Virus record (IMG/VR): IMGVR_UViG_3300005466_000024
Span: 32,001-96,000 of that record
Length of the DNA: 64,000 bases
Strand: one strand, 5' to 3'
Source: a virus
Shown: positions 1 through 64,000 of the stretch, one piece after another
Layout: the number at the start of each line of letters is the position of its first letter
Numbering within the stretch: the first letter of the stretch is position 1
Program-made: the position numbers and the translations under genes
Notes under the pieces: generated by a model
Database searches by the model: none
What the model was told of the DNA's origin: nothing
Seen by the model: the letters and a program-made list of their open reading frames with translations, nothing else

Positions 1-953
1 GCCACCCCGCTGCCGTTGGTGCCGTTGGTGTTGTTGCCACCGGCCCCACCGGCCCTGCCGTTGGTGGCCGTGTCGGCGGTGAATCCGGTTGCCGTGGTGG
101 TGCCTCCGGCACCACCGGCCGGTCGGGTGGCGGTGTTCGTTCCGGCGGTGCCGTGGCCGCCGCCACCGGCCGTGGCCACGATGGTGCCCGAGGTGAATGA
201 GCTGTTGCCGCCGTTGGTGGTGGCCGTCCCCGCAGTCCCGACGGTTACCGAGTACGTCGAGCCGAGCAGGCTCACGCTCTCCCATCCGGTGTCGAGATAG
301 GCGCCACCACCCCCGCCGGCACCGCCCGCTTCGGCGTTGAAGGCTGCCGCGCCACCTGCTCCACCGCCCCCGCCACCGCCGATGGCGACGAACCGCCACA
401 GCGTCGCCCCGGCGGGCACGGTGACATTGGTGCGGGAGGTGTTGATCTCGCTGCGTATTACGGTCACTCTGCCGGTACCGGTCAGTGACGCGGCCCGGGT
501 GAACTTGGCGAATGCCGCGACGGTGAGTCGTCCGGCCCCTGCCCTGGACGCGGTCACGGAGAACCGTGCGTAGCTGGCGGGGGTGAGGGTTCCGTGTCCA
601 CTCGCCGCTCCCGGCAACCGGAACTGTGTCGCCACGGCGGTGGCGGTGAGTCGGCCCGTACCGATGGTGGTGCTGTTCGCACCGGCCCCCAGCACACACC
701 GGCCACCCAGGGCCGCGGATACGAACCGGACGGCGCGTGTCGTTGCCATGATCGTTCCCCGGCCACGCAGGACAGGGGTGATCCGTATCAGGCTCATGTA
801 CGCACTCGCCGTCAGGGTTCCCTCGCCCGTACACGTCCCGGCCACTGCCGAACCCGAGGGCCACACCTGGATGTCGCCCAGGTAGATCGCGAACACGACG
901 GTTTCGCCCAGGTAGGCCGCAGTGATCGGGACGGCCCCGTCGTAGGCGCCCAT
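1..953 (-). CDS. Tail fibre/minor tail protein, partial (runs off left edge)
   Basis: ATG at 953 after GAGAAAGG. Reads MGAYDGAVPITAAYLGETVVFAIYLGDIQVWP, then GxGxLTA repeats, then a Gly-rich domain paralogous to the N-terminus of 20829..24287. Absent from the ORF track because there is no stop in the window. Confidence 0.8.
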   Translation of the reverse strand, partial: MGAYDGAVPITAAYLGETVVFAIYLGDIQVWPSGSAVAGTCTGEGTLTASAYMSLIRITPVLRGRGTIMATTRAVRFVSAALGGRCVLGAGANSTTIGTGRLTATAVATQFRLPGAASGHGTLTPASYARFSVTASRAGAGRLTVAAFAKFTRAASLTGTGRVTVIRSEINTSRTNVTVPAGATLWRFVAIGGGGGGGAGGAAAFNAEAGGAGGGGGAYLDTGWESVSLLGSTYSVTVGTAGTATTNGGNSSFTSGTIVATAGGGGHGTAGTNTATRPAGGAGGTTTATGFTADTATNGRAGGAGGNNTNGTNGSGV

Positions 954-961
954 GCCCTTTC

Positions 962-1486
962 TCAGGTCACGATGTAGAGGGTGTCGGGATCCTTGGGGTC
1001 GATGGCCGTGTATTGCGCTGCGCTGCCCCGCCAGATGCGCAGCCGGCCCGTGGTGGTGATGACACCGCGCCAGGCGACCCCGTCGCTGACGACGGGGTCG
1101 CCGTCGTACGCCAGCGCCCCGGCATCGACGGTGGCGGGATTGGGCAGGTCGGCGGGCAGCCGCAGCGGGGCGTTGGCGTTGACCTGTGTGCCGTTGAGTT
1201 CCAGCGGGCCGGAGGAGCCGACGTGCACCTGGCCCTGCACGGCGTCGGTGAGTAGTTCGGGGGCGTTGGTCTGCAGTTTGCGGTCCAGCCGGTAGAAGCC
1301 CATGTCGGCGCGCTCGATCATCCAGCTTTCGCCCACCGCCGGGGTGATGACGCTGGCCCCGATGTGGTAGGACAGGTCGATCGGCACCGTGACATGGGTG
1401 CGGGTCATGCCGTCGGCCTTGCGGTTGGCCAGGTCTACTGCGGTGATCTGCACCACCCGCGCGGTTTGGGGGGTGGGCATGCTCAT
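962..1486 (-). CDS. Baseplate spike/minor tail protein
   Basis: Follows the hub gene directly. C-terminal WRGSAAQYTAIDPKDPDTLYIVT motif is typical of phage tail proteins. Start taken at MSMPTPQ. Confidence 0.55.
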   Translation of the reverse strand: MSMPTPQTARVVQITAVDLANRKADGMTRTHVTVPIDLSYHIGASVITPAVGESWMIERADMGFYRLDRKLQTNAPELLTDAVQGQVHVGSSGPLELNGTQVNANAPLRLPADLPNPATVDAGALAYDGDPVVSDGVAWRGVITTTGRLRIWRGSAAQYTAIDPKDPDTLYIVT

Positions 1487-1487
1487 G

Positions 1488-4454
1488 TCACTGCCCGCCC
1501 ATCGTGACGGTGCTGGAGGTGCCCGCGTTGTCGAAGCCACCCAGCCCGGCCATGATGTTGGTCTGGTCGGGATTGAGCAGCCCGGTACCGGTGTTGGCCA
1601 TCCTGTTCAGCGCACCGGGCACCGAGGGCGCCATGATCACCGCGTCGGTGGTGAAGCCGTGCTCGTAATCGAAGGTATGCGTCACCTCGCTGACGTATAC
1701 CTGCAGGTTGTGATTTTTCAACACCACCCGCATACCGGGGAACAATTCCGGCAAGAATGTGAATTGGACGGCAGTCTGGAATTGTTGTGCCCATTTCTCC
1801 ATGAAGATCTGGCAGGCCAACAGGAACTCGAGTTCGTGACTGCCGGCGAGCATGGAGGTGTCGGTGAAGGGCCGCACCCCGAATCGAGCCTCGATCTGCG
1901 CCGCGGTCATCTGCCCGATGTCGAGGGTGGGCAGGATCTTGGTGAGCCGCTCGAACAGCCAGGTCTGTTCGATGGTGGCCACCCCTGCGGTGTCCAGCCA
2001 GCCCAGCAGCGGATCCCAGTTCGACACCACCGGCGCCGGGTAGCCGTTGACGTAGACGTGGGTGGTGAGCTGGTCGTCGGACAGATCGAGGTGGACGTCC
2101 TTGAGTTCGATGTCCTCCAGGGAAACCACGGCGGGTTTGCCGTCGATGCCGAAGTAGTCCGGGTAGTACGCGATGAACGAGCCGTCGGGACCGGACGCGA
2201 AGTTGCGCAGCGAACCGCGGCAGACCCGGTTGACCATGCTCATCAGTGGTTGGCAGTCGATGTATTCCTTGAACGGCTCGGCGGCCAGCAGCGGCGCGAT
2301 CTCGTCGGCGAAGGATCCCGGCACGAACTCGTAGTAGAACAGGTTGGTGGCGATCGGTTCGTTGTTGGTGCCGCCCACCCCGGTGGCGCCCGAGCCGGGC
2401 GGCAGACCCGGCCCGGCCAGCATCGGGTCGGTCCGCGGGGAAGCGGGGTTGGGGCCACCGTTCTGGGCGACCTGGCAGATCGCGCACGCGTTGAGATCCC
2501 AGTACAGCGTGTTCACGTGCACCCCGGCCCCAGCCTGCCCACCCGATTCGATGATCTGTCCCCCGCCGAGCCACATCACCACGTGGTCGCGGGCGGGGCT
2601 GACGATCAAGTCCCCGCGGCGGATGTTCGACGGCGGCACCAGCGGCAGGCTGCTGGCCATCGCCTGAGTGGTGCGTGGCAGGGCGATCCCGATGGACCGG
2701 TAGGCGTACACCATCAGTCCACTACAGTCAAAGCTGTTGGGGCCGGTGGCCCCCCACACATAGGGTTTGCCGATCTGGGCCATCGCGGTCTGTACCGCGC
2801 CCTCGGAGTCCGGGTTGGGTTTGACGCCCAGGTCGGCGCCGCCGGTGGAGATCGTCGCCGCAGCGCTGCCGCCGATGCTGGGCACGCCCAGGCCGCCGGG
2901 GCTCAGTGAGCCGGGGTTCACCGACACCGGTGAGTTGGCGGCGGGTCCGATCACGCTGCTGGGCAGTCCCGCCGCACCGGCCACGCTGGACACCGCGGAG
3001 GACACCGGGTTGGCGGCGACCGTGGAGGCGGCGGCGTTCTGCGGGGCGCGGATCGCCTGAACCTGCTGGGTGGCCCACGGGATGGCGGCATCGACTTTGG
3101 CGGCGTAGCCGGTGGGGTCGCTGGCCCGCTGGACCGTCCAGGCCGCCATCCCCGGATCGGAGTTGCGCCAGTCGACCGTGGCGAGCCGGTCGAAGAACAT
3201 GCCCGCCGCCTGTTTGGGGTTCATCCTCTGGCTTACCGTCCCCCAGTTGGCGCCGTTGATTTGCTGGAAGATGCCGCAGCTGGTGCCGTCGAAGCCGGGG
3301 CCGTCGTTGGGCAGGAAGTTGGCCGAGTCGGGGACGGCGGGGTTGTAGAGGTTGCGGATGGTGACACCGCCGCCGGTTTCCACCGCGGCGGTGGCCACCC
3401 CGATGATGGCGGCATCGTTGTGCTGGACGAACGTGTTGTAGTTGACCTGCGTTTGCTGCGCGTTTTGGGCCATCTGCCGGGTGGCGGCGTCACGGGAGGC
3501 CAGGCCCTCGGTGCCGCCCTGCGCCAGGTTCGAGGACAGGGTGAGGTCGACGGTGGTGGGGCCCAGACCCCGTTCGTCGCAGGCCGCGACGATCTGCTGC
3601 ACGTAGAACGGTGACCCGATGCCGGGCGGCCCGGGATCCCCGGCCGCACTCGAATAGCCCGCGTACTGCTGGGGCGGCCCGGAGGTGTTGCCCACCCCCA
3701 TCAGGTTCTTGAATGCGTTCACCTGGGCCTGATTGGCGCTGCTCTGCGATTCCACCTGTGACTGCAGGAACGTCAGGAAGGTGATCGGGAAGTTCTGGAT
3801 GTGGACATCGCTTCGGTTCCACCCACCCACCTTCATGAGGAGCGCCTGCAGCAGCGATCCCAGCCCACTGTCGAAGGGGGTTTGCCCGTCTCCGGCGACC
3901 AGGGTGCCGGGGGTGAACTGGTTGAAGATGGCCTGGCTTTGTGGCAGTGACGGGTTCCACTGGGTGAACATCAGCCGCTTGAGTGTGCAGGTCGCCTTGA
4001 ACTGCGCCATGCCCTGGTAGAGGTGCTGGTAGGGCACGTTGTCGAGGTAGCCGGAGAACACCTGTTGCCAGGTGATCCGTTTGAGGAACACGGTGACCCG
4101 GTCCATGCGCTCGAACATCCCGTTGTAGCGCAGATCCTTGTTGGCCAGCATGAAGAACAGCGTCGAGGCGCTGTTCTCCTTGCGGATGACCTGGCCACGG
4201 ACCACGTCCTTGGAGACGTCGTACTGGGCGCTGCCGTGCGCGATGAGGATGCGCACGGCCGGCGCGTACACCAGTGTCTGCATGTTCTGCGGCGGGGTGA
4301 GCGCGTTGATGCCGAAGTTGGGGGTGGTCATCCCGGTGCTGCTCGGGTTGGCCGACCTGATGGTGGGGCCTCCCGCACCAGGGCCGATGAGCGGCCCGCC
4401 TTGCGGATTGGGGGTGGTTCCCAGCCCCCCTGCTCCTGGTCCGAAGATCGTCAC
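1488..4454 (-). CDS. Baseplate hub / tail-associated lysin with lysozyme-like and NlpC/P60 domains
   Basis: GKPYVWGATGPNSFDCSGL...HV (NlpC/P60). AAVETG...SCGIFQQ...WGTVSQRMNP (lysozyme-like). Hub-like N- and C-terminal segments; lies downstream of the tape measure gene. Confidence 0.8.
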   Translation of the reverse strand: MTIFGPGAGGLGTTPNPQGGPLIGPGAGGPTIRSANPSSTGMTTPNFGINALTPPQNMQTLVYAPAVRILIAHGSAQYDVSKDVVRGQVIRKENSASTLFFMLANKDLRYNGMFERMDRVTVFLKRITWQQVFSGYLDNVPYQHLYQGMAQFKATCTLKRLMFTQWNPSLPQSQAIFNQFTPGTLVAGDGQTPFDSGLGSLLQALLMKVGGWNRSDVHIQNFPITFLTFLQSQVESQSSANQAQVNAFKNLMGVGNTSGPPQQYAGYSSAAGDPGPPGIGSPFYVQQIVAACDERGLGPTTVDLTLSSNLAQGGTEGLASRDAATRQMAQNAQQTQVNYNTFVQHNDAAIIGVATAAVETGGGVTIRNLYNPAVPDSANFLPNDGPGFDGTSCGIFQQINGANWGTVSQRMNPKQAAGMFFDRLATVDWRNSDPGMAAWTVQRASDPTGYAAKVDAAIPWATQQVQAIRAPQNAAASTVAANPVSSAVSSVAGAAGLPSSVIGPAANSPVSVNPGSLSPGGLGVPSIGGSAAATISTGGADLGVKPNPDSEGAVQTAMAQIGKPYVWGATGPNSFDCSGLMVYAYRSIGIALPRTTQAMASSLPLVPPSNIRRGDLIVSPARDHVVMWLGGGQIIESGGQAGAGVHVNTLYWDLNACAICQVAQNGGPNPASPRTDPMLAGPGLPPGSGATGVGGTNNEPIATNLFYYEFVPGSFADEIAPLLAAEPFKEYIDCQPLMSMVNRVCRGSLRNFASGPDGSFIAYYPDYFGIDGKPAVVSLEDIELKDVHLDLSDDQLTTHVYVNGYPAPVVSNWDPLLGWLDTAGVATIEQTWLFERLTKILPTLDIGQMTAAQIEARFGVRPFTDTSMLAGSHELEFLLACQIFMEKWAQQFQTAVQFTFLPELFPGMRVVLKNHNLQVYVSEVTHTFDYEHGFTTDAVIMAPSVPGALNRMANTGTGLLNPDQTNIMAGLGGFDNAGTSSTVTMGGQ

Positions 4455-4456
4455 CG

Positions 4457-5095
4457 CTATCCTCCGGGCCCGAAGATGGATCCCTGCGGCTGGGGCACCC
4501 CGATCGGCACGAGGCCTGCCCCTGCCGGTCCGATCAGTGGTGCACCCGGGGGAAGTGGTGTCGCCGGCAGCGAGGCGCCGTTGCCGAACAGGTTGAGCAG
4601 GCCGTCGAGTATCCCCAGGGGTGCGCTGAGCACCCCGTCGGGCATGCCCAGCCCGAAGATCGTCATCCAGTTGCTGGCGATGGAGGCGATGTTGGTGGTG
4701 GTGGCGACCATCGAGGACAGCAGGCTGATCTCGAGTTTGGCGCGGGGCGCGACGTTGGCCCGCTGCCCGCCGGCCCGGAACGTTTTGATGGTGCCGGTCC
4801 AGTTCATGATGTTGCGTTCCGGCCAGTACAACACCACACCCACCGAGGTGCTGTCGGCGGATTGGGCGGCGATCTGGTTGGCCCGGGCGAATTGCTGGAA
4901 GTGCTCGAAGTCGTTTTCGTTGGCGAAGACGATGTCGAATTCGGCTTCGGGCTGGTTGACCTTGACTGGGAAGTGCTGTGTCAGTGTGCGGGTCTGCACG
5001 CTGGTGATGCTCGCCGCGATGGGGGCGGTGAACGCGGTGCAGTTCAGCGCGTAGGTGGTGCCCAGCTCCCGGCTGGTCACCCGTAATTTACTCAT
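4457..5095 (-). CDS. Baseplate/tail structural protein
   Basis: Lies between tape measure and hub. ATG 5095 overlaps the upstream stop (ATGA). Confidence 0.55.
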   Translation of the reverse strand: MSKLRVTSRELGTTYALNCTAFTAPIAASITSVQTRTLTQHFPVKVNQPEAEFDIVFANENDFEHFQQFARANQIAAQSADSTSVGVVLYWPERNIMNWTGTIKTFRAGGQRANVAPRAKLEISLLSSMVATTTNIASIASNWMTIFGLGMPDGVLSAPLGILDGLLNLFGNGASLPATPLPPGAPLIGPAGAGLVPIGVPQPQGSIFGPGG

Positions 5096-5274
5096 GGTGC
5101 CTGCGGTGACGGTCCGGGTGAGGACGGCAGCTGCAGTGGCACCACCGTTTCGGGTGGGTTGTACACCAGTCCCCACTGGTAGGAGAAGCACAACCCGTTC
5201 ATGTCGACCTCGGGGGTGACGCCGCGCAGTTTGATCGGCATGGAGATGGGTCCGTTGCTTACGAAATCGGTCAT
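5092..5274 (-). CDS. Small hypothetical tail-module protein
   Basis: GAGGAGG RBS before ATG 5274; stop coupled to the next gene. Confidence 0.55.
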   Translation of the reverse strand: MTDFVSNGPISMPIKLRGVTPEVDMNGLCFSYQWGLVYNPPETVVPLQLPSSPGPSPQAP

Positions 5275-5302
5275 CGCTGGCCTCCTCACCCTTTTCCTGG
5301 GT

Positions 5303-6094
5303 TCAGATGAAGCCGCCGATCACTGGGATGGTGTTGAGGGCGGTGCCGAGTCCTCCGAGTCCGGAGGAGTTCAGCAGGCTGCCCAGCCCGGTGGGGCTGA
5401 TGACCCCGGCGCCGCCGCTGATGATGTTGTCCAGTCCGGGGATGGAGGACACCATGTTGGTGATGTTGGCGGGGACGTCGGTCGGTGACATCCAGGTGGG
5501 CGACTGGTGGGCGGCGCCGTCGCCGGGCAGGCTCTTGCGGTAGGTGGTGGCGGCGGTGCCCACGTCGCGGGCCAGGGTGGCGAGTTCGTTGGCGATGGAC
5601 AGCGCGCTCATCGTCCCAGACACGTCTTCCTGCACTTTGAATGTCAGGGCGATTTCCCGGACGGTGCTGTTGAATCCGTCGGCGAACGGCACGGACTGGG
5701 CGAACACGGCCATTCGCCAGTTGCGGGTGGTGTAGGTGAAGTTGCCGGGTTTGCCGTTGCGCTGCGCGATCATGAAGTCCTTCATGAACTCCACCACCTG
5801 CTGGTAGTACGGCCAGCGTCCGCGCCCGCAGTCGACCTTGATGACCAGGTCGTCGATGCGGGTGCCCAGGATCTGCACCACCCGGCCTCCGTAGGTTTGT
5901 TCGACGTTGGTCAGCAGCGTGTAGGACCACCACACCGAGTTGGGATTCGTGCGGAACACCAGGGTGTTGCCCCCGTAGGACAGGCTGGCCAGGCCGCGGT
6001 GGCTGTTGGGGGAGAGCTGGTTGGCCTGGCTGGCGCCCGCCGACCGTGGGGTCGCGGGGACGGCCGTGGAGTAGCCCTGGATGCCGGCGGTCAT
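5303..6094 (-). CDS. Tail tube initiator/baseplate-type protein
   Basis: ATG 6094 overlaps the tape measure stop; position and size typical of myovirus post-TMP genes. Confidence 0.5.
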   Translation of the reverse strand: MTAGIQGYSTAVPATPRSAGASQANQLSPNSHRGLASLSYGGNTLVFRTNPNSVWWSYTLLTNVEQTYGGRVVQILGTRIDDLVIKVDCGRGRWPYYQQVVEFMKDFMIAQRNGKPGNFTYTTRNWRMAVFAQSVPFADGFNSTVREIALTFKVQEDVSGTMSALSIANELATLARDVGTAATTYRKSLPGDGAAHQSPTWMSPTDVPANITNMVSSIPGLDNIISGGAGVISPTGLGSLLNSSGLGGLGTALNTIPVIGGFI

Positions 6095-8298
6095 CGTCGC
6101 GGTCCCCCGTAGCCGGGCGGCGGGTTGTTGGGGGCCATCACGTTGCCGTTGCCGTCGGTGGCGCCCGCGTTGGCGGCCTGTTCGTGCGGAGTGAGCTGGA
6201 TCGTCTGCGGGGTGCTCAGCAGTTTGCGTGCTTCCGGTGTGAGCCCGATGGTGACCTGCCCGGACACGTTGGTGGTGCCGCCCGCTGCGCTGCTCGGGGC
6301 CGTTGGTCCTTCGGCCAGTGTGTAGCCGCGGCCGTCCTTCTGGGTGGCAGGGCGCCACGTGTACTGGTTGTTGATGAGTTTTTCGACCTGGTCACGATTC
6401 TTGCGGTCGAACTTGATCGGTTTGCCGGATTCATCGAGGACGGTGATGCCGCCCTTGTCGTCGTAAGCCGCCAGTACCTGGTCGAGCGCCGCGTTGTGGT
6501 AGCCGACCTGTTCGTCCTGCGAGGATCCCAGTCCCAGCAGCCCGGGGATCTTTTTCAGTTCGTCCCACACCGTCGGCCCCGAATCGCGTTGTGCGGCACT
6601 GACCCGCGAGGTGGGGGCCCGGTATTCCAGTTTTTGCTGCTGCTTTTGGGTGTCCTGGATGCCCTGGGTAAAGGGGTCGGTGCCCTCGATGGTGTACTGG
6701 TGGAAATAGGCCTTCACCTGGGCGGCGTCGTTCGCCCAGGGCACTCCTTGGGCGCGCAGTCGCATCTGCCACAGCACCAGCGCGTTGTAGTAGGCCGCCG
6801 TCCCTTCGGCGGGGCGCCCGGCCTGGGTCCAGTATTGTGTCGCCCAGCCTTTGATGACGTTGGACGAGGCTTGCACCATGTCCGTGCCGCCGACCATGAA
6901 CGGCAGTGCCCCCGGCAGCACGCCCGGCGGCACCTGCAGCCCTCCCTGGTATTGCAGGAAGGGTAGGTTCTGTGGTTGCAGCATGGATTGGACGAGCTGC
7001 TGGCCGGTGCCCTGCAGTCCTTGCACGTTGTTGACGTTGGCCGCCGCCATCGCCATCTGGGCGGCCTGCGCCCCGGGCATTCCGGCGTTGATCCCCGCCG
7101 CCGAGGTGGCCGCGAACCCCTTGATGAGGTCGGGCAGGCTGGTGGCCCCGGCTTTCGACAGTTCCTGCAGGTCGCGCAGGTTGGTGTTGAGTCCGTTCAG
7201 CGACTGGCCGCCCTCGTTGACGTTCTTGCGCAGCAGCTCGAACGACGACGAGATGTCCATGTTCATGTCCTTGAGGTTCTGCGCGACGAACCCGGTGATC
7301 GTGTCGAATTCCCGGCCCGTGTAGCCTTCCCGCAGCCCCTGCTGGACGATTTGCCGGGCCTGTTCGTTGGTGATGAACGGGTTGGCGGCCATGGCGCGGA
7401 TCGACGTCTCGTAGCCGAGACCTTCCCCGACGCCGCCGCCGCGGATCGACCCCATCGCGCGGGCACCTTGGATGGCTTCGCCGGTGCGCTGGAACAGGCC
7501 GTAGCCCAGCGCCGCCGCGCCGAGTCCCGTCCCGATGGGCCCCAGCGCCTTCATCACCCCGCCGAGACCCCCGCCGAAGCCCAGGGCGTCGATGAGTCCA
7601 CCGCCGCCGCCTTCCGCCCCGCCGGGAACTCGTCCCGCAGCCCGGCGGGTGGCCTGTTCGGCGGGCCCCACCGCCTGCTGGGTCGCCGGCGACATTCCCG
7701 AGACGGCGCGTCGCGCCGTCTCCCCTTCGGCACCCCCGTATTCGCTGAGTACCTGTTCTGCGATGCCGCGGCCCCCGAGCTGCCCGCGCAGCGCCTGTTC
7801 GCGGTTGCTGATCCGCTGGGTCGCCGCGGTCAGACCTTCCTCGGTGGGGGTGGTAACGTCGCCGCTGCGCACCCATCCGGATGCCGCCATCTTGTTGATG
7901 TAGGCCCGCGGGTTGGTCTCGCGCAGTTCGTTGAGCATTTCCTGGGCTTCGGGGGCGGAGGCGGGTGTGCGGCCCATTCCCATCCCGGCGGTGGTTCCGG
8001 CGAATGGGCTGACGTACTGGGGTGGGGCGTTGAGCTGCGGCTGGCCCGTCGTCTGGGCGGCACTGAGGTTGCGTATGGCGGCGGCGGCTCGGTCGGCGGC
8101 GCCGGCCTGGGCCTCCAGCATTTTCACGAAGCTGTCCTGGGACCGGCTGGCGGCCTCGGTGGAGGTCCGCAGCAGGTTGACCTCCTGGACGAGGGTCCGG
8201 ATCCCGGTGACGGCGTCGCCGGGGATGTCCATCGACAGCCGCAACGTGACGAAGTCGTCCCCCTGTTGGAAGGGGCTGCTGCCTCCGGGGGTGGTCAA
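6091..8298 (-). CDS. Tape measure protein
   Basis: 735 aa Ala/Gly/Gln-rich helical protein directly after the frameshifting chaperone pair. Confidence 0.75.
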   Translation of the reverse strand: MTTPGGSSPFQQGDDFVTLRLSMDIPGDAVTGIRTLVQEVNLLRTSTEAASRSQDSFVKMLEAQAGAADRAAAAIRNLSAAQTTGQPQLNAPPQYVSPFAGTTAGMGMGRTPASAPEAQEMLNELRETNPRAYINKMAASGWVRSGDVTTPTEEGLTAATQRISNREQALRGQLGGRGIAEQVLSEYGGAEGETARRAVSGMSPATQQAVGPAEQATRRAAGRVPGGAEGGGGGLIDALGFGGGLGGVMKALGPIGTGLGAAALGYGLFQRTGEAIQGARAMGSIRGGGVGEGLGYETSIRAMAANPFITNEQARQIVQQGLREGYTGREFDTITGFVAQNLKDMNMDISSSFELLRKNVNEGGQSLNGLNTNLRDLQELSKAGATSLPDLIKGFAATSAAGINAGMPGAQAAQMAMAAANVNNVQGLQGTGQQLVQSMLQPQNLPFLQYQGGLQVPPGVLPGALPFMVGGTDMVQASSNVIKGWATQYWTQAGRPAEGTAAYYNALVLWQMRLRAQGVPWANDAAQVKAYFHQYTIEGTDPFTQGIQDTQKQQQKLEYRAPTSRVSAAQRDSGPTVWDELKKIPGLLGLGSSQDEQVGYHNAALDQVLAAYDDKGGITVLDESGKPIKFDRKNRDQVEKLINNQYTWRPATQKDGRGYTLAEGPTAPSSAAGGTTNVSGQVTIGLTPEARKLLSTPQTIQLTPHEQAANAGATDGNGNVMAPNNPPPGYGGPRR

Positions 8299-8336
8299 CG
8301 CGGTCTCCTCGCTGGGTCACCTATTCCAGCGGGGAT

Positions 8337-8738
8337 TTACTGCCAGGGGCTCCAGTCCTGCCAGTACTCCCCCGCGCCGCCCGGCATGGCGCCCCCGTTG
8401 GCGGTGTGTTTCTCACCGTGGACCACCGCTGACGCGTACCACTGGTCGAGCGATTCGACGTTGGTGACCGGCCGGTCGCGTCCTTCTGCCCCTTCCAGGC
8501 CGAGCGCGGCGCGCATTTCGCCCTCGTAGAGTTGCGCCCAGCGTTCCGGGGACAGGTGGAAGGCCTGGTCCTTGACTTCCTCGCGGCGATCGGTCTGTTG
8601 GATGCGCCGGTCCATGTAGATCCAGTACAGCAGCGCCCAGCGTTGGAATCGGTTGAGGCTGCGTTGGTGCAGGAGGCCCTGTTCGTGGGCCAGACGGACC
8701 AGGACTTCGCTGACCTCGTCTAGCCGTCGGCTTTTCCC
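8337..8738 (-). CDS. Tail assembly chaperone, -1 frameshift extension (gpGT-like C-terminal part)
   Basis: The -1 frame reads ...GKSRRLDEVSEVLVRLAHEQ...; it is entered at G GGA AAA. Confidence 0.75.
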   Translation of the reverse strand, partial: GKSRRLDEVSEVLVRLAHEQGLLHQRSLNRFQRWALLYWIYMDRRIQQTDRREEVKDQAFHLSPERWAQLYEGEMRAALGLEGAEGRDRPVTNVESLDQWYASAVVHGEKHTANGGAMPGGAGEYWQDWSPWQ

Positions 8739-9265
8739 AGTTTCTGGGCCAGTTCGTAGAATTCGGCGTCGAGCTTGAGGATTTCGCCGTAGATCTGGGT
8801 GATGACCACCGGGTAGTAGCGCCGCAGCGCGGCGACCTTCTCGGCGTAGAGCTCGTCGTCGGTGAGTTGGCGCAGCGGGGTGACCAGGTCGGTGCCGTCG
8901 ATGCTGCGCACCCCGGCCGCGCACACCGCCAGTTGGTAGGCACGCTGCTCGGCGGGCGGGGCACCGAGAAATTCCTTGCAGAACAACCCGACCCGCAGGT
9001 CGTCGTCGGTGGTGAGGTTGGTGATGGCCACGGTGTGGCCCATCACCGAGATCGTTTTGTTGCGCCGCCCCACGGTGAGCAGGGTGTTGAACAGCGTCCG
9101 TTCCTCGTCGGTGAGTTCGGTGATGCCGTCGTCCCGGGTTTCCTCGTCCTGCGTTTCGCTGTCCGCAATGCGCCGGCGGGTTTCGGTGACCGGCGCCGGG
9201 GCGATCAGCGGGGGGTCTTCCCCTAGGTCGGGGTCGGCTACGATGATGCGCTGTTGCGGCATCAT
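8720..9265 (-). CDS. Tail assembly chaperone (gpG-like)
   Basis: Upstream of TMP; ends CTG GGA AAA GCC GAC GGC TAG, which contains a slippery heptamer. Confidence 0.8.
   Translation of the reverse strand: MMPQQRIIVADPDLGEDPPLIAPAPVTETRRRIADSETQDEETRDDGITELTDEERTLFNTLLTVGRRNKTISVMGHTVAITNLTTDDDLRVGLFCKEFLGAPPAEQRAYQLAVCAAGVRSIDGTDLVTPLRQLTDDELYAEKVAALRRYYPVVITQIYGEILKLDAEFYELAQKLGKADG
8732..8738 (-). other. Programmed -1 frameshift slippery site GGGAAAA
   Basis: X XXY YYZ heptamer in the correct codon phase; the overlapping -1 frame is open to 8337. Confidence 0.8.
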
Positions 9266-9945
9266 GGGCGCTGCTCGCGGTGTGCGCTCCGGTGGTGCCC
9301 GGGTCGGCCGCAGTGGCCGCACACCTCGTGGGAGGCCACCGTCTGGCGTTCCTCGGGGGGCAGCATGTTCGGGTTGCTGACCTGCTGGCTGGGCGGTGTT
9401 TTCTCCCGGGGTGGCGCCAGTTTCCTGGGGACTTTGTCCTTGGCCTCCTGCGCCACGTCGACGATCTGGTCGCCGGGCAGTTGGCCGGGCCACCCCGCCC
9501 AGGGATCCACGATGGCCTCGAGCCGGCGCGCCTCGTGGAATTCGTCGTCACCGCGGCCCGGGAGGTAGATCGGGGTGCCGAACGGGTGCGGGGCGTCGCC
9601 GTGGAAGTCGGGGTGCGGGCCGGGTTCCTCGCCGGGGTCGTGTTCGGGGGGTGGTCCCCAGTTGTAGCCGGATTCCTCGTCCTCGAGTGCCCGCTCGTGC
9701 TGCTCGTCGTCTTCCGGGGCGTATTCGTACTCGCGCAGCCATTCGTTCCAGTCGCCGTGGCCCCTGCTGGGTTCGCGGTGGTAGGCGGTGTCGTTCGGGT
9801 CGGCCGCCGCCCAGTTCAGCAGTCCGGCGTGGATCCGTTTACCGCCCAGCAGGGCATCGAACTCGGGGCTCGGGGCCCCGGTCATGCTGCGGGGATTCTG
9901 GTCGGGGGCACCCCACCATTGTTCGGCTTGCCGCTGCACGCGCAT
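9262..9945 (-). CDS. Acidic Pro/His-rich hypothetical protein with C-terminal zinc-knuckle-like motif
   Basis: Strong RBS (GAAGGAG). C-terminal CGHCGRPGHHRSAH fits C-x2-C-x4-H-x4-H. Confidence 0.6.
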   Translation of the reverse strand: MRVQRQAEQWWGAPDQNPRSMTGAPSPEFDALLGGKRIHAGLLNWAAADPNDTAYHREPSRGHGDWNEWLREYEYAPEDDEQHERALEDEESGYNWGPPPEHDPGEEPGPHPDFHGDAPHPFGTPIYLPGRGDDEFHEARRLEAIVDPWAGWPGQLPGDQIVDVAQEAKDKVPRKLAPPREKTPPSQQVSNPNMLPPEERQTVASHEVCGHCGRPGHHRSAHREQRP

Positions 9946-9969
9946 CTGCGGCTCCTTCCCTTCACCCCT

Positions 9970-11538
9970 TCAGATTCGCCGTGCATATCGGGGGGACAGT
10001 GGGACGGGCTGTGCGCGTTCCTCGACGACCGCACGCATGAATCCGGCCTCTCCGGATGCCACTGAATACCGTTGGGCCAGCCGGGAGTTGGTACGCCCGG
10101 CACCCTGCCCGATCCAGCGCCGGGTCTTCCAGTTGCGTCCGGGCCGCAGATGCCACAGATGACAGATGTCGTTGGAGGTCACCTCGTGCAAAGCGTATAG
10201 CGTGTCCAATGATTTGAGGAACGAGATGTCCTCCCCGCCCCATCCCGAAAAGCGGGGGTCCATTCCGCCGGTCAGCCAGAATGCTTCGGCGGGCATCATC
10301 TGTGCCAGTGCCCCATACAGGTAGCCGTAATTCACGGTGGCCGTTCCGCCGGGTTCCAGCCACTCCTGCCGGGGTGGGGAGGGGACGGCGTACGGCTGGG
10401 CCGGGTCGGTGGTCAGTAAGTCGATGGTGTACTCCTCGGAGAGGCGGTAGAGCCGCCGGTAGGGGACGTACCAGAGTTTGCGCCCGGCGGCCAGGGCCTC
10501 CTCGATGCTGTCCGCGCATTGCTGGATGACATGGGCATCGAGGTAGGCGTCGGCGTCGAGGATGAGCAGGATCCTCCCCCGGGCGCGTTCAGCGGCCCAG
10601 TTCACTGATCGGCACTTGCTGTAGGGCCAGGAGCCGTCGTGGCCGACGATGATCTCCGCATGGGGTAGTTGCTGCTGCCAGTGCTGCGACAGCCATGCCC
10701 ATACTCGTTCGCGGTGCTCGGTGTCCTCCTTGTCGTGCCGGTAGGGTACGAGCACCGACAGTTGCGGGCGCCGGCCCTTCTTGCGGGGCGGCAGGATCGT
10801 TGGGGGTTCGATGGTGGCGCGTGGTGGTGTCGTGCCGGTCGCGGTGGCCAGCGCGGCGCGCAGTTGTTCGCGGACCTCCTCGACGCGCGCGTAGGGGGCA
10901 CGCCAGAACTCCCCGAAGCTGGGGTCGGTGTCGTAGATCGAGGCGTAGTCGCGGTACTTGAAGTCGCCGCCCTCCTTGTCCGCACTGGGGAACAGTTCGG
11001 CGCGGCGTGGGATGCCGAAGGAGTCCGCGACGACGAGGCCGTGCAGGCTGGAGGACACGACTCGTTTACAGCTGGCGATCTCGGTGATCACCTCCCCCGG
11101 GGGTCGGCGCACGTCGATGATGTGGCCGTAGGGGAAGCGTTGCGCGAGTTTCTGGTCGCTCCAGTGTGGGATCACGCCGAGGTCGTATTTGGCCACGGTC
11201 TGCGGCACCCACTTGGAAGCGAGTAGGCCGGGATCCCCGAGTACCACCGAGGTGGGGACACCGCGCACGCGGGCGGCCGACAGCCGCCCGCGCAGTGCGA
11301 TCACGTTGGCCGCCGACAGGTCGACCTCGGAGTTCTCCCGCAGTTTGCCGGCTCCGCACACGGTGCCCGTCCAGCCCGGCGGGAGGTGTTCGAGGACCGA
11401 GCCGACGAGTACCAGGTCGGCCTGCGCGGGCGGCGCCCAGGTGCACTCGACGCCGAGGCGGGCCAGGATCCAGTTGTTCAGCTCGTCACCGAAGTTGTGC
11501 AGCGGAGGCCGCCGCCACCCGTAAACAGCACGGGGCAT
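9970..11538 (-). CDS. Polysaccharide pyruvyltransferase-GT2 glycosyltransferase fusion
   Basis: N-half: NFGDELN, VGSVL, LRG, GDPGLL, GVIPHW, SSSLHGLVVADSFGIP. C-half: LSVLVPY, SKCRSVN, ILDAD, GMDPRFSGWGGED. Confidence 0.8.
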   Translation of the reverse strand: MPRAVYGWRRPPLHNFGDELNNWILARLGVECTWAPPAQADLVLVGSVLEHLPPGWTGTVCGAGKLRENSEVDLSAANVIALRGRLSAARVRGVPTSVVLGDPGLLASKWVPQTVAKYDLGVIPHWSDQKLAQRFPYGHIIDVRRPPGEVITEIASCKRVVSSSLHGLVVADSFGIPRRAELFPSADKEGGDFKYRDYASIYDTDPSFGEFWRAPYARVEEVREQLRAALATATGTTPPRATIEPPTILPPRKKGRRPQLSVLVPYRHDKEDTEHRERVWAWLSQHWQQQLPHAEIIVGHDGSWPYSKCRSVNWAAERARGRILLILDADAYLDAHVIQQCADSIEEALAAGRKLWYVPYRRLYRLSEEYTIDLLTTDPAQPYAVPSPPRQEWLEPGGTATVNYGYLYGALAQMMPAEAFWLTGGMDPRFSGWGGEDISFLKSLDTLYALHEVTSNDICHLWHLRPGRNWKTRRWIGQGAGRTNSRLAQRYSVASGEAGFMRAVVEERAQPVPLSPRYARRI

Positions 11539-11709
11539 GTCACCCCCTTCAAAGATGGGCTTGAAGCCTCACCCCTTTAGGGGGCCGGAACTCGCCTCCT
11601 GTTATGGCTTGCGGTACCCCTTGCACAGGAATCCCATAGCTAACTCCCGTGGGTCTCTTTTGGAAGTCCTAGCAAACCTCTATTATACCTATTTGTGCTG
11701 CTCAGACCC

Positions 11710-12180
11710 TCAGACTGGAGTAGTGTAGCAATACTGTACCGTAATGGTTTTGGGCAGTGTCAGGGTACCGATATTGATGTTTTCACCGGCATCGATATCG
11801 GTAATTACGACGTTGTGATAAACCACGGCGCGCATGATTCCAGTGGGGGACTGGATGACCTTTTGCATGGTGACGGTGCCCATGTTCACCTGGGCTTTGA
11901 GCACATCCAGAAGATTGGATGTGCCGGCGAGGCCGGGCAGCCGTGCCCACACCGGTTCGTTCCACAGTTCGTAGAAGGTCAGGCGCAGCGTACCCACCCC
12001 GACCGCCATGGCGGTGACGATCTCGAGGGGCACGGGTTCGTCGATGGGCTGTACGGCCTGGGCGGTGGCTACGGGGGTGGGTGGGGTGTCCTGGATGACC
12101 TGCAGGTAGGCCAGTCGGATGCCCTGGAACAGCATCGTCGTGAATCCGGATCCCCCTACGCGAGTGGCTGATGCGACCAC
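11710..12180 (-). CDS. Tail tube protein
   Basis: 156 aa, downstream of the sheath gene; beta-rich with a C-terminal 'KTITVQY' pattern. Confidence 0.7.
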   Translation of the reverse strand: MVASATRVGGSGFTTMLFQGIRLAYLQVIQDTPPTPVATAQAVQPIDEPVPLEIVTAMAVGVGTLRLTFYELWNEPVWARLPGLAGTSNLLDVLKAQVNMGTVTMQKVIQSPTGIMRAVVYHNVVITDIDAGENINIGTLTLPKTITVQYCYTTPV

Positions 12181-12250
12181 TGGCGCTCACCTCCCTACGC
12201 TCGGGGGGAGGGGCCTGACCCGCCCCGCTCACCCCTTTTGGGCGCAGGGC

Positions 12251-12523
12251 TTATGTGGGTCGCAGGTAGGCGACGGTGCTGGAGCCGGTGGCGACGATGC
12301 CGTAGAGCGACTCGTTGGATCCGGCCGAACCGGGGACACTGAGGGGGGTGGTCATACTGGCGGGCAGTGACGGGCCGCCGGTGGCGCCGGTGGCGGTGAC
12401 CTTGGGGCCACCGAGTACCACGGCGGTCGAGCCGGTGTTCTGGACGAGCACCCCGTAACCCTCGGCTCCCATGTGGCAGATGAGTGTCGGGGTGGTGGTG
12501 ACGGTGACGACGCCGGAGATCAC
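12251..12523 (-). CDS. Small hypothetical structural protein
   Basis: Fills the gap between sheath and tube; Thr/Gly-rich. Confidence 0.55.
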   Translation of the reverse strand: MISGVVTVTTTPTLICHMGAEGYGVLVQNTGSTAVVLGGPKVTATGATGGPSLPASMTTPLSVPGSAGSNESLYGIVATGSSTVAYLRPT

Positions 12524-12543
12524 ACCCTTTCGGTGTGGGGTTC

Positions 12544-14127
12544 CTAGATCGTCGACCTCAACGTGTTCGCGCTACCACCGAAATCGTTCACCGAACTGCT
12601 GGTCGGCGCGGTGATGGTGCCGGATGTCGTGGCGGTGACCTGTCCGGCGTTGGTGATGTTGGCGACGTTGCCGGTGTTGCCCTGGGTGCGGGTGTCGCCG
12701 GTGGTGAGGTCGATGGCGAAGGTGCACACGATGTAGTTCAGCGGCATCGCGGGCAGCCACCCGAACGAGGCCTCCAGTACGTCGGGGTTGGTGAGCAGCT
12801 GGCGCACTTTGAGGCCCTGGTAGTCGACGATCAGTCCGTCGCGGATGAGGCTCTGCAGGGCGGCCTCGACCGTGGATTTGACGTTGACCAGGGTGAATGG
12901 GTAGATGGGCTGCCCGATGAGACCGGCGGCATCGAGGTAGTCCCGCAGCCGGTACACCATGGCGTCCTGCTGACCGATGATGGACCATTCCCGGTGCAGC
13001 AGGTCGGTGGGGTCGGTGGTGACACCGTGGCGCATCCGGATCTGCAGTCGCCGGGTGACCTCGACGACGGCCAATCCGTTCTGGGACTCGAGGTTCTTCT
13101 CGCCCTCGTCCTGGACGACGCCGACACCGGTCCAGCCGGTGGGGCGTTTGTAGGTGAGCGGCTGCGCCCAACTCATGGCCATCACCATGCCGGCATAGCT
13201 GGCGGCCATGAATTGGCCGCCCAGCTGGATGGAGTTGTTCAGTTCGGGGGCGTAGTAGGTGAAGGTGTCCGGACTGATCAGCATGACGCGCTGGTCGGCG
13301 AGTTCCTCGGCGTCGATGATGCGCTGGCTGGACGGTACCGGGGTGGTGGTGCCGTCGAGACCCAGGATGGCGCGGCGTTCGTAGCGGTTGGCGCTCTGGG
13401 CGTTGACGTGCTCGTCGACGAGTTGCTGCAGCGGCTGCATGGAGCCGTTGGCGGGCACCACGATCGCCACCTGTGCCTGGTTGGCGAGTTTGTCCAGGGC
13501 GTTGGAGTAGTCCAGGACGGTGGGGCTGGACGGGTTGGCCGGGTTGACGGCCACACAGACGACCTGGTAGGCCCCGTTGAGGAAGCAGAACTTGGCGGCC
13601 AGGGTGAGTTCGCTCTGGATTTGGCCGGTGGTGGTGTTGAACGGTGCCCCGTAGGCGGCCTGGACGTCGGCGTAGTCGTAGAAGATGTACGGGTTGAAGT
13701 AGTCGGACGGGGTGTACTGGTACTGGGTTTGCACGGTGTCGCCGGGTTCGATGTGCCCGCCGTCGATGACCCGGCTGAGCGCGTACAGCGCGGTGTTGGC
13801 GATGACCGAGCCGCCCACCTGCACGACGGTGTAGTCGGTGCCCTCGGCATAGAGCGCCCCGGTGTTGGGGTTGACCACGATCAGGGTGTCGGTGTTGATG
13901 CCCGGCTGGCTCAGGGTGCGGTTGACCGCCGGGGTGGTCAGCGACGTGTCGGGGTTGATCAGTACCGACTCGACGAATTTGCGGTATCCGATCGTCATCC
14001 CGAACAGTCCGACCGCGGTGGGTTGGCTGGAGTTGACGACCAGCAGCGGCCCCTGGATGGCCTGGGTGTAGACCCCGGGCGGCAGGTACTTGGAGAAGTC
14101 GATCGCCTGAACGCTGCTGCTTGCCAT
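12544..14127 (-). CDS. Tail sheath protein
   Basis: N-terminal YLPPGVYTQ. C-terminal sheath-like segment (RMRHGVTT...ASFGWLPAMPLNYIVCTF). AGGAGG RBS before ATG 14127. Confidence 0.9.
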   Translation of the reverse strand: MASSSVQAIDFSKYLPPGVYTQAIQGPLLVVNSSQPTAVGLFGMTIGYRKFVESVLINPDTSLTTPAVNRTLSQPGINTDTLIVVNPNTGALYAEGTDYTVVQVGGSVIANTALYALSRVIDGGHIEPGDTVQTQYQYTPSDYFNPYIFYDYADVQAAYGAPFNTTTGQIQSELTLAAKFCFLNGAYQVVCVAVNPANPSSPTVLDYSNALDKLANQAQVAIVVPANGSMQPLQQLVDEHVNAQSANRYERRAILGLDGTTTPVPSSQRIIDAEELADQRVMLISPDTFTYYAPELNNSIQLGGQFMAASYAGMVMAMSWAQPLTYKRPTGWTGVGVVQDEGEKNLESQNGLAVVEVTRRLQIRMRHGVTTDPTDLLHREWSIIGQQDAMVYRLRDYLDAAGLIGQPIYPFTLVNVKSTVEAALQSLIRDGLIVDYQGLKVRQLLTNPDVLEASFGWLPAMPLNYIVCTFAIDLTTGDTRTQGNTGNVANITNAGQVTATTSGTITAPTSSSVNDFGGSANTLRSTI

Positions 14128-14175
14128 GGTTTCCTCCTGCACCGCGCCCTCTGCCCCTTCTGGGGGCGGCGCGGA

Positions 14176-14997
14176 TCACAGGGGCCGGGGATTCGTGGCG
14201 GGCGGGTCGTTCGGGAGGCGGTACGGGTTGCTGCTCGAGCCGGCCGGGATCGCGGGCAGTGTCTCCCGGTCGAGGTCGATGTGGGCGAGCTCGTAGTACC
14301 CCTCGTGCGTGAACTTGACGTTGAACTGTCCGAGCAGGTCGAAGCTGTAGGAATCCTCGTAGGCGAGCACGTCGGGCTGCCACGGCACCCCGGGGGTGAC
14401 GTTCTGGCCGCCCGGGTAGATGGTGTCGTGCAGCAGAGTCATCTTCACGTAGGGGTTCTCGTCGAGCGCGTTCATCAGGGTGCGGTAGCGGCGGGTGTCC
14501 TGGCCGGGTTGGGTGACGATGTAGGCGTCGGGGGTGCGGGCGAACGCCAGGTTCATGATGATCGCGTCGGCGAGCCGGTCGCGGGCCAGGCTGCTCAGGG
14601 CGACGATCGCCAACGTCACCCGGCCCTGGAAGGTCCATTCCTGGATCGGGCACCAGGCGCCGTTCTCCTTGACCATCAGTTCCTGGCCGATGCCGGCGCG
14701 GCCCAGGCTCGACGGCGAGAACTGCACCCACACCCCGGGGTACTGGCTTTCCTGCAGCGGATATTCGAGGTCGATGTAGACGGCCTGGCCGTCGATGCGC
14801 AGGTCCATTCCGGATAGGGCGTCGCGCAGCGCAGTGACCACGGCGCGTTTCACCGACTCGATCAGGCCGCCCTCGGATTTGGGCAGTGTCTGGGTGATGT
14901 CGTAGGCCGGGTTGGGGTCGCCGGGTTCGAAGAACCCGTCGGCGGCGGTCGGTTCGCCGGTGTGCTCCCCGACGGTGAGGAACGGTTCGTCGGTCAT
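14176..14997 (-). CDS. Tail completion/terminator-type protein
   Basis: Immediately upstream of the sheath gene; ATGA coupling at 14994-14997. Confidence 0.55.
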   Translation of the reverse strand: MTDEPFLTVGEHTGEPTAADGFFEPGDPNPAYDITQTLPKSEGGLIESVKRAVVTALRDALSGMDLRIDGQAVYIDLEYPLQESQYPGVWVQFSPSSLGRAGIGQELMVKENGAWCPIQEWTFQGRVTLAIVALSSLARDRLADAIIMNLAFARTPDAYIVTQPGQDTRRYRTLMNALDENPYVKMTLLHDTIYPGGQNVTPGVPWQPDVLAYEDSYSFDLLGQFNVKFTHEGYYELAHIDLDRETLPAIPAGSSSNPYRLPNDPPATNPRPL

Positions 14998-15458
14998 TCG
15001 ATGGCACCCTGCCGCAGCATGGCGACCACCTGCTGTTTGAGTTGCGGCTGCAGCTCCTCGACGGCCTGGATGATGGCTTTCTCCATGAAGCCGCGCGCCG
15101 GTAGCCCGGGGTGGCGCCATTTCTGATCACGCCACACCCGCCCGACATGCGGGATGTTCACCCAGCCGGGTTGACCGGGTTCCTTTCCGCGCCGAATATG
15201 TGGCCCGTCGCCTTGCTTACAGGAAAGTGGAATGACCCGGCCCTCTACCCACCACATGATGAACGGTTTGATACCGCGCTCTTGATGCAGCAGGTATTTC
15301 TGGGAGGTTTTGATGCCGACGCGGCCTTCGCCGGGCAGTGGGGACAGCGCCGACAGCGATTTGTCGGACCACCCGAAGTTTCTCATGGACTCGTTCGCCA
15401 GCTGCACGGCGCGGGCCGAGATCCGTGCACACATGTCGGCCGGGACGGAAACCTTCAT
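14994..15458 (-). CDS. Neck/tail-completion protein (HK97 gp10-like)
   Basis: C-terminal HPGLPARGFMEKAI motif and position. Confidence 0.55.
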   Translation of the reverse strand: MKVSVPADMCARISARAVQLANESMRNFGWSDKSLSALSPLPGEGRVGIKTSQKYLLHQERGIKPFIMWWVEGRVIPLSCKQGDGPHIRRGKEPGQPGWVNIPHVGRVWRDQKWRHPGLPARGFMEKAIIQAVEELQPQLKQQVVAMLRQGAIE

Positions 15459-15467
15459 CTCACCCTT

Positions 15468-15848
15468 TCAGGTGGGCCGGCGCGGCAGCGCGGCCGACCG
15501 CGGCAGGTAACTCACGTTCTGAATTGGTTCCACGTCGATGAGTCCGGCCCGGTCGAACACGATGGGCTGGTCGAGCTTGGTCGCACCCATCATCATGTGC
15601 CGGATCGGCCCGTGGCAGAACACGAACCAGGTGTAGACGCCCTTGGGGGCGAACACCTGCGCGCTGCCCACGATTTCCCCGTCGGGTTGGGCTGTCCACC
15701 AGATCTGCCCGCGGCTGTAGTTGACGTCCTCGTAGGGTTCGTGCTCGGGCACCGGGCCGGGCCCGGGATCGTCGCTGGCCACGCCGACGTACGTGGGCCA
15801 TACCAGGGCACCCAACACACCCTGCAGGCCGGGAATCGGTTCACTCAC
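15468..15848 (-). CDS. Small virion structural protein (related to 19414..19761)
   Basis: Shares a YVGVAxxDPG...YxR..W pattern with 19414..19761. Confidence 0.5.
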   Translation of the reverse strand: MSEPIPGLQGVLGALVWPTYVGVASDDPGPGPVPEHEPYEDVNYSRGQIWWTAQPDGEIVGSAQVFAPKGVYTWFVFCHGPIRHMMMGATKLDQPIVFDRAGLIDVEPIQNVSYLPRSAALPRRPT

Positions 15849-16543
15849 ATGACCTGCACCTCATCGGGGAGTTCCCCGTTGCGCATGGCCTGCTCCCAGG
15901 TGAGGGGTTCGTTCTCGGCGAGTGCCTCTTGACTGTGCGGGTATCCGATCGGAGTGAGGGTGAGGTGCCCGCACCCGATGCCAGAGTCCACCCAGATGGA
16001 GAATCCCTGCTTCTTCGCCTCGTTGCAGAAGTGCAGGTCGTGCCCCACGAACGGGGGCAGTGGGTTCCACATCGGGATGTCGGGATCCCAGTTCTCGAAG
16101 ACGCGCCGGTGGATGCTGGTCAACCCCATCGCGACCCCGTCGACCGGGTAGAGCGCGGGGTGTTCCACCATGTTCTTGACGATGTCGCGGGTCAGTGGGG
16201 AGAACCGTGGCTTATCGACCTGCATCCACGCCATGACGTGGTGGGGCCAGTCGTGTTTGAAGTACAGGGAGCCGACGATGTCGAGGTCGTCACTGTAGTC
16301 GGCGATCCGGGTGAACGCATTTACCGGGGCGATCATGTCCTGCTCGAAGAACACCAGCCGATCCCATTCCGGGCAGTGCTGGAACGCCATGCTGACCAGG
16401 GTCTGCATGGCGACCGGCAGGTAGACCCCTTCGGTGGCGACGTTGCCGACCAAGGGGGCCTTGTCCATCTTGAGCCAGTTGAAAAAGAAACTCACAGGAA
16501 TGTGCCGGTACATGGGGAAGGCAACGACCAGCTTGTTACTCAT
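15845..16543 (-). CDS. GT-A fold glycosyltransferase-like protein
   Basis: FFEQDM (DxD-like), DIVGSLYF, GMGLTSIHRRVF, GHDLHFC, DSGIGCGH. Confidence 0.7.
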   Translation of the reverse strand: MSNKLVVAFPMYRHIPVSFFFNWLKMDKAPLVGNVATEGVYLPVAMQTLVSMAFQHCPEWDRLVFFEQDMIAPVNAFTRIADYSDDLDIVGSLYFKHDWPHHVMAWMQVDKPRFSPLTRDIVKNMVEHPALYPVDGVAMGLTSIHRRVFENWDPDIPMWNPLPPFVGHDLHFCNEAKKQGFSIWVDSGIGCGHLTLTPIGYPHSQEALAENEPLTWEQAMRNGELPDEVQVM

Positions 16544-17282
16544 GGTAGGTGCACTCCAGGTTGGTGTCGGCGCCCGCCCAGGCGGGCGCCGGCTCGGCGG
16601 TCACCGTGGCCCGCGCCAGGTGCTCGGTGATGGCCCGCTCCCAGGTGGGTGGCTCCACCTCGGCCAGTGCCCGCTGGCTGTCCTCGTAGCCGATCGACAC
16701 CTGGGTCAGGTGTCCGCAGCCGATTCCGCTGTCCACGAACACGTGCCAGCCCTGCAGCTTGGCCTGGTGGCAGAAGTGCATGTCGTGGGCGACGTGCGGG
16801 GGCTGCGGCATCCACATCTGCACTGCGGGATCCCAGTCCTCGAGGACGTGGCGGGCGATGCTGGTGAAACCAGTGGACACCCCGTCGACCTCGTAGAGGC
16901 CGGGGTTCTCCTTGAGCATGCGGACCGCGGCGGCGGTCAGCGGGGAGAAGTTCGGGTAGCCGACCTGCATGCACACGTTCACGTGGTGCGGGGGTTCGTG
17001 CCCGAAGTACAGCGAGCCGACGATGTCGTGTTCGTGGCCGTAGGCCGCAATCCGGGTGAAGGCATTGACCGGTGGGATCATGTCGTGTTCGAAGATGACC
17101 ACTCGGTCCCACTCGTCGTTCTGCAGCGCCTCCTTGGTCATCATCTCCAGCGCCAGCGGCAGGTAGGCCCCGTCGGTTTCCAGGTGCCCGACGACCGGCT
17201 CCTTCTCCATGGCCAGGAAGTTGAAGAACCATGCCACCGGTAGCTGCCGGTAGAACGGGAAAAGCACCAACAATTTCTGCAT
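16536..17282 (-). CDS. GT-A fold glycosyltransferase-like protein (tandem paralogue)
   Basis: Same motifs as the neighbouring gene (IFEHDM, DIVGSLYF, HDMHFC, DSGIGCGH). Start at MQKLLVLF. Confidence 0.7.
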   Translation of the reverse strand: MQKLLVLFPFYRQLPVAWFFNFLAMEKEPVVGHLETDGAYLPLALEMMTKEALQNDEWDRVVIFEHDMIPPVNAFTRIAAYGHEHDIVGSLYFGHEPPHHVNVCMQVGYPNFSPLTAAAVRMLKENPGLYEVDGVSTGFTSIARHVLEDWDPAVQMWMPQPPHVAHDMHFCHQAKLQGWHVFVDSGIGCGHLTQVSIGYEDSQRALAEVEPPTWERAITEHLARATVTAEPAPAWAGADTNLECTYHE

Positions 17283-17482
17283 AACTACCCCCTGATAGTC
17301 GTTCGAGAACGCAGCGTGAACACGTCCACACCCTTTAGGCTCTTCAGCGAGACACGGAAGAGAGCCCCCTATGACGTCAGCTGGCAAGCCGGTGCGCTGC
17401 GAAGTCAGCGCCGAGGACCACACCTGGTGCCTGACGCACAACTGCAAGGTCACCGACCCGCAGCATCCGAGGGACTTCGAGG

Positions 17483-17518
17483 GCTATGTGCGTCGCACCG
17501 GCTATGTGCGTCGCACCG
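17483..17518. repeat. Perfect 18-bp tandem repeat (GCTATGTGCGTCGCACCG)x2, each containing the palindrome GTGCG-T-CGCAC
   Basis: Read directly from the sequence; lies about 110 bp upstream of the + strand gene at 17629. Confidence 0.9.
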
Positions 17519-17628
17519 ATAACCACACCTGAGATGCACCCGTAATCAGGCACGGTAAATGCCCCTTGACTACTGGATTGGGGGGGTAGCGTCAGTTCGG
17601 CACAGCCGTTCGAGGAAAGGACCCCACC

Positions 17629-18120
17629 ATGACACAGTCCACTACCCTCCTGGTTACTCCCGCCATCGCTGGAGCCGCACTTGCTGCACTGGTCGGGCTG
17701 GGCACGCCCACCGCCTCGGCCGCGCCAGGGGCCGCCGTCAACGTCAGCGGTATCGGTGTGAGCGTGGGTGACGCCACCGCCAATGCCAGCTTCGGCAATG
17801 CCGCTGCGGCGTTCAACGGCGGCAACGCCAGCGCGACCGGCGGCCTCGGCAACGTCGCACTCGCCAGTGGCACGAAGAGCGTGTCCACGATCAACGGTGG
17901 CTTCTTCAACGCCGCCGTCGCCAGTGGCGACAACAGCACGGCCCGTGTGGACGGCGGCAGCGGCAATGTTGTATTCGCGGGCCGGAACTCCGGTAGTGAG
18001 GTCGCCAAGGGAGCCAGTCTCAACGCCATCGCCAACTTCTGCAACAACGGCTCCAATATCGTGAGTGCGCAGTCCGCGCGCATCATCGTCAGCCCCGGCA
18101 CCACTGCCTGCAAACCCTAG
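17629..18120 (+). CDS. Secreted Ala/Gly/Asn-rich protein (moron)
   Basis: GAGGA RBS; signal-peptide-like N-terminus ending TPTASA; GNxA-type repeats; opposite strand; own terminator. Confidence 0.7.
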   Translation: MTQSTTLLVTPAIAGAALAALVGLGTPTASAAPGAAVNVSGIGVSVGDATANASFGNAAAAFNGGNASATGGLGNVALASGTKSVSTINGGFFNAAVASGDNSTARVDGGSGNVVFAGRNSGSEVAKGASLNAIANFCNNGSNIVSAQSARIIVSPGTTACKP

Positions 18121-18137
18121 GATCCCTCCCCGATGGA

Positions 18138-18168
18138 AAGCCCCAGGCTGGAGACCAGCCTGGGGCTT
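18138..18168. terminator. Hairpin terminator between convergent genes
   Basis: 14-bp stem AAGCCCCAGGCTGG-AGA-CCAGCCTGGGGCTT. Confidence 0.8.
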
Positions 18169-18185
18169 CTTCCCATGGCCGGTAG

Positions 18186-19358
18186 CTATGCTGCGACGGG
18201 TGGTCGCCAGTCGGCCAGGTTGCCGCTGGCGGCGCGGCTCTTGTTGCAGGACTGGCAGCTGGGCACCAGGTTCTCCCGGCAGTTGTTCGAGGGGTCGCCG
18301 TCGATGTGGTCGACGTGGATGCCCGTGATGCCACCCCAGGTCAGGGTCGCCTCCCCGCCGTGCCAGTGGCACGCGTGGGGACCGGGCCCGATGGCATCGT
18401 AGAGCACCATACGGTGCTCTGGAATCTGGCCGGACTTGTCGGCTATGGGATGATTCGGCCGATAGAGGTAGATGTAGGCATACCGATACTTCTTTTGGCG
18501 ATGCAATGCCCGCAAGCAGGTTCGACATTGCCGCCATCCTGTGTTGGGATTGACGTACGTGTTCTCGGCCGTATATTCGTGGCCCTGTGCGCATTGTGTT
18601 TTGGCGGCATTACCGCCGTCCGTCCCACCACGATAACCATTGATGGCCTGGGTCACCGCCTCTAGGTGCCGCGGGTTCACGCACCGTTTGTTCTTGCAGA
18701 GGTGATCGAGCACCATCCCCTTCGGAATCGGACCAACGATCTGCTCCCACACGAAGCGATGCGCCATGTAGCGCTTGTCTGCCCCGTCCTGGATGAACCC
18801 GTGGCCCTGCCTCTTGTAGATCGGGCCGGTCCAGTTCCAGCACGGCGTGTCGAAGCCCTCAGGGATCGCGCCGACGACATAGCTGCCTTTCCATCGCTCG
18901 GCGGCTGGCGTGTGGTCCTTCAACGCCACCGTCACGTCGCCGTGCCGACGCATCCTTGCCCGATGCTTCTCGCAGTACAGCTTGCTGGTCTTGCGCTCCT
19001 CGCTGCACCCCTCGACTGTGCAGAATCGTCCCGGCTGCGGCCCCGGATGTGGTGTGACGACGGTGGGATCGCCGTAGGCCTTCCACCGCTGGTAGTGCTT
19101 GGTGCAATAGCCCTTTGCCCGCGCTTCGCGCGGGCAGGGCTCATCCTCACCCTCTTCGATAACCCCGCAGAACACCTTGACACTCTCGGTGGGTTCCAGA
19201 GGTGACCAGCCGGCTACCACCTTGCTGATCAAGGCCTGGCTGACACCGAACTGTGCGGCGAGCGCCGTCTGTCGCGTCCCCTGGGCATACAGTCGACGAA
19301 CTTCGTCGGTTTGCTCTCGACTTAGCTTGGCACGGCTCCGACGCCCCTCAGTCTCCAT
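18186..19358 (-). CDS. HNH endonuclease with N-terminal HTH, Cys/His zinc repeats and two HNH motifs
   Basis: RQTALAAQFGVSQALISKV (HTH). CxVEGC...YCxKH repeats. HRFVW...LDHLCKNKRCVNPRHL. HVDHIDGDPSNNCRENLVPSCQSCN. Confidence 0.85.
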   Translation of the reverse strand: METEGRRSRAKLSREQTDEVRRLYAQGTRQTALAAQFGVSQALISKVVAGWSPLEPTESVKVFCGVIEEGEDEPCPREARAKGYCTKHYQRWKAYGDPTVVTPHPGPQPGRFCTVEGCSEERKTSKLYCEKHRARMRRHGDVTVALKDHTPAAERWKGSYVVGAIPEGFDTPCWNWTGPIYKRQGHGFIQDGADKRYMAHRFVWEQIVGPIPKGMVLDHLCKNKRCVNPRHLEAVTQAINGYRGGTDGGNAAKTQCAQGHEYTAENTYVNPNTGWRQCRTCLRALHRQKKYRYAYIYLYRPNHPIADKSGQIPEHRMVLYDAIGPGPHACHWHGGEATLTWGGITGIHVDHIDGDPSNNCRENLVPSCQSCNKSRAASGNLADWRPPVAA

Positions 19359-19369
19359 GCAGCCGAGAC

Positions 19370-19388
19370 TATCACACTTGCTGTGATA
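19370..19388. promoter_or_regulatory. Operator-like palindrome TATCACA-N5-TGTGATA upstream of the HNH gene
   Basis: Perfect 7-bp inverted repeat 12 bp before the ATG, in an AT-rich spacer. Confidence 0.55.
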
Positions 19389-19413
19389 CGTTCAACTAAC
19401 TATGAATTGCCTG

Positions 19414-19761
19414 CTAGGTCATCGTGAAGGTCGGTGTGACCACGATTTGACCTTGGGCCCCCATGACCACTGAGGTGATGGTGTTGTTGTCGTAGTGGTT
19501 GTTGCCGGAGCTGGCTGAGGCGAGTAGCACGTAGGTGTAGGTGGCGGCGGCGACGTCGATGGTGACGGCCGAGCCGTTGACCACTCCGCCGGAGGCGGAG
19601 CCCCAGGTGGTGTTCTTCCTTGCGTATGCGGGGGAGCCGCCGGTGGCTTCGTTGGATGGTGTGGAGCTGGTGCCGGGGTTGCCGGTGGCCAGGCCGACCC
19701 ACGATCCGTAGCCCTTGTACGTGGTGGCCATGTTGTTGAGGGTGTCGGTTTCGATGACCAT
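19414..19761 (-). CDS. Small virion structural protein
   Basis: VGLATGNPGT...NEATGGSPAYARK motif seen in actinophage minor tail genes; GAGAGG RBS. Confidence 0.65.
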   Translation of the reverse strand: MVIETDTLNNMATTYKGYGSWVGLATGNPGTSSTPSNEATGGSPAYARKNTTWGSASGGVVNGSAVTIDVAAATYTYVLLASASSGNNHYDNNTITSVVMGAQGQIVVTPTFTMT

Positions 19762-19805
19762 GGGATTCCTCTCCCGAAGCGCGCGGGGACCTTCTCCCTT
19801 TAGGG

Positions 19806-20090
19806 GTGCGATACGATCCGGGCGTGTCTCCGCAGGATTTGCAGCGGCTTGCGCCGGTTGCCGCTCAGTTCGTCACCGGTGCCCCCGATGCCGCCGCGCA
19901 GATGGTGGGTTTGACGATCAACGTGCCCGGTTACGCGCAGCTGGCGCTGCAGGTTCTCGATCAGTCTCAGGTGGCCGAGACGGGGGTGAGTGTGCAGCTC
20001 ACCATCGATCAGATCTCCTTGGCCGATATGGCTGGTCTGCGCGATTCGATCAGCGCGGAGATCGCCCGGCTGACCACCGGGCAGGGGTGA
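19806..20090 (+). CDS. Hypothetical protein
   Basis: TGA/ATG overlap with the downstream methyltransferase; codon usage looks coding. Confidence 0.55.
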   Translation: MRYDPGVSPQDLQRLAPVAAQFVTGAPDAAAQMVGLTINVPGYAQLALQVLDQSQVAETGVSVQLTIDQISLADMAGLRDSISAEIARLTTGQG

Positions 20091-20824
20091 TGGCGCGCGA
20101 CTCGCTCAACGAGATCGCGTTGCGCCGTCACACGGACAAGAGTTCGGCCGGCCACAATTACTGTCCGATCTACGAGCGGTTGTTCGCCCATCTGCGGGAT
20201 AAACCGGTGGCCCTGCTCGAGTTGGGGGTGTTCGAGGGCGCCAGTCTGCGGACCTGGGCCGAGTACTTCACCCACCCGGACACCAGGATCGTCGGTATCG
20301 ATATCGACCTGGGTGTCGGCAACCATGCCGCGCAGCCGTTGTGGGGCCGCTACTACGGTTCCTATCAGCCGTTGCGCCAGTGCTACGGCCCACCACCGCC
20401 GGGTATCGCCACCTATCTGGGGGATCAGGCGGCGGTGCCCGCCGGGTTGACCGGCTGGCATCCCGACATCGTCATCGACGATGCCTCCCATGTTTCGTCC
20501 AAGACGATCGCTTCGTTCAAGACCTGGTTCCCGCTCCTGCGTCCTGGCGGCCTGTACGCCGTGGAGGATGTGAACACCTCCTACGACGTGCGGTGGGGGG
20601 CCGACGAGTCCAGTGCGGATCCGGACCGCCCGCCGCGGCCCGGCGGCCAGACGGCCATGCAGTTCCTGCGTCGGCTGGCCGATGAGGTGCAGGCCCAGAT
20701 ACCACAATCGGAGCATGTCGACCTCATTCGTCTTGCCCCGGAATACCATCTGGGATTCGATATCGACCGGTTGTGCTTTTATCCGAACATGGTTGTCGCC
20801 CACAAACGAGACACTGGTATTTGA
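20090..20824 (+). CDS. Class I SAM-dependent O-methyltransferase (MycE/TylE-like sugar methyltransferase)
   Basis: TDK...HNYCPIYE, LLELGV..GASLRTW, IVGIDI, DIVIDDASH, LLRPGGLYAVED. True start ATG 20090. Confidence 0.8.
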   Translation: MARDSLNEIALRRHTDKSSAGHNYCPIYERLFAHLRDKPVALLELGVFEGASLRTWAEYFTHPDTRIVGIDIDLGVGNHAAQPLWGRYYGSYQPLRQCYGPPPPGIATYLGDQAAVPAGLTGWHPDIVIDDASHVSSKTIASFKTWFPLLRPGGLYAVEDVNTSYDVRWGADESSADPDRPPRPGGQTAMQFLRRLADEVQAQIPQSEHVDLIRLAPEYHLGFDIDRLCFYPNMVVAHKRDTGI

Positions 20825-20828
20825 GTTA

Positions 20829-23800
20829 TCAGAACATCGCGAAGAACTGTCCGGACAGCGCGAGTACCCTTTCGTCGGCCAGGGCCGACAGGGTACCGGT
20901 ACCCGACAGTGTGCCCGCGCTGGCGGCGCCGAGGCTGGCGACGGCCACCAGGGTGCCCGTGCCGCCGATGACGGTGACACAGACGTACCTGGGGATGGGG
21001 ATGGCGGTCAGGGTGCCCGCGCCGAGGACGGTTGCCGCGGTGGTGGTGATCGCCGCTACGGTGGCGCTGAGCCCGCCGGTGCCGGACAGGTCGGCCGATT
21101 GGGCAACGGAGGCGGCCGTCGAGGCCGTCAGTGTGCCGTGGCCCTGCCATTGGCCCGTTTGCAGGATTCTGGCGACCGTGTTCGCCGTCAGTTGACCGGT
21201 TCCGTCCAGCGCAGCGGTTTCCGGGAATTTCGCGCTCGCGGACGCAGTCAGGGTGCCCGTGCCGGTGGTGGCTGCTGTGGTGTGGATGGAGAACATCCGG
21301 GCGGTGCCCGTCAGGGCACCGTGTCCGGTGAATTGGCCGGTGGTTCCCGAGGAACCCAGGGTGGCTGCTGTCAGGGCACCGTTGCCGCGCAGCACGGCCG
21401 ACCTGGTGAACTGGGCCGACCCGGTGGCGGTGAGCCTGCCGGTGCCGGACAGCGATGCGGGCGCAGTGATGCTGTAGAGCGTGGCGGTGGCGGTCAGTGC
21501 GCCCCGGCCGCTCAGGGTCGCTGGGCGCAGGTACCGTTCGTTCCCGGTGGCCGTCAGTTTTCCGGTGCCGGAGAGCGTCGCGGCAACCCGGATCTGGAAC
21601 ATCGTGGCCGTGGCGGTCAGTGTGCCGCGGCCCCCGAGTGCTGCGGTCCTGGCGAGCCGGGCGAACGCGGTGGCCGTCAGCTCCCCGTCGCCGCCGAATG
21701 CTGCGGTGGCCTGGATCTGGAACATTTGTGCGGTCGCGGTCAACGCGCCGTGGCCTGCGGGGGTGCACACCCGGTTGAATCCCGACTGGACCAGGTTCGT
21801 GAACGTGCCGCGACCGCTCAGTGGGGCAGCGAGGGTGAATTTGGTGGCGGCGGCCGTTACCGTCAGGGTGCCGTGTCCGGTGACGGCTGCGGTGACGGCG
21901 AACTTGCTCGAGGTCGTCGCCGTGAGTGTTCCGGTGCCCTGCAACGTGACAGTTGCGCGGATCTGGTACATCCGTGCGGTCGCGGTCAGCTGGCCGGTGC
22001 CGGGCAGTCCTGCCGTCCGGGAGTATTTCGGGTAGGCCGCTGCGGTTAGGGCACCGTTGCCGCGCAGCGGTGCGGTGATCGTGAATCGGGTGGCTGCTGC
22101 CGCCGCCGTTAGGGCACCGTTGCCGTTCGGTGCGAAGGTTCGCGTGAAGCTGGCATGGGCCGTCGCGGTCAGTCGTCCGGTTCCCGGGAGCACCGCCGCC
22201 GACTGGATCCGATACATGACGGCGGTCGCCGTGAACTGTCCGGTGCCCTTGATCCCCGCTGCGGCGGGGATCTTGGCGTAGACCGTTGCCGTGAGTCTGC
22301 CGATGCCGGTCAGGGGTGCTGTGACCAGGAATTTGGCGGTACCGGTCGCGGTCAACGTCCCGCGTCCGGCCAGCGCCGCCGCCAGCGTGAACTGTTTGGC
22401 CACCGCTGTCGCGGTCAGCCGGCCCGTGCCGGCGAACATGGCGGCGACCGCGAATCGGGCGGTGGCCGTGGCGGTCAGCGTGCCGCGGCCGGTCAGTGGT
22501 GCGTTCAGTGTGAACTTGGTGGCGGCGGCGGTGACCGTCAACCGGCCCGTACCGGCCAGCGTGGCAGTCGCAGCGAACTTGGCGGTAGCGGTCGCGGTGA
22601 GCCGCCCGGTGCCCTTCAACGGCGCGGTAAGGGTGAACTTGGTGGCGGTGGCGGCGGCAGCGAGTCGCCCGATACCGGTGGTGGGTGCGGTGCTGGCGAA
22701 CTTCGCGAACGCCGTGGAGGTGAGTCGCCCCGTCCCCTTCAGTGGCGTGGTGAGGACGAACTGTGTGGCTGCTGCCGTAGCGGTCAGCGTGCCTCGACCG
22801 TTCAACGCGGCAGTACGGGCGAATTTCGGTGCGGTGGTTGCCGACAGGATCCCTGTTCCTCGCAGGTTGCCGGTGACCGCAAAGATCTGTTTGGTGGTGG
22901 CGCTCAGTACGCCGTGACCGGTCGGGTTGCCGGTCGCGAATTCGCGTTCGATGACGGTCGCGGTGAGTCTGCCGGTGCCTGCCAGGGATGCGGCGACCGC
23001 GAATCGGGCGGTAGCCGTGGCGGTGAGGATTCCGCGCCCGCCCAGTGCTGCCGTGAGTGTGAACCTGGTGGCCGCCGCGGTCGCGGTCAATCGGCCCGTA
23101 CCGGCCAGTGCGGCGGTCCTGGTGAACTTGGCGGTGGCCGTAGCGGTCAGTGCACCGGTACCCCTCAGTGGTGCGCTGAAAGTGAATTTGGTGGCCACCG
23201 CGGTCGCGGTGAGCCTGCCGGTGCCCTTCAGGGCAACGGTCGCAGCGAACTTGGCGGTACCGGTTGCGGTGAGCCGCCCGGTGCCGGACAGCGGCGCGGT
23301 AAGGGTGAACTTGGTGGCCGTGGCGGTGGCCGTCAACCGGCCCGTACCAGCCAGCGTGGCGGTCGCCGCGAACTTGGCCAGTGTGGTGGCAGTCAAGCCG
23401 CCGGTGCCGGTGAAGCTCGCGGTGCGTGATGCGGGCCCCCCGGCCGACGCCGTCGCGGTGAGCTGGCCGTGGCCGACCATGTCGCCCGCGAACATCCACT
23501 GCATGAGCGTGTATGCGGCGCCGCCCGTGCCGCCCGCAGTGGTGGCAGAGGTATTGCCGCCACCACCGCCTGCGCCAGCTCCTTGGGCGCCGCCATTGCC
23601 ACCTGTGCCTCCTGTGCCGCCGTTGCGGCCGCCACCACCGCCACCGCCGCCACCGGGATTGCCGGAGCTGGCCGTGGTACCGGCACCACCATTGGTTCCG
23701 CTGGTGGTACCGCCGGTGCCACCGCCCGCCACGGAGGACGCGCCACCGTTCGCGCCGGCGCCCGCGGTACCGAGCTGCTGTCCACCACCGCCGCCACCAC

Positions 23801-24287
23801 CGGCGGCTTGCTGCCCGGTGGCGGCGGACGGCACGGTCGGCAAACTACTGCTGCCGCCGAAACCGGCGGTACCGGAGACCCCGGTTGTCGTGGTGGCGCC
23901 ACTGATGCCACTGGCCGTCGCCGTGCCCCCAGTGCCCGCCGTACCGGCCACATTGGAGGCGCCGTTGCCGCCCTTGTTGCCGCCGTTGGCGGTGATGGTC
24001 ACCGACCCGCTGGTGAATCGCGACAACGCGCCGTTGGTTTGCGACGCGCCGCCGCTGCCCACCGTCACCGAGTACGTGGACCCGAGCGTCGACACCGACT
24101 GCCAGCCGGTGTCGACGTATCCGGCGCCGCCGCCACCGCCACCACCGCAGCAGTTGCCGACACCGAGGTTGATGCCCGTACCGCCACCCCCGCCGCCGCC
24201 GTACGCGGTGAATCGCCATTGCAGGGCCCCCGTAGGAACCGCGACGTTGCTGCGAGTGACGTTGACTTCGCTGGTGGTGACCGTCAT
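20829..24287 (-). CDS. Long fibre protein: Gly-rich N-domain plus about 40 Ala/Thr-rich 20/21-aa repeats
   Basis: Repeat consensus F-x3-A-x-L-x-G-x-G-x-L-T-A; lies in the structural module. Confidence 0.75.
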   Translation of the reverse strand: MTVTTSEVNVTRSNVAVPTGALQWRFTAYGGGGGGGTGINLGVGNCCGGGGGGGAGYVDTGWQSVSTLGSTYSVTVGSGGASQTNGALSRFTSGSVTITANGGNKGGNGASNVAGTAGTGGTATASGISGATTTTGVSGTAGFGGSSSLPTVPSAATGQQAAGGGGGGGQQLGTAGAGANGGASSVAGGGTGGTTSGTNGGAGTTASSGNPGGGGGGGGGRNGGTGGTGGNGGAQGAGAGGGGGNTSATTAGGTGGAAYTLMQWMFAGDMVGHGQLTATASAGGPASRTASFTGTGGLTATTLAKFAATATLAGTGRLTATATATKFTLTAPLSGTGRLTATGTAKFAATVALKGTGRLTATAVATKFTFSAPLRGTGALTATATAKFTRTAALAGTGRLTATAAATRFTLTAALGGRGILTATATARFAVAASLAGTGRLTATVIEREFATGNPTGHGVLSATTKQIFAVTGNLRGTGILSATTAPKFARTAALNGRGTLTATAAATQFVLTTPLKGTGRLTSTAFAKFASTAPTTGIGRLAAAATATKFTLTAPLKGTGRLTATATAKFAATATLAGTGRLTVTAAATKFTLNAPLTGRGTLTATATARFAVAAMFAGTGRLTATAVAKQFTLAAALAGRGTLTATGTAKFLVTAPLTGIGRLTATVYAKIPAAAGIKGTGQFTATAVMYRIQSAAVLPGTGRLTATAHASFTRTFAPNGNGALTAAAAATRFTITAPLRGNGALTAAAYPKYSRTAGLPGTGQLTATARMYQIRATVTLQGTGTLTATTSSKFAVTAAVTGHGTLTVTAAATKFTLAAPLSGRGTFTNLVQSGFNRVCTPAGHGALTATAQMFQIQATAAFGGDGELTATAFARLARTAALGGRGTLTATATMFQIRVAATLSGTGKLTATGNERYLRPATLSGRGALTATATLYSITAPASLSGTGRLTATGSAQFTRSAVLRGNGALTAATLGSSGTTGQFTGHGALTGTARMFSIHTTAATTGTGTLTASASAKFPETAALDGTGQLTANTVARILQTGQWQGHGTLTASTAASVAQSADLSGTGGLSATVAAITTTAATVLGAGTLTAIPIPRYVCVTVIGGTGTLVAVASLGAASAGTLSGTGTLSALADERVLALSGQFFAMF

Positions 24288-24294
24288 CTACGGG

Positions 24295-24768
24295 TCACCC
24301 CACTGACGGGCGGATCGCCCCCACGGGGTCCACGGCCAGGCAGAAGAACACCGACTCGGCCGCATCGAACACCAGCCCGACGTGGTGGATCCTGCCGGGG
24401 CGGGTGACCCCCAGCAGTTGGGCCACCCCGGAGTCGCGGAACCACACGGGATCCCAGGTGATCTGCTGGGGGCTGCCGTTGTCGCTGATGCGCATCATCA
24501 ACCGGTGGTGGTCGGGGGGACTGCCGGTGGCCGACACGTACATGGCGGTGTCCTGGTTGGTGACGTTGAATGCGTCGTAGGCGCCGGCGTCGATGGTCAG
24601 GGTCGGTGTGCTGCGTTCTTCCCCCACCCGGGAGGTGGGGGCGAACAGCTCGAGGAGGGCCTCGATCCAGCCTCGAGTGGCGGCGTCGTCGTCGTGGGTG
24701 GGGTCGGCGACGTGCTGGGCGCGCCCACCCACCAGATCCACGCCCCCGTAGATCTTCTTCGCCGCCAT
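24295..24768 (-). CDS. Minor tail/fibre-associated protein
   Basis: VADPTHDDDAATRGWIE resembles the common 'ADPTxxxDAATKxYVD' phage fibre motif. Confidence 0.6.
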   Translation of the reverse strand: MAAKKIYGGVDLVGGRAQHVADPTHDDDAATRGWIEALLELFAPTSRVGEERSTPTLTIDAGAYDAFNVTNQDTAMYVSATGSPPDHHRLMMRISDNGSPQQITWDPVWFRDSGVAQLLGVTRPGRIHHVGLVFDAAESVFFCLAVDPVGAIRPSVG

Positions 24769-24793
24769 CGTGTCCTCCCTCGATGGGAGGCAC

Positions 24794-25633
24794 CTAGACC
24801 AGTTCGGCCCTTCCTGCCACCGGCTGCCCGAATGTGACCACCACCGTGTCGGGGGCCGGGTAGGACACCGGTGCCTCCACCCCTTCTCCGTTCACGATCA
24901 GGGCCACCGACGGGTAGTGGTCGAGGGGGTGCACGATGATCCACGGGTCGGCGGGGGTGGGCTGCTCGAAGGTGTAGCTGTCCGGCTCGGTGGCCCCCGC
25001 CGGTACCAGTACCACCCGCTGATCGGGCGGCACGACGACGACTGGGCCGGTGATGTTCACGGGTGTGCTGAAGTCCACCCCGAGCACCGGGTACGAGCAG
25101 ATCGGCAGGGTGGGGGCCAGTTTGCTGATGATGGCGCGCTGACCGATGACGTCCCAGCGTTCCTGCCCGAACCGGGTGCCGGTGCGCAGGCTGTCGCGGG
25201 TGACGGCCTGCACCCCGTAGAACCCCTCGAGTTCGGTGGCCCGCCCATTGGCGTCCCACTGCCGTACCCGGATGATGAAGTCGTGTTCGACGAGCAGCGG
25301 GTACCACTCGAACTGCGCTTCGCGGGAATCGGCCGCCCATATGCCCTGTTTGAGGAACTGCTCGGAGACGATGTGGTCGGCGAACAGGCCGTGGACCCGG
25401 CGCACATCCTTGATCGGCGGGTACATGGTGGTGCCGTAGCAGACCGAACATTCCCCGTCGGTGCTGGAGTACACGTCATCGTTACAGGCCGGGCAGCGCG
25501 GCGTGTCCTTGTCGATCTCGGGACGGGCCATGGACAGCAGTACGCACTGCTCGCCGGCCATCACCAGGGAGTCACGCACGTCCTGGCGGGTCGTCCGAAT
25601 ACAATAATCCTCAACCGATTTGATGGCGGTCAT
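24794..25633 (-). CDS. Head-closure/stopper-like protein with zinc finger
   Basis: RCPACNDD...ECSVCYGT; lies in the neck region; start coupled to the upstream stop. Confidence 0.55.
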   Translation of the reverse strand: MTAIKSVEDYCIRTTRQDVRDSLVMAGEQCVLLSMARPEIDKDTPRCPACNDDVYSSTDGECSVCYGTTMYPPIKDVRRVHGLFADHIVSEQFLKQGIWAADSREAQFEWYPLLVEHDFIIRVRQWDANGRATELEGFYGVQAVTRDSLRTGTRFGQERWDVIGQRAIISKLAPTLPICSYPVLGVDFSTPVNITGPVVVVPPDQRVVLVPAGATEPDSYTFEQPTPADPWIIVHPLDHYPSVALIVNGEGVEAPVSYPAPDTVVVTFGQPVAGRAELV

Positions 25634-26628
25634 CAGCCCTCCCCCGCCGAGCGGATCTTCTCCACGATGCGGGCTTTGTCGGTCACCCAACCCTCCCGGG
25701 CGTCGCCGTTCCAGGGCCACGGCCCGCGGTGGGGCTCGACCCGGTACAGGAAAGCCTGTCCGTGATCCCTCACGAGGTACTTCATCCAGTCGTCCGAATG
25801 CGTGAGGTCATGCTCGACCCACGTCCAGTGAGCCCGGTTGTCCAATCCGCCGTGGTACGGCGCATCGAGCCATGGCGCCTTGCCCTTGCGGGCGTCCAGT
25901 ACGGTACCGACCGGCAGGTCGTGGAAAGTAGCGTGATACCAGTCCACACCGACCGGGGTCGGGTCCGGGGGGTGGTCGCGGTAGCGTTGCTGCCAGCCAC
26001 GCTCGTCGTAGGCGTCCTGCGGGCCCAGGAAGTGGCCCTCGGACCCCTCGGGGTCGGTGCGATCGTCGAGGAGGAAGCCGGGTTCGCGCCACACGTCGGG
26101 GTCGCGGGGTGCGGCTACTCGGTGCGCGTGCCACGCGGCGACCCTCTCCCCGGCGATCGGAATTTCCAGCCAATCGTCGGGATGCTGCCGACGTATCCGA
26201 ATCGACTGGGGATTGACCCCATCCTTGCCCCTGAATCGGTAGTACTGACCCATCCATGGCTCGGCAGCGCTCGTATCACCGTCACCGGAAACAATCACCT
26301 GGTAGTGGGCCTTGGGATCCACGTTATTAGGGCCGACACCATAGGTGAGCTTATGGGTCGAGAACCTCTCGGCAGATTTGGGATCGGGAGTCCACCACTC
26401 CCCTAATCCCTTAGTTCCCAAATGGTTGAGTAGGTTCGGAGCCAAGGACAGATCCGACTTCCCGCCAAGAGCCGACTCCAATTGAGCAACGAGGTTGGGG
26501 GGCATATCTTCTCGCCGCAAAGCAATACCGCGATGCAAACGAGTAGGTGGACCACCATCCGGAACGAGTTGAGACATCCCCTGATGCCACACCGCCACCC
26601 TCTCGCGGGCCGTGAGGATGCGTCTCAT
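25633..26628 (-). CDS. Two-domain protein with putative ADP-ribosyltransferase-fold domains
   Basis: Starts MRRILTARERVAVW. Domain 1: LHRG...GEWWTPDPKSAERF. Domain 2: WYHAT.HDLPVGTVL...FLYRVEP...WVTDKARIVEKI (Arr-like). Confidence 0.55.
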   Translation of the reverse strand: MRRILTARERVAVWHQGMSQLVPDGGPPTRLHRGIALRREDMPPNLVAQLESALGGKSDLSLAPNLLNHLGTKGLGEWWTPDPKSAERFSTHKLTYGVGPNNVDPKAHYQVIVSGDGDTSAAEPWMGQYYRFRGKDGVNPQSIRIRRQHPDDWLEIPIAGERVAAWHAHRVAAPRDPDVWREPGFLLDDRTDPEGSEGHFLGPQDAYDERGWQQRYRDHPPDPTPVGVDWYHATFHDLPVGTVLDARKGKAPWLDAPYHGGLDNRAHWTWVEHDLTHSDDWMKYLVRDHGQAFLYRVEPHRGPWPWNGDAREGWVTDKARIVEKIRSAGEG

Positions 26629-27605
26629 CGGGGCCACTGCGATCCCCAGCTGATGGCCGGTGCCGCCGGGTAGAACCGCCACGCGCGGACAGCCGATGCG
26701 TAAGTTCCGCTGACGAACAGACCACGGGCGCCGCCGCCGTAGATGCCGCCGGCCACCAGCAGTGAGCCGCGTCCCATGCCGAGCAGTTTGCGCTTGGCCA
26801 TCTTGACCATCTTGACCCACTCCGGATATTCCTGGGCCAGGATTTGCGCCCACCGCTGCGAGTAGGCGGTGCGGTCGGTGTAGGTGACGTTCATGTTGGG
26901 GCGGGCCGGGATTTCGACGTAGGAGTCGCGCAGATGCCGGATCACCTCCAGGTAGGTGCCGACCACCTCGAGGCCCGCGAAGCTCGACGGTGGCGGGTTG
27001 GTGAGGTTCCAGTCCATGACGGGGAAGCCGGTGACGCTCATCCGGGTGGTGGCGATGCCCATCAGTTGGCTGATGCGTTCGCTGTCGAAGTGGGTTTGGA
27101 ACTCGTCCATCAGGTGGGGGCCACCCTCGGCGCTGTCGTAGAGATCGCCGAACATCCAGTTGACCTGCTCGACGACGAGCTTGTGCGCGTCGTCGAGGGT
27201 GTCGTAGATCGGCATCTGGTTGAGCACCTGCAGGTGGTCCAGGAAGGTCAGCAGCGTGCCGTTGACCTGGTAGGTCCATTGGGCGGTGAGCACGCCGCGC
27301 TGTCCGGTGAACTGGGGGCCGATCGGCATGTCGTACATGCCGGTGTCGACCCGGTTGATGCCGTCGGTGGTGTCGAGTACCAGGGTGCCCAGTGGGTCGT
27401 TGGTGGGTTGTACCTCCAGGGTGGGGTCCAGGTAGTACAGCTGGACGCGCAGGGTGCCGGGGTCGGCGTCCACCGCGGTGCCGTCGGGTTTGCGGATGTT
27501 CAGGGCGATGTATCCGTACCCGTTTTGGGATACGAATTTCCGCACCACGGATTGATCTTTGATCTTGGGAGAAAACACACCGATCCCAGACGGCTCAATT
27601 GCCAT
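26625..27605 (-). CDS. Head-to-tail adaptor/neck protein
   Basis: Position between head decoration genes and the stopper-like gene; helical C-half. Confidence 0.55.
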   Translation of the reverse strand: MAIEPSGIGVFSPKIKDQSVVRKFVSQNGYGYIALNIRKPDGTAVDADPGTLRVQLYYLDPTLEVQPTNDPLGTLVLDTTDGINRVDTGMYDMPIGPQFTGQRGVLTAQWTYQVNGTLLTFLDHLQVLNQMPIYDTLDDAHKLVVEQVNWMFGDLYDSAEGGPHLMDEFQTHFDSERISQLMGIATTRMSVTGFPVMDWNLTNPPPSSFAGLEVVGTYLEVIRHLRDSYVEIPARPNMNVTYTDRTAYSQRWAQILAQEYPEWVKMVKMAKRKLLGMGRGSLLVAGGIYGGGARGLFVSGTYASAVRAWRFYPAAPAISWGSQWPR

Positions 27606-27626
27606 GTCGAATCACCGGCCTACTTG

Positions 27627-28601
27627 TCACGGGCACAGGAACACCAATTCCAGGTGGTTGATCTGCTTCTCGGCAGAACTGGTGTCGTACCACAGCCAGG
27701 ACGGGTTGGAGCCGTTGTGCTTGGTGGTCAGCCGCAGGACGTCGTTGGCCTGGAAGCGGTACCAGAAGTTGATGTTGTTGCTCTGGGCGAAACCGGGGGT
27801 GTAGGAGAAGCCGCGCACGAATTCCCAGTCGTTGCGGGCCACGTCGGTGCCGTTGACGGTGATCCCGATCATCGAGTGGTCGTGGAAGGTGCGGGCGGGA
27901 TCCCAGTGGATGCGGGCCTGCAGGTGGTAGAGCCCCGGTTCGTCGATGACGATGTCGGTGTTGTTGACGGTGAAGTCCACCCGCGGGAAGAACAGTCTTT
28001 CCAGCAGGTTGGTGAACCAGCAGGTGTATCGGGTGTTGACCGGAACCTGCTGCACGGCCCGCGACTCTGCCCGCAGAATCGGCACGCTGGTGAGCGGTAC
28101 CAGCTGCCAGAACAGTCCGGTGGCCCCGGGCGGGTCCATCCACATCCTGGTGGCCAGGGTGTCGGTTTCGAAGATCAGCATGCCGGGGAACGGGCTGGCG
28201 GGACGGGTGGTGGATGTGCAGATGATGTAGGGGCGGTGCAGGATGTCGGGGCGGGTGGCGTTCCAGTCCAGTTGCAGATCCCCGGGCGCGGCCTGGTTGG
28301 AGTTGCGCCCAAGGGTGTGGTGCAGCGCGCCTTGCCCGGTGTCGGTGTCGGGGGATTGGTGGGTGTTGGCCTGCGCCAGTTTGGCGGTGGGCCACAGCCC
28401 CAGCCCGGAGGGGTCGGTGCCGGAGTGGTCGTGGGCCAGCGGGGCGGTGTGGGTCTCCAGTGCCATGACCGCCGCGCCGATGTCCTCGTGGCTTTCGTCG
28501 TGGTTGCGGTCGGAGTCGCCGGCCTCCGACAGTGAGGTGAACTCCGGCGCGCTCGGGGTGCTGAAGGTGTCGATCCCCGAACCGGGATACACGATGCCCA
28601 T
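27627..28601 (-). CDS. Minor structural fibre-like protein
   Basis: PYIICTSTTRPASPFPGMLIFETDT motif is common in actinophage tail/head fibres. Confidence 0.6.
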   Translation of the reverse strand: MGIVYPGSGIDTFSTPSAPEFTSLSEAGDSDRNHDESHEDIGAAVMALETHTAPLAHDHSGTDPSGLGLWPTAKLAQANTHQSPDTDTGQGALHHTLGRNSNQAAPGDLQLDWNATRPDILHRPYIICTSTTRPASPFPGMLIFETDTLATRMWMDPPGATGLFWQLVPLTSVPILRAESRAVQQVPVNTRYTCWFTNLLERLFFPRVDFTVNNTDIVIDEPGLYHLQARIHWDPARTFHDHSMIGITVNGTDVARNDWEFVRGFSYTPGFAQSNNINFWYRFQANDVLRLTTKHNGSNPSWLWYDTSSAEKQINHLELVFLCP

Positions 28602-28664
28602 GGGTCCGCCTTGCTGTCGCCGGGGGACCCGCGGCGGGCCGCGGGTCCCTCTCCGATTCCTCCC

Positions 28665-29390
28665 TTACGGGGTCGGCAGCACGCCGCCCCATGCGGTACC
28701 GGGCGTCTTGGGGCCGACTGCCGTCGAGTCGTAGAAGTCCTTCACCGGGTCGAAGTTCTTGGTGGTGGGGCACACCAGGGCTCCGACGGTGCCCTTGGTG
28801 GAGGCGCCGGTGTTGACGGCTACCTGCGGGCTCAGTGCCCCCAGCGCCGGGTTCCCGCTCGTGGTCACCGCGACGTCGATGGAGGGGTCGGTGCCGCCGG
28901 TCAGGCCGGTGGAGCCGACGAACGTGTTGGGCAGCCAGTCGGCGGCGATGGGGATGGTGATGACGCTGTTGGCCAGCGAGCCGGCGAAGGTCACGATCCA
29001 GGGGCCGCCGTTGGGGCCGCTGACCGTGACACCGCTGGAGCCGATGGCGGGCAGCGCGCGCAGCGCGCTCTGCATCGATGCGTTGCTGGCGTTGTAGGAC
29101 AGCGGGGTGGTGGCAGCGTCACCGAACACCAGGTAGAACTGACCGCCGGTGGGCGAACCCTTGACGGTGATGGTTTCGACCTCGCTCTGGGCGGCCACGT
29201 TGGTCCAGCCGACGGCATGGGCGTCGGCGGTGACGGCGTTCTCGGCGCTGATGCCGGTGGCCGGCGGGGTGGCCAGCACGTCGAGCACGGTGTTGTTCTC
29301 GTTGCCGCTGATGTTGGCTCCGAAGCCTGGCGGCGCACCCGCACTGTAATGCCGCGTCTGGAAGCTGCCGGAGAAGATAGGGCTGGTCAT
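28665..29390 (-). CDS. Head decoration/whisker-like protein
   Basis: Contains the ITVKGSPTGGQFYLVF...YNASNASMQSALRAL...GGPWIVTF module widespread in mycobacteriophage structural proteins. Confidence 0.65.
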   Translation of the reverse strand: MTSPIFSGSFQTRHYSAGAPPGFGANISGNENNTVLDVLATPPATGISAENAVTADAHAVGWTNVAAQSEVETITVKGSPTGGQFYLVFGDAATTPLSYNASNASMQSALRALPAIGSSGVTVSGPNGGPWIVTFAGSLANSVITIPIAADWLPNTFVGSTGLTGGTDPSIDVAVTTSGNPALGALSPQVAVNTGASTKGTVGALVCPTTKNFDPVKDFYDSTAVGPKTPGTAWGGVLPTP

Positions 29391-29421
29391 GTGGGTTTCC
29401 TCTCAGTGCTGGTCGGCGCGC

Positions 29422-30068
29422 TTACAGTCCCCACGGGGTGGGTCCGGATTGCCACCGCGACCCCGATCCGGTCTGGGCGCTGGGGGTCGGGGCGTAGTTG
29501 GGGGGCACCGCCATACCCTTCAGCGCGCTGCTGACGGTGGGGTCGAAGCCGGGGGTGCCCACCGGGAGGTTGTGCTGGCGGGTCTGGCCGAGGAGTTTCC
29601 ACCACGCGTTGTGCTGCGGGGTGACCGGCAGTGGTGCAGTCATGATCGTTTCTCCTTGTCAGCTCGGTTTGATGGCCATGCAGTCGAGCACGGTGAATTT
29701 GCTGGGATCGAAGTACCTGGAGCCCGGTTCGATGTTGGGTTGCCGTATCAGGCAGCCGTTCTGGTACATCGTGACCATGTCGTCGGTCATCCAGTCCGTT
29801 CCCCACCGCAGCGCAGCGGCCATCAGTCGACCCAGCCGTTGACGGGTTCGGGGTACACCCAGGTGCCCGCTGCTGCGGCGTTGCTGAACGCGTCGATGGC
29901 GTTCTCGGCGACGATGCCGCCCGCAGGCGGGTTGGCCAGGTAGTCCAGCGGCGTGGTGTGTCCGACGAACAGCCGGTCCGGAGGCCAGCCACCCATGAAT
30001 TGGCGCTTCTGCTGGGCTGCGGTGTACCAGACGGGGAGCGGGCCCGCGACGGGCGGGGTGTCGGCCAT
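29422..30068 (-). CDS. Three small hypothetical genes (29422..29643, 29659..29823, 29823..30068)
   Basis: Coupled starts/stops. 29823..30068 shares a GIxAENA motif with 28665..29390. Confidence 0.55.
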
Positions 30069-30727
30069 CAGCTGATTCCCTTCTGCGGTGTGTTCACCTG
30101 AGGCTTGGTGAACCTCCAGGTGCTGGTGCCGTCCGGGGCGACGTCCTGGGTGGCCACGAACAGGTGGGTCATGTCGACGTGTTCGTCGCACAGCGGCGGC
30201 ACGCCGCCGCGGTCGTCGGTGGCGGACTGGATGACCCGGCCACCGATGATCACCCCGGTCTTGGGATCCACCCGGCCGCACTGCAGGCAGGGCTTCTCGA
30301 CGAGTGCCCTGCTGACGTTGGAGGTGTTGACCGTGATGGTCGGTTCGACCGGCTTGCCCTCGTTGTTGATCGGGCGCCCGGAGTTCATGATCTCCACCAA
30401 CCGGTCTTCGGGGGCCTTGACGTGCTGGTTCATCAGCAGCGTGATCTCGTCCTCCATCCCCGGGTCGGCGGACACCGTCAGGGCCTGGCGCATCCACAGC
30501 CGTTGGAAGCCGCGCACCTCCAGGCATTCCTTGGGCAGGGAGGCGATGGAGTCCATCTCGCCGGCCGGGGCGAGTTCCAGGCTGATGCGGGTGGCCATCG
30601 GTCCGGCGCCGATGACGGTGTGGATGTGCACCTGGTTGCGCGTGTTGTTGCGCACGAACAGCGGCCCGTCGTGGCGGCGCAGTTCGGGCAGCGTCTGGGG
30701 ATTGGAGGTCTTCTCCGGCACGGTCAT
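30068..30727 (-). CDS. Hypothetical head-region protein with C-terminal Cys motif
   Basis: Coding-like ORF coupled to the downstream gene; KPCLQCG...PLCDEH. Alternative GTG start at 30736. Confidence 0.6.
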   Translation of the reverse strand: MTVPEKTSNPQTLPELRRHDGPLFVRNNTRNQVHIHTVIGAGPMATRISLELAPAGEMDSIASLPKECLEVRGFQRLWMRQALTVSADPGMEDEITLLMNQHVKAPEDRLVEIMNSGRPINNEGKPVEPTITVNTSNVSRALVEKPCLQCGRVDPKTGVIIGGRVIQSATDDRGGVPPLCDEHVDMTHLFVATQDVAPDGTSTWRFTKPQVNTPQKGIS

Positions 30728-30818
30728 CGCGACCACCCTTTGTTGGCGGCGCTCACGCTGCGGGGTTCCCTTCCCGGCTACAGCGCGCTACCTACCCTTT
30801 ACGGGGGCCGGGCAAAGG

Positions 30819-30863
30819 GGAACCCCGCCACTACAGCTAGGGAGGCTAAAGCGGCGGGGTTCC
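30819..30863 (-). terminator. Terminator after the Lsr2 cassette
   Basis: 11-bp inverted repeat GGAACCCCGCC/GGCGGGGTTCC just after the stop at 30874, followed by TTT on the minus strand. Confidence 0.6.
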
Positions 30864-30873
30864 GATCAGGGGG

Positions 30874-31445
30874 TTATTCGCCCGCGGGCTCGAGGAGGGG
30901 GACGTGCTCGGCCCCGTGGGCATCGATGTGGACTACAACGGGGTTGGTGAGTCGCAGGCCGGGGTCGGCGAGCACCTCGTCCAGGAACGATTCCAGGCAC
31001 AGGGGGCAGCACTGCACGATGATCCGCTGGGTGCGGTCGGCATCGAGTACTGCCATCAGGGGCATGTCCAACGCCTCGGCGAACGCCTCGGCCCCCCTGA
31101 CCGCTTCGCGTTCGGCCAGCGTCACCAGATAACTGTTCATCATTTCGTCTCCCTCCCTTCCCCGGTCAGTTGAAATCGACAGCGTCACAACAATTCTAGG
31201 GATCAGGCCCCGGAAAATCAAAGATGGGGCTGTGATATTCCCCCACAGCCTTTCCCGATTAAACGCCCCGATTACCCCTGATCGGTGCGTATCTGCGGTT
31301 GGTGGCCGGGCGCCGGATACACCTGGACCGTCATCTGGTCGTCGCCGGTGACGTTCACGCACACCTCACTGGTGGTTCCGTCGCGGTGCAGTGCCGAGGT
31401 CCACTGGCTCTCGCCGGACCGGATCACCCGGGTCTCATGCGTCAT
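30874..31445 (-). CDS. Two small hypothetical genes (30874..31143, 31272..31445)
   Basis: Open frames with RBS-like sequences, downstream of lsr2. Confidence 0.5.
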
Positions 31446-31473
31446 TGCCCGGGATCCCTTACTGCGTGGTCCA

Positions 31474-31803
31474 TCAGCCGACTGCGACCACGGGCTGGCG
31501 TTGCGCCGCCTCGTAGGCGTCGTTCACCTGCTTGGGGATGCGCCCCCGGTTGCGCACGATGTACCCGTTCTTCCTGGCCCATTCGCGGACCACGTCGAGG
31601 TCCACCTTGTCGGCGGCGGCTTTCTTGTCGCTCTTGCCGACGACGCGCGAGTGCCGCAGCCACTTCTCCATGTCCTTGTCGAAGAGTGCCTTGTTGGCGT
31701 TCGTCAGGTCGATCTCGCGACGTTCACCGTCGTAGGTGAATCGCCAGGTGCCGTCGGCGAGGTTGCCGTCGATATCGTCGATCAGCATCTTTTGTTCCAT
31801 CAC
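31474..31803 (-). CDS. lsr2: Lsr2-like nucleoid-associated protein
   Basis: LIDDIDG...EIDLT (oligomerisation domain) and VREWARKNGY...RGRIP (AT-hook DNA-binding domain). Confidence 0.9.
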   Translation of the reverse strand: MMEQKMLIDDIDGNLADGTWRFTYDGERREIDLTNANKALFDKDMEKWLRHSRVVGKSDKKAAADKVDLDVVREWARKNGYIVRNRGRIPKQVNDAYEAAQRQPVVAVG

Positions 31804-31837
31804 GGCCTCTCGGTTGCGTTATCCGCTATTTGGGACA

Positions 31838-31866
31838 ATGATATAGAGCCGGGGATTGGGGATCAA
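31838..31866 (-). promoter_or_regulatory. SigA-type promoter for lsr2
   Basis: TTGATC-N17-TATCAT, 35 bp upstream of the start. Confidence 0.65.
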
Positions 31867-32048
31867 GCTGACCGCCACACCCACACCCTATTTCCACAAT
31901 CATAGATTCGCACATACCCCAACAGGTGCATGATCCTCGGGTTCATTCTTCATTTTGGGTTTGGTAACGGGTCGGTACTTCTGCCTCGTTGGCCCTGACC
32001 CACACGTAGTTGGGTGGGCTGATGTGTGAGAACTCAAGTTCCAGTACA

Positions 32049-32092
32049 CACTGAAGATCCCGATCGCTTCTTTGCTCTCGGGATCTTCAGTG
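32049..32092 (-). terminator. Terminator after the major capsid gene
   Basis: 15-bp perfect stem CACTGAAGATCCCGA/TCGGGATCTTCAGTG. Confidence 0.75.
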
Positions 32093-32107
32093 CTGGTTGG
32101 GAGCTTT

Positions 32108-33112
32108 TTAAGCTTTGCGCAAAATCATGAGCCCGCGCGGATTGATCACGACCATGCCCAAAAGTTCGTCCATGACCCAGCCACGATGGAACTTGGGCAC
32201 GTTGTTGTCCTCTTCGACGTCGAGGCTGTACATGATCGGCAGAACTCCGAGGAATTCCGGTGCCGGCGTCAGGTACGTGGTGCCCTTGGGGATGATGATG
32301 GACTTGCCGATCTGGAATTCACCGAACTGGACGATGCGCTCGCCGGCGACGACGCTGTCCTTGAACGCCCAGCCGGTCGTCGCGATGTCCCACCGGTAGA
32401 AGTCCCGGTATTCGTTGGGGTTGCACAGCAGCCGAGACGAATCCAACATGCGCTGATCGGTGAAGGTCACCGCGGTGTACAGGTCGTTGGGTTCCAGGTT
32501 CTCCCCGGCCACGGTGATCTCGTTGGGCAGGCTGCCCGTCGAGGGGTTGGCGGTGGCGTCGACCAGCCGGTACTGGGCGGCCGACACCTCGAGCAAGGTC
32601 ACCAGGCGCGCGTCCTCCTGACGCATGATGCCCTGTTTCGATTCGTCCTGGGTGTACTCCACGATGTTGCTGCGGAGCCAGTACAGGTCTTCCTTCTTGA
32701 TGTTCGGGAACGTCGCGATGCGGAACAGCTCGACCCGCACGCGTTTGCCCTCGAAGGGGGTGATCTGCACTTCGCCCTCGTCGCCGTGCAGGATGTAGGC
32801 CTGCCCCAGGTCGTCGAGCACGTCGTATTCGACTGGGACGCCGGGGGTGAGCGCGTCCTCGAGCAGGACGTTGCGCACGATGCCCTGGTAGCGCAGCTTG
32901 AGCTGGATCGGGCCGATCATGGATTGCCCGAGACGCAGCAGGCCGTTCTGCTTGTCGTTGAGGATCTGGGCGAGTTGGATCTGCTTTTCGCGGGTGGACA
33001 GTTTGCGACCGCCCATGCGTCGCATCATGCCCGCCATTTCGGCGGCGTATTCCTCGGAATGCTTTGCGAGCTTGCCGAATCCGGTTGCGACCGGGAGTGT
33101 CGCCATGTTCAT
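32108..33112 (-). CDS. Major capsid protein (Bxz1-like)
   Basis: LGQSMIGPIQLKLRYQGIVRNVLLED...FEGKRV..LFRIATFP.IKKEDLY recognised as the cluster C-type capsid. Confidence 0.92.
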   Translation of the reverse strand: MNMATLPVATGFGKLAKHSEEYAAEMAGMMRRMGGRKLSTREKQIQLAQILNDKQNGLLRLGQSMIGPIQLKLRYQGIVRNVLLEDALTPGVPVEYDVLDDLGQAYILHGDEGEVQITPFEGKRVRVELFRIATFPNIKKEDLYWLRSNIVEYTQDESKQGIMRQEDARLVTLLEVSAAQYRLVDATANPSTGSLPNEITVAGENLEPNDLYTAVTFTDQRMLDSSRLLCNPNEYRDFYRWDIATTGWAFKDSVVAGERIVQFGEFQIGKSIIIPKGTTYLTPAPEFLGVLPIMYSLDVEEDNNVPKFHRGWVMDELLGMVVINPRGLMILRKA

Positions 33113-33146
33113 GGTGTGTCCTCGTTTCTGTGTCGGCTCGCCGGAT

Positions 33147-33677
33147 TCAGCTGCCCGCCACCGCGCCGGAGGCGAAGTGGAACCTGTTGAGCCGCACGAG
33201 GATCTTGTCGGTCCCGTAGACGTCCATCAGTTCGGCGACGGCGTTGGTGTTGTCGGCGCCGGTGGGGGTCAGTAGGCCCTTGTTGGTGCCGGTGAGCAGG
33301 GTGCGGCCACCGTCGGAGGGGTTGTAGGAGTTCCAGTTGGCGGTCTGGTCGAAGGCCGGGGCGAAGATGACGAACGTCGCCTCGGAGTCGCCCACCCATA
33401 CGGTGAAGTTGTTGGCACCGGTGCCGGTGACCTCGTCGATCCCCAGGGTGGGGGCGCAGAACAGCGCCGAGAGGCCGAACGGCCTCTGGTTGCCGGTGCC
33501 CTTGTAGGGGGTGAAGAGCTCGCCGCCGAGTCGGCACATGACGCTGCCGGGGTAGATGTCGAAGCTGCGGTCGAAGTTGGGGTCCAGGAATCCCGCGTAG
33601 GTGGTGGCCTGCGTCTGGGCGTACTTGGGCTGAATAGTCCTTTTCTGACCGGGGTTGGCCAGGGTGGGCCGGAACAT
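33147..33677 (-). CDS. Capsid decoration protein
   Basis: 176 aa gene between scaffold and MCP; IYPGSVM motif. Confidence 0.65.
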   Translation of the reverse strand: MFRPTLANPGQKRTIQPKYAQTQATTYAGFLDPNFDRSFDIYPGSVMCRLGGELFTPYKGTGNQRPFGLSALFCAPTLGIDEVTGTGANNFTVWVGDSEATFVIFAPAFDQTANWNSYNPSDGGRTLLTGTNKGLLTPTGADNTNAVAELMDVYGTDKILVRLNRFHFASGAVAGS

Positions 33678-33686
33678 GATGGTCTC

Positions 33687-36545
33687 CTAAATGAACAGCG
33701 CGCTGTCGTTGCTGGGGTCGGTGGCCGCGTACCGCACGTTCGAGGGAGCCGTGCGAGGTGAGGTCAGGCCGGGTGGGATGCGCCCTGCGGCACCAGAGGC
33801 CGCGGCCAGGCGCCGGGAGGCGCTGCGGGCGCGGGTGGCGTTGGCTTGCGCCACCGCCTCCAGGAGTCGGGTGCGGTCCACGATCGTGGCGTGGCGCATC
33901 TGCTGGGCCTGGGCGACCAGCTGCCATTTGTCCTCGTAGGGCAGGCCGCTGTTGATGTAGGCCTCGGCGTAGCGCACTGCCGCGACCGCGTCGGCCTTGC
34001 GGTTGAAGGAGGCGGCCCGTTCCTCGCGATCGGAGGTGCCGCCGCCTTCCCCGGGCGCCCAGATCTGCGAGTTGGTGGACAGGTCGGGTTTGGCGACACT
34101 GTCGCCCGCGTTCTGCCCGAACTCGCCGATGTCGTACTGGCTCTGCTGGGCCCGCTGATCGGTGGTGTCGTTGACCGGTGCCTCCACGTCCACCCGCTCA
34201 TCCGGCGCTGCAACTTCCAGCGATTCGTTGGCACGGCGATCCATGGCTTCCCTCCTGTCGACCTCAGCCCTTCTGGCCCGCCGCAGAAAAACTTCCAGCG
34301 CGGGGAACATGGCCTGCAGGGGGACGCCCGACGCTTCGGCGTAACGAGCCGCCTGGCGCCGAACGAAGTTGGGGTGGTGTGCGGTGGCCGACCGGCCGGT
34401 GGTGGCGCGCATCCAGTCGTCGAATGCCGCGAACGCGCGCACCGAGGCGTCCTTGGGTTGGGTGGAGTCGCTGACCAGTTCGACGTCGGTGAAGTCGTGG
34501 CCCTTGATGTCCTGGTCGTCGGTGCCGCTCAGCGGCGGGTCGAGCACCCGGGAGTCGGTGGTGGCTTCGGCGGCGGTGCGACGACGAGAGTCCTTGTCCC
34601 ACGGGAACTTTTTGTCGTCGTCCTTGTCCTTGTCGTCCTCGTCGTCGTCACTGCCGCACTCGTCGGAACCGGTGAGTGCGCGGTAGGCCTGGATGTCTCG
34701 TTCGAGGTCGACCGAACGACCCCGGATGCGTCGGCGCAGCGAGGCCACCAGGTTGTCGGGGGTGTTGGTGATCTTGGAATCACCGTCCCTGGGCGCTTCG
34801 ACGGCCTCGCCGCCGGGGGTCTGGCTGACGTACACCGGCTCCTGCTCGCCCTGGTCGTTGTCGTCGGTGTGGTAGGGGCCGCCCTCGACGTCGCCCGATC
34901 CGTCGGAGTCGGCGAAGTGCTGCTGGGGCGCCTTGGCGTGCCGGGAGGCCTGCACGACCCGCTCTGTCAACCCGCTCATGCGATGTGCCTCCTTGGACGG
35001 CTTTCTCTTTTCCTTGCGGTTGGCCGCAACCTGTTGCTGCAGTGGCTCGTCGTCGTCACCGAACGCCTGCTCGGCCTGCTGCAGGTCGCCCTCGGCTTCC
35101 TGCAGCAGCTCCGCGTCGGACTTGCCACTGCCATCTCCGCTGTCGCCGGAGTCGTCCGAGTCGCCGTCATCGGAGCCGGAGTCGTCGTCCTCGTAGTCGC
35201 CGTCGTCGGACTCGTCGGAATCCGATGTGTCGTCCTCGTCGCCGTCGGAGTCGTCGGAACCGTCGCTGTCGGAGTCGTCGTCCTCGGCCAGCCATGGCGG
35301 CAGGCCCTTGCCGTCGTCCTCCTCCGCGAAGACGTAGCGCCTCCCGGTCCGCGGGTCGATGAGGATTTGCGGGCGCTCGGCGTAGTCGGCAGAACGCTCG
35401 TGGTTACGGCGCTGCTTGGTGCGGGCCATGTTTCCCCTCCTCAGCCGGGGGTCTTCGGGGTCGACGTCCTCGACGTCTTCGGCGCGGCGGTCGGCGTCTA
35501 ACCCTTCTTCTTCCTGTTCGCGGTCGAGTTGCTTGGTTCGCGACAGGTCGGGGGTGCGCAGTTCCTTCGGCGACCGGATGGTCTGCTGGAACGGGACGTC
35601 GTCCTGTTCCTCGTTCTCCCACGGCGTGATGAACTGGTAGTCGCCGTCATCGAGGTCTTCCCGGCGCAGCGTGTCGATGTCCTCGGGAGCCTCCACCTCG
35701 CCGTACCCTCGCCGCTCGGTGCCGCCTTCGTGGTGGCGACGTCTCTTCTCCTCGAGTTCGGCGTCGAGCTGGTCGAGGAACTTGTCGGGGTCGAAGTAGT
35801 CGCGGATCCGCTGCCGCAGTCGGCTCGGGTGCTCCTCCTCCGGGGGCAGCTCCTTGATGGTGCGGTAGTCCCAGCCTTCGCGGTGGCCTGGCTGACGGCC
35901 GGCGGCGATCACCCGGCTGACCAGCGCGGTCTCGTCGGCCGGGTCGAACACGTACGACAATTCGAAGAACCCGAGTTTCTCGCAGATCTCGTGGACCGGT
36001 TCGACACGCCCGGTGCGCGGGTTGTACAGTTTCTCGCCCTTGCGGGCCGCGACGTGCTCGCAGAATTCTGGTTCGTCGGTGGCCCGGTTACCGCAATGGC
36101 TGCAGATGGTGACCGCGCACTCGACGCCCATCGACACCGAGTCCAGCCCGCCTTCGCGAATCTCCTTGGCCAGCTTGGGGAATCGCTGGGCGTCGACCTC
36201 CATGATGGTTTCGATGTACCGGTCGTCCCCGGCCTCGACGTAGCGCGCGGCGATGACCTTACCGCGGGCCTTTTTCCAATCTTCATTGGTATGGTTTACG
36301 AAGATCGGTTTCCCGATGAATGACCTGTAGCTCTTTTTCAATTCCTCGGAGGGCCAGGCGTCGTAATTCTGATTTATCCTGGCGGTTATCGCCCGAACTT
36401 GCGAGTACAGGAATCCTGGTTTCGGTGCCCAATTTCTGGCTATCGCGGCATGCTTCTGCCCGTGATATGCCATCAGTACTTGTTTGACGCCATCAACGGA
36501 AAAATGCCGCGATGACCCCGTCTTGATCGGGCGAACTATCGACAT
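33687..36545 (-). CDS. Capsid maturation protease fused to long acidic scaffold/internal region
   Basis: N-domain FIGKPIFVNH...SVSMG...CSHCG...FFELSYVFDPADETA, followed by a D/S/E-rich linker. Confidence 0.8.
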   Translation of the reverse strand: MSIVRPIKTGSSRHFSVDGVKQVLMAYHGQKHAAIARNWAPKPGFLYSQVRAITARINQNYDAWPSEELKKSYRSFIGKPIFVNHTNEDWKKARGKVIAARYVEAGDDRYIETIMEVDAQRFPKLAKEIREGGLDSVSMGVECAVTICSHCGNRATDEPEFCEHVAARKGEKLYNPRTGRVEPVHEICEKLGFFELSYVFDPADETALVSRVIAAGRQPGHREGWDYRTIKELPPEEEHPSRLRQRIRDYFDPDKFLDQLDAELEEKRRRHHEGGTERRGYGEVEAPEDIDTLRREDLDDGDYQFITPWENEEQDDVPFQQTIRSPKELRTPDLSRTKQLDREQEEEGLDADRRAEDVEDVDPEDPRLRRGNMARTKQRRNHERSADYAERPQILIDPRTGRRYVFAEEDDGKGLPPWLAEDDDSDSDGSDDSDGDEDDTSDSDESDDGDYEDDDSGSDDGDSDDSGDSGDGSGKSDAELLQEAEGDLQQAEQAFGDDDEPLQQQVAANRKEKRKPSKEAHRMSGLTERVVQASRHAKAPQQHFADSDGSGDVEGGPYHTDDNDQGEQEPVYVSQTPGGEAVEAPRDGDSKITNTPDNLVASLRRRIRGRSVDLERDIQAYRALTGSDECGSDDDEDDKDKDDDKKFPWDKDSRRRTAAEATTDSRVLDPPLSGTDDQDIKGHDFTDVELVSDSTQPKDASVRAFAAFDDWMRATTGRSATAHHPNFVRRQAARYAEASGVPLQAMFPALEVFLRRARRAEVDRREAMDRRANESLEVAAPDERVDVEAPVNDTTDQRAQQSQYDIGEFGQNAGDSVAKPDLSTNSQIWAPGEGGGTSDREERAASFNRKADAVAAVRYAEAYINSGLPYEDKWQLVAQAQQMRHATIVDRTRLLEAVAQANATRARSASRRLAAASGAAGRIPPGLTSPRTAPSNVRYAATDPSNDSALFI

Positions 36546-36548
36546 CAG

Positions 36549-39500
36549 CTATCCCAGGTAGTGGGTTCCACGAAGTTCGTCCTCAGTGGGCAGGTTGCGT
36601 GCCCCCAGGACATGGCTCTCGCTCTCCAATTCCCTCTGCTCGGCGAGGGTGAAGTGGCGACCGGCGGTCTTGAGGAAGGCCTGTGCGCGACCGGCGATGT
36701 CCGCCATGGAGTAGTCGCCCCCACCGCCCGTAGGGGCGTCGCCACCGAGGGCGGTCGATGCGATGTTGGCCTGGAACTGGCGCACGATGTCCGAGCCCTC
36801 GCCGGATGGCCGACCGATGTCCGCCTTGGTGGCCAGCGCCTCCGGCGAGCCGCCCATACGAGTGAGGGAGGGGATCTGATCGTGGCGCAACAGGCCCGCG
36901 GCCAGCTGGTCGCGCTGGCGGGTGATCCCAGCCGAGCGGGTCGCCGGCTGGGTGGGTGGGGCGGCGTAGTCGCCTACCCCCGCACCACCCGAGAGGGGTA
37001 GTGCGCTGCCGCCGGTGTCGGTGGGGATCGCCGGGGTGGCGTAGACGCCGGGATCCTCGGCCTGACCCTCCTTCAGCGCCCATTCATCGAAATCGGGGTG
37101 CTGACTGATCCCCTCCATGTAGGTGTCGAATGGACGATGTTCCTTCTCCTCTGGCACATACCCATGCGGGAACCACTCTCGATGCAGGTCATCGGGAATT
37201 GCGCCCTGCCTGGGCCGCTGCTGCGGCTTGCCCTCGTCGGTGTACTTGGTCAGGCCGCCCTCAGTGGTGACGTCCTCGAGATCGGGACGTTCGTGCTTGT
37301 CGACGTAGTCCTCGGAGGTGCCCCACCACTGTTTGGGGTCGGGCCCGGATCCCTCGAACCCGTCGTTGGCCCAGTCCCCGCCGCCGGGTGCCTCGAACGA
37401 CCCGCCGGGCGGGATTTCGTCGTCGGCGCCGTAGTGCAGGGCGGCCACCAGTTGGCTGGCGTCGGCGCCGCGGTCGCGCAGCTCCTCAACCAGGTGGGCG
37501 ACCTCATCGTTGCGGTCGTCCATGTCTCCGAGGTCGTCATCGAGGGGTTCGTGGGCCAGGTTGCGCAACCGCTCGAGCAGTGCGGTGTCGTCGGCCTCGT
37601 GCAGCGCACCGAGCGCGCTCAGTCCGCCACCGATCGCACTGCCGATACCCGAGGCGATCGGTCCGGCGAGTTGGCCGACGCCTGAGGCGATCGGGCTGAT
37701 GATGTCGCCGATCATCCCGGGGTCGAACCCGCCGCCCATCGCCTCGTTGCGGTCGGCCGCTGCGGGTGGTCTGTCCGCCTCGTCCGGCGTGGTTCCCCCT
37801 GCGGGGGCGGCCGGATCGTTCAGCGCGGGGTCGGTGTTCGCCGGGCTGTTGGGGTCGTCCTGACCGATGTGCCACATCGGTTCGGGGGTGTAGGCGTTGC
37901 CCAGGGCGTCCATGAATGCCGAGGTCTTGCCGGGGATCTTGATCGTCTCGCCCGGCCGGATCAGGTCGGGGTCGCCGCTGGGGGCGTTCAACTGGCTGTA
38001 GTCCCCGCCCAGGCCGGCCCGCTCGGAGATGCCGCTCAGCGTGTCACCGGGTTTGACGGTGTAGCTGGAGCCGGGATCGATCGCGGTGGTGTCCGACGAT
38101 GGGGTCCACCCCGTACTGCCACCACCTCCGGTCGAGCCACCACTGGTCGCGCCAGTACCACTCGTAGCGGCGGCACCGGCCTCACCCCCGATGCCGGTGC
38201 TGGCCGCACCCCCGACACCGGCTGGACTGACGGCAGCGGGAGCGGTGGGTGCGGTACCCGTAGCACTGGGCGTGGGCAGCCCCAGGCCCTGGCTGTAGTC
38301 GCCCCAGAAACCACCACCCGTGCCACCTGGGGCCGTGCCACCCCCGATCGGGCCGCCGGGCCACATCATGTCCGCGAACCCGCTGCCTCCACTGGGAGTC
38401 GGGTTGTTCAGTCCCGGGTCGGTGTTCGCCGGACCGAAGAGGTCACTGTCGTCGGCGTAGTGGAGTCGGCCGAAGTGCACGATCTCATCGGGACCGGTGG
38501 TGTCGCGTTCGTCCTTGGTGACGTCGACGAACTTCTCGCGGTCCTCGTCGTCCTCGTCGTCGAGGAAGGTGAAGTTGGGGGTCAGCGACTGCGGGTGGGT
38601 GCGCAGCACGTCGGCGTGGCGCCTCCGGTGGGGGTCGTCCTCGTCCCATTCCTCCAGTTCATCGAGATCTGGTTCCAGCCCGTAGGGGTGTCCGCCGGTG
38701 CCCGCACCGAAGCTGCCCGGCCGGTCGGGATCACCGATGCCTTCGGGGTTGTGCTGCCAGCCTGCCGTCTTGTACACCTCGTCGGGATCGTTGACGTAGG
38801 GGACGTCGAAGTCTCGTTCGGGTGCCTCGGTCCGGTGGTCGTCGGCGTAGTCGAAGACCTTGTCGACGTCCTCGGCATCGAGGTCTGCGTTGGGGGTGGA
38901 CACGAAGTTGTCGGCAGCCGGCTGGTCGACGTGGCCGCCGTTGTCCTCGTTGACGTAGGTCTTGAAGTCGTCGACTGCGGCTCCGGAGCGGCTGCGGTAC
39001 TTGCGCTGCTGGGTGCCCGGCCCGGTTTCCAGGACGTAGTCCCCGGTGAAGTGCTCGGGGGATTCCTTCAAGTGCGCGGACTGCATCTCGAGGTACGTTG
39101 CGTAGCCGTGGCTGCACAGCCGCCCGACGTAGGACACCTTGCGTTTGAACGCCCAACTACCCCACGGGCAGGTGCACACCCAGGCACTGATCGACTGCTG
39201 CCCCAAGCCGCCGTGGGCTCCGGACTTGGAGATCATCACGTCGTAGGTGTCGTGGTCGCCCTCCACCGTCGCGTAGATGTCGTTCTTGGAGACGGAGTGC
39301 ACCTCGACCTTGCCCTCGCGGCGCAGCCGCATGGCCTTTTGCCGCACGTCGGCCCAGGCCGACGTGCGCAGCTGCTTGTCGGCCTCGATCAGCAGGACGT
39401 AACGCTTCATCGACTCGTCGTCGTGCAGTCGCGCGTAATGGGTGCCCACCCTGCTGATCTCGCCGAGCGGGTCGTCACGGAAGCGCTGCACGGGGTCGTC

Positions 39501-40217
39501 GCGGCGGGCGGCGGCACCGAAGATCGGGGCGTACTTGTCCGACAGTCCCGCTGGACGGTACATCGTTATCCCGGCCTGGTGTACGACGTCTGGCAGACCC
39601 TGGTGCCAGTCGTCGTCTCCCCAGGCGTTGCCGGCCGGATCATTGCCGCGGTCGGCGTGATGGTGGCGACGTTCGTGCTCGCGGATCAGGTGGCTCTGTT
39701 CGTCGAGCGGCAGGAAGCTGGTCGGGAAAGGTTCCTCGCCTCGGTCGTTGTAGGTGTGAAAGTCATCGGTGCCGTGTCCGGGTCTGTTCCCGCTCTCGGC
39801 CCAGCCGTCATCGCCATCGTCACCGTAGTAGCCGTGCCGAGGACGCACGCCGCCCTTGGCGAACAGTCGCGGGTCCGGGCCGGGCCAGGGCCGGTTGGGA
39901 CGTTCATCGTGGAAGGTGCGCGAATCGCTCGGGGAGAGTCGTTCGTCCCGGTCGATCTCCTGATCGCCGGGCAGAATGGTCGACTGATCTGCCCACATGT
40001 CCACCGGGTACTGCGGGCTGGGGTCGTAGGGCAGTGTCGTCGAGTTGGACTCGTTGACGTCGCCATCATCAATGGTGGTGGCCGCCTCGTGGCACAGCTC
40101 GGTGGCATCGATCCACGTTGCGAAGCCTGCGCCGGCCACCTTGTACTGGGTGCGTCCATGGACTCGCTCGGTGGCCACGATCTCGCCGGGCCCGAACGCG
40201 GTGGAAATTGTGGTCAC
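36549..40217 (-). CDS. Large multidomain head-region protein with SWIM zinc finger and LysM
   Basis: CTCPW...LCSHGYA (SWIM); YTVKPGDTLSGIS...DPDLIRPGETIKIP (LysM). Confidence 0.7.
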   Translation of the reverse strand: MTTISTAFGPGEIVATERVHGRTQYKVAGAGFATWIDATELCHEAATTIDDGDVNESNSTTLPYDPSPQYPVDMWADQSTILPGDQEIDRDERLSPSDSRTFHDERPNRPWPGPDPRLFAKGGVRPRHGYYGDDGDDGWAESGNRPGHGTDDFHTYNDRGEEPFPTSFLPLDEQSHLIREHERRHHHADRGNDPAGNAWGDDDWHQGLPDVVHQAGITMYRPAGLSDKYAPIFGAAARRDDPVQRFRDDPLGEISRVGTHYARLHDDESMKRYVLLIEADKQLRTSAWADVRQKAMRLRREGKVEVHSVSKNDIYATVEGDHDTYDVMISKSGAHGGLGQQSISAWVCTCPWGSWAFKRKVSYVGRLCSHGYATYLEMQSAHLKESPEHFTGDYVLETGPGTQQRKYRSRSGAAVDDFKTYVNEDNGGHVDQPAADNFVSTPNADLDAEDVDKVFDYADDHRTEAPERDFDVPYVNDPDEVYKTAGWQHNPEGIGDPDRPGSFGAGTGGHPYGLEPDLDELEEWDEDDPHRRRHADVLRTHPQSLTPNFTFLDDEDDEDREKFVDVTKDERDTTGPDEIVHFGRLHYADDSDLFGPANTDPGLNNPTPSGGSGFADMMWPGGPIGGGTAPGGTGGGFWGDYSQGLGLPTPSATGTAPTAPAAVSPAGVGGAASTGIGGEAGAAATSGTGATSGGSTGGGGSTGWTPSSDTTAIDPGSSYTVKPGDTLSGISERAGLGGDYSQLNAPSGDPDLIRPGETIKIPGKTSAFMDALGNAYTPEPMWHIGQDDPNSPANTDPALNDPAAPAGGTTPDEADRPPAAADRNEAMGGGFDPGMIGDIISPIASGVGQLAGPIASGIGSAIGGGLSALGALHEADDTALLERLRNLAHEPLDDDLGDMDDRNDEVAHLVEELRDRGADASQLVAALHYGADDEIPPGGSFEAPGGGDWANDGFEGSGPDPKQWWGTSEDYVDKHERPDLEDVTTEGGLTKYTDEGKPQQRPRQGAIPDDLHREWFPHGYVPEEKEHRPFDTYMEGISQHPDFDEWALKEGQAEDPGVYATPAIPTDTGGSALPLSGGAGVGDYAAPPTQPATRSAGITRQRDQLAAGLLRHDQIPSLTRMGGSPEALATKADIGRPSGEGSDIVRQFQANIASTALGGDAPTGGGGDYSMADIAGRAQAFLKTAGRHFTLAEQRELESESHVLGARNLPTEDELRGTHYLG

Positions 40218-40268
40218 GAGAGCCTCCGTCCTACCCTTTTCGGGGGACGGGGCGTAAGCCCTCTGAGG

Positions 40269-40883
40269 TTACCGGCCTGTCAGCGGGTAATCGATGTGGT
40301 TGCCGCCGAAGGCCAGCCGCAGCCGGTCGAAGACGATGTCACCGACGTAGTCCAGTTCGGCGACGTCGAGTCCGTACCCGGCCGTCACATGGGCCGTGAA
40401 CGGTCGGTGTTGACGGGGCAAGTTGAATATCCTGGTCGTTTCGGTGGCCAGCTCGCCTTGCAGGCCGGTCAACGGGGTCTCCTGCCCTGCCTGGTCGTTG
40501 ACCAGGTACACCGCGCACGGCTCGGGAGCTTCGTCGGTGTCGTCGTGCAACGGAACCGCAGGCTGGGGGTTGAACAGGGCGTGCCCGAACACCCGGGCGG
40601 GGATGGCCGGGTTCTCGCTGGCGAACTGGGCCGTCAACCGTTCTACCCGGTCCGGTGATTGCCCGGTCACGTCATCACCGAGGTACACCAGGGTCAGGTG
40701 CAGTTCTTCGACGGGTTCCCCGCCGGGGATGGCCAGTAGCTGTGCGCAGTCCTCGCGGGGTACGGCAGCGATCATGCCCCCGTGCTGCCGTGCGTCGGCA
40801 ACCCGCGGGGGCAGCGCCCCCATCAGCTGACGGTCGGCGTACGGGGTCTGGGCATCGAGGTACAGCCAGGTGTTGTCGGTCAT
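40269..40883 (-). CDS. 2H phosphoesterase (2'-5' RNA ligase family)
   Basis: Two HxT motifs, HLTL and HVTA, about 90 aa apart. Confidence 0.8.
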   Translation of the reverse strand: MTDNTWLYLDAQTPYADRQLMGALPPRVADARQHGGMIAAVPREDCAQLLAIPGGEPVEELHLTLVYLGDDVTGQSPDRVERLTAQFASENPAIPARVFGHALFNPQPAVPLHDDTDEAPEPCAVYLVNDQAGQETPLTGLQGELATETTRIFNLPRQHRPFTAHVTAGYGLDVAELDYVGDIVFDRLRLAFGGNHIDYPLTGR

Positions 40884-41206
40884 TCGATCACCGGGCCGGC
40901 CCCGCAGAACGGGCAGCCACTGGGTTCGATGCCGCAGTCGTCCTTGCGGTAGATCGGGGTGGAGGTGAACAGTTCGCGGTCGCTGTGTTCCCAGAACAGT
41001 TTCCAGTGCTTGCGCAGCTGGTTTATCAGTGTCTCGGTGGCTGGGTCGTCCTCCTGCACTGGGCAACTCACCGAATAGGGAATGTCGGCGGCGTTGCCAT
41101 CGCGCAGCGCTTCCACTCCGTGTGCCGTGAAGTAGTGTGCCAGACTGATCGCCTGGTCGGCGCTGTCAACCGGGAAGGTCTTGTAGTAGACGTCTGTGAT
41201 GGTCAT
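40880..41206 (-). CDS. Hypothetical protein
   Basis: GGAGAG RBS; C-terminal CPFCG; coupled to the 2H gene. Confidence 0.6.
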   Translation of the reverse strand: MTITDVYYKTFPVDSADQAISLAHYFTAHGVEALRDGNAADIPYSVSCPVQEDDPATETLINQLRKHWKLFWEHSDRELFTSTPIYRKDDCGIEPSGCPFCGAGPVIE

Positions 41207-41252
41207 GACACATCTCTCTCCTTGCTGACCGGGGGAGCCATTGTGTTGGCGC

Positions 41253-41555
41253 TTATTCCGTTCGCGCGCCGCGTTCTCCCGGTGCACCTGCGCCGTCGCA
41301 TGCTGTTTCCTCACGCCCATCACGGCCTGTTCGGTCGTGGTCACAGCGACCTGCACGACAGTTGACCTCGGGCGTGGGAGCTTTGCTGTCATCCAGCACA
41401 CCCATGACGATGTCGCGGTGAATGCGGTAATGTCCCCCTGGCAACCTGACACCCGTCAATTTGCCGTCAGCAATGTAGCGCTGAACGGTGCGCGATGATG
41501 TGCGCCACATCTTGGCGACCTGTGCAGACGTGAGGAGTTCGTCTTCCTCCACCAT
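41253..41555 (-). CDS. Excisionase/MerR-like HTH DNA-binding protein
   Basis: LLTSAQVAKMWRTSSRTVQRYIADGKLTGVRLPGGHYRI. Confidence 0.8.
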   Translation of the reverse strand: MVEEDELLTSAQVAKMWRTSSRTVQRYIADGKLTGVRLPGGHYRIHRDIVMGVLDDSKAPTPEVNCRAGRCDHDRTGRDGREETACDGAGAPGERGARTE

Positions 41556-41810
41556 CCGGCCCCCTCCTGACCAGAACCCCATTTACCCGAATTCCCATTG
41601 GCATTCAAGCCTGAAACCATATGAGCCGAGTCACACTCCGAACCAGGACCGGAGCCAGCATAAACCACATCACGCCAGGCACGCCAATCGCGTTGGCGCG
41701 TTTGTCGCGTTTGGCGACCTCGGGATGGCGTCATCGTCTCCACCTTGTCGTAAATTGGACACAAGGCGGCATTCAGCGGACATAAAGTATTTGAACAGGC
41801 CTCATTTTGA

Positions 41811-42770
41811 TTACATGATCGTGCTGCGCAGGGTGTCTGCCGGACCGTAGCCGAACTGTCGGCGGTACTGTGCAGCAAATCGGCCCAAGTGGACGAAACC
41901 GTATCGGCGTGCTATTGACGCCACTGTGACGGCACTGGGATCCGCGTGTGCCAGCTCATCGTGAACCCGCTGCAGACGTAGCTCGCGAAGGTAGGTCATC
42001 GGCGGCGGCAGGTCCGCATGATCGAATGCCCGGTGCAGTGCTCGGGCACTGACCGCCACTTCGCGTGCCAGCATCGCGATACTCCACGGGAATTCCGGGT
42101 GTTCGCGCATCACCTCGATCGCGCGCCCCACCACGGTGGGGCCCGCGCGCCTGCCCTCGGCGAGGATGTGGGAGTGACTGTGCCGTTGGCTCAGTAGCAG
42201 CCCCTCGATCAACAGTTGCTGCAGATGTTCGATCGTCAGCGGGTGGCTCAGGAGCTCGTCGGCACTATTGGCCTGGTGAACCAGCAGACTCAACACGTCA
42301 CGCCAGGTGCGGTGAGGCTCCAGGTGTCGGTCGAACGCAAGGTGGCCGTTCACGGACCGGTCGAGCAGCGCCTCCAACCGCTCGACCAGTACCGGCTTGG
42401 GGATGGTCAACGTCAGTTCGGTGAAGTCGGTGGAGAATCGCCCCCTGCAGGTCTCACCGGCGTTGAACACCGCCACCGATCCGGCCTCGCTGGTGCGCTG
42501 CTGGCCATCCTCCCAGGTGGTCTGCAGTCGGCCGGCCCGGAGGGTGGCGACGTGGTAGGCCGCGGCCCGGCCGCGCAGTGCAAGCTCTGCCCCGAAGGTA
42601 ACGTGCCCGAGAACCAGCATCGGCAGCGTCACGCTGGACAGGTGCATGTTCAGTCCAGTGGTCCGGGGTGCGACATCGACCGTCGTGGACTCACCGAAGA
42701 CCTGCCGCAGGGTGTCGATGCCCTGGCCGATGTCGGTGATGTGCTGCGGAGGATCCGTGCCGATGTTCAT
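41811..42770 (-). CDS. AraC-family transcriptional regulator
   Basis: C-terminal double HTH (WSIAMLAREVAVSARAL...VASIARRYGFVHLGRFAAQYRRQFG..P) and an N-terminal ligand domain. Confidence 0.92.
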   Translation of the reverse strand: MNIGTDPPQHITDIGQGIDTLRQVFGESTTVDVAPRTTGLNMHLSSVTLPMLVLGHVTFGAELALRGRAAAYHVATLRAGRLQTTWEDGQQRTSEAGSVAVFNAGETCRGRFSTDFTELTLTIPKPVLVERLEALLDRSVNGHLAFDRHLEPHRTWRDVLSLLVHQANSADELLSHPLTIEHLQQLLIEGLLLSQRHSHSHILAEGRRAGPTVVGRAIEVMREHPEFPWSIAMLAREVAVSARALHRAFDHADLPPPMTYLRELRLQRVHDELAHADPSAVTVASIARRYGFVHLGRFAAQYRRQFGYGPADTLRSTIM

Positions 42771-42840
42771 CGGGCAGTCACTCTAGCGCCGCTGTGCCGG
42801 GTTTTCACTTCTACTGTTTCGGCAGCGACCCCCGGGCGTG

Positions 42841-43188
42841 TTACTGCGGCTTCTTGCGCACCTCGTAACCGGCGCGGTCCAGGGGCTGCAGCAGATCGGT
42901 GACGATGGTGTTCACCTTCTCCCGGCGTTCGTCATCGCTCAATTCCTCCCACGGCGGGAACGTGGTCCTCAGCAGGTCATCCTTCACTGCGCCGGCCAAT
43001 TGCCTTTGGAGGTCTTGGCGCTGCTCCTCCCAGAGATCAGCGACCAGTCGCTCCACCGGAATCACCGTTCGTTGGAAGGGGGGCCGCGTCGGCAATGACG
43101 GTACCTTCTTGGTCGGTACCTTCTTCGATCCTGCTGGGGACGCTGGCACCGGGGTCGATACCTTCGTGCTTCGCGTCGTTGCCGTCAC
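42841..43188 (-). CDS. Hypothetical protein (start uncertain, overlaps upstream gene)
   Basis: C-half looks coding (PPWEELSDDERR); the 5' part overlaps 43037..43579 by about 150 bp. Confidence 0.4.
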   Translation of the reverse strand: MTATTRSTKVSTPVPASPAGSKKVPTKKVPSLPTRPPFQRTVIPVERLVADLWEEQRQDLQRQLAGAVKDDLLRTTFPPWEELSDDERREKVNTIVTDLLQPLDRAGYEVRKKPQ

Positions 43189-43579
43189 GGCCGATTTCCT
43201 GTTCTTCCGTCTCGTAGGCCAGGAGGCTGGTCACGGGCAGGATACCGAGGACGGCATCCCGTGTGATCCATCTATAGTGCGCCAGAAATTCCCGTTCCAC
43301 AAAGTCTAGGTCAGCAGCAGTCTTCTTGAGGACTGCCAATAGTTGTGCCCGGTCATCCGGCGTGTCGATTCCATGCCCCTTGTAACGTGTCGGCGGCCAA
43401 ACCACGGTGCCGTTCGGCAACCGCAGCCCGAACTCCTGAACTCGCCTCGTGGCAGGGGTTTCGTCCGGCCGCGACTCCCCGCTCTCTGGTGGCCATATGT
43501 ACCCCTCGAACGGGGGTGGTGCCAGCATGAGTTTGTCGCACATCCTACCGAATAGTCCCCGGGCCTTCTCGGTCATCAT
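43037..43579 (-). CDS. Hypothetical protein
   Basis: AAGGGGG RBS; directly after the portal gene. Confidence 0.6.
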   Translation of the reverse strand: MMTEKARGLFGRMCDKLMLAPPPFEGYIWPPESGESRPDETPATRRVQEFGLRLPNGTVVWPPTRYKGHGIDTPDDRAQLLAVLKKTAADLDFVEREFLAHYRWITRDAVLGILPVTSLLAYETEEQEIGRDGNDAKHEGIDPGASVPSRIEEGTDQEGTVIADAAPLPTNGDSGGATGR

Positions 43580-43596
43580 TACCCCCTTGAATTTTC

Positions 43597-46026
43597 CTAA
43601 TCCCATTCCGGTGTGACACCCGTCACGTATTCGTATTGTTCTGCCAGTTCCCGTGCGATATCCGCCGACTCGCGTGCCTGCCCGGCCATAATGGCAGGCC
43701 AGTCGGCCTGGAGCTGGGATTCGTGCGGCGAGTTCAGCAGGGCGTAGAACCCGGGATCGTGCACGAGATCCTCCATGCGGGGGACGGGATGGCGGGCGAT
43801 GACCTCGCGACGGCGCACCGCGTCGGTGACGCGTTGTTCGGAGGCGCGCCGCGCGCTGCCGTAGGAACTCGGCCCGCGTTCGAACTGGCTCAGTTTGCGG
43901 GTGTGCCCGTTGGTGGCGGCGGCGCGGGGGGCACCGGCGCGCAGGTCGTCGGACTCCTCGGGGCGCGCCCGATTGCGCGCCACCTCCACGGGAGGTGGCG
44001 CTGCCCCGAGCGGGGGCATGCCCGGCCCACCTGGGGGCGGGCCACCGGCCTGATCGTCCTCCATTCCCGGCGGTGGGGGTGGCGGCATCGGCACGGTGCC
44101 GGGTAGCAGTCCCAGCTGGCCGGCGGGACTCATCTGCGCGGCCTGCTGTTCCATCTGCTTCTGCTGGGTTTCCATCAGGTCGGTTTGGGCGAGCTGTTGG
44201 CGCAGCACCAGGGTCTGGGTCAGCCATTGGGCCAGTTCGGCCGGGTACGGCAGTTCCTTCTGGTCGATGATCTTCTGGGCCTTGGACATGGCCTCGGCCT
44301 CGGCGACCAGCTTGTCGACCTTCTCGTTGCCCTGGCGCACCAGTTCCTGGTCGAATTGCACCGGCAGGTTGACTGCCATGGTTTTGTCGGAAATCGGAAT
44401 CCCCATCTGCTTCAACTGGGTGATGAACGCCCGCTCTGTTTGTTCGTCCCGCAAATTCAGCGAGGAGAATCGGATTTCGGGGATCAGCAGCTTGGGCGCA
44501 CGCACCACCCTTTTCTCCCCGGTCTCCGGATCCTCTTCGATGACCTCACGGTACAAGGGGCGCCGCACCCCACCCTTGAGTTCGTAGTCGAAGTGCTCCT
44601 GGGCCTCGGCGATGACCTCCATCCGCTTGCGGATGTGCTGGACGACCTTGCGTTGGAAGCCCTTCATCAGCAGCTCGCACACCTCGCGGTTGAGGGCGGA
44701 GGAGGCGTAGGTGCCCGCCGCGGCGGTGCCGCCCATCACCAGCGCCGACCCGATCCCCCATGCCTGCATCAATTTCATGTCGATGCGTTCGTAGTCCTGA
44801 TCGAAGCGCGGCACCGCTTCGCGGCCGAACACCGGTTGGATCTGCAGCCCGAAGTGATGGCACATCAGCTTGAAGTCGGCGGCCAGCGCGGACTGGAAGT
44901 CGTCGCGCAGATCATCGAGTTCGCTTTGGTCGGGGATCCATGGTTCGCCGTCGCCCATGTCCTGGATGCCGAGGGTGGCCAGGATCAGCGGGCTGTAGAG
45001 CCGGTCGGCCACCGAGTCCTGGGCGGCGTTCAGGCTCTCCTCCATCAGCAGGGTGCCGAACGAGCGCATCAGGAACGGGGTGCCCCGCAAGTCCCAGGGG
45101 CTGGTCTTGTTGACGATGCGACTCCACAGGGCCTCGGAGATGTCCAGGCCGTCGTCCTGGGTGGCCGCGGAGATGACCTCCGGATAGTGCTTGACCAGCT
45201 GCTGGTACTCCCAGGTGCGTTCCTGGCGTTCGCTGTGCGATTCCTCGCCCAGCGCCATGCCCTGCGGGCCGGCGCGCAGCGATTCGACCATGTCCTTGAC
45301 CAGCAGCTGCACCCGCTCCTCGGTGACGAACAGGCTCTTGGAGACTCGCACCATGTCGGGGTTGAGGATCTCCTCGGAGCTCCAGATGCCCAGCTCCTCG
45401 TTGAAGTGCGCCAGCGAGGTCACCTCGCCGCTGATGTAGTACTCCCGGCCCAGGCATTCGGGCAGCCATTCCTCGTAGTTGAGCTGGTTGAGGAACATGT
45501 CGGAGTAGAAGTTCTCGATCTGCGGATCCTTGGACACGAATTCCAGGCCGGTGAGCGGGAAGCGGGCGTAGATGTCGATGAGCAGCGGCACCAGGTCGTG
45601 GATGCAGTAGAACAGTCGACTCCAGGCCCGGGCCTCCGACAGCTGTTTGGGGTCGGCGATGTCCAGTGGGATGCCCTTGTCCTGCAGCGACATTCCGGGG
45701 GTGCGTATCTTGGGCAGGGCCATGGTCAAATCGGAACCGGTGCGGCGCAGCCCTCCGGTACGCGCCGCGTTGGCCAATCGGGAGCGGCGCATCTGTGCGC
45801 GCACTGTGCGGGTATTCTCCGACAGCGCCCCGGGGGTGTTGACCATGCCCTCGACCTGTTTGGCGGTGATGCGGGCCTGCACCGGGGACTGGGGCAGGCC
45901 GGGGTAGCCGGCGGCTTTGAGCCGGCGCAGTTCGGTGTCGAAGCCGCCCGTCACCAGTCCCGACGAACTGCGGCTGACGCCGCGCCGATCGGTGACGCTA
46001 AATCCTCGAGGGCCTGGGGCTGTCAC
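43597..46026 (-). CDS. Portal protein
   Basis: 809 aa; WSRLFY...LIDIYARFPL, ILNPDMV, RGTPFLMRSF..L..EESL..AQ..VADRLYSPL, Pro-rich C-tail; lies in the head module. Confidence 0.8.
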   Translation of the reverse strand: MTAPGPRGFSVTDRRGVSRSSSGLVTGGFDTELRRLKAAGYPGLPQSPVQARITAKQVEGMVNTPGALSENTRTVRAQMRRSRLANAARTGGLRRTGSDLTMALPKIRTPGMSLQDKGIPLDIADPKQLSEARAWSRLFYCIHDLVPLLIDIYARFPLTGLEFVSKDPQIENFYSDMFLNQLNYEEWLPECLGREYYISGEVTSLAHFNEELGIWSSEEILNPDMVRVSKSLFVTEERVQLLVKDMVESLRAGPQGMALGEESHSERQERTWEYQQLVKHYPEVISAATQDDGLDISEALWSRIVNKTSPWDLRGTPFLMRSFGTLLMEESLNAAQDSVADRLYSPLILATLGIQDMGDGEPWIPDQSELDDLRDDFQSALAADFKLMCHHFGLQIQPVFGREAVPRFDQDYERIDMKLMQAWGIGSALVMGGTAAAGTYASSALNREVCELLMKGFQRKVVQHIRKRMEVIAEAQEHFDYELKGGVRRPLYREVIEEDPETGEKRVVRAPKLLIPEIRFSSLNLRDEQTERAFITQLKQMGIPISDKTMAVNLPVQFDQELVRQGNEKVDKLVAEAEAMSKAQKIIDQKELPYPAELAQWLTQTLVLRQQLAQTDLMETQQKQMEQQAAQMSPAGQLGLLPGTVPMPPPPPPGMEDDQAGGPPPGGPGMPPLGAAPPPVEVARNRARPEESDDLRAGAPRAAATNGHTRKLSQFERGPSSYGSARRASEQRVTDAVRRREVIARHPVPRMEDLVHDPGFYALLNSPHESQLQADWPAIMAGQARESADIARELAEQYEYVTGVTPEWD

Positions 46027-46050
46027 ACCCTTTTCGGCAGGACTGCGGAA

Positions 46051-46428
46051 CTATGAGATTCCTCCAGCGACATCGCTTGTGATTTGCCGGAGGCATATCT
46101 CCGTATACCATGCCTCATCTGGTACTTCTGGATATGCCTTCTCTATTAGAGCCACCTTGAATGACGGATAGATCAGCGAACCCCCATCTTCCAAGGAAAA
46201 GCTGATATCCCTGACGACGCCGGTCCCTTCGTAGAGCAGCCCGGCCAACCGGCACTCGACCTGATCACCCGGTCGAAACGGAACGGTTCGCATCAAAAAT
46301 CCCAATGCGCGGGCCACACTGGGGCCGGGCAGCTGCGCCACGCATCCCACGCAGTACTCCAGCCCGCGAGAGTCGGTGCGCACGACTTCGGCGACCTTCC
46401 TGCAGTTGGTGCACAGCCCGACGGTCAT
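46051..46428 (-). CDS. Hypothetical protein with N-terminal Cys motif
   Basis: LCTNCRK...YCVGC; ATGA coupling. Confidence 0.6.
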   Translation of the reverse strand: MTVGLCTNCRKVAEVVRTDSRGLEYCVGCVAQLPGPSVARALGFLMRTVPFRPGDQVECRLAGLLYEGTGVVRDISFSLEDGGSLIYPSFKVALIEKAYPEVPDEAWYTEICLRQITSDVAGGIS

Positions 46429-46892
46429 GTCTGCCGGGGTCGGCCGGGGTGCAGTACCCGTTCGGTCCACCGCTGGTTGCGGTCGCGCTGGTGCCAGTCG
46501 CGCGGGGGTGGTTTCTTCTCGGCGTTGGGGACGGGCGGGTGGTGGTGGGGCCAGTCGTCCTCGGTCTCGTCGTCTTCCGTCGACTCCCCTTGCTTGGCGA
46601 TGATTACCCCTCTCCGTACGGGCACCTCGCGGCAGATGATCTTTTCCAGTGCGGCTTCCCGGCCGTCCCCGCCAGTGCCGATGACGTACGAATTCCATTG
46701 GTTACCGCATTTACACCGATGGAAGCCACCTGGAGTGTCGAATTCCTGTCCGCAATCGCAGGCGAACTTTTCGGCCGCCGTGGTGATGTATCCGTTTAGA
46801 AAGTGGTCGAAGTCCCATCCCGCGACCTTGCGGTGCGCGGGGCCCCATCCCCATTCCGCGCCCGCTACGCGCGGGCGCGTCCGGCTTTTGGG
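46425..46892 (-). CDS. Start-less -1 frame extension of 46865..49360 (Cys-rich zinc-ribbon-like domain)
   Basis: The frame reads RVAGAEWGWGPAHRKVAGWDFDHFLNGYITTAAEKFACDCG...RCKCGNQWNSYVIG; no ATG/GTG/TTG until 46625. Confidence 0.65.
   Translation of the reverse strand, partial: PKSRTRPRVAGAEWGWGPAHRKVAGWDFDHFLNGYITTAAEKFACDCGQEFDTPGGFHRCKCGNQWNSYVIGTGGDGREAALEKIICREVPVRRGVIIAKQGESTEDDETEDDWPHHHPPVPNAEKKPPPRDWHQRDRNQRWTERVLHPGRPRQT
46857..46892 (-). other. Candidate -1 programmed frameshift signal (CCCAAAA, 6-nt spacer, 9-bp GC hairpin)
   Basis: C CCA AAA in phase at 46892-46886; stem CGCGCCCGC/GCGGGCGCG at 46879-46857. Confidence 0.65.
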
Positions 46893-49360
46893 TCGTCCCC
46901 GCCCCGCTTCCGCTGGTCCTGCGCACCGAACAGGTGCTGGCGCAGCTGGGACTTGGCCCGCTCCCCGACGCCCCGCTCGTTGGCGAATGCTTCGATGTCG
47001 CTCTCTCCGCCACGCGGTGCGCCGGGTGATTTGTCCACCCAGTCGTAGTAGTCGTCGATGACGCCACTGGTGCGTTGAGTGTCCGGGCCGCCCTCTTTCC
47101 GGACCGCCCCATCATCTTTTGGGCGCCCACCTCGTTTCGCGGCCCGTGCCGGGCCTTGCGGCATTGTCTCCACAGCGGCCATCGCCGGCTGCGGCGTATG
47201 CCCGACCGCCTTGTACCACTTGTCGTGCGAGAACCGGTCGTTGTCGGCCTTGAACATGTCGGCCAGGCCCTCGGCCAGCGGCCCCTTGTGTTCTGGTGGT
47301 AGCCCGGCGACCAGCTTGGCCATCTGCACGTAGTGCTTGCGGCTCATCGCCATGGCGACCATCTCGCGCAGTGATGCGGCGAGCTGCTGCGGGTCCGGGG
47401 GCGCGGCTCCCTGATCTGCGGCGGCGGGAGGCGCAGCAGCCGGGCCCGACTGGTCCGCAGCGGCCGGTGGTGGGGCACCGCCACCGGCCTGCGCCATCCC
47501 CGCGGGTGGCTGCGGCAGCACGTTGACCGTGCCCGCCGGCGGCTGCACGTTCAGCGGGTTGGCGGCCTGCATGGCCTGCTCCTCTTGCTGGACGATCTGC
47601 AGGGCCTGCTGCAGGGCGCCCACGCCCTGCTGGAATTCCTCGGCCTTCTGGTTGAGCAGCTGGGTCAGCGCCTCGTCGGCCTTCTGCAGGTAGTCGGGGG
47701 CGGCGGTACGCCGACCGGCTCCGATTTGATGGTGGGGGTTGTTGGTGGTCCAGCCAGGTCGCCCACGCCTGTTCCACTCCTCCGCGCTCAGCCCCTGCTG
47801 TACCCAGTCCGGATCCTGATGGCGAGGGTGTCCCGGGTGGTCCTCCGACTGCTCGGCGCTGTGTCGCGATGCCAGGTAACCCTGGCCGGTACCGAACTCC
47901 TCTGCCCCCACCGCGTCGGGCGCCTTGGGGTGCTTGTTGCGTCGTGCCGGGTCGGGGTTGCGCACCTGGCCGGGTGGTAGACCCACGATCGCGCCGTGAC
48001 CCTCACCCTCGCGCCGGGAGGCGGGTTTCTTCTTGCGGGGCTGATCGGTCTTGCGTCGCAGCGCAGCGAGCACCGTGTAGTACTCCCGGTCGGGACGTTT
48101 GGCCGCCCACACCTCCAGGGAGTCCACCGACGGACGTACCCGGCGTTGTGCACACCAGGCCGCGAACTTAGCCGCGGACTTGGCGAAGTCGGTGTCGGCG
48201 GGATCCCCGGTGTGTTCGGTGACCGGGGACTCGGTGTCGATGAACCGGTCCCGGACCTTCTCCCGGGCGCCCTGGTCGATACGGTCGAGGTAGCCCTTGA
48301 AGTCGCCCTCGGGGATCAGGTCGCCCTTCGACGGCCGGAAGGTCACGTCGTTGTTCATCGCCGGACCGGTCTTGTCGGCGACCCGTGATTCCTTCTCCTT
48401 GTGGTACTTGCGGGCGTGTTCCTCGTTCTCGTGGCAGCCGGGCCAGCAGGCGACACGGGCCGCCTTCGGTCGGCTCATGTCCTCGATCTTGTCGCAGGTT
48501 CCGGGGTGCTTGCCGTGCACCGACGGCATGTTGCACACCGACTTGGCGTCGTTGAGGTCTTTTTCGGTGCCGACTGGGAAGCTGCCGTGTGGTCCTGCGA
48601 AGGGGCCGGATTCCTTGGCCACGTCGCCGTCGCCGCGGTAGCTCTCGGCTTGATGTCGGCTGGACTGTTTGTCCTGGAAGTTGCGTAGCGGTTCGCCCTT
48701 GCGGCGGCGGCCGTCCTCGACCTGGTGGTAGATCTTGCCGCAGTACGCGTCGGGATCGGCGGCGTTGCTGTTCTGTCTGGTGCAGTCCTCCCAGCCGGAG
48801 TAGCCCGCGAACGGGCCGTGCAGCCGGTCGCTGTCGGCATTCTTGCGGGAGGCATCGTGGTGCAGTCGCGACGGATCGACCGATTGCACGATGCTTCCTG
48901 CCGGTGTCTTGCCGGGCCCCTGAATGTCGCTGGGGATCCCCGGCGCATAGGCGCCGGTACCGGTGCCGGCCTGAGCCTGCTCGTCGGCTCCCCCCATGGT
49001 CATCCCCGGTGCTGGCACACCGGGTCCCCCGAACGGGCTGTCGACGCTCAGGCCTCCGGAGGGGCTGCTGGGGTCCACGTCGGCCCCCAGCTTGGCCCGG
49101 AACTCGGCTTCCAGTGGCTTGAGGACGCGCCGGATCACCCCGGATCGCGGGAACACGTGCGGGGTCATGGTGCGGATGGCGTCGTCGCGGATCAGCGCCA
49201 GCCGGTCCCGGTATTCCTCGAGGTCCCTGGCCGCGAACAGAAACGACCCGAACCGTTCGCGGACGTCGTACACGGCAGCGGCCAGCTGGTTGGCGGCCTC
49301 GCGCTGCTGGTACTTGATTTCGCTGTCCGACGCCACCAGGTTCTCGAACATGCCGCTCAT
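46865..49360 (-). CDS. Large internal head/scaffold-like protein
   Basis: 831 aa, modular and low-complexity, with many R/K/H-x-A motifs; lies upstream of the portal gene. Confidence 0.6.
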   Translation of the reverse strand: MSGMFENLVASDSEIKYQQREAANQLAAAVYDVRERFGSFLFAARDLEEYRDRLALIRDDAIRTMTPHVFPRSGVIRRVLKPLEAEFRAKLGADVDPSSPSGGLSVDSPFGGPGVPAPGMTMGGADEQAQAGTGTGAYAPGIPSDIQGPGKTPAGSIVQSVDPSRLHHDASRKNADSDRLHGPFAGYSGWEDCTRQNSNAADPDAYCGKIYHQVEDGRRRKGEPLRNFQDKQSSRHQAESYRGDGDVAKESGPFAGPHGSFPVGTEKDLNDAKSVCNMPSVHGKHPGTCDKIEDMSRPKAARVACWPGCHENEEHARKYHKEKESRVADKTGPAMNNDVTFRPSKGDLIPEGDFKGYLDRIDQGAREKVRDRFIDTESPVTEHTGDPADTDFAKSAAKFAAWCAQRRVRPSVDSLEVWAAKRPDREYYTVLAALRRKTDQPRKKKPASRREGEGHGAIVGLPPGQVRNPDPARRNKHPKAPDAVGAEEFGTGQGYLASRHSAEQSEDHPGHPRHQDPDWVQQGLSAEEWNRRGRPGWTTNNPHHQIGAGRRTAAPDYLQKADEALTQLLNQKAEEFQQGVGALQQALQIVQQEEQAMQAANPLNVQPPAGTVNVLPQPPAGMAQAGGGAPPPAAADQSGPAAAPPAAADQGAAPPDPQQLAASLREMVAMAMSRKHYVQMAKLVAGLPPEHKGPLAEGLADMFKADNDRFSHDKWYKAVGHTPQPAMAAVETMPQGPARAAKRGGRPKDDGAVRKEGGPDTQRTSGVIDDYYDWVDKSPGAPRGGESDIEAFANERGVGERAKSQLRQHLFGAQDQRKRGGDDPKAGRARA

Positions 49361-49420
49361 CGCTGACTCCGTCCATCCAGTCGGCCGAGAGGGATCCTCT
49401 CTATGCCTTCTGGCGGCAAC

Positions 49421-50040
49421 TCACCCCGGTGCACGCACCTCGCACTGGGGGAACGGGTGCGCCTTGAAGTACTGCTCCATATCGGCGGCGGTGACGTAAT
49501 CCCCGGGTGTGGCCGGATCGTGGGAGACGAACGTTGTGCGGAACTCTATCCACCCCTTGAGCACTTCCAGGGTGTCGGCATTGCATTTCTCCTGCGCAGT
49601 GTCCCGGGCCATGGTTTGGGACACGTAGGTGTTGAACCGGTGGGTTAGCACGATCAGGTCCGCGACCACCAGCAGCGCCACGACGGTGAAGAACACGCTC
49701 AGCGCCATGTTGATCCGTTGCTCGGTGGCTTCGGTGCCCCTGGTGTGCATCCACTGCCAGCCCGCGATACCGCCCAGCACGAAGATCGCGGCCGCCACCC
49801 CCACCAACCCGAGGAACACGGTCCACGTCATGTCGGCCCCCCGTTTTTCGTGCCGGCCAACGATTTTGCGCTGAACCAGAACCCGATGATCGTGAGCATC
49901 GCCCCGTCCAGGCTGGGGGTGGTGGGGAAGTCGCCGAACAACCGGAGGGCAAAGGCGGTCAGCCACGTCAGCGAGATCAGGATGGTCAGGCCGGTGAGCA
50001 CCGAACCTCTAATGATCTTCGGGAGGCTGCTGTTTTGCAC
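49421..50040 (-). CDS. Two small membrane proteins of the lysis cassette (49421..49831, 49828..50040)
   Basis: Each has two hydrophobic segments; they follow the holin gene. Confidence 0.65.
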
Positions 50041-50377
50041 GAAAGGGCACCTCCCCTTCGTCTGTTTGCTGAGGCGCGGCCGTGGACTCGGAGGCCGCCG
50101 GCGTCGCGGCAGATGGCACCGCCGCGACGACCTTGGTGAACGATGCCGTGCCCGAACGTGGTGCACTCAGGATGCTCATGCCGATGCTCAGGATGGCCAT
50201 GCCCGAACCGGACAGCAGGGCTGCGTTCCACGGGAACCCCTGGATGGTCACGTTGGTCACCGCTCCCCCGGATGCGGACAGCATCCCGCCCGTGACCAGG
50301 AAGCCCTGGATGAAGCTCTTGACGGCACGCTCCAGTGCGTCGGCCCAGAAGTCTCTGGTCACCAGTACCGAGGCCAT
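50009..50377 (-). CDS. Holin (r1t-like)
   Basis: FWADALERAVKSFIQ motif plus TM helices; in the lysis cassette. Confidence 0.8.
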   Translation of the reverse strand: MASVLVTRDFWADALERAVKSFIQGFLVTGGMLSASGGAVTNVTIQGFPWNAALLSGSGMAILSIGMSILSAPRSGTASFTKVVAAVPSAATPAASESTAAPQQTDEGEVPFRAKQQPPEDH

Positions 50378-50401
50378 CGGTACCTCCTCACGTCCGTAGA
50401 C

Positions 50402-50761
50402 TCAGCCGAACCCGGGGATCCTCGGGAACAGGTTCTTGATGTTGGTGAACAGGTTGGTCACCACGCTGTTGATCTCGGTGGTGAGGTTTCGGCCGAGGGT
50501 GTCGAGGTCGCCGGTGATGTTCTGGCCGACGGTGGAGATGCTGGTGCCGACTTCACCGATGATCTTGTCGATGTCCTCGGCGGTGTGGTTGGTGATCTCG
50601 GTGATCACCCGGTCACTCTGGCCGATCACAGCGCCGGTGACACCCTCGACGACGCCCGCGGTGACGCTCTCGATCAGCTTGTCCAGGTTCTCCGGCTTGG
50701 TCAGCTCGACGATGATCGGCGCCACCACGTTCTCGTTGATCCAGTTCCCGATACGGCTCAT
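50402..50761 (-). CDS. Hypothetical lysis-cassette protein
   Basis: Amphipathic helical ORF coupled to LysB. Confidence 0.6.
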   Translation of the reverse strand: MSRIGNWINENVVAPIIVELTKPENLDKLIESVTAGVVEGVTGAVIGQSDRVITEITNHTAEDIDKIIGEVGTSISTVGQNITGDLDTLGRNLTTEINSVVTNLFTNIKNLFPRIPGFG

Positions 50762-51657
50762 GCGGCCAGCTCCTTTCCCAGGTTGGTCAGATAGTTGGTG
50801 GCCGGCAGCGAGTCGTAGCGCCAGTGGGGGGCCTGGACCCCCTGACTGGCGAACAGGATCCCGTTGTAGATGGCCTGGAACAGCGGCCAGACATGGCTGA
50901 ACGGTTGCTCGAACAAGTCGATGGCCGCCTTGGCGAGCCCGTAGAGGCTCTTGCCGCTGAAATTCTGGATGAGGTTGTAGATGATCGTCTCGTCGTGCCC
51001 GACGACGGTCTGCCTATTCCACGGCTCATCGCCGACCGGGGCGGAGGTGTACAGGTCGCCGTCGTTGGCGAAATCGTAGACGGCGATCTGCCCGGCCAGC
51101 GGGTGCCCGGCGGGGAACAGGCACTCGCTGGGGCGTAGGCAATCGGGTCCGGCGATGCCGCCGGTGGTGTAACCGTCATCGAGGTCGGGCACTGGGTGTC
51201 CCCACAGCTCGGTGTTGCCGTAGGCGATGCCCGGGGCGCGTAATGGGTTGCCGTAGGTGATCACCCCGAGGCAGTCGTTGAGTCGCCCATGCAATTGCCC
51301 TGCGGGGGAAAGGATGTGGTCGCGCCACACCTTGCAGGCGACGATGGCGCCCTGCGAGTACCCATCGAGCACGAACTTCCACGGGTGCGGGTACACGAAC
51401 GGATCGATGTCACTGGGGGACAGCAGCCGCACCGTTTCGTGCACACCGGCCAGCACACTGGGCCCCATCGGCGCGACCGCCGCGGGATAGCCCACACCCT
51501 GCCAGTGCCAGTTCTTCCCGTTGGGTGCGCCCCAGCACTGACCGAGGGCGATCAGTGCTGGGTCGCTGAGCGCGGCACCGGCTTCCGCTGGGTACTGGCC
51601 GGGGATCCAGTCCCAGGCGGCGCCGGTGCCGGCGATCGTGAGCAGGACCACTGGCAT
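50758..51657 (-). CDS. lysB: Lysin B (cutinase-like mycolylarabinogalactan esterase)
   Basis: VGYPAA..PMGPSV..G, GYSQGA nucleophile motif, TYGNPLR. Confidence 0.88.
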   Translation of the reverse strand: MPVVLLTIAGTGAAWDWIPGQYPAEAGAALSDPALIALGQCWGAPNGKNWHWQGVGYPAAVAPMGPSVLAGVHETVRLLSPSDIDPFVYPHPWKFVLDGYSQGAIVACKVWRDHILSPAGQLHGRLNDCLGVITYGNPLRAPGIAYGNTELWGHPVPDLDDGYTTGGIAGPDCLRPSECLFPAGHPLAGQIAVYDFANDGDLYTSAPVGDEPWNRQTVVGHDETIIYNLIQNFSGKSLYGLAKAAIDLFEQPFSHVWPLFQAIYNGILFASQGVQAPHWRYDSLPATNYLTNLGKELAA

Positions 51658-51658
51658 G

Positions 51659-52292
51659 TCATGCCCCCGGCATGCCCTTGAGGTCGATCTTGGTGGCTTC
51701 GCACAGCTTGCGCAGCATGAAGTTGTTCTGCTCGGCGAGCAGGTGCTGACGGCTCACCTGGTCGCGCAGCCCCCACCGGTTGCTCTTCGGGTTGGGCTGC
51801 TGCTTGGTGTAGGTGGTCCAGTCCTGGAATCGCAGCAGGTCCCACACCGCCCGGTTGAGCCAGCCCCGGATGTCCCACGCCTGCCAGGCACCCTGTCCGT
51901 TGGGGCCGGGGAAGTCGTCGGCGGTCGCCCCGTCGTACAGTTTGATCTTGTCGCCGGGGTTGATGAACTGCAGGTTCACGTCATCGATGGCGGCCAATTC
52001 AGTGCACCCAGCCCTTCACTTTCGCCAGGGCGTCGCGCAGCTTGCGCAGCGGCGCCTCGTATTGGTCGGGGATGAGCCAGCCGAACTTGAGGACCACGTC
52101 GAGCGCATCGATGACGGTGGTGAGCGCCTCGGCCACCATGCCCTTGGCGTCGCCCACGTCCACGCTCGTGGGCAGTCCGAGGAAGCTGCGGGGTGCCAGC
52201 GGGTTGTCCGCCGAGTGTTCGGACAACGCCCGATTCACCGCCTGGTTGACGGCGGTGGCGACATCGTCGGGTACGGATTCGGATTCGGTCAT
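51659..52292 (-). CDS. Two small hypothetical genes between LysA and LysB (51659..51997, 51999..52292)
   Basis: Coding-like frames with tight spacing. Confidence 0.6.
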
Positions 52293-52306
52293 GGTGGTAG
52301 CTCCTC

Positions 52307-53794
52307 TTACTTGCTGGGCTTGGTGAAGAACGCCATGGTCGATGGCGCGTTCGTCGGTGGAGCCGCATCGATGCCGGCGGTGGCGGTGCGTGGGGAGTTC
52401 GCCGCGGTGGACGGTTGCGGTTCCTCGGTGGGTGGGGTGTCCTCGGGCGGGGCGAAGCCGGGGAGGTTCAACGCCTTGCCGATCACTGCCAGTGCATCGA
52501 CGACGCTGCGGTTGCCCAGTTGCGGCCACCCGGCCCCGTAGCCGTCCATCTGTCGCGGGCCGGCGAGTTGCTCGTAGGTCAGTATCTGGTAGTCGGGCCG
52601 TCCTGGGTCGGGGTGGGGGGGCGGTTCCGGCGACGGAGGTACTGGAGTGGGTGGGGTGACGACGTGACCCCATTGCCCATAGTCTTCGCGGTGCGCCTCG
52701 TTGTAGTCGCACTGCACGCCCCCGACGTACTTGTAGCCCAGTTTGTTGCGCTGGACGATGTTGACGCGGCTGTCGACGTTGCCACCCGACCACGCCTGGG
52801 TCTGCCACAGGTAGTGGCAGACCCCGGCGTTCAGTGCCCGCATGCCCACCCAGTACGCACCGTAGAGGCCGACCTTGTCGGGGCCACCGAGCACGTCGCC
52901 ACAGGCCCGCAGGTAGTCGTTGACGACGGGCTGCTGGGACTCGGCCTCATCGAAGTCGCAGGAGAAGTAGATGACGCCGTCGGCGGGGCCGCCGCAGTGC
53001 ACCACCCAGTCGCGTGCCCGCTGGGCATCGGTGTGGCCCGCCTGGTAGCCACCGAGCATGAAGTCGGCGGTGGTCTCCCAGTTGGATACGATCTCGATGC
53101 CGTTGGCTTTCAGGTCGGCGGCCTCCTGGGGCAGGAGTTGCTTGCCGGGCAATGCGGGTCCGCCGTCGGACAGGTACCGGCAGACGAAGCGCACCCCCGC
53201 GGCTTTGAGGTCCTGTCCGGAGGGTCGGCCGCCGGCGTAGTCCAGCCCCAACGGGTAGCCCATGGGTTGTCGCCAGTTGCCGGCGTCCTCGGTGATCGGG
53301 CCATCGAGTACCCAGTGGTCGTTCCAGTAGTTGTCGGCCATGTCCATGGCGCCGTGCCCTCGGGTGCAGGTGCCGTGGCTGCCGTTGGACTCCATCAGCC
53401 AACCGTCGATCTCGCACTGCATGTGACTGTTGGGGCCGCCGCCGTAGTGCCCGATGTTGACCTTGATCGGGTAGGGGTTGTTCAGTAGATCCTGCTGGCT
53501 TACCCGCCGGAATCCCTTGAACGGGCCAGGGAACGTCTCGGTGGTGAACTGGCGTGCCCATGGCACCGCGAACCCGTCGGGGCCCAGCAGGGCGATGCCG
53601 ATGACGGTGCCGTTCGCGCCGGAACAGTCGGCGCCCACCCCGAAGTTGAACGCGTTGTACACCCCGCCGTACTCGTACTGTTCGCCGGGCCCGGCATCGA
53701 TGTCTCCGGACTGGGCCAGACCCTGCGCATCGGTGGTGAGCCGATCCAGGAACACGCGCTTCGCGAATTCCACACGCGACCTAAGCAGGGCCAT
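52307..53794 (-). CDS. lysA: Lysin A: N-terminal peptidase-like domain, DUF1906/GH25-like muramidase, C-terminal binding domain
   Basis: GADCSG...SH; GLDYAGGRP...GVRFVCRYLS...IVSNWE; EQLAGP...GWPQLGNRSVVDAL. Confidence 0.88.
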   Translation of the reverse strand: MALLRSRVEFAKRVFLDRLTTDAQGLAQSGDIDAGPGEQYEYGGVYNAFNFGVGADCSGANGTVIGIALLGPDGFAVPWARQFTTETFPGPFKGFRRVSQQDLLNNPYPIKVNIGHYGGGPNSHMQCEIDGWLMESNGSHGTCTRGHGAMDMADNYWNDHWVLDGPITEDAGNWRQPMGYPLGLDYAGGRPSGQDLKAAGVRFVCRYLSDGGPALPGKQLLPQEAADLKANGIEIVSNWETTADFMLGGYQAGHTDAQRARDWVVHCGGPADGVIYFSCDFDEAESQQPVVNDYLRACGDVLGGPDKVGLYGAYWVGMRALNAGVCHYLWQTQAWSGGNVDSRVNIVQRNKLGYKYVGGVQCDYNEAHREDYGQWGHVVTPPTPVPPSPEPPPHPDPGRPDYQILTYEQLAGPRQMDGYGAGWPQLGNRSVVDALAVIGKALNLPGFAPPEDTPPTEEPQPSTAANSPRTATAGIDAAPPTNAPSTMAFFTKPSK

Positions 53795-53820
53795 GGAGTG
53801 CCTCCTCGCCCCTTCTGTCG

Positions 53821-54051
53821 CTAATCCGCGGTCAACGCGGACCGCGCCCCCTCCGCCGACAGGTGTTCACAGAAGTGGTCGAGCACTCGGCCGACCGGAT
53901 GATGGCTGAAGACATCGACGTTCTGGCCCCCGATGTCGACGACGCACAGGTACTCGTAGGACCCGTGGTCGTGGACCTTCCTCCGGTACAGGTCTGCCAG
54001 CATCGAGTAGACGAACCGGCCGATCTCCTCGCGTTCGGTGAGTGTGAGCAT
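53821..54051 (-). CDS. Small hypothetical protein
   Basis: Short coding-like ORF with a GGGG RBS. Confidence 0.5.
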   Translation of the reverse strand: MLTLTEREEIGRFVYSMLADLYRRKVHDHGSYEYLCVVDIGGQNVDVFSHHPVGRVLDHFCEHLSAEGARSALTAD

Positions 54052-54064
54052 GATGCGCCCCCTA

Positions 54065-54682
54065 CTAGTCGCTGAGGAAGAGCAGCTCTCCGGGCAGGTT
54101 GGTCGGCGGGGATGATGGCGCGGCCGCGACGCGGGGCCGCGACGCCCGGTGATCGAGGCCGGTGACCTGGTGGACGAACGCGGCGGTGAGTGCGCGGGAA
54201 CGCGCAACCGGCAGGGTGGAAGTGGCGACGTCGGCGTGGCGGCGGGCCCGTTCGGCCAGTTCGCTGCGGGCGGGCCGGTCATCCTGGTCGGCGAAGAACC
54301 GGGCCGCCTCCAGGGTCACCCAGCGCCGATCCCGATCCGACAGCTGTTCCCTACCGGCGGTTCGGGTGACGGGATCCTCCCGATGGGTGGCCCCATTCAG
54401 CAGGTCGTCGCGCAGACCGGCCAGCGCCTCCCGGTCGCGGGAGAGTTCGTTGATCGCCGCCAGGTGCTCGCCGCAGTCCCCGATGGGCAGGTCTGCCACC
54501 GCCGAGCGGGCGGCATTCAGTAGGCGATCACATTCCTTCAGGCGGGCGTCCACGCAGTGGACGCCGCCGTCGAACCAGCCGCTGCCGACGGGTTCGCGGG
54601 CCTCTCGCCACGAGGCGAGGCGCTGGGTGAACGTCGTCCTGACGGGTCGATTGGGGGCAGGATTGTCGGTGCGGAACAACAT
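54065..54682 (-). CDS. Hypothetical helical protein, possibly internal head protein
   Basis: GAGGAGG RBS; RTA motif; AAAAGG motif upstream. Confidence 0.6.
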   Translation of the reverse strand: MLFRTDNPAPNRPVRTTFTQRLASWREAREPVGSGWFDGGVHCVDARLKECDRLLNAARSAVADLPIGDCGEHLAAINELSRDREALAGLRDDLLNGATHREDPVTRTAGREQLSDRDRRWVTLEAARFFADQDDRPARSELAERARRHADVATSTLPVARSRALTAAFVHQVTGLDHRASRPRVAAAPSSPPTNLPGELLFLSD

Positions 54683-54700
54683 GATGTCCTCCTCACCTTT

Positions 54701-54899
54701 TCAGGGCCAGATCGGTTCCTGCGGCTCGTAAACGACCGGCCAGGTGTGGATCTGGTCGATCATCCGTTCGTAGCGCGGCTCCTCGCCACTGACCGGCACG
54801 ACGAGCCATTCCGGTCCTCGCCAGCATCCACCGTCACGGCATTATGGCGACATCCCTGGTTTCGGGGTGCACGCGCACGGTGCCGACGTGGTCATTCAT
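54701..54899 (-). pseudogene. Small gene apparently disrupted by one extra base
   Basis: MNDHVGTVRVHPETRDVAI continues in a different frame as ...GPEWLVVPVSGEEPRY...TWPVVYEP; the span is 199 nt (66 codons + 1). Confidence 0.35.
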
Positions 54900-56160
54900 C
54901 CCTGTGCTTCCCATAGAACATCTCCACCGCCGCGTCGGCGGCCTGTCGTCTCGTCATGCTCGACGGATCCCCATCCCCATGGCCGTCCCGGCACGAACAC
55001 TGACCGTCTTGGTGGCCGACCGAGCCGATGACCTGGCGCAGCCAGCAGTTGCGGTGGTAGCACACGTTGTGGGGCACGACGGCGAAAGCGACCGAAAGGA
55101 CGACCCCGGAGTCGTTGTCGCCGATCGTCTCGTCGCACCAGCCACACAGCTGACCCACCGGGGTGTCGACGTGACTGTCCGGCGCGCAGACGGACGCGTC
55201 CCAGGCCTGTCCGAACCAGGTCACCATCGTGGTCCGCCGCCGGGATACCCGATGTGGTTGTCGAGGATGAAATTCGCATTGGCCATCGGGCGCTGCTGCT
55301 CGACCACACCGGTACCGCCGCAGGCGTGGCAGTTACCCATCTGCACCAGACCACCCCGGCAGGGACAGCCGGTGGACCCGTTGCAGCATTCGACCTCCCA
55401 GGTACCCCGGCCACCACAAGCACGGCACGTTTCCGGCGCGGGCCGATCATGCTCCTCGAGCAGGTGCAGCAACGCCTGCCCACCGCCAGGGGTCATGTCA
55501 CCATTGGCCACGCAGTCCCGCGCGAACGCAGTCAGATGTGCTTTCAGCTCCGGATCCATGGGGAGCCTCTCATTCCGGTTCCCGGATCGCGGGGAATCCG
55601 AACTGGTCCTCTGCGCCAGTGCAGCCCGGGGAACCGCACCAGCAGATGTCGTGGTCGTATGCGGGATCGGACTCGTCGCATGGTCCCCGGCCATCGGCGG
55701 TGACCATGAATGGGTACAGATGCACGGGCAGACCACCGTCGTCGTAGAGATGGCCGTCATACCAGCGGCCCGGCCAACCCAGACGCTCAGACATCAGCTT
55801 GGTCCTGCACCAGCTCGGCCAGGTAGGCCAGCAGCGCCAGTGTGTGACTGAGTACCAGGGTGGCGTTGATGCCCTCGGGCCAGTGGTGGAACTGCTCGTC
55901 GCGCATCTGGATGAGGTCTTCGCGCAGCGCATTGATCCCGGCGGGTGTGTAATCGACACCTTCCACTTTCAGCGGCATCACTGGCCCCCTTCCGTGTCGA
56001 GGTTGATGATCTTCATCCCCTCGAGGAACTCATCGAGGGTATCCGCCGGATTCCAGGTGAACACGCGACAATCGTCATTGCCGCAGAACGCCTGCTGGTA
56101 GAACACCAGTAGGGGCGGTTGATGGCACCCAGGACACGTAAGTCCCATCGGATCAATCAT
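54892..56160 (-). CDS. Five small Cys-rich/hypothetical genes (54892..55227, 55221..55559 with DnaJ-like CxxCxGxG zinc finger, 55570..55794, 55787..55981, 55978..56160)
   Basis: Overlapping start/stop chain; CRACGGRG and CHACGGTG motifs in the second gene. Confidence 0.6.
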
Positions 56161-56175
56161 ATAGCGATGATACAG

Positions 56176-56694
56176 CTAATATGGTCGGGCGGCGATCCGA
56201 TACGGCTGGAACGGGGTGTCGGCCCGCACGTAGAGCGGGTGTTTCGGTGAACCGTCGGCGTTCACTCCGAGGCAGATCGGATTGATGGGATCGGGCCAGT
56301 CGTGGGCCAGTGCCGCGAGCGCCTTGTGGGAACCCCACGCCACCAGCGTCATCGAACCGACGGGTCGGCTCAGGTAGTTGTCGTTCAACGGTCCGAATGG
56401 ATCGGGATCGGCCAGCAGTGCCGCAGGATTCGTTGCGCGCAGCGCGAATCGGTTCGTGACCCGGATGGATCCATACCCCCATCGCCGGGCGAATCCGGGC
56501 CGCTTTCCGGTGCCGACGAGGCGCCCGATTGTCGGGTCATCGACTAATCCGTCCGCTTTGGAGGGGTTGAGCATCTGCACTTCCAGGACGGGTAGCTGCG
56601 CATCCCAGGTGCGGATCAGCTCGTATCGGTACCGTCCACATTCGCTGATCACCGCAGATCGAACCATATCGTCCACGATGGGCGCGGGTCTCAC
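56176..56694 (-). CDS. DUF1643-family protein
   Basis: SECGRYRYEL.R.W, MLNPSKAD...DDPTI, N.FA.RATNP, LVAWG, GSPKHPLY. Confidence 0.8.
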   Translation of the reverse strand: MRPAPIVDDMVRSAVISECGRYRYELIRTWDAQLPVLEVQMLNPSKADGLVDDPTIGRLVGTGKRPGFARRWGYGSIRVTNRFALRATNPAALLADPDPFGPLNDNYLSRPVGSMTLVAWGSHKALAALAHDWPDPINPICLGVNADGSPKHPLYVRADTPFQPYRIAARPY

Positions 56695-58958
56695 CCCTTG
56701 AGTTCCTTCAGCACGTCGTACCCCCTGCCATCCGGAGACCGGCGCACGAGTGCGTCGTATCCCAATCCCGACTCTTCATCGGGCATCACGAACGCATCGT
56801 ACGGCCCCGCCTCGGCCCGCGGCCGGATCGACACGGCTCCCGACGGGTCACCGCCCACCAGGTCTGGGACCGTCCTGGTGTTCTCGTGTGGCCCGTACCG
56901 TTCGCCGAACTCCGGATCACGGTTGCGGAAGTGCTCGCCCTCGTCCAGGGCGTTCTCCCCGGCCATCCGCTGCGGCCATTGTTCGGCCTGGGTCTCGATG
57001 CGGCGCGTCACACCCTTTCCCGTTAGGCATCGTCGGGTTCTCCAAGCCGCACAGCGCCATAGTTCCAGTTCTGCGAATCGGCGGCGACCGGTTCGGGTAG
57101 CCGCTTCCAGCGGTTCGGATTCTCCAACGCCAGCGCGATGGCCATGTCGGCGTTCGCCGCGTAGACCTCTTGGGTCAGTGCTGTCTTCGGGGTTGCGGTG
57201 ACCAGATATTTCATCGTGTTGCTCCTGTGGTGTGTGCCGATCACGTTCGGGCGTTCGGGCAGCCCGCAGCATGGAACCGATCACTACTGAGCGCATCGGC
57301 TCCACAGCAAGTCCATCGACCCGTTTCGGGATCCCACTGCGGCGCATCGAGAGAGGTCCCTGGCGGATGCGCGACCCATGGCGCCACCCGCGTTCCAGGC
57401 ATCGGCCAGTGCGCGTAGATCTTCATCACGTCCCCCAGGACGCGCAGGCGTAGAAATATCCGGCCCAGAATTGGGCACTGCTTTTCTGCTCCGGGCTCAA
57501 TTGCGGCAGGGCATCGATGTCCTTCCGTGCCCGCTCCACGTCCCTGCGGTCCGCGGGGTCGAACCGAACCAGCTCCTCCTCGGTGTGCCGGTGGAACAGG
57601 ATGACCTCGTCCCCGATCTGCTGCATGAGCCACGTGCCATCGGGCGGTAGTTGTGCCATCAGCGGTAGTCCCCCGTCATGGTGGTGGTCATGACTCACCT
57701 TCCGCTTGCTCCATTGCGTACCGCTTGAGATCGGCTACGTTCTCCGCCCACTCGACGTTCGGCAGGTCGCTCCCGATTTCCTCGGGTTCGATCTTCACGT
57801 CACCATCGTCGCGATGACCGGTGTAGGACACCATGGGCCGGTCAACCCACTGCCTGCCGACCACCATCCGATCACAGGTCACCGGTCGATACCGTTTGTG
57901 CTGCGCCAACCGGTCCTTGTGGGCGGTCAGGCATTCGTCGCACACGTTGAGGACCAGTTCCTCACCATCGAGACTGTCCCAGAACGTCGACCCATACGCC
58001 CCATAGGTGCGAAATTCGGTGCCATCGGCGGGCTGGTTCTCCACAGCGGAGAACACATTGCTCAGCGTCGTGCCGCACACGAAGCAGGGTAGGAGGGCAT
58101 CTCGACTCATGGTTGTTCCTCGGTCAGTGTCAGCATGCCGGGATCGGTGGCCTTGGCGTGGTGACCACCGGCATAGAGCACGAACACCCAGGGGCCGCGT
58201 ACCGCGGTGATCACCCCGGTTTCGGCGCTGCCGCCCGCCGGCCGGTAGACAACCGGCTTGTCCAGATTGTTTCGTGCCTGTTCGATCGTCATGAGTGCAC
58301 CTCGTCGCAGTCGATCTGGCAGCTGTTCTTGGCCATCACCAGGGTGTGTCGGACGCCATCGCGCCACTCAATGCGCCTCGGTGGTGTCGACCCGATCTGG
58401 GGCCAACCCCTCGCGACGAAGTGCATCGACCAGGTGCCCTCCCAGCGATCGACGGTGTAGCGCCCGCCGCCGGGGGCGGCGGCGCTGTGACTGGTCCTGC
58501 CGACCTGACGCCACCGCAGGCGCTTCATCGTGCGCTGCGCTCCCTCATCGATGGTCACGATGGCCTTCTTCCGTGAGTGCCGCGACCTGGCGTTTGGCCT
58601 CGGCCACCACAGTCTCGGCTTTGCGCTGGTCCTCGGCGTAGGTGTCGACGCCCATGTGTCCGGTTTCCTGCAACCGGCGCAGCTGCAGCTCCTCGGTGAC
58701 CAGGTCGCGATAGGTGTCCCACCCATCGCAATGACCACCGAAACCCAGGTGTGCCAGTGGATCACCGCCATCGGCCAGCCAGCAGTCCCCGAACCGCGGG
58801 TCGATCTCCTGGTAGCAGGCACGGCAAGCGATGCAATCGGCGCACCCCTTGGCCGAGGCGGCACAGCATGTGGTGAGTGGGTTGATGACGGTCTCGCCAT
58901 TGGGGTAGGTCTCGAGGTGCAGCGCGACGGGTGCCTCGGCGTTGATGATGGTCATCAC
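56691..58958 (-). CDS. Cluster of small hypothetical genes (56691..57011, 57023..57214, 57241..57429, 57426..57698, 57688..58110, 58107..58292, 58289..58558, 58545..58958)
   Basis: Chain of coupled short ORFs typical of phage accessory regions; some starts are uncertain. Confidence 0.55.
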
Positions 58959-59542
58959 AGATCCCGGTCTATTTCGATGCCTGCCGGTGCCGTCTTGCGC
59001 GTGCGGTCGAGTGCCGCCAGCCGCGCCAGCTTGCGGTCCCTTTCTCGGGCCCGGAACGCTGTCTGGCCCTCGCTCTCGATCTGTGCGTGACCGTAGTAGT
59101 TCACGTCGTAGTAGTCGGTCAGCGAGTCGCTGCCGTCGTGGTTGTAGGCGGCGTGGATCTCTGCCAGTACCTTCTCGATGCGCCGACCCTCGGCGGTGAG
59201 CACCCGGTGGGTGTTGTCATGACTGCCGGGGTGCGTCTCGGTGTGGACGTAGTTGGGGCACGCCTGCGCTGTCCTGCTGCCGTCGGGGTAGGCGGTTTCG
59301 GTGCCGGGCACGGTGCCGTCGCACTCCTGCCACAGCCCCTGCAGGTCGCGGGCCTCGATGTTGATGGACCGGCCACCGGCATAGTTCTGCACCCGCACGC
59401 TGTAGTTGCCGGCGCGGCCGGGTAGTTTGCCCTCACCGATCGCGGTCTTGATGTCGCGGCGCATCAGTTTGGCGATGTCGGCCGCCGACACGTACGCGCC
59501 TCCCAGTTCCCCGTAGCGGCTTCCGTATGTGCGTGTGGTCAT
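58955..59542 (-). CDS. LPD29-like (large polyvalent protein-associated) domain protein
   Basis: YSVRVQNYAGGRSINI...YNHDGSDSLTDYYDVNYY; CAGGAG RBS. Confidence 0.7.
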   Translation of the reverse strand: MTTRTYGSRYGELGGAYVSAADIAKLMRRDIKTAIGEGKLPGRAGNYSVRVQNYAGGRSINIEARDLQGLWQECDGTVPGTETAYPDGSRTAQACPNYVHTETHPGSHDNTHRVLTAEGRRIEKVLAEIHAAYNHDGSDSLTDYYDVNYYGHAQIESEGQTAFRARERDRKLARLAALDRTRKTAPAGIEIDRDL

Positions 59543-59590
59543 CTCGTACTCCTGCCCTGGTGGTCTCCACCCGTCCAACGCTATATCACC

Positions 59591-59619
59591 ACTATATATT
59601 CCTGGACGTAGTAGGTCCA
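59591..59619 (-). promoter_or_regulatory. SigA-type promoter with overlapping inverted repeat
   Basis: TGGACC-N17-TATAGT; TGGAC-N7-GTCCA palindrome at 59603-59619. Confidence 0.55.
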
Positions 59620-59673
59620 CTGTAGCGACCATGACCGACGGCCTCGTGGGGTCGAGGTTTCGCCCAGCCGGAC

Positions 59674-59913
59674 CTAGTACCGGAACCCGTCTGCGCGGCC
59701 CACGGACGCCCACAGTTCGGCCAGCTCGTTCTCCTGGGACGGCAGCAGTCCCAGTGCACCCATCAGATCCCGGGCGTCGGCAACCCGCTCGGCGTGGGTG
59801 TCCCCGACCGCGTAGGCGCAGACCAGGCGCCGCACACTGGCCCGCTGCAGATCCGTCAACGGGGTCGGCACGAAGTCATCGACCTCGGCGATCTGGTTGC
59901 GCGAATCACGCAT
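59674..59913 (-). CDS. Hypothetical protein
   Basis: Coupled to the terminase stop; GAGGA RBS. Confidence 0.55.
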   Translation of the reverse strand: MRDSRNQIAEVDDFVPTPLTDLQRASVRRLVCAYAVGDTHAERVADARDLMGALGLLPSQENELAELWASVGRADGFRY

Positions 59914-62105
59914 CAGCGTCCTCCCCTGATCATGTGGTCGATACCGCGCCGACCCTGGGACGTCTCCCGCATCTTGATCGAGGACGCCCGTGAGGGCATG
60001 TAGGTGTCGCGGCCGTTTCCGTAGAGCGCGGCCAGCTTACGACGGCCCTCCGCGCCCGGTAGCCGCTCAGCCTCCCGGCCGCTCTTGAGCGCGGCCACGT
60101 TGCTCGAGCCGGTGGTCAGCGCTACCCGCCCGGTGTTGCCGAACCGTTCCAGTGCGTCGTGCAACAGGTCGGCCACCACCACACAGAACGCATCCGCGAG
60201 ATCCTTCGTCGTCACCGGCCCGATCTCCTGTTTGACGATGCGCCCGTTGCGGTCCTGCAGGAACCGCAGCTCCATCTCCAGCAGGGAGCCACCGTCCTCG
60301 TAGTAGGTGTCGCGGAAGCTGCTGACCCACCCCAGGTTCAGCGCCGACTTCACCCTCTCGAACCGGACGAAGTTCTCCCGCTCGGTGAACGTCGCCTCGG
60401 CAACCCGGATCGAGGGGGAGAACTTCTCCCGCAGCGCGTGGATGGCTCCTACCGAGTTCCACTGGTCGAAGCTCATCTTCGTCGTGGAGGGGAATGCGGT
60501 GAGGATGGCCTCGATGTCTCGCTGCACCCACATGTAGTTGATGGTGGGCACCCCGGTTTCGGGGTCGGGCGGGAAGTCCTGGGGCTTCCACACCCGCATC
60601 ATGTCGATCACGCAGTGCGGCCGGATCACACCGCGAGGGCCGGCGTCGCTGCAGGCGTGCGTGGTGTCCTCGCCGTAGGGCACCATGTGCCCGCACACGT
60701 CGCAGGGGGCGTTCTCCAGGTGCCCGACGCACAGCGCGAAGTTGGCGCCGGTCTTGCCGGGGTCGGCGTGGATGCGGTACTTGCGGTACAGGTAGCCGCG
60801 GCCCTGGGATTCGAGGCTACCCAGCCAGTCCGGCGGGGTGAACAGTCGGTCGACCACGCCGGGCTCGAGGTAGGCCCCTTCGACCTCTGCCCACTGGGCG
60901 GCCCGTTCCACCTGGAATTTCTCTGGGTTACGTAGTTTGCGACGTTGCTGGCTTTCGTGCTCGGGGCCGGGCTGGATGGGGCGTTTCTTGTGGATGCCGA
61001 TCAGCTCCACGCCGCGTTCCCAGTCCAGGTACAGCCCCCAGCTGGGCAGCTGCACGATCAGCATGGTGGGGTTGGCGTCGATCTCCACGGCTTCACCGGC
61101 TGCCACCGACAGTGCGGTCAGTTCGTGGCGGGCCCGCTCACCGATGCCCTCGCCGTCCTCGTGGTAGGCCGACATCAGCACGCTGCCCTCTTGGTAGAGG
61201 CTGTAGGCCTTGCCCGCCTTGCGGTAGGGGGAGGTGGGGATGTAGGTCAGCGCATCGAGGTCGAACTGGTCCAGACTGGGGTGGGCGTCCTCGTAGATTT
61301 CGTCGCCGCTCTTCACGCTTCCCGTGCCAAATACCATGTGCGCGAATTCGTCGAGGAACAGCCCGAAGGCGGTGGCGCCGCGGAAGGCCGGCGCCGAGGC
61401 CGACAGTGCCTGAACGACCAGAGTGGCCACGGAGTGTTCGACCGACACCCCGGCCGCCTCCAGTTCACCGATGCGTCGGATGTCGGCCGGGGTGCGGATC
61501 GTCAGGATGTGGTCCTTGGATTCGGCGATGGCCGACTGCAGGTATTTGCAGCGCTCCACCATGGACCGGATATCGGCGAACAGTTGCTGTTTGGCCTGAG
61601 TTTGGCTGGTGGCGCCGACGTTGAGGTAGCCGTCCTTGCCGGGGTCGACACCGTAGTAGGCCTGCCAGTCGTCCAGTGAGTAGAAGTAGGCCGCCTGTTC
61701 ACAGCCCAGGAGGCCACCGTTGAGGCCCTTGGAGCCTCGTCGACCGCCGACGAACTGGATGTGCGGGAATCGGCGCGCACCGCGGGCCTTGAGGTAGGCG
61801 ATGCGCTCCCAGATGTCGGGTTGCACCCCGAACACGTCGCGTCGGCGTTTGAAACCCTGCCGCCATTCCTCGATGACATCGATGTCGTAGGCGGTCATCT
61901 GGTCGGTTTCGAGGAATATCAGCCGCAGCAGGGTGATCTGACGCGGGTACAGTGCCACCCCGCAGAAGCTGGGGTGGCACGCGAAGTCCTTGATGGAGTC
62001 CCAGGGTGCGGGGCGAACAGCGGTGGCCGCGGCGCGCAGCGTCGCGATCGGATCGAATTCCTGCTGGAGGAGAGCCAACTGTTGGCGGGGGTAAAAAGCA
62101 CACAT
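59913..62105 (-). CDS. terL: Terminase large subunit
   Basis: Walker A GGRRGSKG, Walker B FLDEFAH, nuclease motifs IHADPG, FDQWNS and KDLADA. Confidence 0.9.
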   Translation of the reverse strand: MCAFYPRQQLALLQQEFDPIATLRAAATAVRPAPWDSIKDFACHPSFCGVALYPRQITLLRLIFLETDQMTAYDIDVIEEWRQGFKRRRDVFGVQPDIWERIAYLKARGARRFPHIQFVGGRRGSKGLNGGLLGCEQAAYFYSLDDWQAYYGVDPGKDGYLNVGATSQTQAKQQLFADIRSMVERCKYLQSAIAESKDHILTIRTPADIRRIGELEAAGVSVEHSVATLVVQALSASAPAFRGATAFGLFLDEFAHMVFGTGSVKSGDEIYEDAHPSLDQFDLDALTYIPTSPYRKAGKAYSLYQEGSVLMSAYHEDGEGIGERARHELTALSVAAGEAVEIDANPTMLIVQLPSWGLYLDWERGVELIGIHKKRPIQPGPEHESQQRRKLRNPEKFQVERAAQWAEVEGAYLEPGVVDRLFTPPDWLGSLESQGRGYLYRKYRIHADPGKTGANFALCVGHLENAPCDVCGHMVPYGEDTTHACSDAGPRGVIRPHCVIDMMRVWKPQDFPPDPETGVPTINYMWVQRDIEAILTAFPSTTKMSFDQWNSVGAIHALREKFSPSIRVAEATFTERENFVRFERVKSALNLGWVSSFRDTYYEDGGSLLEMELRFLQDRNGRIVKQEIGPVTTKDLADAFCVVVADLLHDALERFGNTGRVALTTGSSNVAALKSGREAERLPGAEGRRKLAALYGNGRDTYMPSRASSIKMRETSQGRRGIDHMIRGGR

Positions 62106-62120
62106 CAGAGGCTCTTTTCC

Positions 62121-62501
62121 CTACCCACCCGCTCCCGCCGGACCGATGAGTGTGTCCGGCGTGGTTGGGGGTCCACCGGCCCCAGGGCCGAATATCGTGG
62201 TGCCCGGCGGGGTCGAAGTGTCGCCGAACGCTTCCCGACCGTACTGGTCCGGGCCGCCGGATCCGGCCCACGGGTCCTTGGCGGGACCGGTCAGGGTGGT
62301 GTAGGCGGTTTCGCTGGGGAACGGGGTGTCGGGGACGTGGGAGAACGGGGGATCACCGGGCATGCCGACGTTCGTGCCGACCGCACCGGCATCGATGCCC
62401 TTGGTGTCGGTGCAGGTCGGGTCGCCGGGGGCGCATTCGGCTTCTCGGATCCACTCGTACCAGACGGCGACCCGTTCGTGTGCGGTCAGGATGCGTCTCA
62501 C
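62121..62501 (-). CDS. Pro/Gly-rich small protein with RRILT..ERVAVW N-terminus
   Basis: GTG 62501 overlaps the upstream TGA; reads VRRILTAHERVAVWYEW. Confidence 0.65.
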   Translation of the reverse strand: MRRILTAHERVAVWYEWIREAECAPGDPTCTDTKGIDAGAVGTNVGMPGDPPFSHVPDTPFPSETAYTTLTGPAKDPWAGSGGPDQYGREAFGDTSTPPGTTIFGPGAGGPPTTPDTLIGPAGAGG

Positions 62502-63679
62502 GCGTACTCCGGCTTGCGCTTGTCGCGGTTGCGGACCAGGTCTTTGCCCAGTGGGGGCACCGGGTAGTCGCCCCCGCCGGGGGTCATCTCCCGGGATTGG
62601 TTGATCCAGTGGTACAGGTCGCGGGCCATCAGCCATTCGTCCCGACTGCCGTATTCCTGCGGCTGCGGCCCGGACGGTGGGGTGATGAAGTCGCTTGGGT
62701 CGTACCAGTGCGCGGCTTCGCGCAGCCCGGTGACGGCGTAATCCACGAGCATCGACGTGCGGGTCGGGCGGTGGTAGCCCGGCGCAGACACTGGGTGTGG
62801 GTCGGGCAGCCGGGGGTCGTCGGATTCCTTGGAGTAGTCGGGCAGCGGGAACTTCAGCGGGCCGGGTTCGGCTTGGCGCGGTTCCTGGTAGGGCTTGCCG
62901 GGGTGGCGGCGATCCCAGGTGTCGTGTTTCTGCTGCTCCTTGGCTCTGTCGAGGTCGTTCTTGAACTTCAGCCAGATGGTGGCCTGCATGTGGGCCGGGG
63001 AGATGCCACGTTCGGCGGCGGCCTTGCGTACGACGTCGGCGTAGGCCTCGTAGCCGGCGGGTTGGCCTCCGCGCTGCCAGCCCAGCGGGGCCAGGGATGG
63101 ACCGGCCTTGGCGAATTCGCCGCCGTGGGGGCTGTTGAGTGCGCGAGCCATGTGGGTGTCGATGGTGACTGCGTTGTCGTCGCCCATGAAGTTGCGGTAG
63201 AAGTTGTTGACCTTGGGGCCGGTGCCCAGTTCGGTGAGCACGCCGTCGGGATGGGCGTCGTGGATGCGCATGGCGCGCAGGATGTTCTCGCCCAGCCCGC
63301 TCATCCCGGTGCCGGTTTGCCGCCCCGGCTGCCTGGGATCGTCGCGCAGCCATTGCTGTTTCTGGGCGGGATCGTAGTTGAGCAGGAAATGTGCCCCGGT
63401 GGACAGGTTGGTGTCCCAGTCCTGGCGCGGCGACAGCGCGGCCATGATGGCCGCGCTGCGCGAGTAGTCCCTGTTGGTGGCCCCGGACAGGTTGTGCAGC
63501 CATTCCCGGGCCGCGGGGTACCACTGTCGGCCACCTTCGCGTTCCTCGTCGGTGGCGTTGTCCCAGTGCGACAGGGCGTTGTGGTACAGCGCCGGGGTGT
63601 CGATGAGATCCTCGACCGGGACGGCGGCCTCCTCGTACCAGACCGCTACCCGCTCGTAGGACGTCAGGATGCGCCTCAT
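62498..63679 (-). CDS. HhH/glycosylase-like (DUF7178-type) domain protein with RRILT..ERVAVW N-terminus
   Basis: WYPAAR, AALSPRQDW.TN, GPKVNNFYRN, AVTIDTHM, Y..YADVVRKAA...G.SP..MQATIW. Confidence 0.55.
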   Translation of the reverse strand: MRRILTSYERVAVWYEEAAVPVEDLIDTPALYHNALSHWDNATDEEREGGRQWYPAAREWLHNLSGATNRDYSRSAAIMAALSPRQDWDTNLSTGAHFLLNYDPAQKQQWLRDDPRQPGRQTGTGMSGLGENILRAMRIHDAHPDGVLTELGTGPKVNNFYRNFMGDDNAVTIDTHMARALNSPHGGEFAKAGPSLAPLGWQRGGQPAGYEAYADVVRKAAAERGISPAHMQATIWLKFKNDLDRAKEQQKHDTWDRRHPGKPYQEPRQAEPGPLKFPLPDYSKESDDPRLPDPHPVSAPGYHRPTRTSMLVDYAVTGLREAAHWYDPSDFITPPSGPQPQEYGSRDEWLMARDLYHWINQSREMTPGGGDYPVPPLGKDLVRNRDKRKPEYA

Positions 63680-63843
63680 CACGACCTCGTCTCGGTCTTG
63701 TCCGACAGGTTGCCGGTCCAGGACGTTCCGCATTGGCAGACGTGTACGTGGTGCGCGGTCTTTGCGGGATAGGCGCAGACGCACCAGTGGCCGTCGAGGG
63801 CATGTCCCCCGCCGGCTCGGCAGCGGTGTCGGGTGGTTTTCAT
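63679..63843 (-). CDS. Small Cys/His-rich protein
   Basis: MKTTRHRCRAGGGHALDGHWCVC...HVHVCQCG; coupled on both sides. Confidence 0.5.
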   Translation of the reverse strand: MKTTRHRCRAGGGHALDGHWCVCAYPAKTAHHVHVCQCGTSWTGNLSDKTETRS

Positions 63844-64000
63844 GTCAGCGGCGCGAACGGTGAGCCGGACTGGGGTGTTCTCTTCGGTACGGTTCTGGCC
63901 TCGATGGCCACGTTCAGCGGCACCTTGGCCAGTACCTTGGTGGCCAGCACGGCGTCGGCCTGGCGGTCGGGCCAGCGGCCGGGATCCTTCAGCGCGGAGG
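63840..64000 (-). CDS. 3' end of a gene entering from the right edge
   Basis: Open frame ...SALKDPGRWPDRQADAVL...PFAPLT* coupled to the next ATG. Confidence 0.5.
   Translation of the reverse strand, partial: SALKDPGRWPDRQADAVLATKVLAKVPLNVAIEARTVPKRTPQSGSPFAPLT

Follow-up and report, generated by a model that had tools for sequence, protein, structure and literature searches.

A two-module ADP-ribosyltransferase-like cargo gene with a repeated leader peptide in a Bxz1-like mycobacteriophage

The DNA analysed here (the window) is a stretch of 64,000 nucleotides from the 180.7-kb (~181 kb) genome of a large soil Bxz1-like mycobacteriophage, an actinophage. The cargo gene P0001 had been located in it by an earlier reading made from the letters alone (the sequence-only reading), and the coordinates and strand assigned then are correct (Table 1). 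From the N- to the C-terminus, its product consists of a leader tag, an N module, a second copy of the tag, and a C module. The start codon is the ATG at 26628; it overlaps the stop codon of the gene upstream (ATGA), while the stop codon of P0001 shares one base with the ATG that is the likely start of the downstream gene; P0001 is translationally coupled to the genes on both sides. Public gene calls for the same gene begin further downstream, at M42 or M126 (P0002 and P0094 are such shorter calls); M1 is supported as the start because the leader is conserved in P0007, P0008, P0009, and P0097. P0001 lies between the genes for the major head protein (32108-33112) and the tail sheath (12544-14142), and a head-maturation-protease-like domain is encoded nearby (33687-36545, phrog_18299). 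The S78 prohead protease family was not detected in the genome; the search of the genome for the T4-type S77 prohead protease gave no match either and is uninformative, as the control genomes were likewise empty.

Table 1. Features of the P0001 locus and of two further tagged genes; positions are those of the window
Feature	Position	Strand	Size or residues	Description
Downstream slot-boundary gene	24794..25633	(-)		phrog_2806; homologue of Alice gp116 and Phrappuccino gp69
Cargo CDS P0001	25633..26628	(-)	331 aa	
C module	25636..26115	(-)	aa 172-331	N-terminal arm (aa 172 to ~218) and Arr-like core (aa ~219-331)
Internal tag copy and linker	26116..26157	(-)	aa 158-171	IAGERVAAWHAHRV; holds the second 20-bp repeat, 26129-26148
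N module	26158..26580	(-)	aa 17-157	Low-GC3 cassette with predicted ART-like fold; ends ...DDWLEIP
Leader tag, copy 1	26581..26628	(-)	aa 1-16	MRRILTARERVAVWHQ; holds the first 20-bp repeat, 26585-26604
Upstream slot-boundary gene	26625..27605	(-)		phrog_2791; conserved structural-block gene; homologue of Alice gp114 and Phrappuccino gp66
P0008	62121..62501	(-)	126 aa	GTG start; same leader; directly upstream of a terminase-like large ORF
P0009	62498..63679	(-)	393 aa	Same leader; DUF7178 domain

The sequence-only reading had described two 20-bp direct repeats in this gene with a drop in third-position GC content (GC3) between them, and both observations hold. The repeat copies are 17/20 identical, in frame, and 456 bp (152 codons) apart, and they encode E9-H15 (ERVAVWH) and E161-H167 (ERVAAWH). 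GC3 is 0.58 in codons 19-156 and 0.87 in the rest of the gene, both motif copies included in the latter. The limits of the low-GC3 block come from a maximum-likelihood fit with two breakpoints, with support intervals at codons 10-22 and 149-173; the gain in log-likelihood, 17.3, was reached by none of 200 permutations. The long ORFs of the phage have a mean GC3 of ~0.8, and only ~2% of the 132-codon windows within them have values of 0.60 or less. In the first tag copy 13 of the 14 first codons have GC-rich third positions, like the rest of the genome, and the third positions return to GC-rich in the internal copy and its linker. Both motif copies thus carry the genome's own GC-rich third positions, and the compositionally foreign block is the intervening stretch only.

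That the repeat is a chance similarity is hardly credible. It is short and imperfect, as a chance resemblance would be, but it is the only direct pair within P0001 to reach at least 17/20, and codon shuffles (n = 300) gave on average 0.02 such pairs per gene, or 0.007 when only in-frame pairs were counted. Moreover, the repeat coincides with the composition breakpoints and with the domain boundaries, and the peptide that it encodes stands at the head of three other genes and of many relatives. What is repeated is a leader peptide, duplicated within P0001, with which three other, unrelated genes also begin. The consensus of this tag, MRRILTA.ERVA.W (in a broader form MRRILT[AS].ERVA.W[HY]), starts four genes, P0001 included, and occurs internally once, in P0001, where the first half of the leader is missing; a six-frame search of the 180.7-kb genome found no further copies. 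One relative of P0009, P0052, has an extra C module. The DNA encoding the tag varies at synonymous sites between the genes, and the DNA upstream of it is unrelated, so that selection acts on the peptide.

In an AlphaFold prediction, tag residues 7-18 form a short helix of modest confidence, and the region of the internal copy has low model confidence. The twin-arginine (Tat) signal was considered as an identity for the tag and rejected, RRILTA being followed by a charged and not a hydrophobic segment. Immediately before RVA the tag has an A/S-x-E pattern that may hint at cleavage by a prohead protease. Because neither the capsid nor the protease genes yielded the core motif, no argument from a shared cleavage site is made. 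Behind the N module most aligned homologues have an R-x-A delimiter, and in the giant relatives this delimiter stands between modules. Each module type was found behind at least four leader types; in our reading of these sequences, the leader would stay with the phage lineage and the cargo would move between lineages.

The fold check of the N module, for which the sequence-only reading had proposed an ADP-ribosyltransferase (ART)-like domain, returned the ART fold. An AF2 model (m938b55eb8960, pLDDT 82) was compared with 48,161 representative chains, and the 50 best structural matches were nearly all ARTs, led by TreX (Z 6.0, rmsd 3.1, 92 aligned residues), EcPltA (5.4), PARP13 (5.2), and pertussis toxin S1 (5.2). 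Foldseek also returned mostly ARTs, with a best E of 0.012; the absolute scores are modest. At the level of curated families, the N module has no match in Pfam (E up to 1) or among the PHROGs, and its profile found no match in the PDB. The model predicts a generic ADP-ribosyltransferase fold. The conserved features are LHRG (R33), G74, W79-W80-T81, and, within the close subfamily, E123. Among 16 N-module homologues R33, G34, G74, and W79 are nearly invariant, T81 following directly after the WW pair. E123 is invariant in the four closest sequences only; the distant homologues have an acidic residue nearby that is not confidently alignable, and none is invariant among them. Standalone homologues of the N module (P0010, P0012, P0109, and P0110) are 60-70% identical to it and end 1-22 residues from the motif equivalent to EIP; the N-only proteins bear other leader types.

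The C module had been called Arr-like, which stands for the fold and not for membership in the family: structures of the rifampin ADP-ribosyltransferase Arr are its top three matches, and PF12120 (Arr-ms) is not matched, nor is any other Pfam family at E up to 1. The AF2 model (m4f4bfe708463) has a pLDDT of 79, exceeding 90 in the core, with a poorly modelled N-terminal arm. Its matches are 9iaf (Z 8.5, rmsd 3.2 Å over 93 residues), 9iba (8.1), and 2hw2 (7.5), followed by Tpt1 (7.3) and by toxins at 6 or less; Foldseek aligned it with 2hw2 at E 1.3e-3 and a probability of 1.00, and the sole match of the family profile in the PDB was Arr, at E 1.1. The core is marked by WYHAT (H232), Y258, R265, W270, Y295, and the stretch VEP...PWNG. 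Catalysis by Arr requires H19 (HGT), Y49, and D84 (DPN) (PMC6092378). H232, which is nearly invariant, aligns with H19; W270 aligns with Y49, as a Trp in place of Tyr; and in a hand alignment of VEP..GP..WNG with VEP.GP..DPN, N307 occupies the position of D84, so that the catalytic Asp of Arr looks to be replaced. About 70 homologues of the C module were collected, ranging from standalone proteins to multidomain proteins of up to 1600 aa. In addition to the core, the module has an N-terminal arm of ~50 residues, and tagged cargo proteins use it as a unit that is shuffled; judged from these features, a role in rifamycin resistance is unlikely.

As a whole, the P0001 protein has no match in Pfam (E up to 1), in the PHROGs, in 50,697 phage records searched with tblastn, or among PDB sequences searched with phmmer, and its 12-kb neighbourhood has none among the phage records by megablast. 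Searches of viral and metagenome contigs with the N module, of both with the back-translated junctions, and of genome contigs with P0097 gave nothing or one 35% identical relative. The ESM Atlas gave weak leads only (EspN/DUF4765 0.92, PARP 0.88, Arr-ms 0.88). Homologues align with just one half of P0001, and their modules come in different arrangements: P0003 has a different N-terminal module, P0026 has the C module before the N module, and P0013 has two C modules in succession. In relatives the N and C modules are joined, in changing order, to GNAT, ParB-like, and further modules, and the same N and C modules also occur inside multidomain relatives of 800-1600 aa.

The sequence-only reading expected variation at the repeat boundaries among relatives, and a single 90%-identity cluster contains three states of the gene. 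In the first, P0097, the tag is followed by the C module only, residues 17-171 (the N module and the internal tag copy) being absent; the second, N + C, is represented by P0001 and P0098; in the third, P0095 and P0096, a GNAT module above the Pfam cut-offs is added, and the internal linker is replaced by LPVRGAQDRQVT. The possibility that this linker is a frameshifted reading of the same DNA was rejected, since neither shifted frame of the window gives LPVRGAQDRQVT. The C module of P0097 is ~99% identical to that of P0001, and the tag is joined to it directly, between WHQ and AAPRD. At both informative positions (V13 and Q16) the P0097 leader, ERVAVWHQ, agrees with the first tag copy of P0001 and not with the internal one, ERVAAWHAHRV. 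The junctions were compared at the protein level, which does not set the direction, insertion or deletion, of the change.

The two-module form could accordingly be ancestral, P0097-type genes having lost the N module by deletion and the low GC3 reflecting an older transfer or a module-specific constraint. A segment between direct repeats is prone to deletion, and two different N + C linkers are known, so the N + C combination must have some age. Nevertheless, such an origin is improbable: a deletion from repeat to repeat predicts ...WHAHRVAAPRD where ...WHQAAPRD is seen, the contrast in GC3 within the gene and with the long ORFs suggests that there was little time for amelioration, and the distant relatives of the C module have unrelated N-terminal modules or none.

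The sequence-only reading took the locus for a swappable cargo slot, and comparison bears this out: between the same two boundary genes (Table 1), different tagged cargo is found in phage Alice (gp115), in phage Phrappuccino, and, of two uncultured relatives, in one, the contig L004. In Phrappuccino the slot holds gp67, a tag followed by a module without Pfam match and with an LWRG-type motif, which overlaps by 4 bp with gp68, a tag followed by an Arr-like C module, while L004 has two tagged genes side by side.

These unfused layouts make it conceivable, though still doubtful, that P0001 arose by the fusion of adjacent, overlapping tag-N and tag-C genes, a small deletion having taken the first stop codon and the eight codons (MRRILTAR) with which the second leader began. 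On this view the internal motif would be what is left of that leader and not a recombination site. The incomplete internal leader and the resident GC3 of both motif copies fit such a fusion. However, despite the nearly identical C modules, the leader of P0097 resembles the first copy and not the internal one; the first leader has resident GC3 and the N module behind it does not, a pattern that even under a fusion needs a crossover at the tag; and no protein consisting of the tag and the N module only was found at more than 70% identity.

The reading that we prefer, with a probability of about 0.6, is that P0001 is a small two-module "polyvalent" cargo protein whose N module arrived recently between two copies of the tag. 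The N module would have come from a source of lower GC3, by recombination in or beside the tag-coding sequence, either through an insertion accompanied by duplication of the tag or through replacement of an earlier cassette that lay between two tags. A simple crossover between the repeats does not yield the P0097 junction, because AHRV would remain. The homology available to recombination at the tag is just ~20 bp long and 85% identical, which counts against that route.

By analogy with known packaged proteins, P0001 is probably loaded into the virion and delivered into the host. The tag, a predicted short helix, would mark proteins for loading, and it may also serve the proteolytic separation of the modules; after ejection, the modules, if they act as their modelled folds suggest, would use NAD+ to modify host targets. 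Searches for virion proteomic data on this phage and its relatives found none. It is also possible, though in our view unlikely, that the tag is neither a loading nor a cleavage signal, and is instead a helix that docks to a host factor or to a phage chaperone, a degron or a signal for timing, or a feature that genes inserted into late operons need for coupled translation. Consistent with such roles, the tagged genes are scattered over three places within the structural region, none adjoining the portal gene, and the tag is retained between modules, where docking is possible but a role in translation start is not. On the other hand, tagged genes were found solely among virion and late genes, conservation at the level of amino acids and not of DNA speaks against a role of the RNA, and the same modules occur in giant proteins of the polyvalent kind, which by the accepted model are delivered by the virion (PMC5512222).

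A further step, which is speculative and which we consider rather unlikely to hold in full, would assign two uses to the tag-coding sequence: the peptide would mark cargo modules for the virion and perhaps allow their separation by cleavage, and the DNA would provide homology for the in-frame capture of foreign modules. Bxz1-like and related actinophages would then possess a cassette system for injected effectors that resembles an integron, and near-identical phages would display three consecutive states of it at this locus, with one, two, and three modules. Polyvalent phage proteins with several domains are regarded as weapons that the phage injects to counter the defences of the host, and the locus provides a natural before/after comparison between near-identical phages. 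The breakpoints coincide with a short peptide tag that other proteins of the phage bear as well, and tag-guided capture and loading are therefore testable in the cultured relatives that infect M. smegmatis, Alice and Phrappuccino. The modelled structures also define two putative, hitherto uncatalogued ART-fold module families of actinophages.

Among the known systems, the modelled C module comes closest in structure to Arr (2hw2, 9iaf, and 9iba; PF12120). In alignment it keeps the H-x-T motif of strand 1 and appears to differ from Arr in the Trp and Asn at the Y49 and D84 positions; the N-terminal arm is a further difference. Arr-family ARTs have been noted in phages of Microbacterium and Gordonia (PMC9503650). 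The N module resembles the R-S-E ART toxins (TreX, EcPltA, pertussis toxin S1, and heat-labile enterotoxin A) at Z 5-6 and has candidates for their catalytic residues, namely R33 in strand 1 (LHRG), T81 in the aromatic-Ser/Thr motif of strand 2 (WWT), and E123, an acidic residue whose spacing is the usual one; in contrast to these toxins it lacks the ExE motif, and the identity, 7-14%, and the Z-scores are modest.

In phage T4 a short capsid-targeting sequence is carried by the internal proteins IPI-III, and the ART Alt is packaged. The likeness to that system, with T4 as background and packaged ARTs as in PMC9503650, lies in a short N-terminal peptide that the phage places on unrelated late-region proteins, one class of which are ARTs. 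The differences are that the two peptides have no sequence similarity and that the peptide described here recurs between modules as well.

Precedent for virion-packaged ARTs and for polyvalent proteins is found in PMC5512222 and in the NAD+/ADPr survey PMC9503650. A recurrent leader or delimiter peptide and a polymorphism of empty and filled sites are described in neither paper, the words "leader" and "linker" being absent from the text of 2017, and no paper on capsid-targeting sequences of polyvalent proteins came up in a literature search. The 2017 paper singled out a solo GNAT, gp113 of Alice (PMC5512222), and this gene lies directly upstream of the homologue of the upstream neighbour of P0001. 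Like the polyvalent proteins of Iyer, Burroughs, Anand, de Souza, and Aravind (2017, PMC5512222), in which several unrelated host-modifying domains (ART, GNAT, ParB-like) share one polypeptide encoded among late structural genes, P0001 combines two modules of different families, both with a predicted ART fold, which are shuffled among its relatives, and it is encoded among late and virion genes; it differs from them in having only two modules in 331 aa, both of families without a Pfam model.

The gene of the 331-aa protein P0001 lies in a structural gene block and belongs, with two modules, to a tagged family whose modules are shuffled. Its first module is compositionally foreign and absent from a near-identical relative, P0097, and the breakpoints coincide with the copies of the tag, a short leader peptide. 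The ATG of the P0001 gene overlaps the preceding gene's stop codon (ATGA), and its own stop has one base in common with the ATG of the next gene downstream, the product of which opens with MTAIKSVEDY, as do its homologues. Leader conservation and the ATGA overlap favour M1 as the start. Public gene calls give shorter products for this interval, of 290 aa (from M42) or 206 aa (from M126); gene finders were probably misled by the low-GC3 cassette. The virus record of 180.7 kb, of which the window is a part, is complete by CheckV estimate, and its major capsid protein shares 75% identity with the counterpart from cluster C (Bxz1-like) mycobacteriophages. The immediate neighbours of the P0001 gene are structural genes of unknown function, lying between those for the major head protein and the tail sheath. 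The window also encodes a minor-tail-like protein in which a Gly-rich N-terminal part is followed by about thirty units in tandem, each about 24 residues long (..GTGRLTATA.AKF..). An HNH endonuclease gene, two tandem glycosyltransferase genes and an Lsr2-like nucleoid-protein gene are likewise located within the structural block, the last of them adjoining the major capsid gene.

Features of the window and of related contigs discussed in the text
Feature	Coordinates	Strand	Remark
P0001, 331 aa	25633-26628	-	one CDS
Major head protein	32108-33112		one side of the P0001 gene
Tail sheath	12544-14142		other side of the P0001 gene
Minor-tail-like protein, 1152 aa	20829-24287	-	
952-aa protein	33687-36545	-	just upstream of major head protein
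HNH endonuclease gene	18186-19358	-	
Two tandem glycosyltransferase genes	15845-17453	-	
Lsr2-like gene	31474-31803	-	
Tagged 126-aa Pro/Gly-rich protein	62121-62501	-	just upstream of terminase-like ORF
Tagged 393-aa DUF7178 protein	62498-63679	-	just upstream of terminase-like ORF
Tagged 129-aa protein, motifs YRG...FVTTN...EGDEYIY	G000:C1:28989-29378	-	outside the window, among baseplate-like genes
Tagged HxGH-motif gene	L004:5978-6697	+	144-kb relative
Two adjacent giant tagged proteins	L005:1319-5383 and about 5380-9312	+	150-kb phage contig; about 1350 aa each

The sequence-only reading had claimed a 20-bp in-frame direct repeat with a drop in third-position GC between its copies, and both are borne out. 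Two 20-bp stretches, 17/20 identical and spaced by 456 bp in frame, encode ERVAVWH (aa 9-15) and ERVAAWH (aa 161-167). No second direct pair of equal quality is present within the gene, and codon shuffles give a chance expectation of 0.02 such pairs per gene, 0.007 in frame. In the best two-breakpoint fit GC3 is 0.58 at codons 19-156 versus 0.87 outside, the support intervals of the breakpoints being codons 10-22 and 149-173; the observed likelihood gain was reached by none of 200 permutations. Since the third positions of both motif copies are GC-rich, matching the rest of the genome, the foreign composition is confined to the stretch between them.

Variation at the repeat boundaries, which the same reading had proposed to look for, was found among near-identical relatives, at the level of the protein sequences through which these junctions are known; we regard it as the main finding. 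Three architectures occur within the 90%-identity cluster of P0001. P0098 and P0094 are identical to the P0001 gene. In P0097 (179 aa), ...RRILTARERVAVWHQ is followed directly by AAPRDPDVW... and then by a C module differing from that of P0001 at two positions, so that exactly residues 17-171, i.e., the N module and the internal tag copy, are missing. The N and C modules recur in P0095 and P0096, with the linker LPVRGAQDRQVT in place of IAGERVAAWHAHRV, and an EPRVAG junction there leads into a GNAT domain scoring above the Pfam cut-offs. We infer that recombination in or next to the DNA encoding the tag brought in the N module, either by an insertion duplicating the tag or by replacement of an older cassette between two tags. 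Plain fusion of two tagged genes that were once adjacent, as such genes still are in phage Phrappuccino, is the main rival; we consider it rather unlikely because the leader of P0097 agrees with the first tag copy rather than with the internal copy, and because the first leader has resident composition whereas the module behind it does not.

The tag is not restricted to this gene. A protein query against the phage's own genome detected a second gene, outside the window, opening with the same 15 residues, and a six-frame scan added two more, which start at 62501 and 63679 of the window and lie upstream of a terminase-like ORF. MRRILT[AS].ERVA.W[HY] is thereby the start of four genes, with a fifth copy, partial and internal, in the P0001 gene; in each of the five, the residues preceding RVA conform to A/S-x-E. 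The DNA of the copies differs at synonymous sites and the upstream DNA is unrelated, therefore the conserved entity is the peptide, a short helix by structure prediction. Database relatives carry recognisably related leaders, including a longer form, ..RIVTAREQ.EML.PWR.A, as well as a second type with the pattern ILKQAE.F.WR.A and WGLWGL as a third. In most aligned homologues the N module is followed by an R-x-A element, which also occurs, often as R-x-A-M-P, between the modules of giant multidomain relatives. The two giant proteins of the contig L005 consist of GNAT modules, Arr-like C modules and other units in series, with R-x-A-M-P or R-x-A-A at most module boundaries. The tag helix would serve for loading into the particle and may double as a processing site; after ejection, the modules would use NAD+ to act on molecules of the host. 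Residues 60-208 of the 952-aa protein form a head-maturation-protease-like domain (phrog_18299), and this protein is the obvious candidate for any tag processing.

An exhaustive profile-free search yielded 86 relatives of P0001, about 70 matching the C half only (aa ~200-326) and about 14 the N half only (aa 19-158); their sizes run from 110-180 aa for standalone proteins to 800-1600 aa for those with GNAT and other domains. In distant relatives the C module is preceded by a Cys-rich unit, a GNAT, or, as in P0003, a homologue of the tagged 129-aa protein (P0007) standing in place of the N module; others are arranged C-N or C-C. N-only proteins (60-70% identity) begin with the long leader or with the second type and terminate 1 to 22 residues from the EIP-equivalent motif, P0010 retaining a tail of 22 residues that contains a second tag-like motif. 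Given these varied leaders, each module type stands behind at least four leader types. In our reading of the sequences, each phage lineage keeps its leader, and cargo appears to pass from one lineage to another.

The two genes that flank that of P0001 (phrog_2791 and phrog_2806) are also conserved as neighbours in related phages, where the content of the slot between them varies. In Alice it is a tagged GNAT, gp115; gp113, a GNAT just upstream of the slot neighbourhood, was considered probable capsid cargo in a 2017 paper on polyvalent proteins (PMC5512222). In Phrappuccino the slot is occupied by two tagged genes that overlap but are separate: gp67, with an LWRG-type motif in a no-Pfam module, and gp68, a tagged Arr-like C module. 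The slot of the uncultured relative L003 contains an untagged Cys-rich gene, and that of L004, likewise uncultured, a tagged nucleotidyltransferase HxGH-motif gene followed by a tagged gene with N-module-like and ParB-like parts, the Pfam matches of both falling below curated cut-offs. The former (motif GGAFNPPHEGH; CTP_transf_like, 20.6 bits versus a cut-off of 21) could encode a virion-delivered NMN/NaMN adenylyltransferase-like enzyme countering NAD+ depletion.

Neither half of P0001 has a match in Pfam, PHROGs or PDB sequences. The proposed ADP-ribosyltransferase-like nature of the N domain is supported at the level of the predicted fold (pLDDT 82): its structural neighbours are almost all ADP-ribosyltransferases, with modest scores (TreX, Z 6.0; EcPltA, 5.4; pertussis toxin S1, 5.2; best Foldseek E-value 0.012). 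The strand-1 Arg (LHRG) and the aromatic-Thr motif are retained, and a Glu is found at the expected spacing in the close subfamily, not being traceable in distant homologues. For the C domain, the suggested likeness to Arr holds for the fold and not for family membership. In the model, with a core pLDDT above 90, Arr is the closest fold (Z 8.5, 8.1, 7.5; Foldseek probability 1.00), and it is the sole PDB match of the family profile (E 1.1). Among the Arr residues shown to be important, H19, Y49 and D84 (PMC6092378), the equivalent of H19 is retained, whereas the Y49 position is occupied by Trp and, by hand alignment, that of D84 by Asn; we therefore call the module Arr-like in predicted fold only, outside the Arr family.

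What the first reader, a model, noticed from the sequence alone, without database searches (positions are those of the whole stretch)
26584..63679. Family of unrelated cargo proteins sharing an N-terminal RRILTxxERVAVW peptide: candidate capsid-targeted effector system
Seen: three genes start MRRILTARERVAVWH (26628), VRRILTAHERVAVWY (62501) and MRRILTSYERVAVWY (63679), and a fourth partial copy is internal. Downstream sequences are unrelated (ART-like, Pro/Gly-rich, glycosylase-like). Established: T4 internal proteins use a short N-terminal capsid-targeting sequence removed by the prohead protease. Inference: an analogous packaging signal delivers enzymes with the DNA. I am not aware of this being characterised in actinophages.
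Basis: partly seen in the sequence, partly recalled or inferred. Interest (0 to 1): 0.8.

Follow-up and report, generated by a model that had tools for sequence, protein, structure and literature searches.

The report
Shared N-terminal tag on phage enzymes
A 181-kb relative of mycobacteriophage Bxz1 starts several otherwise different late proteins with the same 14-residue peptide, a local form of a tag that heads about 145 protein families in this phage group only. The tag most likely loads enzymes into the virus particle, but nobody has tested this.

Summary
Three minus-strand genes in the window start M/V-RRILT(A/S)xERVAVW(H/Y), and a fourth lies 2.6 kb before the window. Codons differ synonymously, so the peptide is what is conserved. 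An internal ERVAAWH in the first gene is a leftover tag at a domain junction. Two further genes carry a divergent form, RR(I/V)ETQAEQWPQR.

The peptide is a shortened local form of a roughly 21-residue tag, M-x-RRI(V/I/L)TAREQxEMLSPWRxA. A profile search found it in 149 protein clusters, and 144 have it at the N-terminus. Bxz1-type phages carry 2-3 tagged genes each. The canonical form gave one match in 185,579 prokaryote genomes. Cargo is mosaic: ADP-ribosyltransferase folds (shown for the 331-aa protein), GNATs and DUF7178. "Glycosylase-like" is unverified.

Tagged genes sit in late structural operons near a protease-scaffold fusion. Some relatives keep internal tags in polyproteins.

Capsid loading in the manner of the T4 targeting sequence is the best reading (about 0.55), but packaging and cleavage are untested. 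The only protease-linked motif I found is absent from the tags.

This scan reached the same reading before, on this genome and on another.

The parts
25633..26628 (-). Tagged gene 1 (331 aa). Tag is residues 1-15. There is a weak ART-like N-domain (about residues 22-160), a disordered linker, and an Arr/Tpt1-like ART domain (about 219-331). It lies between homologues of Dandelion gp127 and gp128.
26587..26628 (-). Type-A tag MRRILTARERVAVW. The ATG overlaps the upstream stop (ATGA).
26131..26148 (-). Internal vestigial half-tag ERVAAW at the junction of the two domains of gene 1. It is most simply the remnant of a fusion of two once-separate tagged genes. The N-domain occurs alone in P0043, which ends in a tag-like APWRVAA.
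62498..63679 (-). Tagged gene 2 (393 aa). Tag MRRILTSYERVAVWY, then DUF7178 (residues 30-239) and a Pro-rich tail.
62121..62501 (-). Tagged gene 3 (126 aa, GTG start overlapping the stop of gene 2). Tag VRRILTAHERVAVWY, then a Gly/Pro/Thr-rich tail with no family match. The large terminase gene follows directly.
56691..57011 (-). Probable fifth tagged gene (106 aa) with the divergent type-B tag VTRRIETQAEQWPQRMAG. It has a GTG start 2 nt after GGGAAAGGG. GC3 is 0.82 in the gene and 0.52 upstream in the same frame.
33687..36545 (-). Head maturation protease (residues about 10-215) fused to a long acidic, scaffold-like region (952 aa). It is the candidate receptor and processing enzyme for the tag. 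It carries four (E/D/A)V(E/A)AP motifs.
32108..33112 (-). Major head protein (334 aa). Its N-terminal GGRKLSTREKQ weakly resembles the tag core.
33147..33677 (-). Phage cement (minor capsid) protein
43597..46026 (-). Portal protein
59913..62105 (-). Large terminase subunit, directly downstream of tagged genes 2 and 3

Best explanation
The peptide is a portable address tag of Bxz1-type (Ceeclamvirinae-like) actinophages. It is made only in late structural operons. It probably docks its cargo onto a phage-encoded partner during head assembly, most plausibly the acidic protease-scaffold core. The cargo would then be enclosed in the T=16-type capsid and delivered with the DNA. Cargo includes ADP-ribosyltransferase-like domains, GNAT acetyltransferases and DUF7178.

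The tag may also carry a processing site. One candidate is after the invariant A-R-E. The other is at the end of the conserved stretch, R-x-A | A/S/M/G.

Shown here: the tag is real, sits at the N-terminus, is portable, is limited to this phage lineage, lies in late-operon context, and heads at least one ART-fold cargo.

Inferred only: the capsid as destination, the partner, cleavage, and injection.
For: 1. The peptide itself is under selection, and the four own copies differ by synonymous codons.
2. A profile of 22 tags finds 149 clusters at 50% identity among 1.84 billion proteins. In 144 of them the match starts within the first 14 residues. Lengths run from 33 to 1375 aa.
3. The tag belongs to phages. 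211 phage records hold 429 places, nearly all Cluster C mycobacteriophages plus Gordonia relatives. The canonical DNA pattern gives 1 match in 596 Gb of prokaryote genomes and 19 in IMG/VR. That argues for a phage-encoded receptor and against a host signal.
4. Context. The tagged genes are translationally coupled inserts in the neck, baseplate and terminase operons here. In relatives a tagged gene lies 0.1-5 kb downstream of the major head gene, often as the very next gene.
5. Orthologous cargo elsewhere carries the long canonical tag (P0043, P0088, P0027). All four type-A copies here share the derived ERVA(V/A)W form. This fits co-adaptation to one partner in this genome.
6. The head machinery is of the scaffold-plus-protease type. 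PHROG gives head maturation protease at 1e-20, and the model's best fold matches are herpesvirus assemblins.
7. In L038 and P0013 one reading frame keeps three tags. The internal ones have no start codon. That fits a recognition or processing element better than a signal that must be terminal.
8. The cargo type matches the literature view that myophage ARTs encoded near head genes are packaged (PMC9503650). The C-domain of gene 1 is Arr/Tpt1-like, with VIA Z 9.2 (rmsd 3.8 over 99 residues), 8.8 and 8.3.
Against: - I found no virion proteomics or N-terminal data for any Bxz1-type phage.
- The protease's specificity is unknown. Pfam and PDB sequence searches of the protease domain are empty, and the assemblin fold match is weak (E 0.08).
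- The only candidate autoprocessing motif, four (E/D/A)V(E/A)AP in the protease-scaffold protein and nowhere else in real genes, is not in the tags.
- The resemblance of the head protein's N-terminus to the tag is weak, ranking 109 of 41,385 windows. Its Glu varies to Asp or Gln without matching changes in the tags.
- Here the tagged genes lie in neck, baseplate and terminase operons, not beside the head gene.
- Within-genome uniformity of tags is seen clearly only in this one lineage.
Confidence: 0.55

Rival explanations
1. The tag docks cargo onto another part of the virion (tail lumen, baseplate or neck) and not into the capsid interior.
For: One tagged gene lies between Baseplate_J and DUF7297 genes, and another lies between neck-region homologues. 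Late co-expression fits any virion site.
Against: In most relatives the tagged genes follow the major head gene. Cargo up to 1375 aa, and polyproteins, are hard to fit in a tail. The cargo are enzymes, with no structural folds found.
Confidence: 0.12
2. The tag binds a shared phage partner without entering the virion. Examples would be a chaperone, an inhibitor that keeps toxic enzymes silent until a set time, or a protease that activates them in the cytoplasm.
For: Many cargo are potentially toxic enzymes (ART, GNAT). The tag is phage-restricted and shows a lineage-specific form. Internal tags in polyproteins could be processing sites alone.
Against: I saw no conserved partner gene next to tagged genes. 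Placement inside structural operons, with overlapping start and stop codons, is typical of virion components.
Confidence: 0.2
3. The tag is a host-directed signal, for example for export, a degron, or mimicry of a host protein's N-terminus.
For: The twin arginine at the start superficially recalls Tat signals.
Against: No hydrophobic core follows the arginines. The next residues are charged (AREQxE or ARERVA). The canonical pattern is essentially absent from 185,579 prokaryote genomes. Internal copies exist.
Confidence: 0.04
4. The shared start is a DNA- or RNA-level element (a recombination boundary or a translation signal) with no role as a peptide.
For: All four starts overlap upstream stop codons, so the region also serves translational coupling.
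Against: Synonymous sites differ freely while the residues are kept. The same peptide is kept across phages whose DNA is only about 72% identical even in the portal gene.
Confidence: 0.03

Closest known systems
Capsid targeting sequence (CTS) of phage T4 internal proteins IPI-III and Alt, and the hypervariable internal-protein loci of T4-type phages (my knowledge; reviewed in PMC9026906)
   Same: A short N-terminal peptide shared by otherwise different proteins. Late expression. The cargo includes an ADP-ribosyltransferase. The phage has a scaffold core and a head protease. The cargo is variable behind a constant tag.
   Different: There is no sequence resemblance. The phage lineage differs (actinophage, protease fused to scaffold, HK97-like Myrna-type head protein). 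The tag is longer, about 21 aa in its canonical form. Cleavage and packaging are not shown. T4's L/I-x-E site is not present as such. Internal tags occur in polyproteins.
Propeptide-bearing head and ejection proteins of phiKZ and SPN3US giant phages (PMC5694885, PMC7411985, PMC10052503)
   Same: Many head-internal proteins are processed by a prohead protease after Glu with a small residue at P3 (my knowledge of the motif). The tag core holds A-R-E or S-Y-E.
   Different: Those propeptides are long and are not one shared portable tag. Specificity here is untested.
Phage ARTs and polyvalent proteins predicted to be packaged through MuF or portal fusions or head-gene neighbourhood (PMC9503650, PMC5512222)
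   Same: ART and other conflict enzymes are encoded among head and terminase genes of myophages. Effector architectures are multi-domain and shuffled.
   Different: No MuF or portal fusion is present. Here a short tag, not a structural domain, is the common element. Those papers do not describe this motif, as far as my string search shows.
Herpesvirus UL26-type protease-scaffold fusion and its Ala|Ser maturation sites (my knowledge; fold match)
   Same: A protease domain is fused to the scaffold. The canonical tag ends in R-x-A followed by A/S/M/G.
   Different: The fold match is weak, and no cleavage data exist.
Encapsulin cargo-loading peptides and the N-terminal packaging region of P1 DarB (my knowledge; P1 virion paper PMC9024508)
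   Same: A short peptide is enough to load foreign cargo into an HK97-fold shell, without any need for cleavage.
   Different: Encapsulin peptides are usually C-terminal. There is no sequence relation.

Membership tests
T4-type capsid targeting sequence | Short peptide at the extreme N-terminus, shared by otherwise different proteins of one phage | tested here: met
   Four type-A and two type-B copies in the genome. 144 of 149 clusters have the match at the N-terminus.
T4-type capsid targeting sequence | The tag ends at a cleavage site of the phage's own prohead protease | tested here: inconclusive
   A-R-E, A-H-E or S-Y-E lies inside the tag, and R-x-A|A/S lies at the end of the canonical tag. 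The protease's specificity is unknown. The repeated (E/D/A)V(E/A)AP motif of the protease-scaffold protein is absent from the tags.
T4-type capsid targeting sequence | The phage has an assemblin-fold prohead serine protease and a scaffold core | tested here: inconclusive
   phrog_18299 head maturation protease, E 1e-20. H85 and S136/S138 are invariant. The best Foldseek matches are HCMV and KSHV proteases, but only at E 0.08 and probability up to 0.84. Pfam and PDB sequence searches are empty.
T4-type capsid targeting sequence | The tag is sufficient for encapsidation, is absent from the mature virion protein, and the cargo is ejected with the DNA | not testable with these tools
   No proteomic data in the held library.
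ADP-ribosyltransferase fold (cargo of the 331-aa protein) | ART fold of the catalytic domain | tested here: met
   C-domain 219-331: Arr-2 Z 9.2 (rmsd 3.8, 99 aligned), Arr Z 8.8, Tpt1 Z 8.3. Foldseek gives Arr at probability 1.0, E 0.011. N-domain 22-160 is weak only (PltC Z 5.7, PARP12/14 Z 4.8).
ADP-ribosyltransferase fold (cargo of the 331-aa protein) | Catalytic H-Y-E or R-S-E residues in place | tested here: inconclusive
   His232 of the W-Y-H-x-(S/T) motif is nearly invariant in alignment A3. The other positions were not mapped. Pfam finds no ART family.
DUF7178 (PF23802) | Match above Pfam's gathering score | tested here: met
   393-aa protein, residues 30-239, 113 bits against a cut-off of 27. 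The tag lies outside the domain.
   No PDB hit by sequence or by a 7-sequence profile. There is only depositors' naming in Gordonia phage Skog and a 0.78 atlas lead to Ogg-HhH.
MuF-fused polymorphic effector or polyvalent protein | Fusion to a MuF or portal head domain | tested here: not met
   No MuF or portal family in the four own proteins or among the top families of the 149 clusters.
Tat signal peptide | Twin arginine followed by an uncharged hydrophobic core of 12 or more residues | tested here: not met
   Read directly from the sequence: RR is followed by ILTARERVAVWH or IVTAREQxEML, which hold several charges.

The most novel reading that the evidence does not exclude
Bxz1-type actinophages run a lineage-wide modular delivery system for effector proteins. 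One roughly 21-residue tag, possibly imitating the scaffold-binding N-arm of the head protein, loads shuffled enzyme cassettes into the capsid, some as multi-tag polyproteins cut into units. These are then injected into mycobacteria and their relatives. The tag could be moved onto any protein.
Probability: 0.3. Interest if true: 0.8.

Novelty: new variant of a known kind. Interest (0 to 1): 0.6.

Why it matters
If the tag loads proteins into the particle, it explains dozens of unnamed genes kept in some 200 sequenced Cluster C mycobacteriophages and in many uncultured relatives. It would point to a set of enzymes that act in the first seconds of infection of mycobacteria. It would also give a short, defined handle for asking how HK97-fold capsids with a protease-scaffold core choose their contents.

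It can be tested directly with Bxz1 or Dandelion on Mycobacterium smegmatis. It also corrects annotation, because at least one public gene call starts the 331-aa protein at an internal Met and so loses the tag.

Tried and rejected
- The exact own-type pattern gave no match in IMG/VR. The own variant is known only from this genome and near-identical records (P0020, P0154).
- The head protein's N-terminus as a matching cleavage site: the resemblance is weak and does not co-vary with the tags.
- The tag HMM finds no copy in the portal, head, scaffold or 1222-aa proteins.
- The protease domain gave nothing in Pfam or in a PDB sequence search.
- The 331-aa and 393-aa proteins gave nothing against PDB by sequence. 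A DUF7178 profile also found nothing.
- Pfam finds nothing for the type-B cargo, the Pro/Gly-rich protein or its small neighbours.
- Three 'tag-free' complete relatives turned out to carry a divergent RRI(V/I)THR(E/D)Q tag right after the head gene. Absence was a matter of search sensitivity.
- Literature searches found no Cluster C virion proteome and none of the motif strings.
DUF7178 and the 129-aa protein were therefore not folded.
Full report
WHAT THE WINDOW IS

The window is bases 32001-96000 of a single 180,705-bp contig with 65.6% G+C. Almost all genes are on the minus strand. The nearest named relatives are Cluster C mycobacteriophages of the Bxz1 group. Megablast matched only a 1.4-kb stretch of the portal gene, at about 72% DNA identity. 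Protein families show the same structural gene order as in phage Dandelion.

The head module on the minus strand holds these genes:
- portal, 43597-46026
- a 1222-aa protein with a LysM domain, 36549-40217
- a 952-aa protein, 33687-36545, whose N-terminus matches a head maturation protease family and whose remainder is long and very acidic
- a cement protein, 33147-33677
- the major head protein, 32108-33112

A six-frame search finds three matches to the reported peptide in the window, each directly after a start codon on the minus strand. The genes are 25633-26628 (331 aa), 62121-62501 (126 aa, GTG start) and 62498-63679 (393 aa). The whole genome holds a fourth, a 129-aa gene that starts at genome 29378.

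A position matrix built from tags scores these four at 24-30 bits, while shuffled proteomes give 0.2 hits above 12 bits. A tag HMM against every open frame of the genome finds only these four and the internal remnant.

The four copies use different codons for the same residues, so the peptide is what is kept. In each case GC3 is high after the tag start and drops to 0.44-0.49 upstream in the same frame. The start codon also overlaps the stop of the preceding gene. The tag is therefore the true N-terminus of a translationally coupled gene. A public gene call for the 331-aa protein starts at Met42 and misses the tag.

THE INTERNAL COPY AND A SECOND TAG FORM

The internal copy (GERVAAWH, window 26131-26148) lies in a disordered linker between two domains. 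The N-domain occurs alone in another phage protein, P0043, which ends in a tag-like APWRVAA. The C-domain occurs alone behind a tag in P0009. So the 331-aa gene looks like a fusion of two tagged genes that kept half of the second tag.

Two more genes carry a divergent form:
- window 56691-57011, starting VTRRIETQAEQWPQRMAG
- genome 114668-115657, starting MRRVETQAEQWPQRVAA

The second is the counterpart of the Dandelion gp112 family, whose members carry the canonical tag.

THE TAG IS A FAMILY FEATURE

Dandelion gp111 and gp112 start with MRITSAREQVEMLSPW and RRRIVTAREQFEMLQPW. Of the 73 IMG/VR loci fetched around relatives of the head protein, at least 16 show such a start downstream of the head gene, and many of the others are short fragments.

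I aligned 22 tags (A1) and searched a profile of them against 1.84 billion representatives:
- 149 clusters pass E 0.001.
- 144 of them have the match within the first 14 residues.
- Lengths run from 33 to 1375 residues.
- The consensus is M-x-RRI(V/I/L)TAREQxEMLSPWR-x-A-(A/S/M/G), after which the sequences diverge.

A 24-residue Dandelion tag finds 429 places in 211 phage records. Nearly all are Cluster C mycobacteriophages with 2-3 places each, plus Gordonia relatives.

The canonical pattern, back-translated, gives one match in 596 Gb of prokaryote genomes and 19 matches in IMG/VR. Three complete relatives that seemed to lack the tag carry a divergent RRI(V/I)THR(E/D)Q form right after the head gene. 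The motif strings occur in no paper of the held library.

THE CARGO

Pfam on the 149 clusters names GNAT acetyltransferases (12), DUF7178 (8), glutaredoxin (2) and ParB_N (2). Most clusters get no name. After the tag is removed, 123 of 150 cargo sequences join one single-linkage component. The cargo are therefore shuffled mosaics of shared domains and not wholly unrelated proteins. The four own type-A cargo proteins do not match each other.

The model of the 331-aa protein has mean pLDDT 67 and puts the tag in a helix at residues 7-19. Its C-domain matches rifampin ADP-ribosyltransferase and Tpt1:
- Arr-2: VIA Z 9.2, rmsd 3.8 over 99 residues
- Arr: Z 8.8
- Tpt1: Z 8.3
- Foldseek: Arr at probability 1.0, E 0.011

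The N-domain matches ART folds only weakly (Z 4.8-5.7).

The 393-aa protein holds DUF7178. Its homologues in Cluster C phages align from residue 26-31 onward, that is, after the tag. 'Glycosylase' remains a depositor's label plus a weak lead. PDB searches are empty.

The 126-aa protein is 19% Gly, 16% Pro and 14% Thr after the tag, and has only near-identical relatives.

CONTEXT

- The 331-aa gene is inserted between homologues of Dandelion gp127 and gp128 (neck region).
- The 129-aa gene lies between Baseplate_J and DUF7297 genes.
- The 393-aa and 126-aa genes lie directly before the large terminase gene.
- In relatives a tagged gene usually follows the head gene within 0.1-5 kb.

HOW IT MAY WORK

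Several points suggest a partner encoded by the phage and used during particle assembly:
- The tag is restricted to phages.
- Its genes are made with structural proteins.
- Orthologous cargo carries the canonical tag elsewhere, while all four type-A copies here share one derived form.

The 952-aa protein is the obvious candidate. Its N-domain has an invariant His85 and Ser136/138, and a Cys/His insert. Its model's best matches are herpesvirus assemblins, though weakly (E 0.08). The rest of the protein is acidic, while the tag starts with two or three arginines.

In L038 a 1311-residue frame right after the head gene holds tags at residues 4, 255 and 540, and the internal ones have no start codon. 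The same layout recurs in P0013 and two cluster members. A tag kept inside a polyprotein fits a recognition or cutting element.

WHAT SPEAKS FOR CAUTION

Whether the tag is cut is open. I found no virion proteome of a Bxz1-type phage.

In the protease-scaffold protein, the sequence stays conserved at the edges of the hypervariable region around the motif (E/D/A)V(E/A)AP. This motif occurs four times in that protein and in no other real gene of the genome, and the tags lack it.

The head protein's GGRKLSTREKQ resembles the tag core only weakly:
- The own form ranks 109 of 41,385 windows, and the Cluster C form would rank 13.
- Its Glu changes to Asp or Gln in relatives without any matching change in their tags.

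So two candidate cut sites remain: after A-R-E, or at R-x-A|A/S at the tag's end. It is also possible that there is no cut at all.

COMPARISON AND VERDICT

In logic the closest known case is the T4 capsid targeting sequence and its variable internal-protein loci. The literature already infers that ARTs of myophages encoded near head genes are packaged (PMC9503650). This tag has no sequence relation to T4's, sits in a different phage lineage, is longer, and occurs inside polyproteins. I therefore rate it a new variant of a known kind, with function untested.

Earlier notes of this scan reached the same reading on this genome (e1-5812460) and on another genome (e1-5753020). My tests agree with them. 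They add the type-B tags, the polyprotein evidence, the contrast between prokaryote and viral collections, and the negative results on the protease motif.

Noticed in passing
window 34190-35699 (-), residues 284, 582, 778 and 787 of the 952-aa protease-scaffold protein: Four copies of (E/D/A)-V-(E/A)-A-P lie in this one protein and in no other real gene of the genome. Two of them (YGEVEAPEDIDTLR and LEVAAPDERVDVEAPV) are conserved in about 20 relatives, at the edges of a hypervariable insert. They are candidate autoprocessing or head-protein-binding sites.
   Followed up: partly
window about 36050-36105 (-), residues 148-164 of the protease domain: Invariant Cys148, Cys151, Cys162 and His164 form a zinc-ribbon-like insert inside the head protease domain. 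I do not recall such an insert in other prohead proteases.
   Followed up: no
L038:1573-5505 (+): A 1311-residue reading frame directly after the major head gene holds three tags (residues 4, 255, 540). The internal ones are preceded by Gly and have no start codon. The same three-module form recurs in P0013, P0163 and P0164.
   Followed up: partly
window 36549-40217 (-): A 1222-aa protein with a LysM domain (residues 719-762) lies between the portal and the protease-scaffold gene. A peptidoglycan-binding domain in the head module may mark another ejected protein.
   Followed up: no
genome 114668-115657 (-), outside the window (L004:18668-19657): A 329-aa counterpart of the Dandelion gp112 family carries the divergent type-B tag MRRVETQAEQWPQRVAA. 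The genome therefore uses two tag forms side by side.
   Followed up: partly
window 25633-26505 (-): Public collections hold the 331-aa protein only as a 290-aa form starting at Met42, so the tag is missing from existing gene calls.
   Followed up: yes
P0008 (metagenomic protein, 330 aa): One protein joins a homologue of the 129-aa baseplate-operon cargo to the Arr-like domain of the 331-aa protein. This shows cassette shuffling among the tagged cargo.
   Followed up: partly
L076 and L077 (Gordonia phage Skog-like records): In these phages the tag keeps only RRI(V/M)TAREQ and then continues with FADFPQVSPDKPRPGHP. The first nine residues therefore look like the minimal conserved core.
   Followed up: no

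Follow-up and report, generated by a model that had tools for sequence, protein, structure and literature searches.

Known −1 extensions of phage structural proteins include those of T3/T7 gene 10A/10B, of the major head protein of Lactobacillus phage A2 and of Listeria phages A118/A500 (Atkins et al. 2016, PMC5009743). Ig-like C-terminal extensions are reached through a −1 shift, through a +1 shift or in frame in different phages, and this variety has been ascribed to domains that moved and whose expression was then selected for (PMC5009743). Annotated frameshifts in SEA-PHAGES genomes nearly all belong to the tail assembly chaperone (PRFect paper, PMC10885494).

The locus analysed here lies in a 64-kb stretch of DNA (64,000 nucleotides, hereafter the window) from a large uncultured actinobacterial phage. 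The gene is a member of the phrog_2922 family, which belongs to large actinobacterial myoviruses; its two reading frames, the slippery heptamer and the hairpin are all on the minus strand. A reading of this DNA made from its letters alone (the sequence-only reading) had put forward two isoforms, with and without a Cys-rich C-terminus, made through a −1 frameshift. This proposal is supported by comparative evidence, by an independent contig (L028), by family homology and by the absence of start codons, and we consider it very probable that a programmed −1 ribosomal frameshift yields isoforms of 831 and 978 aa.

As with the extensions of the T7-type, A2 and Listeria phages, a slip in the last part of a virion-module gene would add a folded C-terminal domain to some of the molecules, and as in the general picture drawn for phages (PMC5009743) the phrog_2922 family is fused, split or frameshifted among relatives. 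Unlike the cases described there, the phrog_2922 gene adjoins the portal gene rather than coat or tail genes, and the appended module is a predicted four-Cys beta-rich one with no Pfam match, Ig families included, and no convincing PDB match. The locus is like the tail assembly chaperone pair G/GT in that an X XXY YYZ heptamer precedes the 0-frame stop by a few codons and the two products would begin with the same N-terminal part. It differs in that it does not lie between the major tail and tape measure genes, has no chaperone homology, and has a far larger gene and extension; identity with G/GT was ruled out, the phrog_2922 gene being flanked by lysis genes on one side and by the portal gene on the other.

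The closest cultured counterparts are Phrappuccino gp44, Catera/Bxz1-type gp87, E3 gp68-gp70 and Finch gp12/gp13, which are of the same family and have the same synteny. In these isolates the Cys domain is either in frame (Phrappuccino and cluster C) or encoded by separate genes (E3, Finch), and none of those examined uses a slippery site. We found no description of a frameshift in the phrog_2922 gene family in the literature covered, which leaves out many subscription papers; that the isolates examined are fused or split would explain why a frameshift went unnoticed. The kind of mechanism is known in phages, and what appears to be new is the gene family, with recurrence of the arrangement in several lineages.

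The slip site and the downstream hairpin

The 0-frame ORF (49360..46865, minus strand) encodes the short isoform of 831 aa and ends ...GGG GAC GAC CCA AAA GCC GGA CGC GCC CGC GCG TAG. Read as GAC CCA AAA, the codons put C CCA AAA (46892..46886, minus) into the phase of a canonical X XXY YYZ heptamer, and six sense codons separate the heptamer from the stop TAG (46867-46865, minus); the sequence-only reading had placed it just there. Pro824 and Lys825 are the last residues common to both products. The frameshift of Lactobacillus phage A2 reportedly uses the same heptamer.

A 6-nt spacer, GCCGGA (46885..46880, minus), separates the heptamer from a predicted stimulatory hairpin (46857..46879, minus) with a 9-bp all-G+C stem and a 5-nt loop. 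The hairpin consists of the 5′ arm CGCGCCCGC (46879..46871, minus), the loop GCGUA (46870..46866, minus) and the 3′ arm GCGGGCGCG (46865..46857, minus). The UAG stop runs across it, U and A being the final two bases of the loop and G the first base of the 3′ arm, so that the earlier description of the spacer, of a perfect stem and of a stop at the junction of loop and 3′ arm is correct to the base. Folding prediction gives −20.6 kcal/mol for the hairpin alone (z = −3.6), with 1 of 200 dinucleotide shuffles equally stable, and the same hairpin is the predicted minimum-energy structure in 73-nt and 106-nt contexts. The classic −1 signal has a stable structure 5–9 nt past the heptamer, and the hairpin predicted here stands at 6 nt. 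As an intrinsic terminator the hairpin was rejected: no U tract follows the stem and the terminator scan makes no call. A search against Rfam gave only a sub-threshold chance match to the cobalamin riboswitch.

To translate the 831-aa gene, ribosomes would pass C CCA AAA and pause there, with the hairpin 6 nt downstream acting as a stimulator. A fraction of them would slip back by one base, the P-site tRNA-Pro moving from CCA to CCC and the A-site tRNA-Lys from AAA to AAA, and would add 153 more residues in the −1 frame, giving a long isoform with the four-Cys domain (residues 1–825 plus 153, or 978 aa). Ribosomes that do not slip would meet the stop six codons later and release the 831-aa isoform. 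We infer both the occurrence of slippage and the role of the hairpin. The predicted junction of the long isoform is ...GGDDPK|SRTRPRVAGAEW..., the new part beginning SRTRPRV, and is the same as that predicted earlier.

A count over 42 likely genes of the window, 18,683 codons in all, gave 44 in-phase heptamers of the XXXYYYZ form, and in only 7 of these is Y A or T. For the 82-codon overlap, in which a −1 slip would connect both open frames, the expected number is about 0.2 for heptamers of every type together and 0.03 for those with Y = A or T. When the whole window was scanned for heptamers that open into long −1 ORFs, spurious ORFs of high G+C content dominated the output, and the scan was set aside. 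An in-phase CCCAAAA is found in another likely gene of the window, at about 27522-27528 (minus); it may be the first candidate to which the heading of the sequence-only reading alludes. A further in-phase C CCA AAA is present in the same gene at 47116-47122 (minus), 77 codons upstream of the slip site. A −1 slip at this upstream heptamer would be read CCC AAA AGA TGA, running into UGA after one codon and leaving a truncated product of about 750 residues; inspection by eye showed no hairpin at the spacing expected of such a signal, and this heptamer is probably due to chance.

The −1 frame extension and its protein family

The extension (46425..46892, minus) comprises 155 codons, from CCC at 46892 up to the stop TGA (46427-46425, minus), in agreement with the earlier estimate of about 155. 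The −1 frame as a whole is open from 47111 and covers 228 codons. Within it no ATG, GTG or TTG occurs from 47111 until a GTG at 46625, which is the 90th codon past the slip site and lies downstream of the Cys motifs; the stretch of about 90 codons said to lack a start therefore measures 89. Neither CTG nor ATH is present between the slip site and a conserved WGWG motif, and no promoter-like site for a free extension product was found. The −1 ORF goes on beyond the 0-frame stop, lacks its own initiation site and encodes a real protein.

That protein is recognized by the phrog_2922 profile (length 1,237), which matches the 0-frame protein at profile positions 582–735 (E = 8e-55) and the −1 extension at positions 925–1022 (E = 1.4e-23). 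The 831-aa product represents the N-terminal and central part of a protein of this family. Because the matches follow each other in the two frames, the frames correspond to successive parts of one protein. A tblastn search with the extension returned 223 phage records (Mycobacterium cluster C phages, Phrappuccino, Gordonia and Rhodococcus phages). Both parts are in one frame in Phrappuccino gp44 (779 aa) and Catera gp87 (1,120 aa), with which the 0-frame N-terminus also aligns. At the nucleotide level, the 3.4-kb region had no megablast match in the phage collection. Conserved across the family are the N-terminal ~90 residues, a PEGDFKGYLD block and a Q-rich helical block (...YLQKA...LLNQKAEEFQ...); the remainder of the 831-aa protein is a low-complexity linker.

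The extension is followed by a DUF7245 gene (125 aa; 46428..46051, minus; E = 1e-35), whose ATG overlaps the TGA of the extension as ATGA, and then by the portal protein gene (809 aa; 46026..43597, minus; phrog_2833, 1058 bits). The order phrog_2922 gene, DUF7245 gene, portal gene is common to Phrappuccino, Catera, E3 and Finch, with DUF7245 missing from the Catera annotation. Judging by coordinates, the 4-nt stop/start overlap is also present between Phrappuccino gp44 and gp45, and the −1 ORF thus ends where a real gene ends. The profile match together with the synteny with DUF7245 and portal genes places the gene in the phrog_2922 family. Its product is probably a virion component, of the head or proximal to the portal; the internal head protein of the sequence-only reading is a putative role, drawn from synteny with the portal gene and from the annotation of Rhodococcus phage E3 gp70 as a structural protein.

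The metagenome scan yielded an independent copy of the locus, the 3,024-nt contig L028 from a different metagenome sample (Ga0207663). L028 and the window differ by 84 substitutions over 3,024 nt and are 97.2% identical. The single indel between the two is intergenic, after the DUF7245 stop, and the coding sequence has none; heptamer, spacer, hairpin and frame break are identical. Thirteen substitutions fall in the extension, and they are distributed over codon positions 1, 2 and 3 of the −1 frame as 1, 1 and 11. Nine codons are changed synonymously and three non-synonymously, while in either other frame the same substitutions are mostly non-synonymous. Upstream of the first possible start, 5 of 6 substitutions are synonymous in the −1 frame. 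Given this third-position bias, and with the break present in both strains, the extension has been under selection at the protein level since the strains diverged, and the −1 frame is therefore subject to purifying selection.

The part of the extension that is conserved in relatives is a four-Cys beta-rich domain (46593..46832, minus; extension residues ~21–100) with CxCG-12-CxCG and WNSYxIG motifs, in which the CDCG...CKCG motifs of the sequence-only reading appear as described. Nine residues (F43, C45, C47, G48, C60, C62, G63, N67 and S68) are invariant in 41 sequences and all nine are present in the window, the invariant pattern being F-x-C-x-C-G ... C-x-C-G-x-x-W-N-S-Y. C45, C47, C60 and C62, invariant throughout, form the four-Cys arrangement of two knuckles, and on their account zinc binding may reasonably be proposed. 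AlphaFold2, run with the 41-sequence alignment, predicts a beta-rich fold with block-mean pLDDT >90 for residues 21–70. Searches with the domain gave no Pfam family, Ig included, and no match to PDB sequence profiles. With the predicted structure, nothing convincing, and no known zinc-ribbon fold, was found by Foldseek against the PDB (best E = 0.8) or by a VIA wide structure search (best Z = 3.6), and the ESM Atlas returned only zinc-finger-like clusters at chance-level scores of 0.82–0.83. The long isoform would also carry a conserved basic tail.

Fused, split and frameshifted relatives

About 50 further loci were collected from IMG/VR, metagenomes and one MAG contig, and both halves of the protein were mapped on them by tblastn. 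A single extension protein used as a query found no relative among viral contigs; relatives were found with an alignment query. The scan of genome contigs gave one locus only, L052. The sequence-only reading had asked whether homologues keep the frame break or are fused. Most turned out to be in-frame fusions, which make up about 20 distinct lineages, but not all are, some keeping −1 breaks with heptamers; the case it had named against itself, with every homologue fused and no slippery site, thus does not apply. Other relatives are split. In L004, GGGAGGG is followed by an ATG two bases past the upstream stop, and the Rhodococcus phages have annotated separate genes, gp12/gp13 in Finch and gp68, gp69 and gp70 in E3.

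Five lineages, that of the window and L028 included, are broken by a −1 shift; each overlap contains a single in-phase heptamer, 1–6 codons before the stop. In L021/L022, two assemblies that differ at 4 of 4,479 positions (99.9% identical), C CCT TTA stands one codon before UGA and no start codon occurs for 74 codons; folding gave no convincing structure downstream of the L021 heptamer. L046 has C CCT TTA, a 6-nt spacer and a GC hairpin of 6 bp that closes a 5-nt loop, with the UAG placed as in the window. An ATG lies 27 codons into its −1 ORF, which could therefore be a separate gene. L050 and L052 have C CCA AAA at the same site, with different stops (UGA and UAA) and hairpins 6–7 nt downstream. 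They share 57% amino-acid identity downstream of the heptamer and almost no nucleotide similarity upstream of it, nucleotide conservation starting at the heptamer itself. The break and its signal are thus kept in an independent relative, L028, and have analogues in L021/L022, L046, L050 and L052.

A fused sister of L050, L016 (SH-aLRT 100 in the domain tree), reads in frame through the L050 slip position as ...ARPQSRGRTAS... and has no slippery site at the aligned junction. Relative to L016 (position 1952), L050 has an extra 1-nt gap at position 2531, which is non-slippery and shifts the frame in the N-terminal half; it may be a contig error or a second frame break. Because of this gap the L050 contig may contain errors and taken alone is weak evidence, while its heptamer site is confirmed by L052. 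In the domain tree, a quick one of 93 columns in which deep branches are weak, frameshifted lineages lie dispersed between fused ones.

The position of the slip site varies. In the window and L021 it is directly ahead of a WxGWG motif; in L046 it is ~245 residues upstream of the Cys domain. In L050 and L052 it is immediately followed by an additional conserved four-Cys module (LGxC-x3-CGKPAEG ... C-R-x-C-AER; L050:3142-3380, L052:3007-3245) that precedes the shared Cys domain. L021 and L046 have 15 identical nucleotides around the heptamer, and to judge from these the two sites may share an origin; allowing for this, there are at least three types of site, represented by the window, by L021/L046 and by L050/L052. 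It is quite possible, though somewhat less likely than not, that frameshifting evolved recurrently within this one gene family, at no fewer than three sites in variable linkers among fused and split relatives.

Alternative readings and further C-terminal variety

Were the assembled sequence one base short in its CCC or AAAA run, the gene would really be fused, as most homologues are. The break does lie at short homopolymers, slippery heptamers being pairs of homopolymers, where indel errors also arise, and L050 carries its additional non-slippery gap. Such an error is extremely improbable, however, in view of L028, which keeps the break despite 84 substitutions and has no coding indel over 3 kb, and of the pairs L021/L022 and L050/L052, which repeat their breaks in separate assemblies; nor would an error come with a 9-bp hairpin at 6 nt. 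A true 1-nt deletion may instead have become fixed and truncated the protein, leaving the Cys domain as an untranslated, decaying remnant. Frame breaks of this kind occur in long genes of metagenomic phages, and the 831-aa product retains all the N-terminal conserved blocks. This is very improbable for a sequence in which 11 of 13 substitutions relative to L028 are in third positions and synonymously changed codons outnumber non-synonymous ones by 9 to 3, in which the invariant residues of the domain are all intact, and whose open frame reaches precisely as far as the ATGA junction with DUF7245.

The two remaining alternatives accept that the Cys domain is made. It could be produced separately, through initiation of its own or through termination-reinitiation at a non-canonical start codon, as in the genuine two-gene forms of L004, Finch gp12/gp13 and E3 gp68-gp70. 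Here this is very improbable: no ATG, GTG or TTG is available from 47111 to 46625, no CTG or ATH from the slip site to WGWG, and nothing promoter-like was seen, and L021 likewise has no start for 74 codons. RNA polymerase could, on the other hand, add an A within AAAA, so that some mRNAs encode the fusion. Productive transcriptional slippage needs about seven or more identical bases, and the runs are of only four A here and of three T in the lineages of L021 and L046; what is conserved is the heptamer's phase, together with a hairpin at the distance suited to ribosomes. We therefore give this possibility hardly any chance, although it would make the same two products and is known in bacteria and phages at long A/T runs (PMC5009743).

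With programmed −1 ribosomal frameshifting as the preferred reading, the relatives bear on what the two isoforms would do. Some have the long form only and others two separate proteins, so the Cys domain seems to work both tethered and free; a frameshift would supply a mixture. Since most family members are simple fusions, two isoforms are not required across the family. Recurrent evolution of frameshifting, if it did take place, would mean that selection has favoured a fixed proportion between copies of a portal-proximal virion protein that have a previously undescribed four-Cys fold and copies that lack it, and would make the family a natural system in which to watch fused, split and recoded states interconvert. 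Having fused, split, insertion-interrupted and frameshifted forms, this one family offers material on how recoding signals arise after indels. For actinobacteriophages it would provide a second well-supported class of recoding, in a virion-module gene, beside that of tail assembly chaperones. Gene callers would truncate such a protein and either miss the Cys domain or call it as an orphan ORF. Several short orphan calls among the homologues in the protein database (P0004-P0008), one of them on a 34.8-kb contig, may be of this kind.

Several relatives carry other changes around the Cys domain. In L007/L033, which represent one contig, the family gene is interrupted by an insert of ~720 nt (L033:2535-3257), apparently of lower G+C content, with a Cys-rich ORF of its own that starts right after the upstream stop. 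The insert looks like a mobile gene, possibly a homing endonuclease. In L012 (positions 17–1378) the Cys domain is followed by an in-frame segment with a GGxFNPPHxGH motif, which we take to resemble a nucleotidyltransferase motif. The phrog_2922 family accepts varied C-terminal additions.

The genes of phage E3 show two further peculiarities. C CCT TTC stands in phase in the N-terminal homologue gp68 (L026:3460-3483), four codons short of the gp68 stop, and gp69 is in the −1 frame relative to gp68, with a GTGA stop/start overlap; this could reflect translational coupling or an additional slip site. A +1 break in L026/E3 was ruled out, the annotation giving three separate genes. The Cys domain of E3 is in gp70 (L053:5899-9058), the annotated structural protein. 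RefSeq has gp70 as a pseudo misc_feature whose length, 3,160 nt, cannot be divided by three, and the frame of its Cys domain is open into gp71. Past the Cys domain the frame may be faulty, or a further recoding event may take place.
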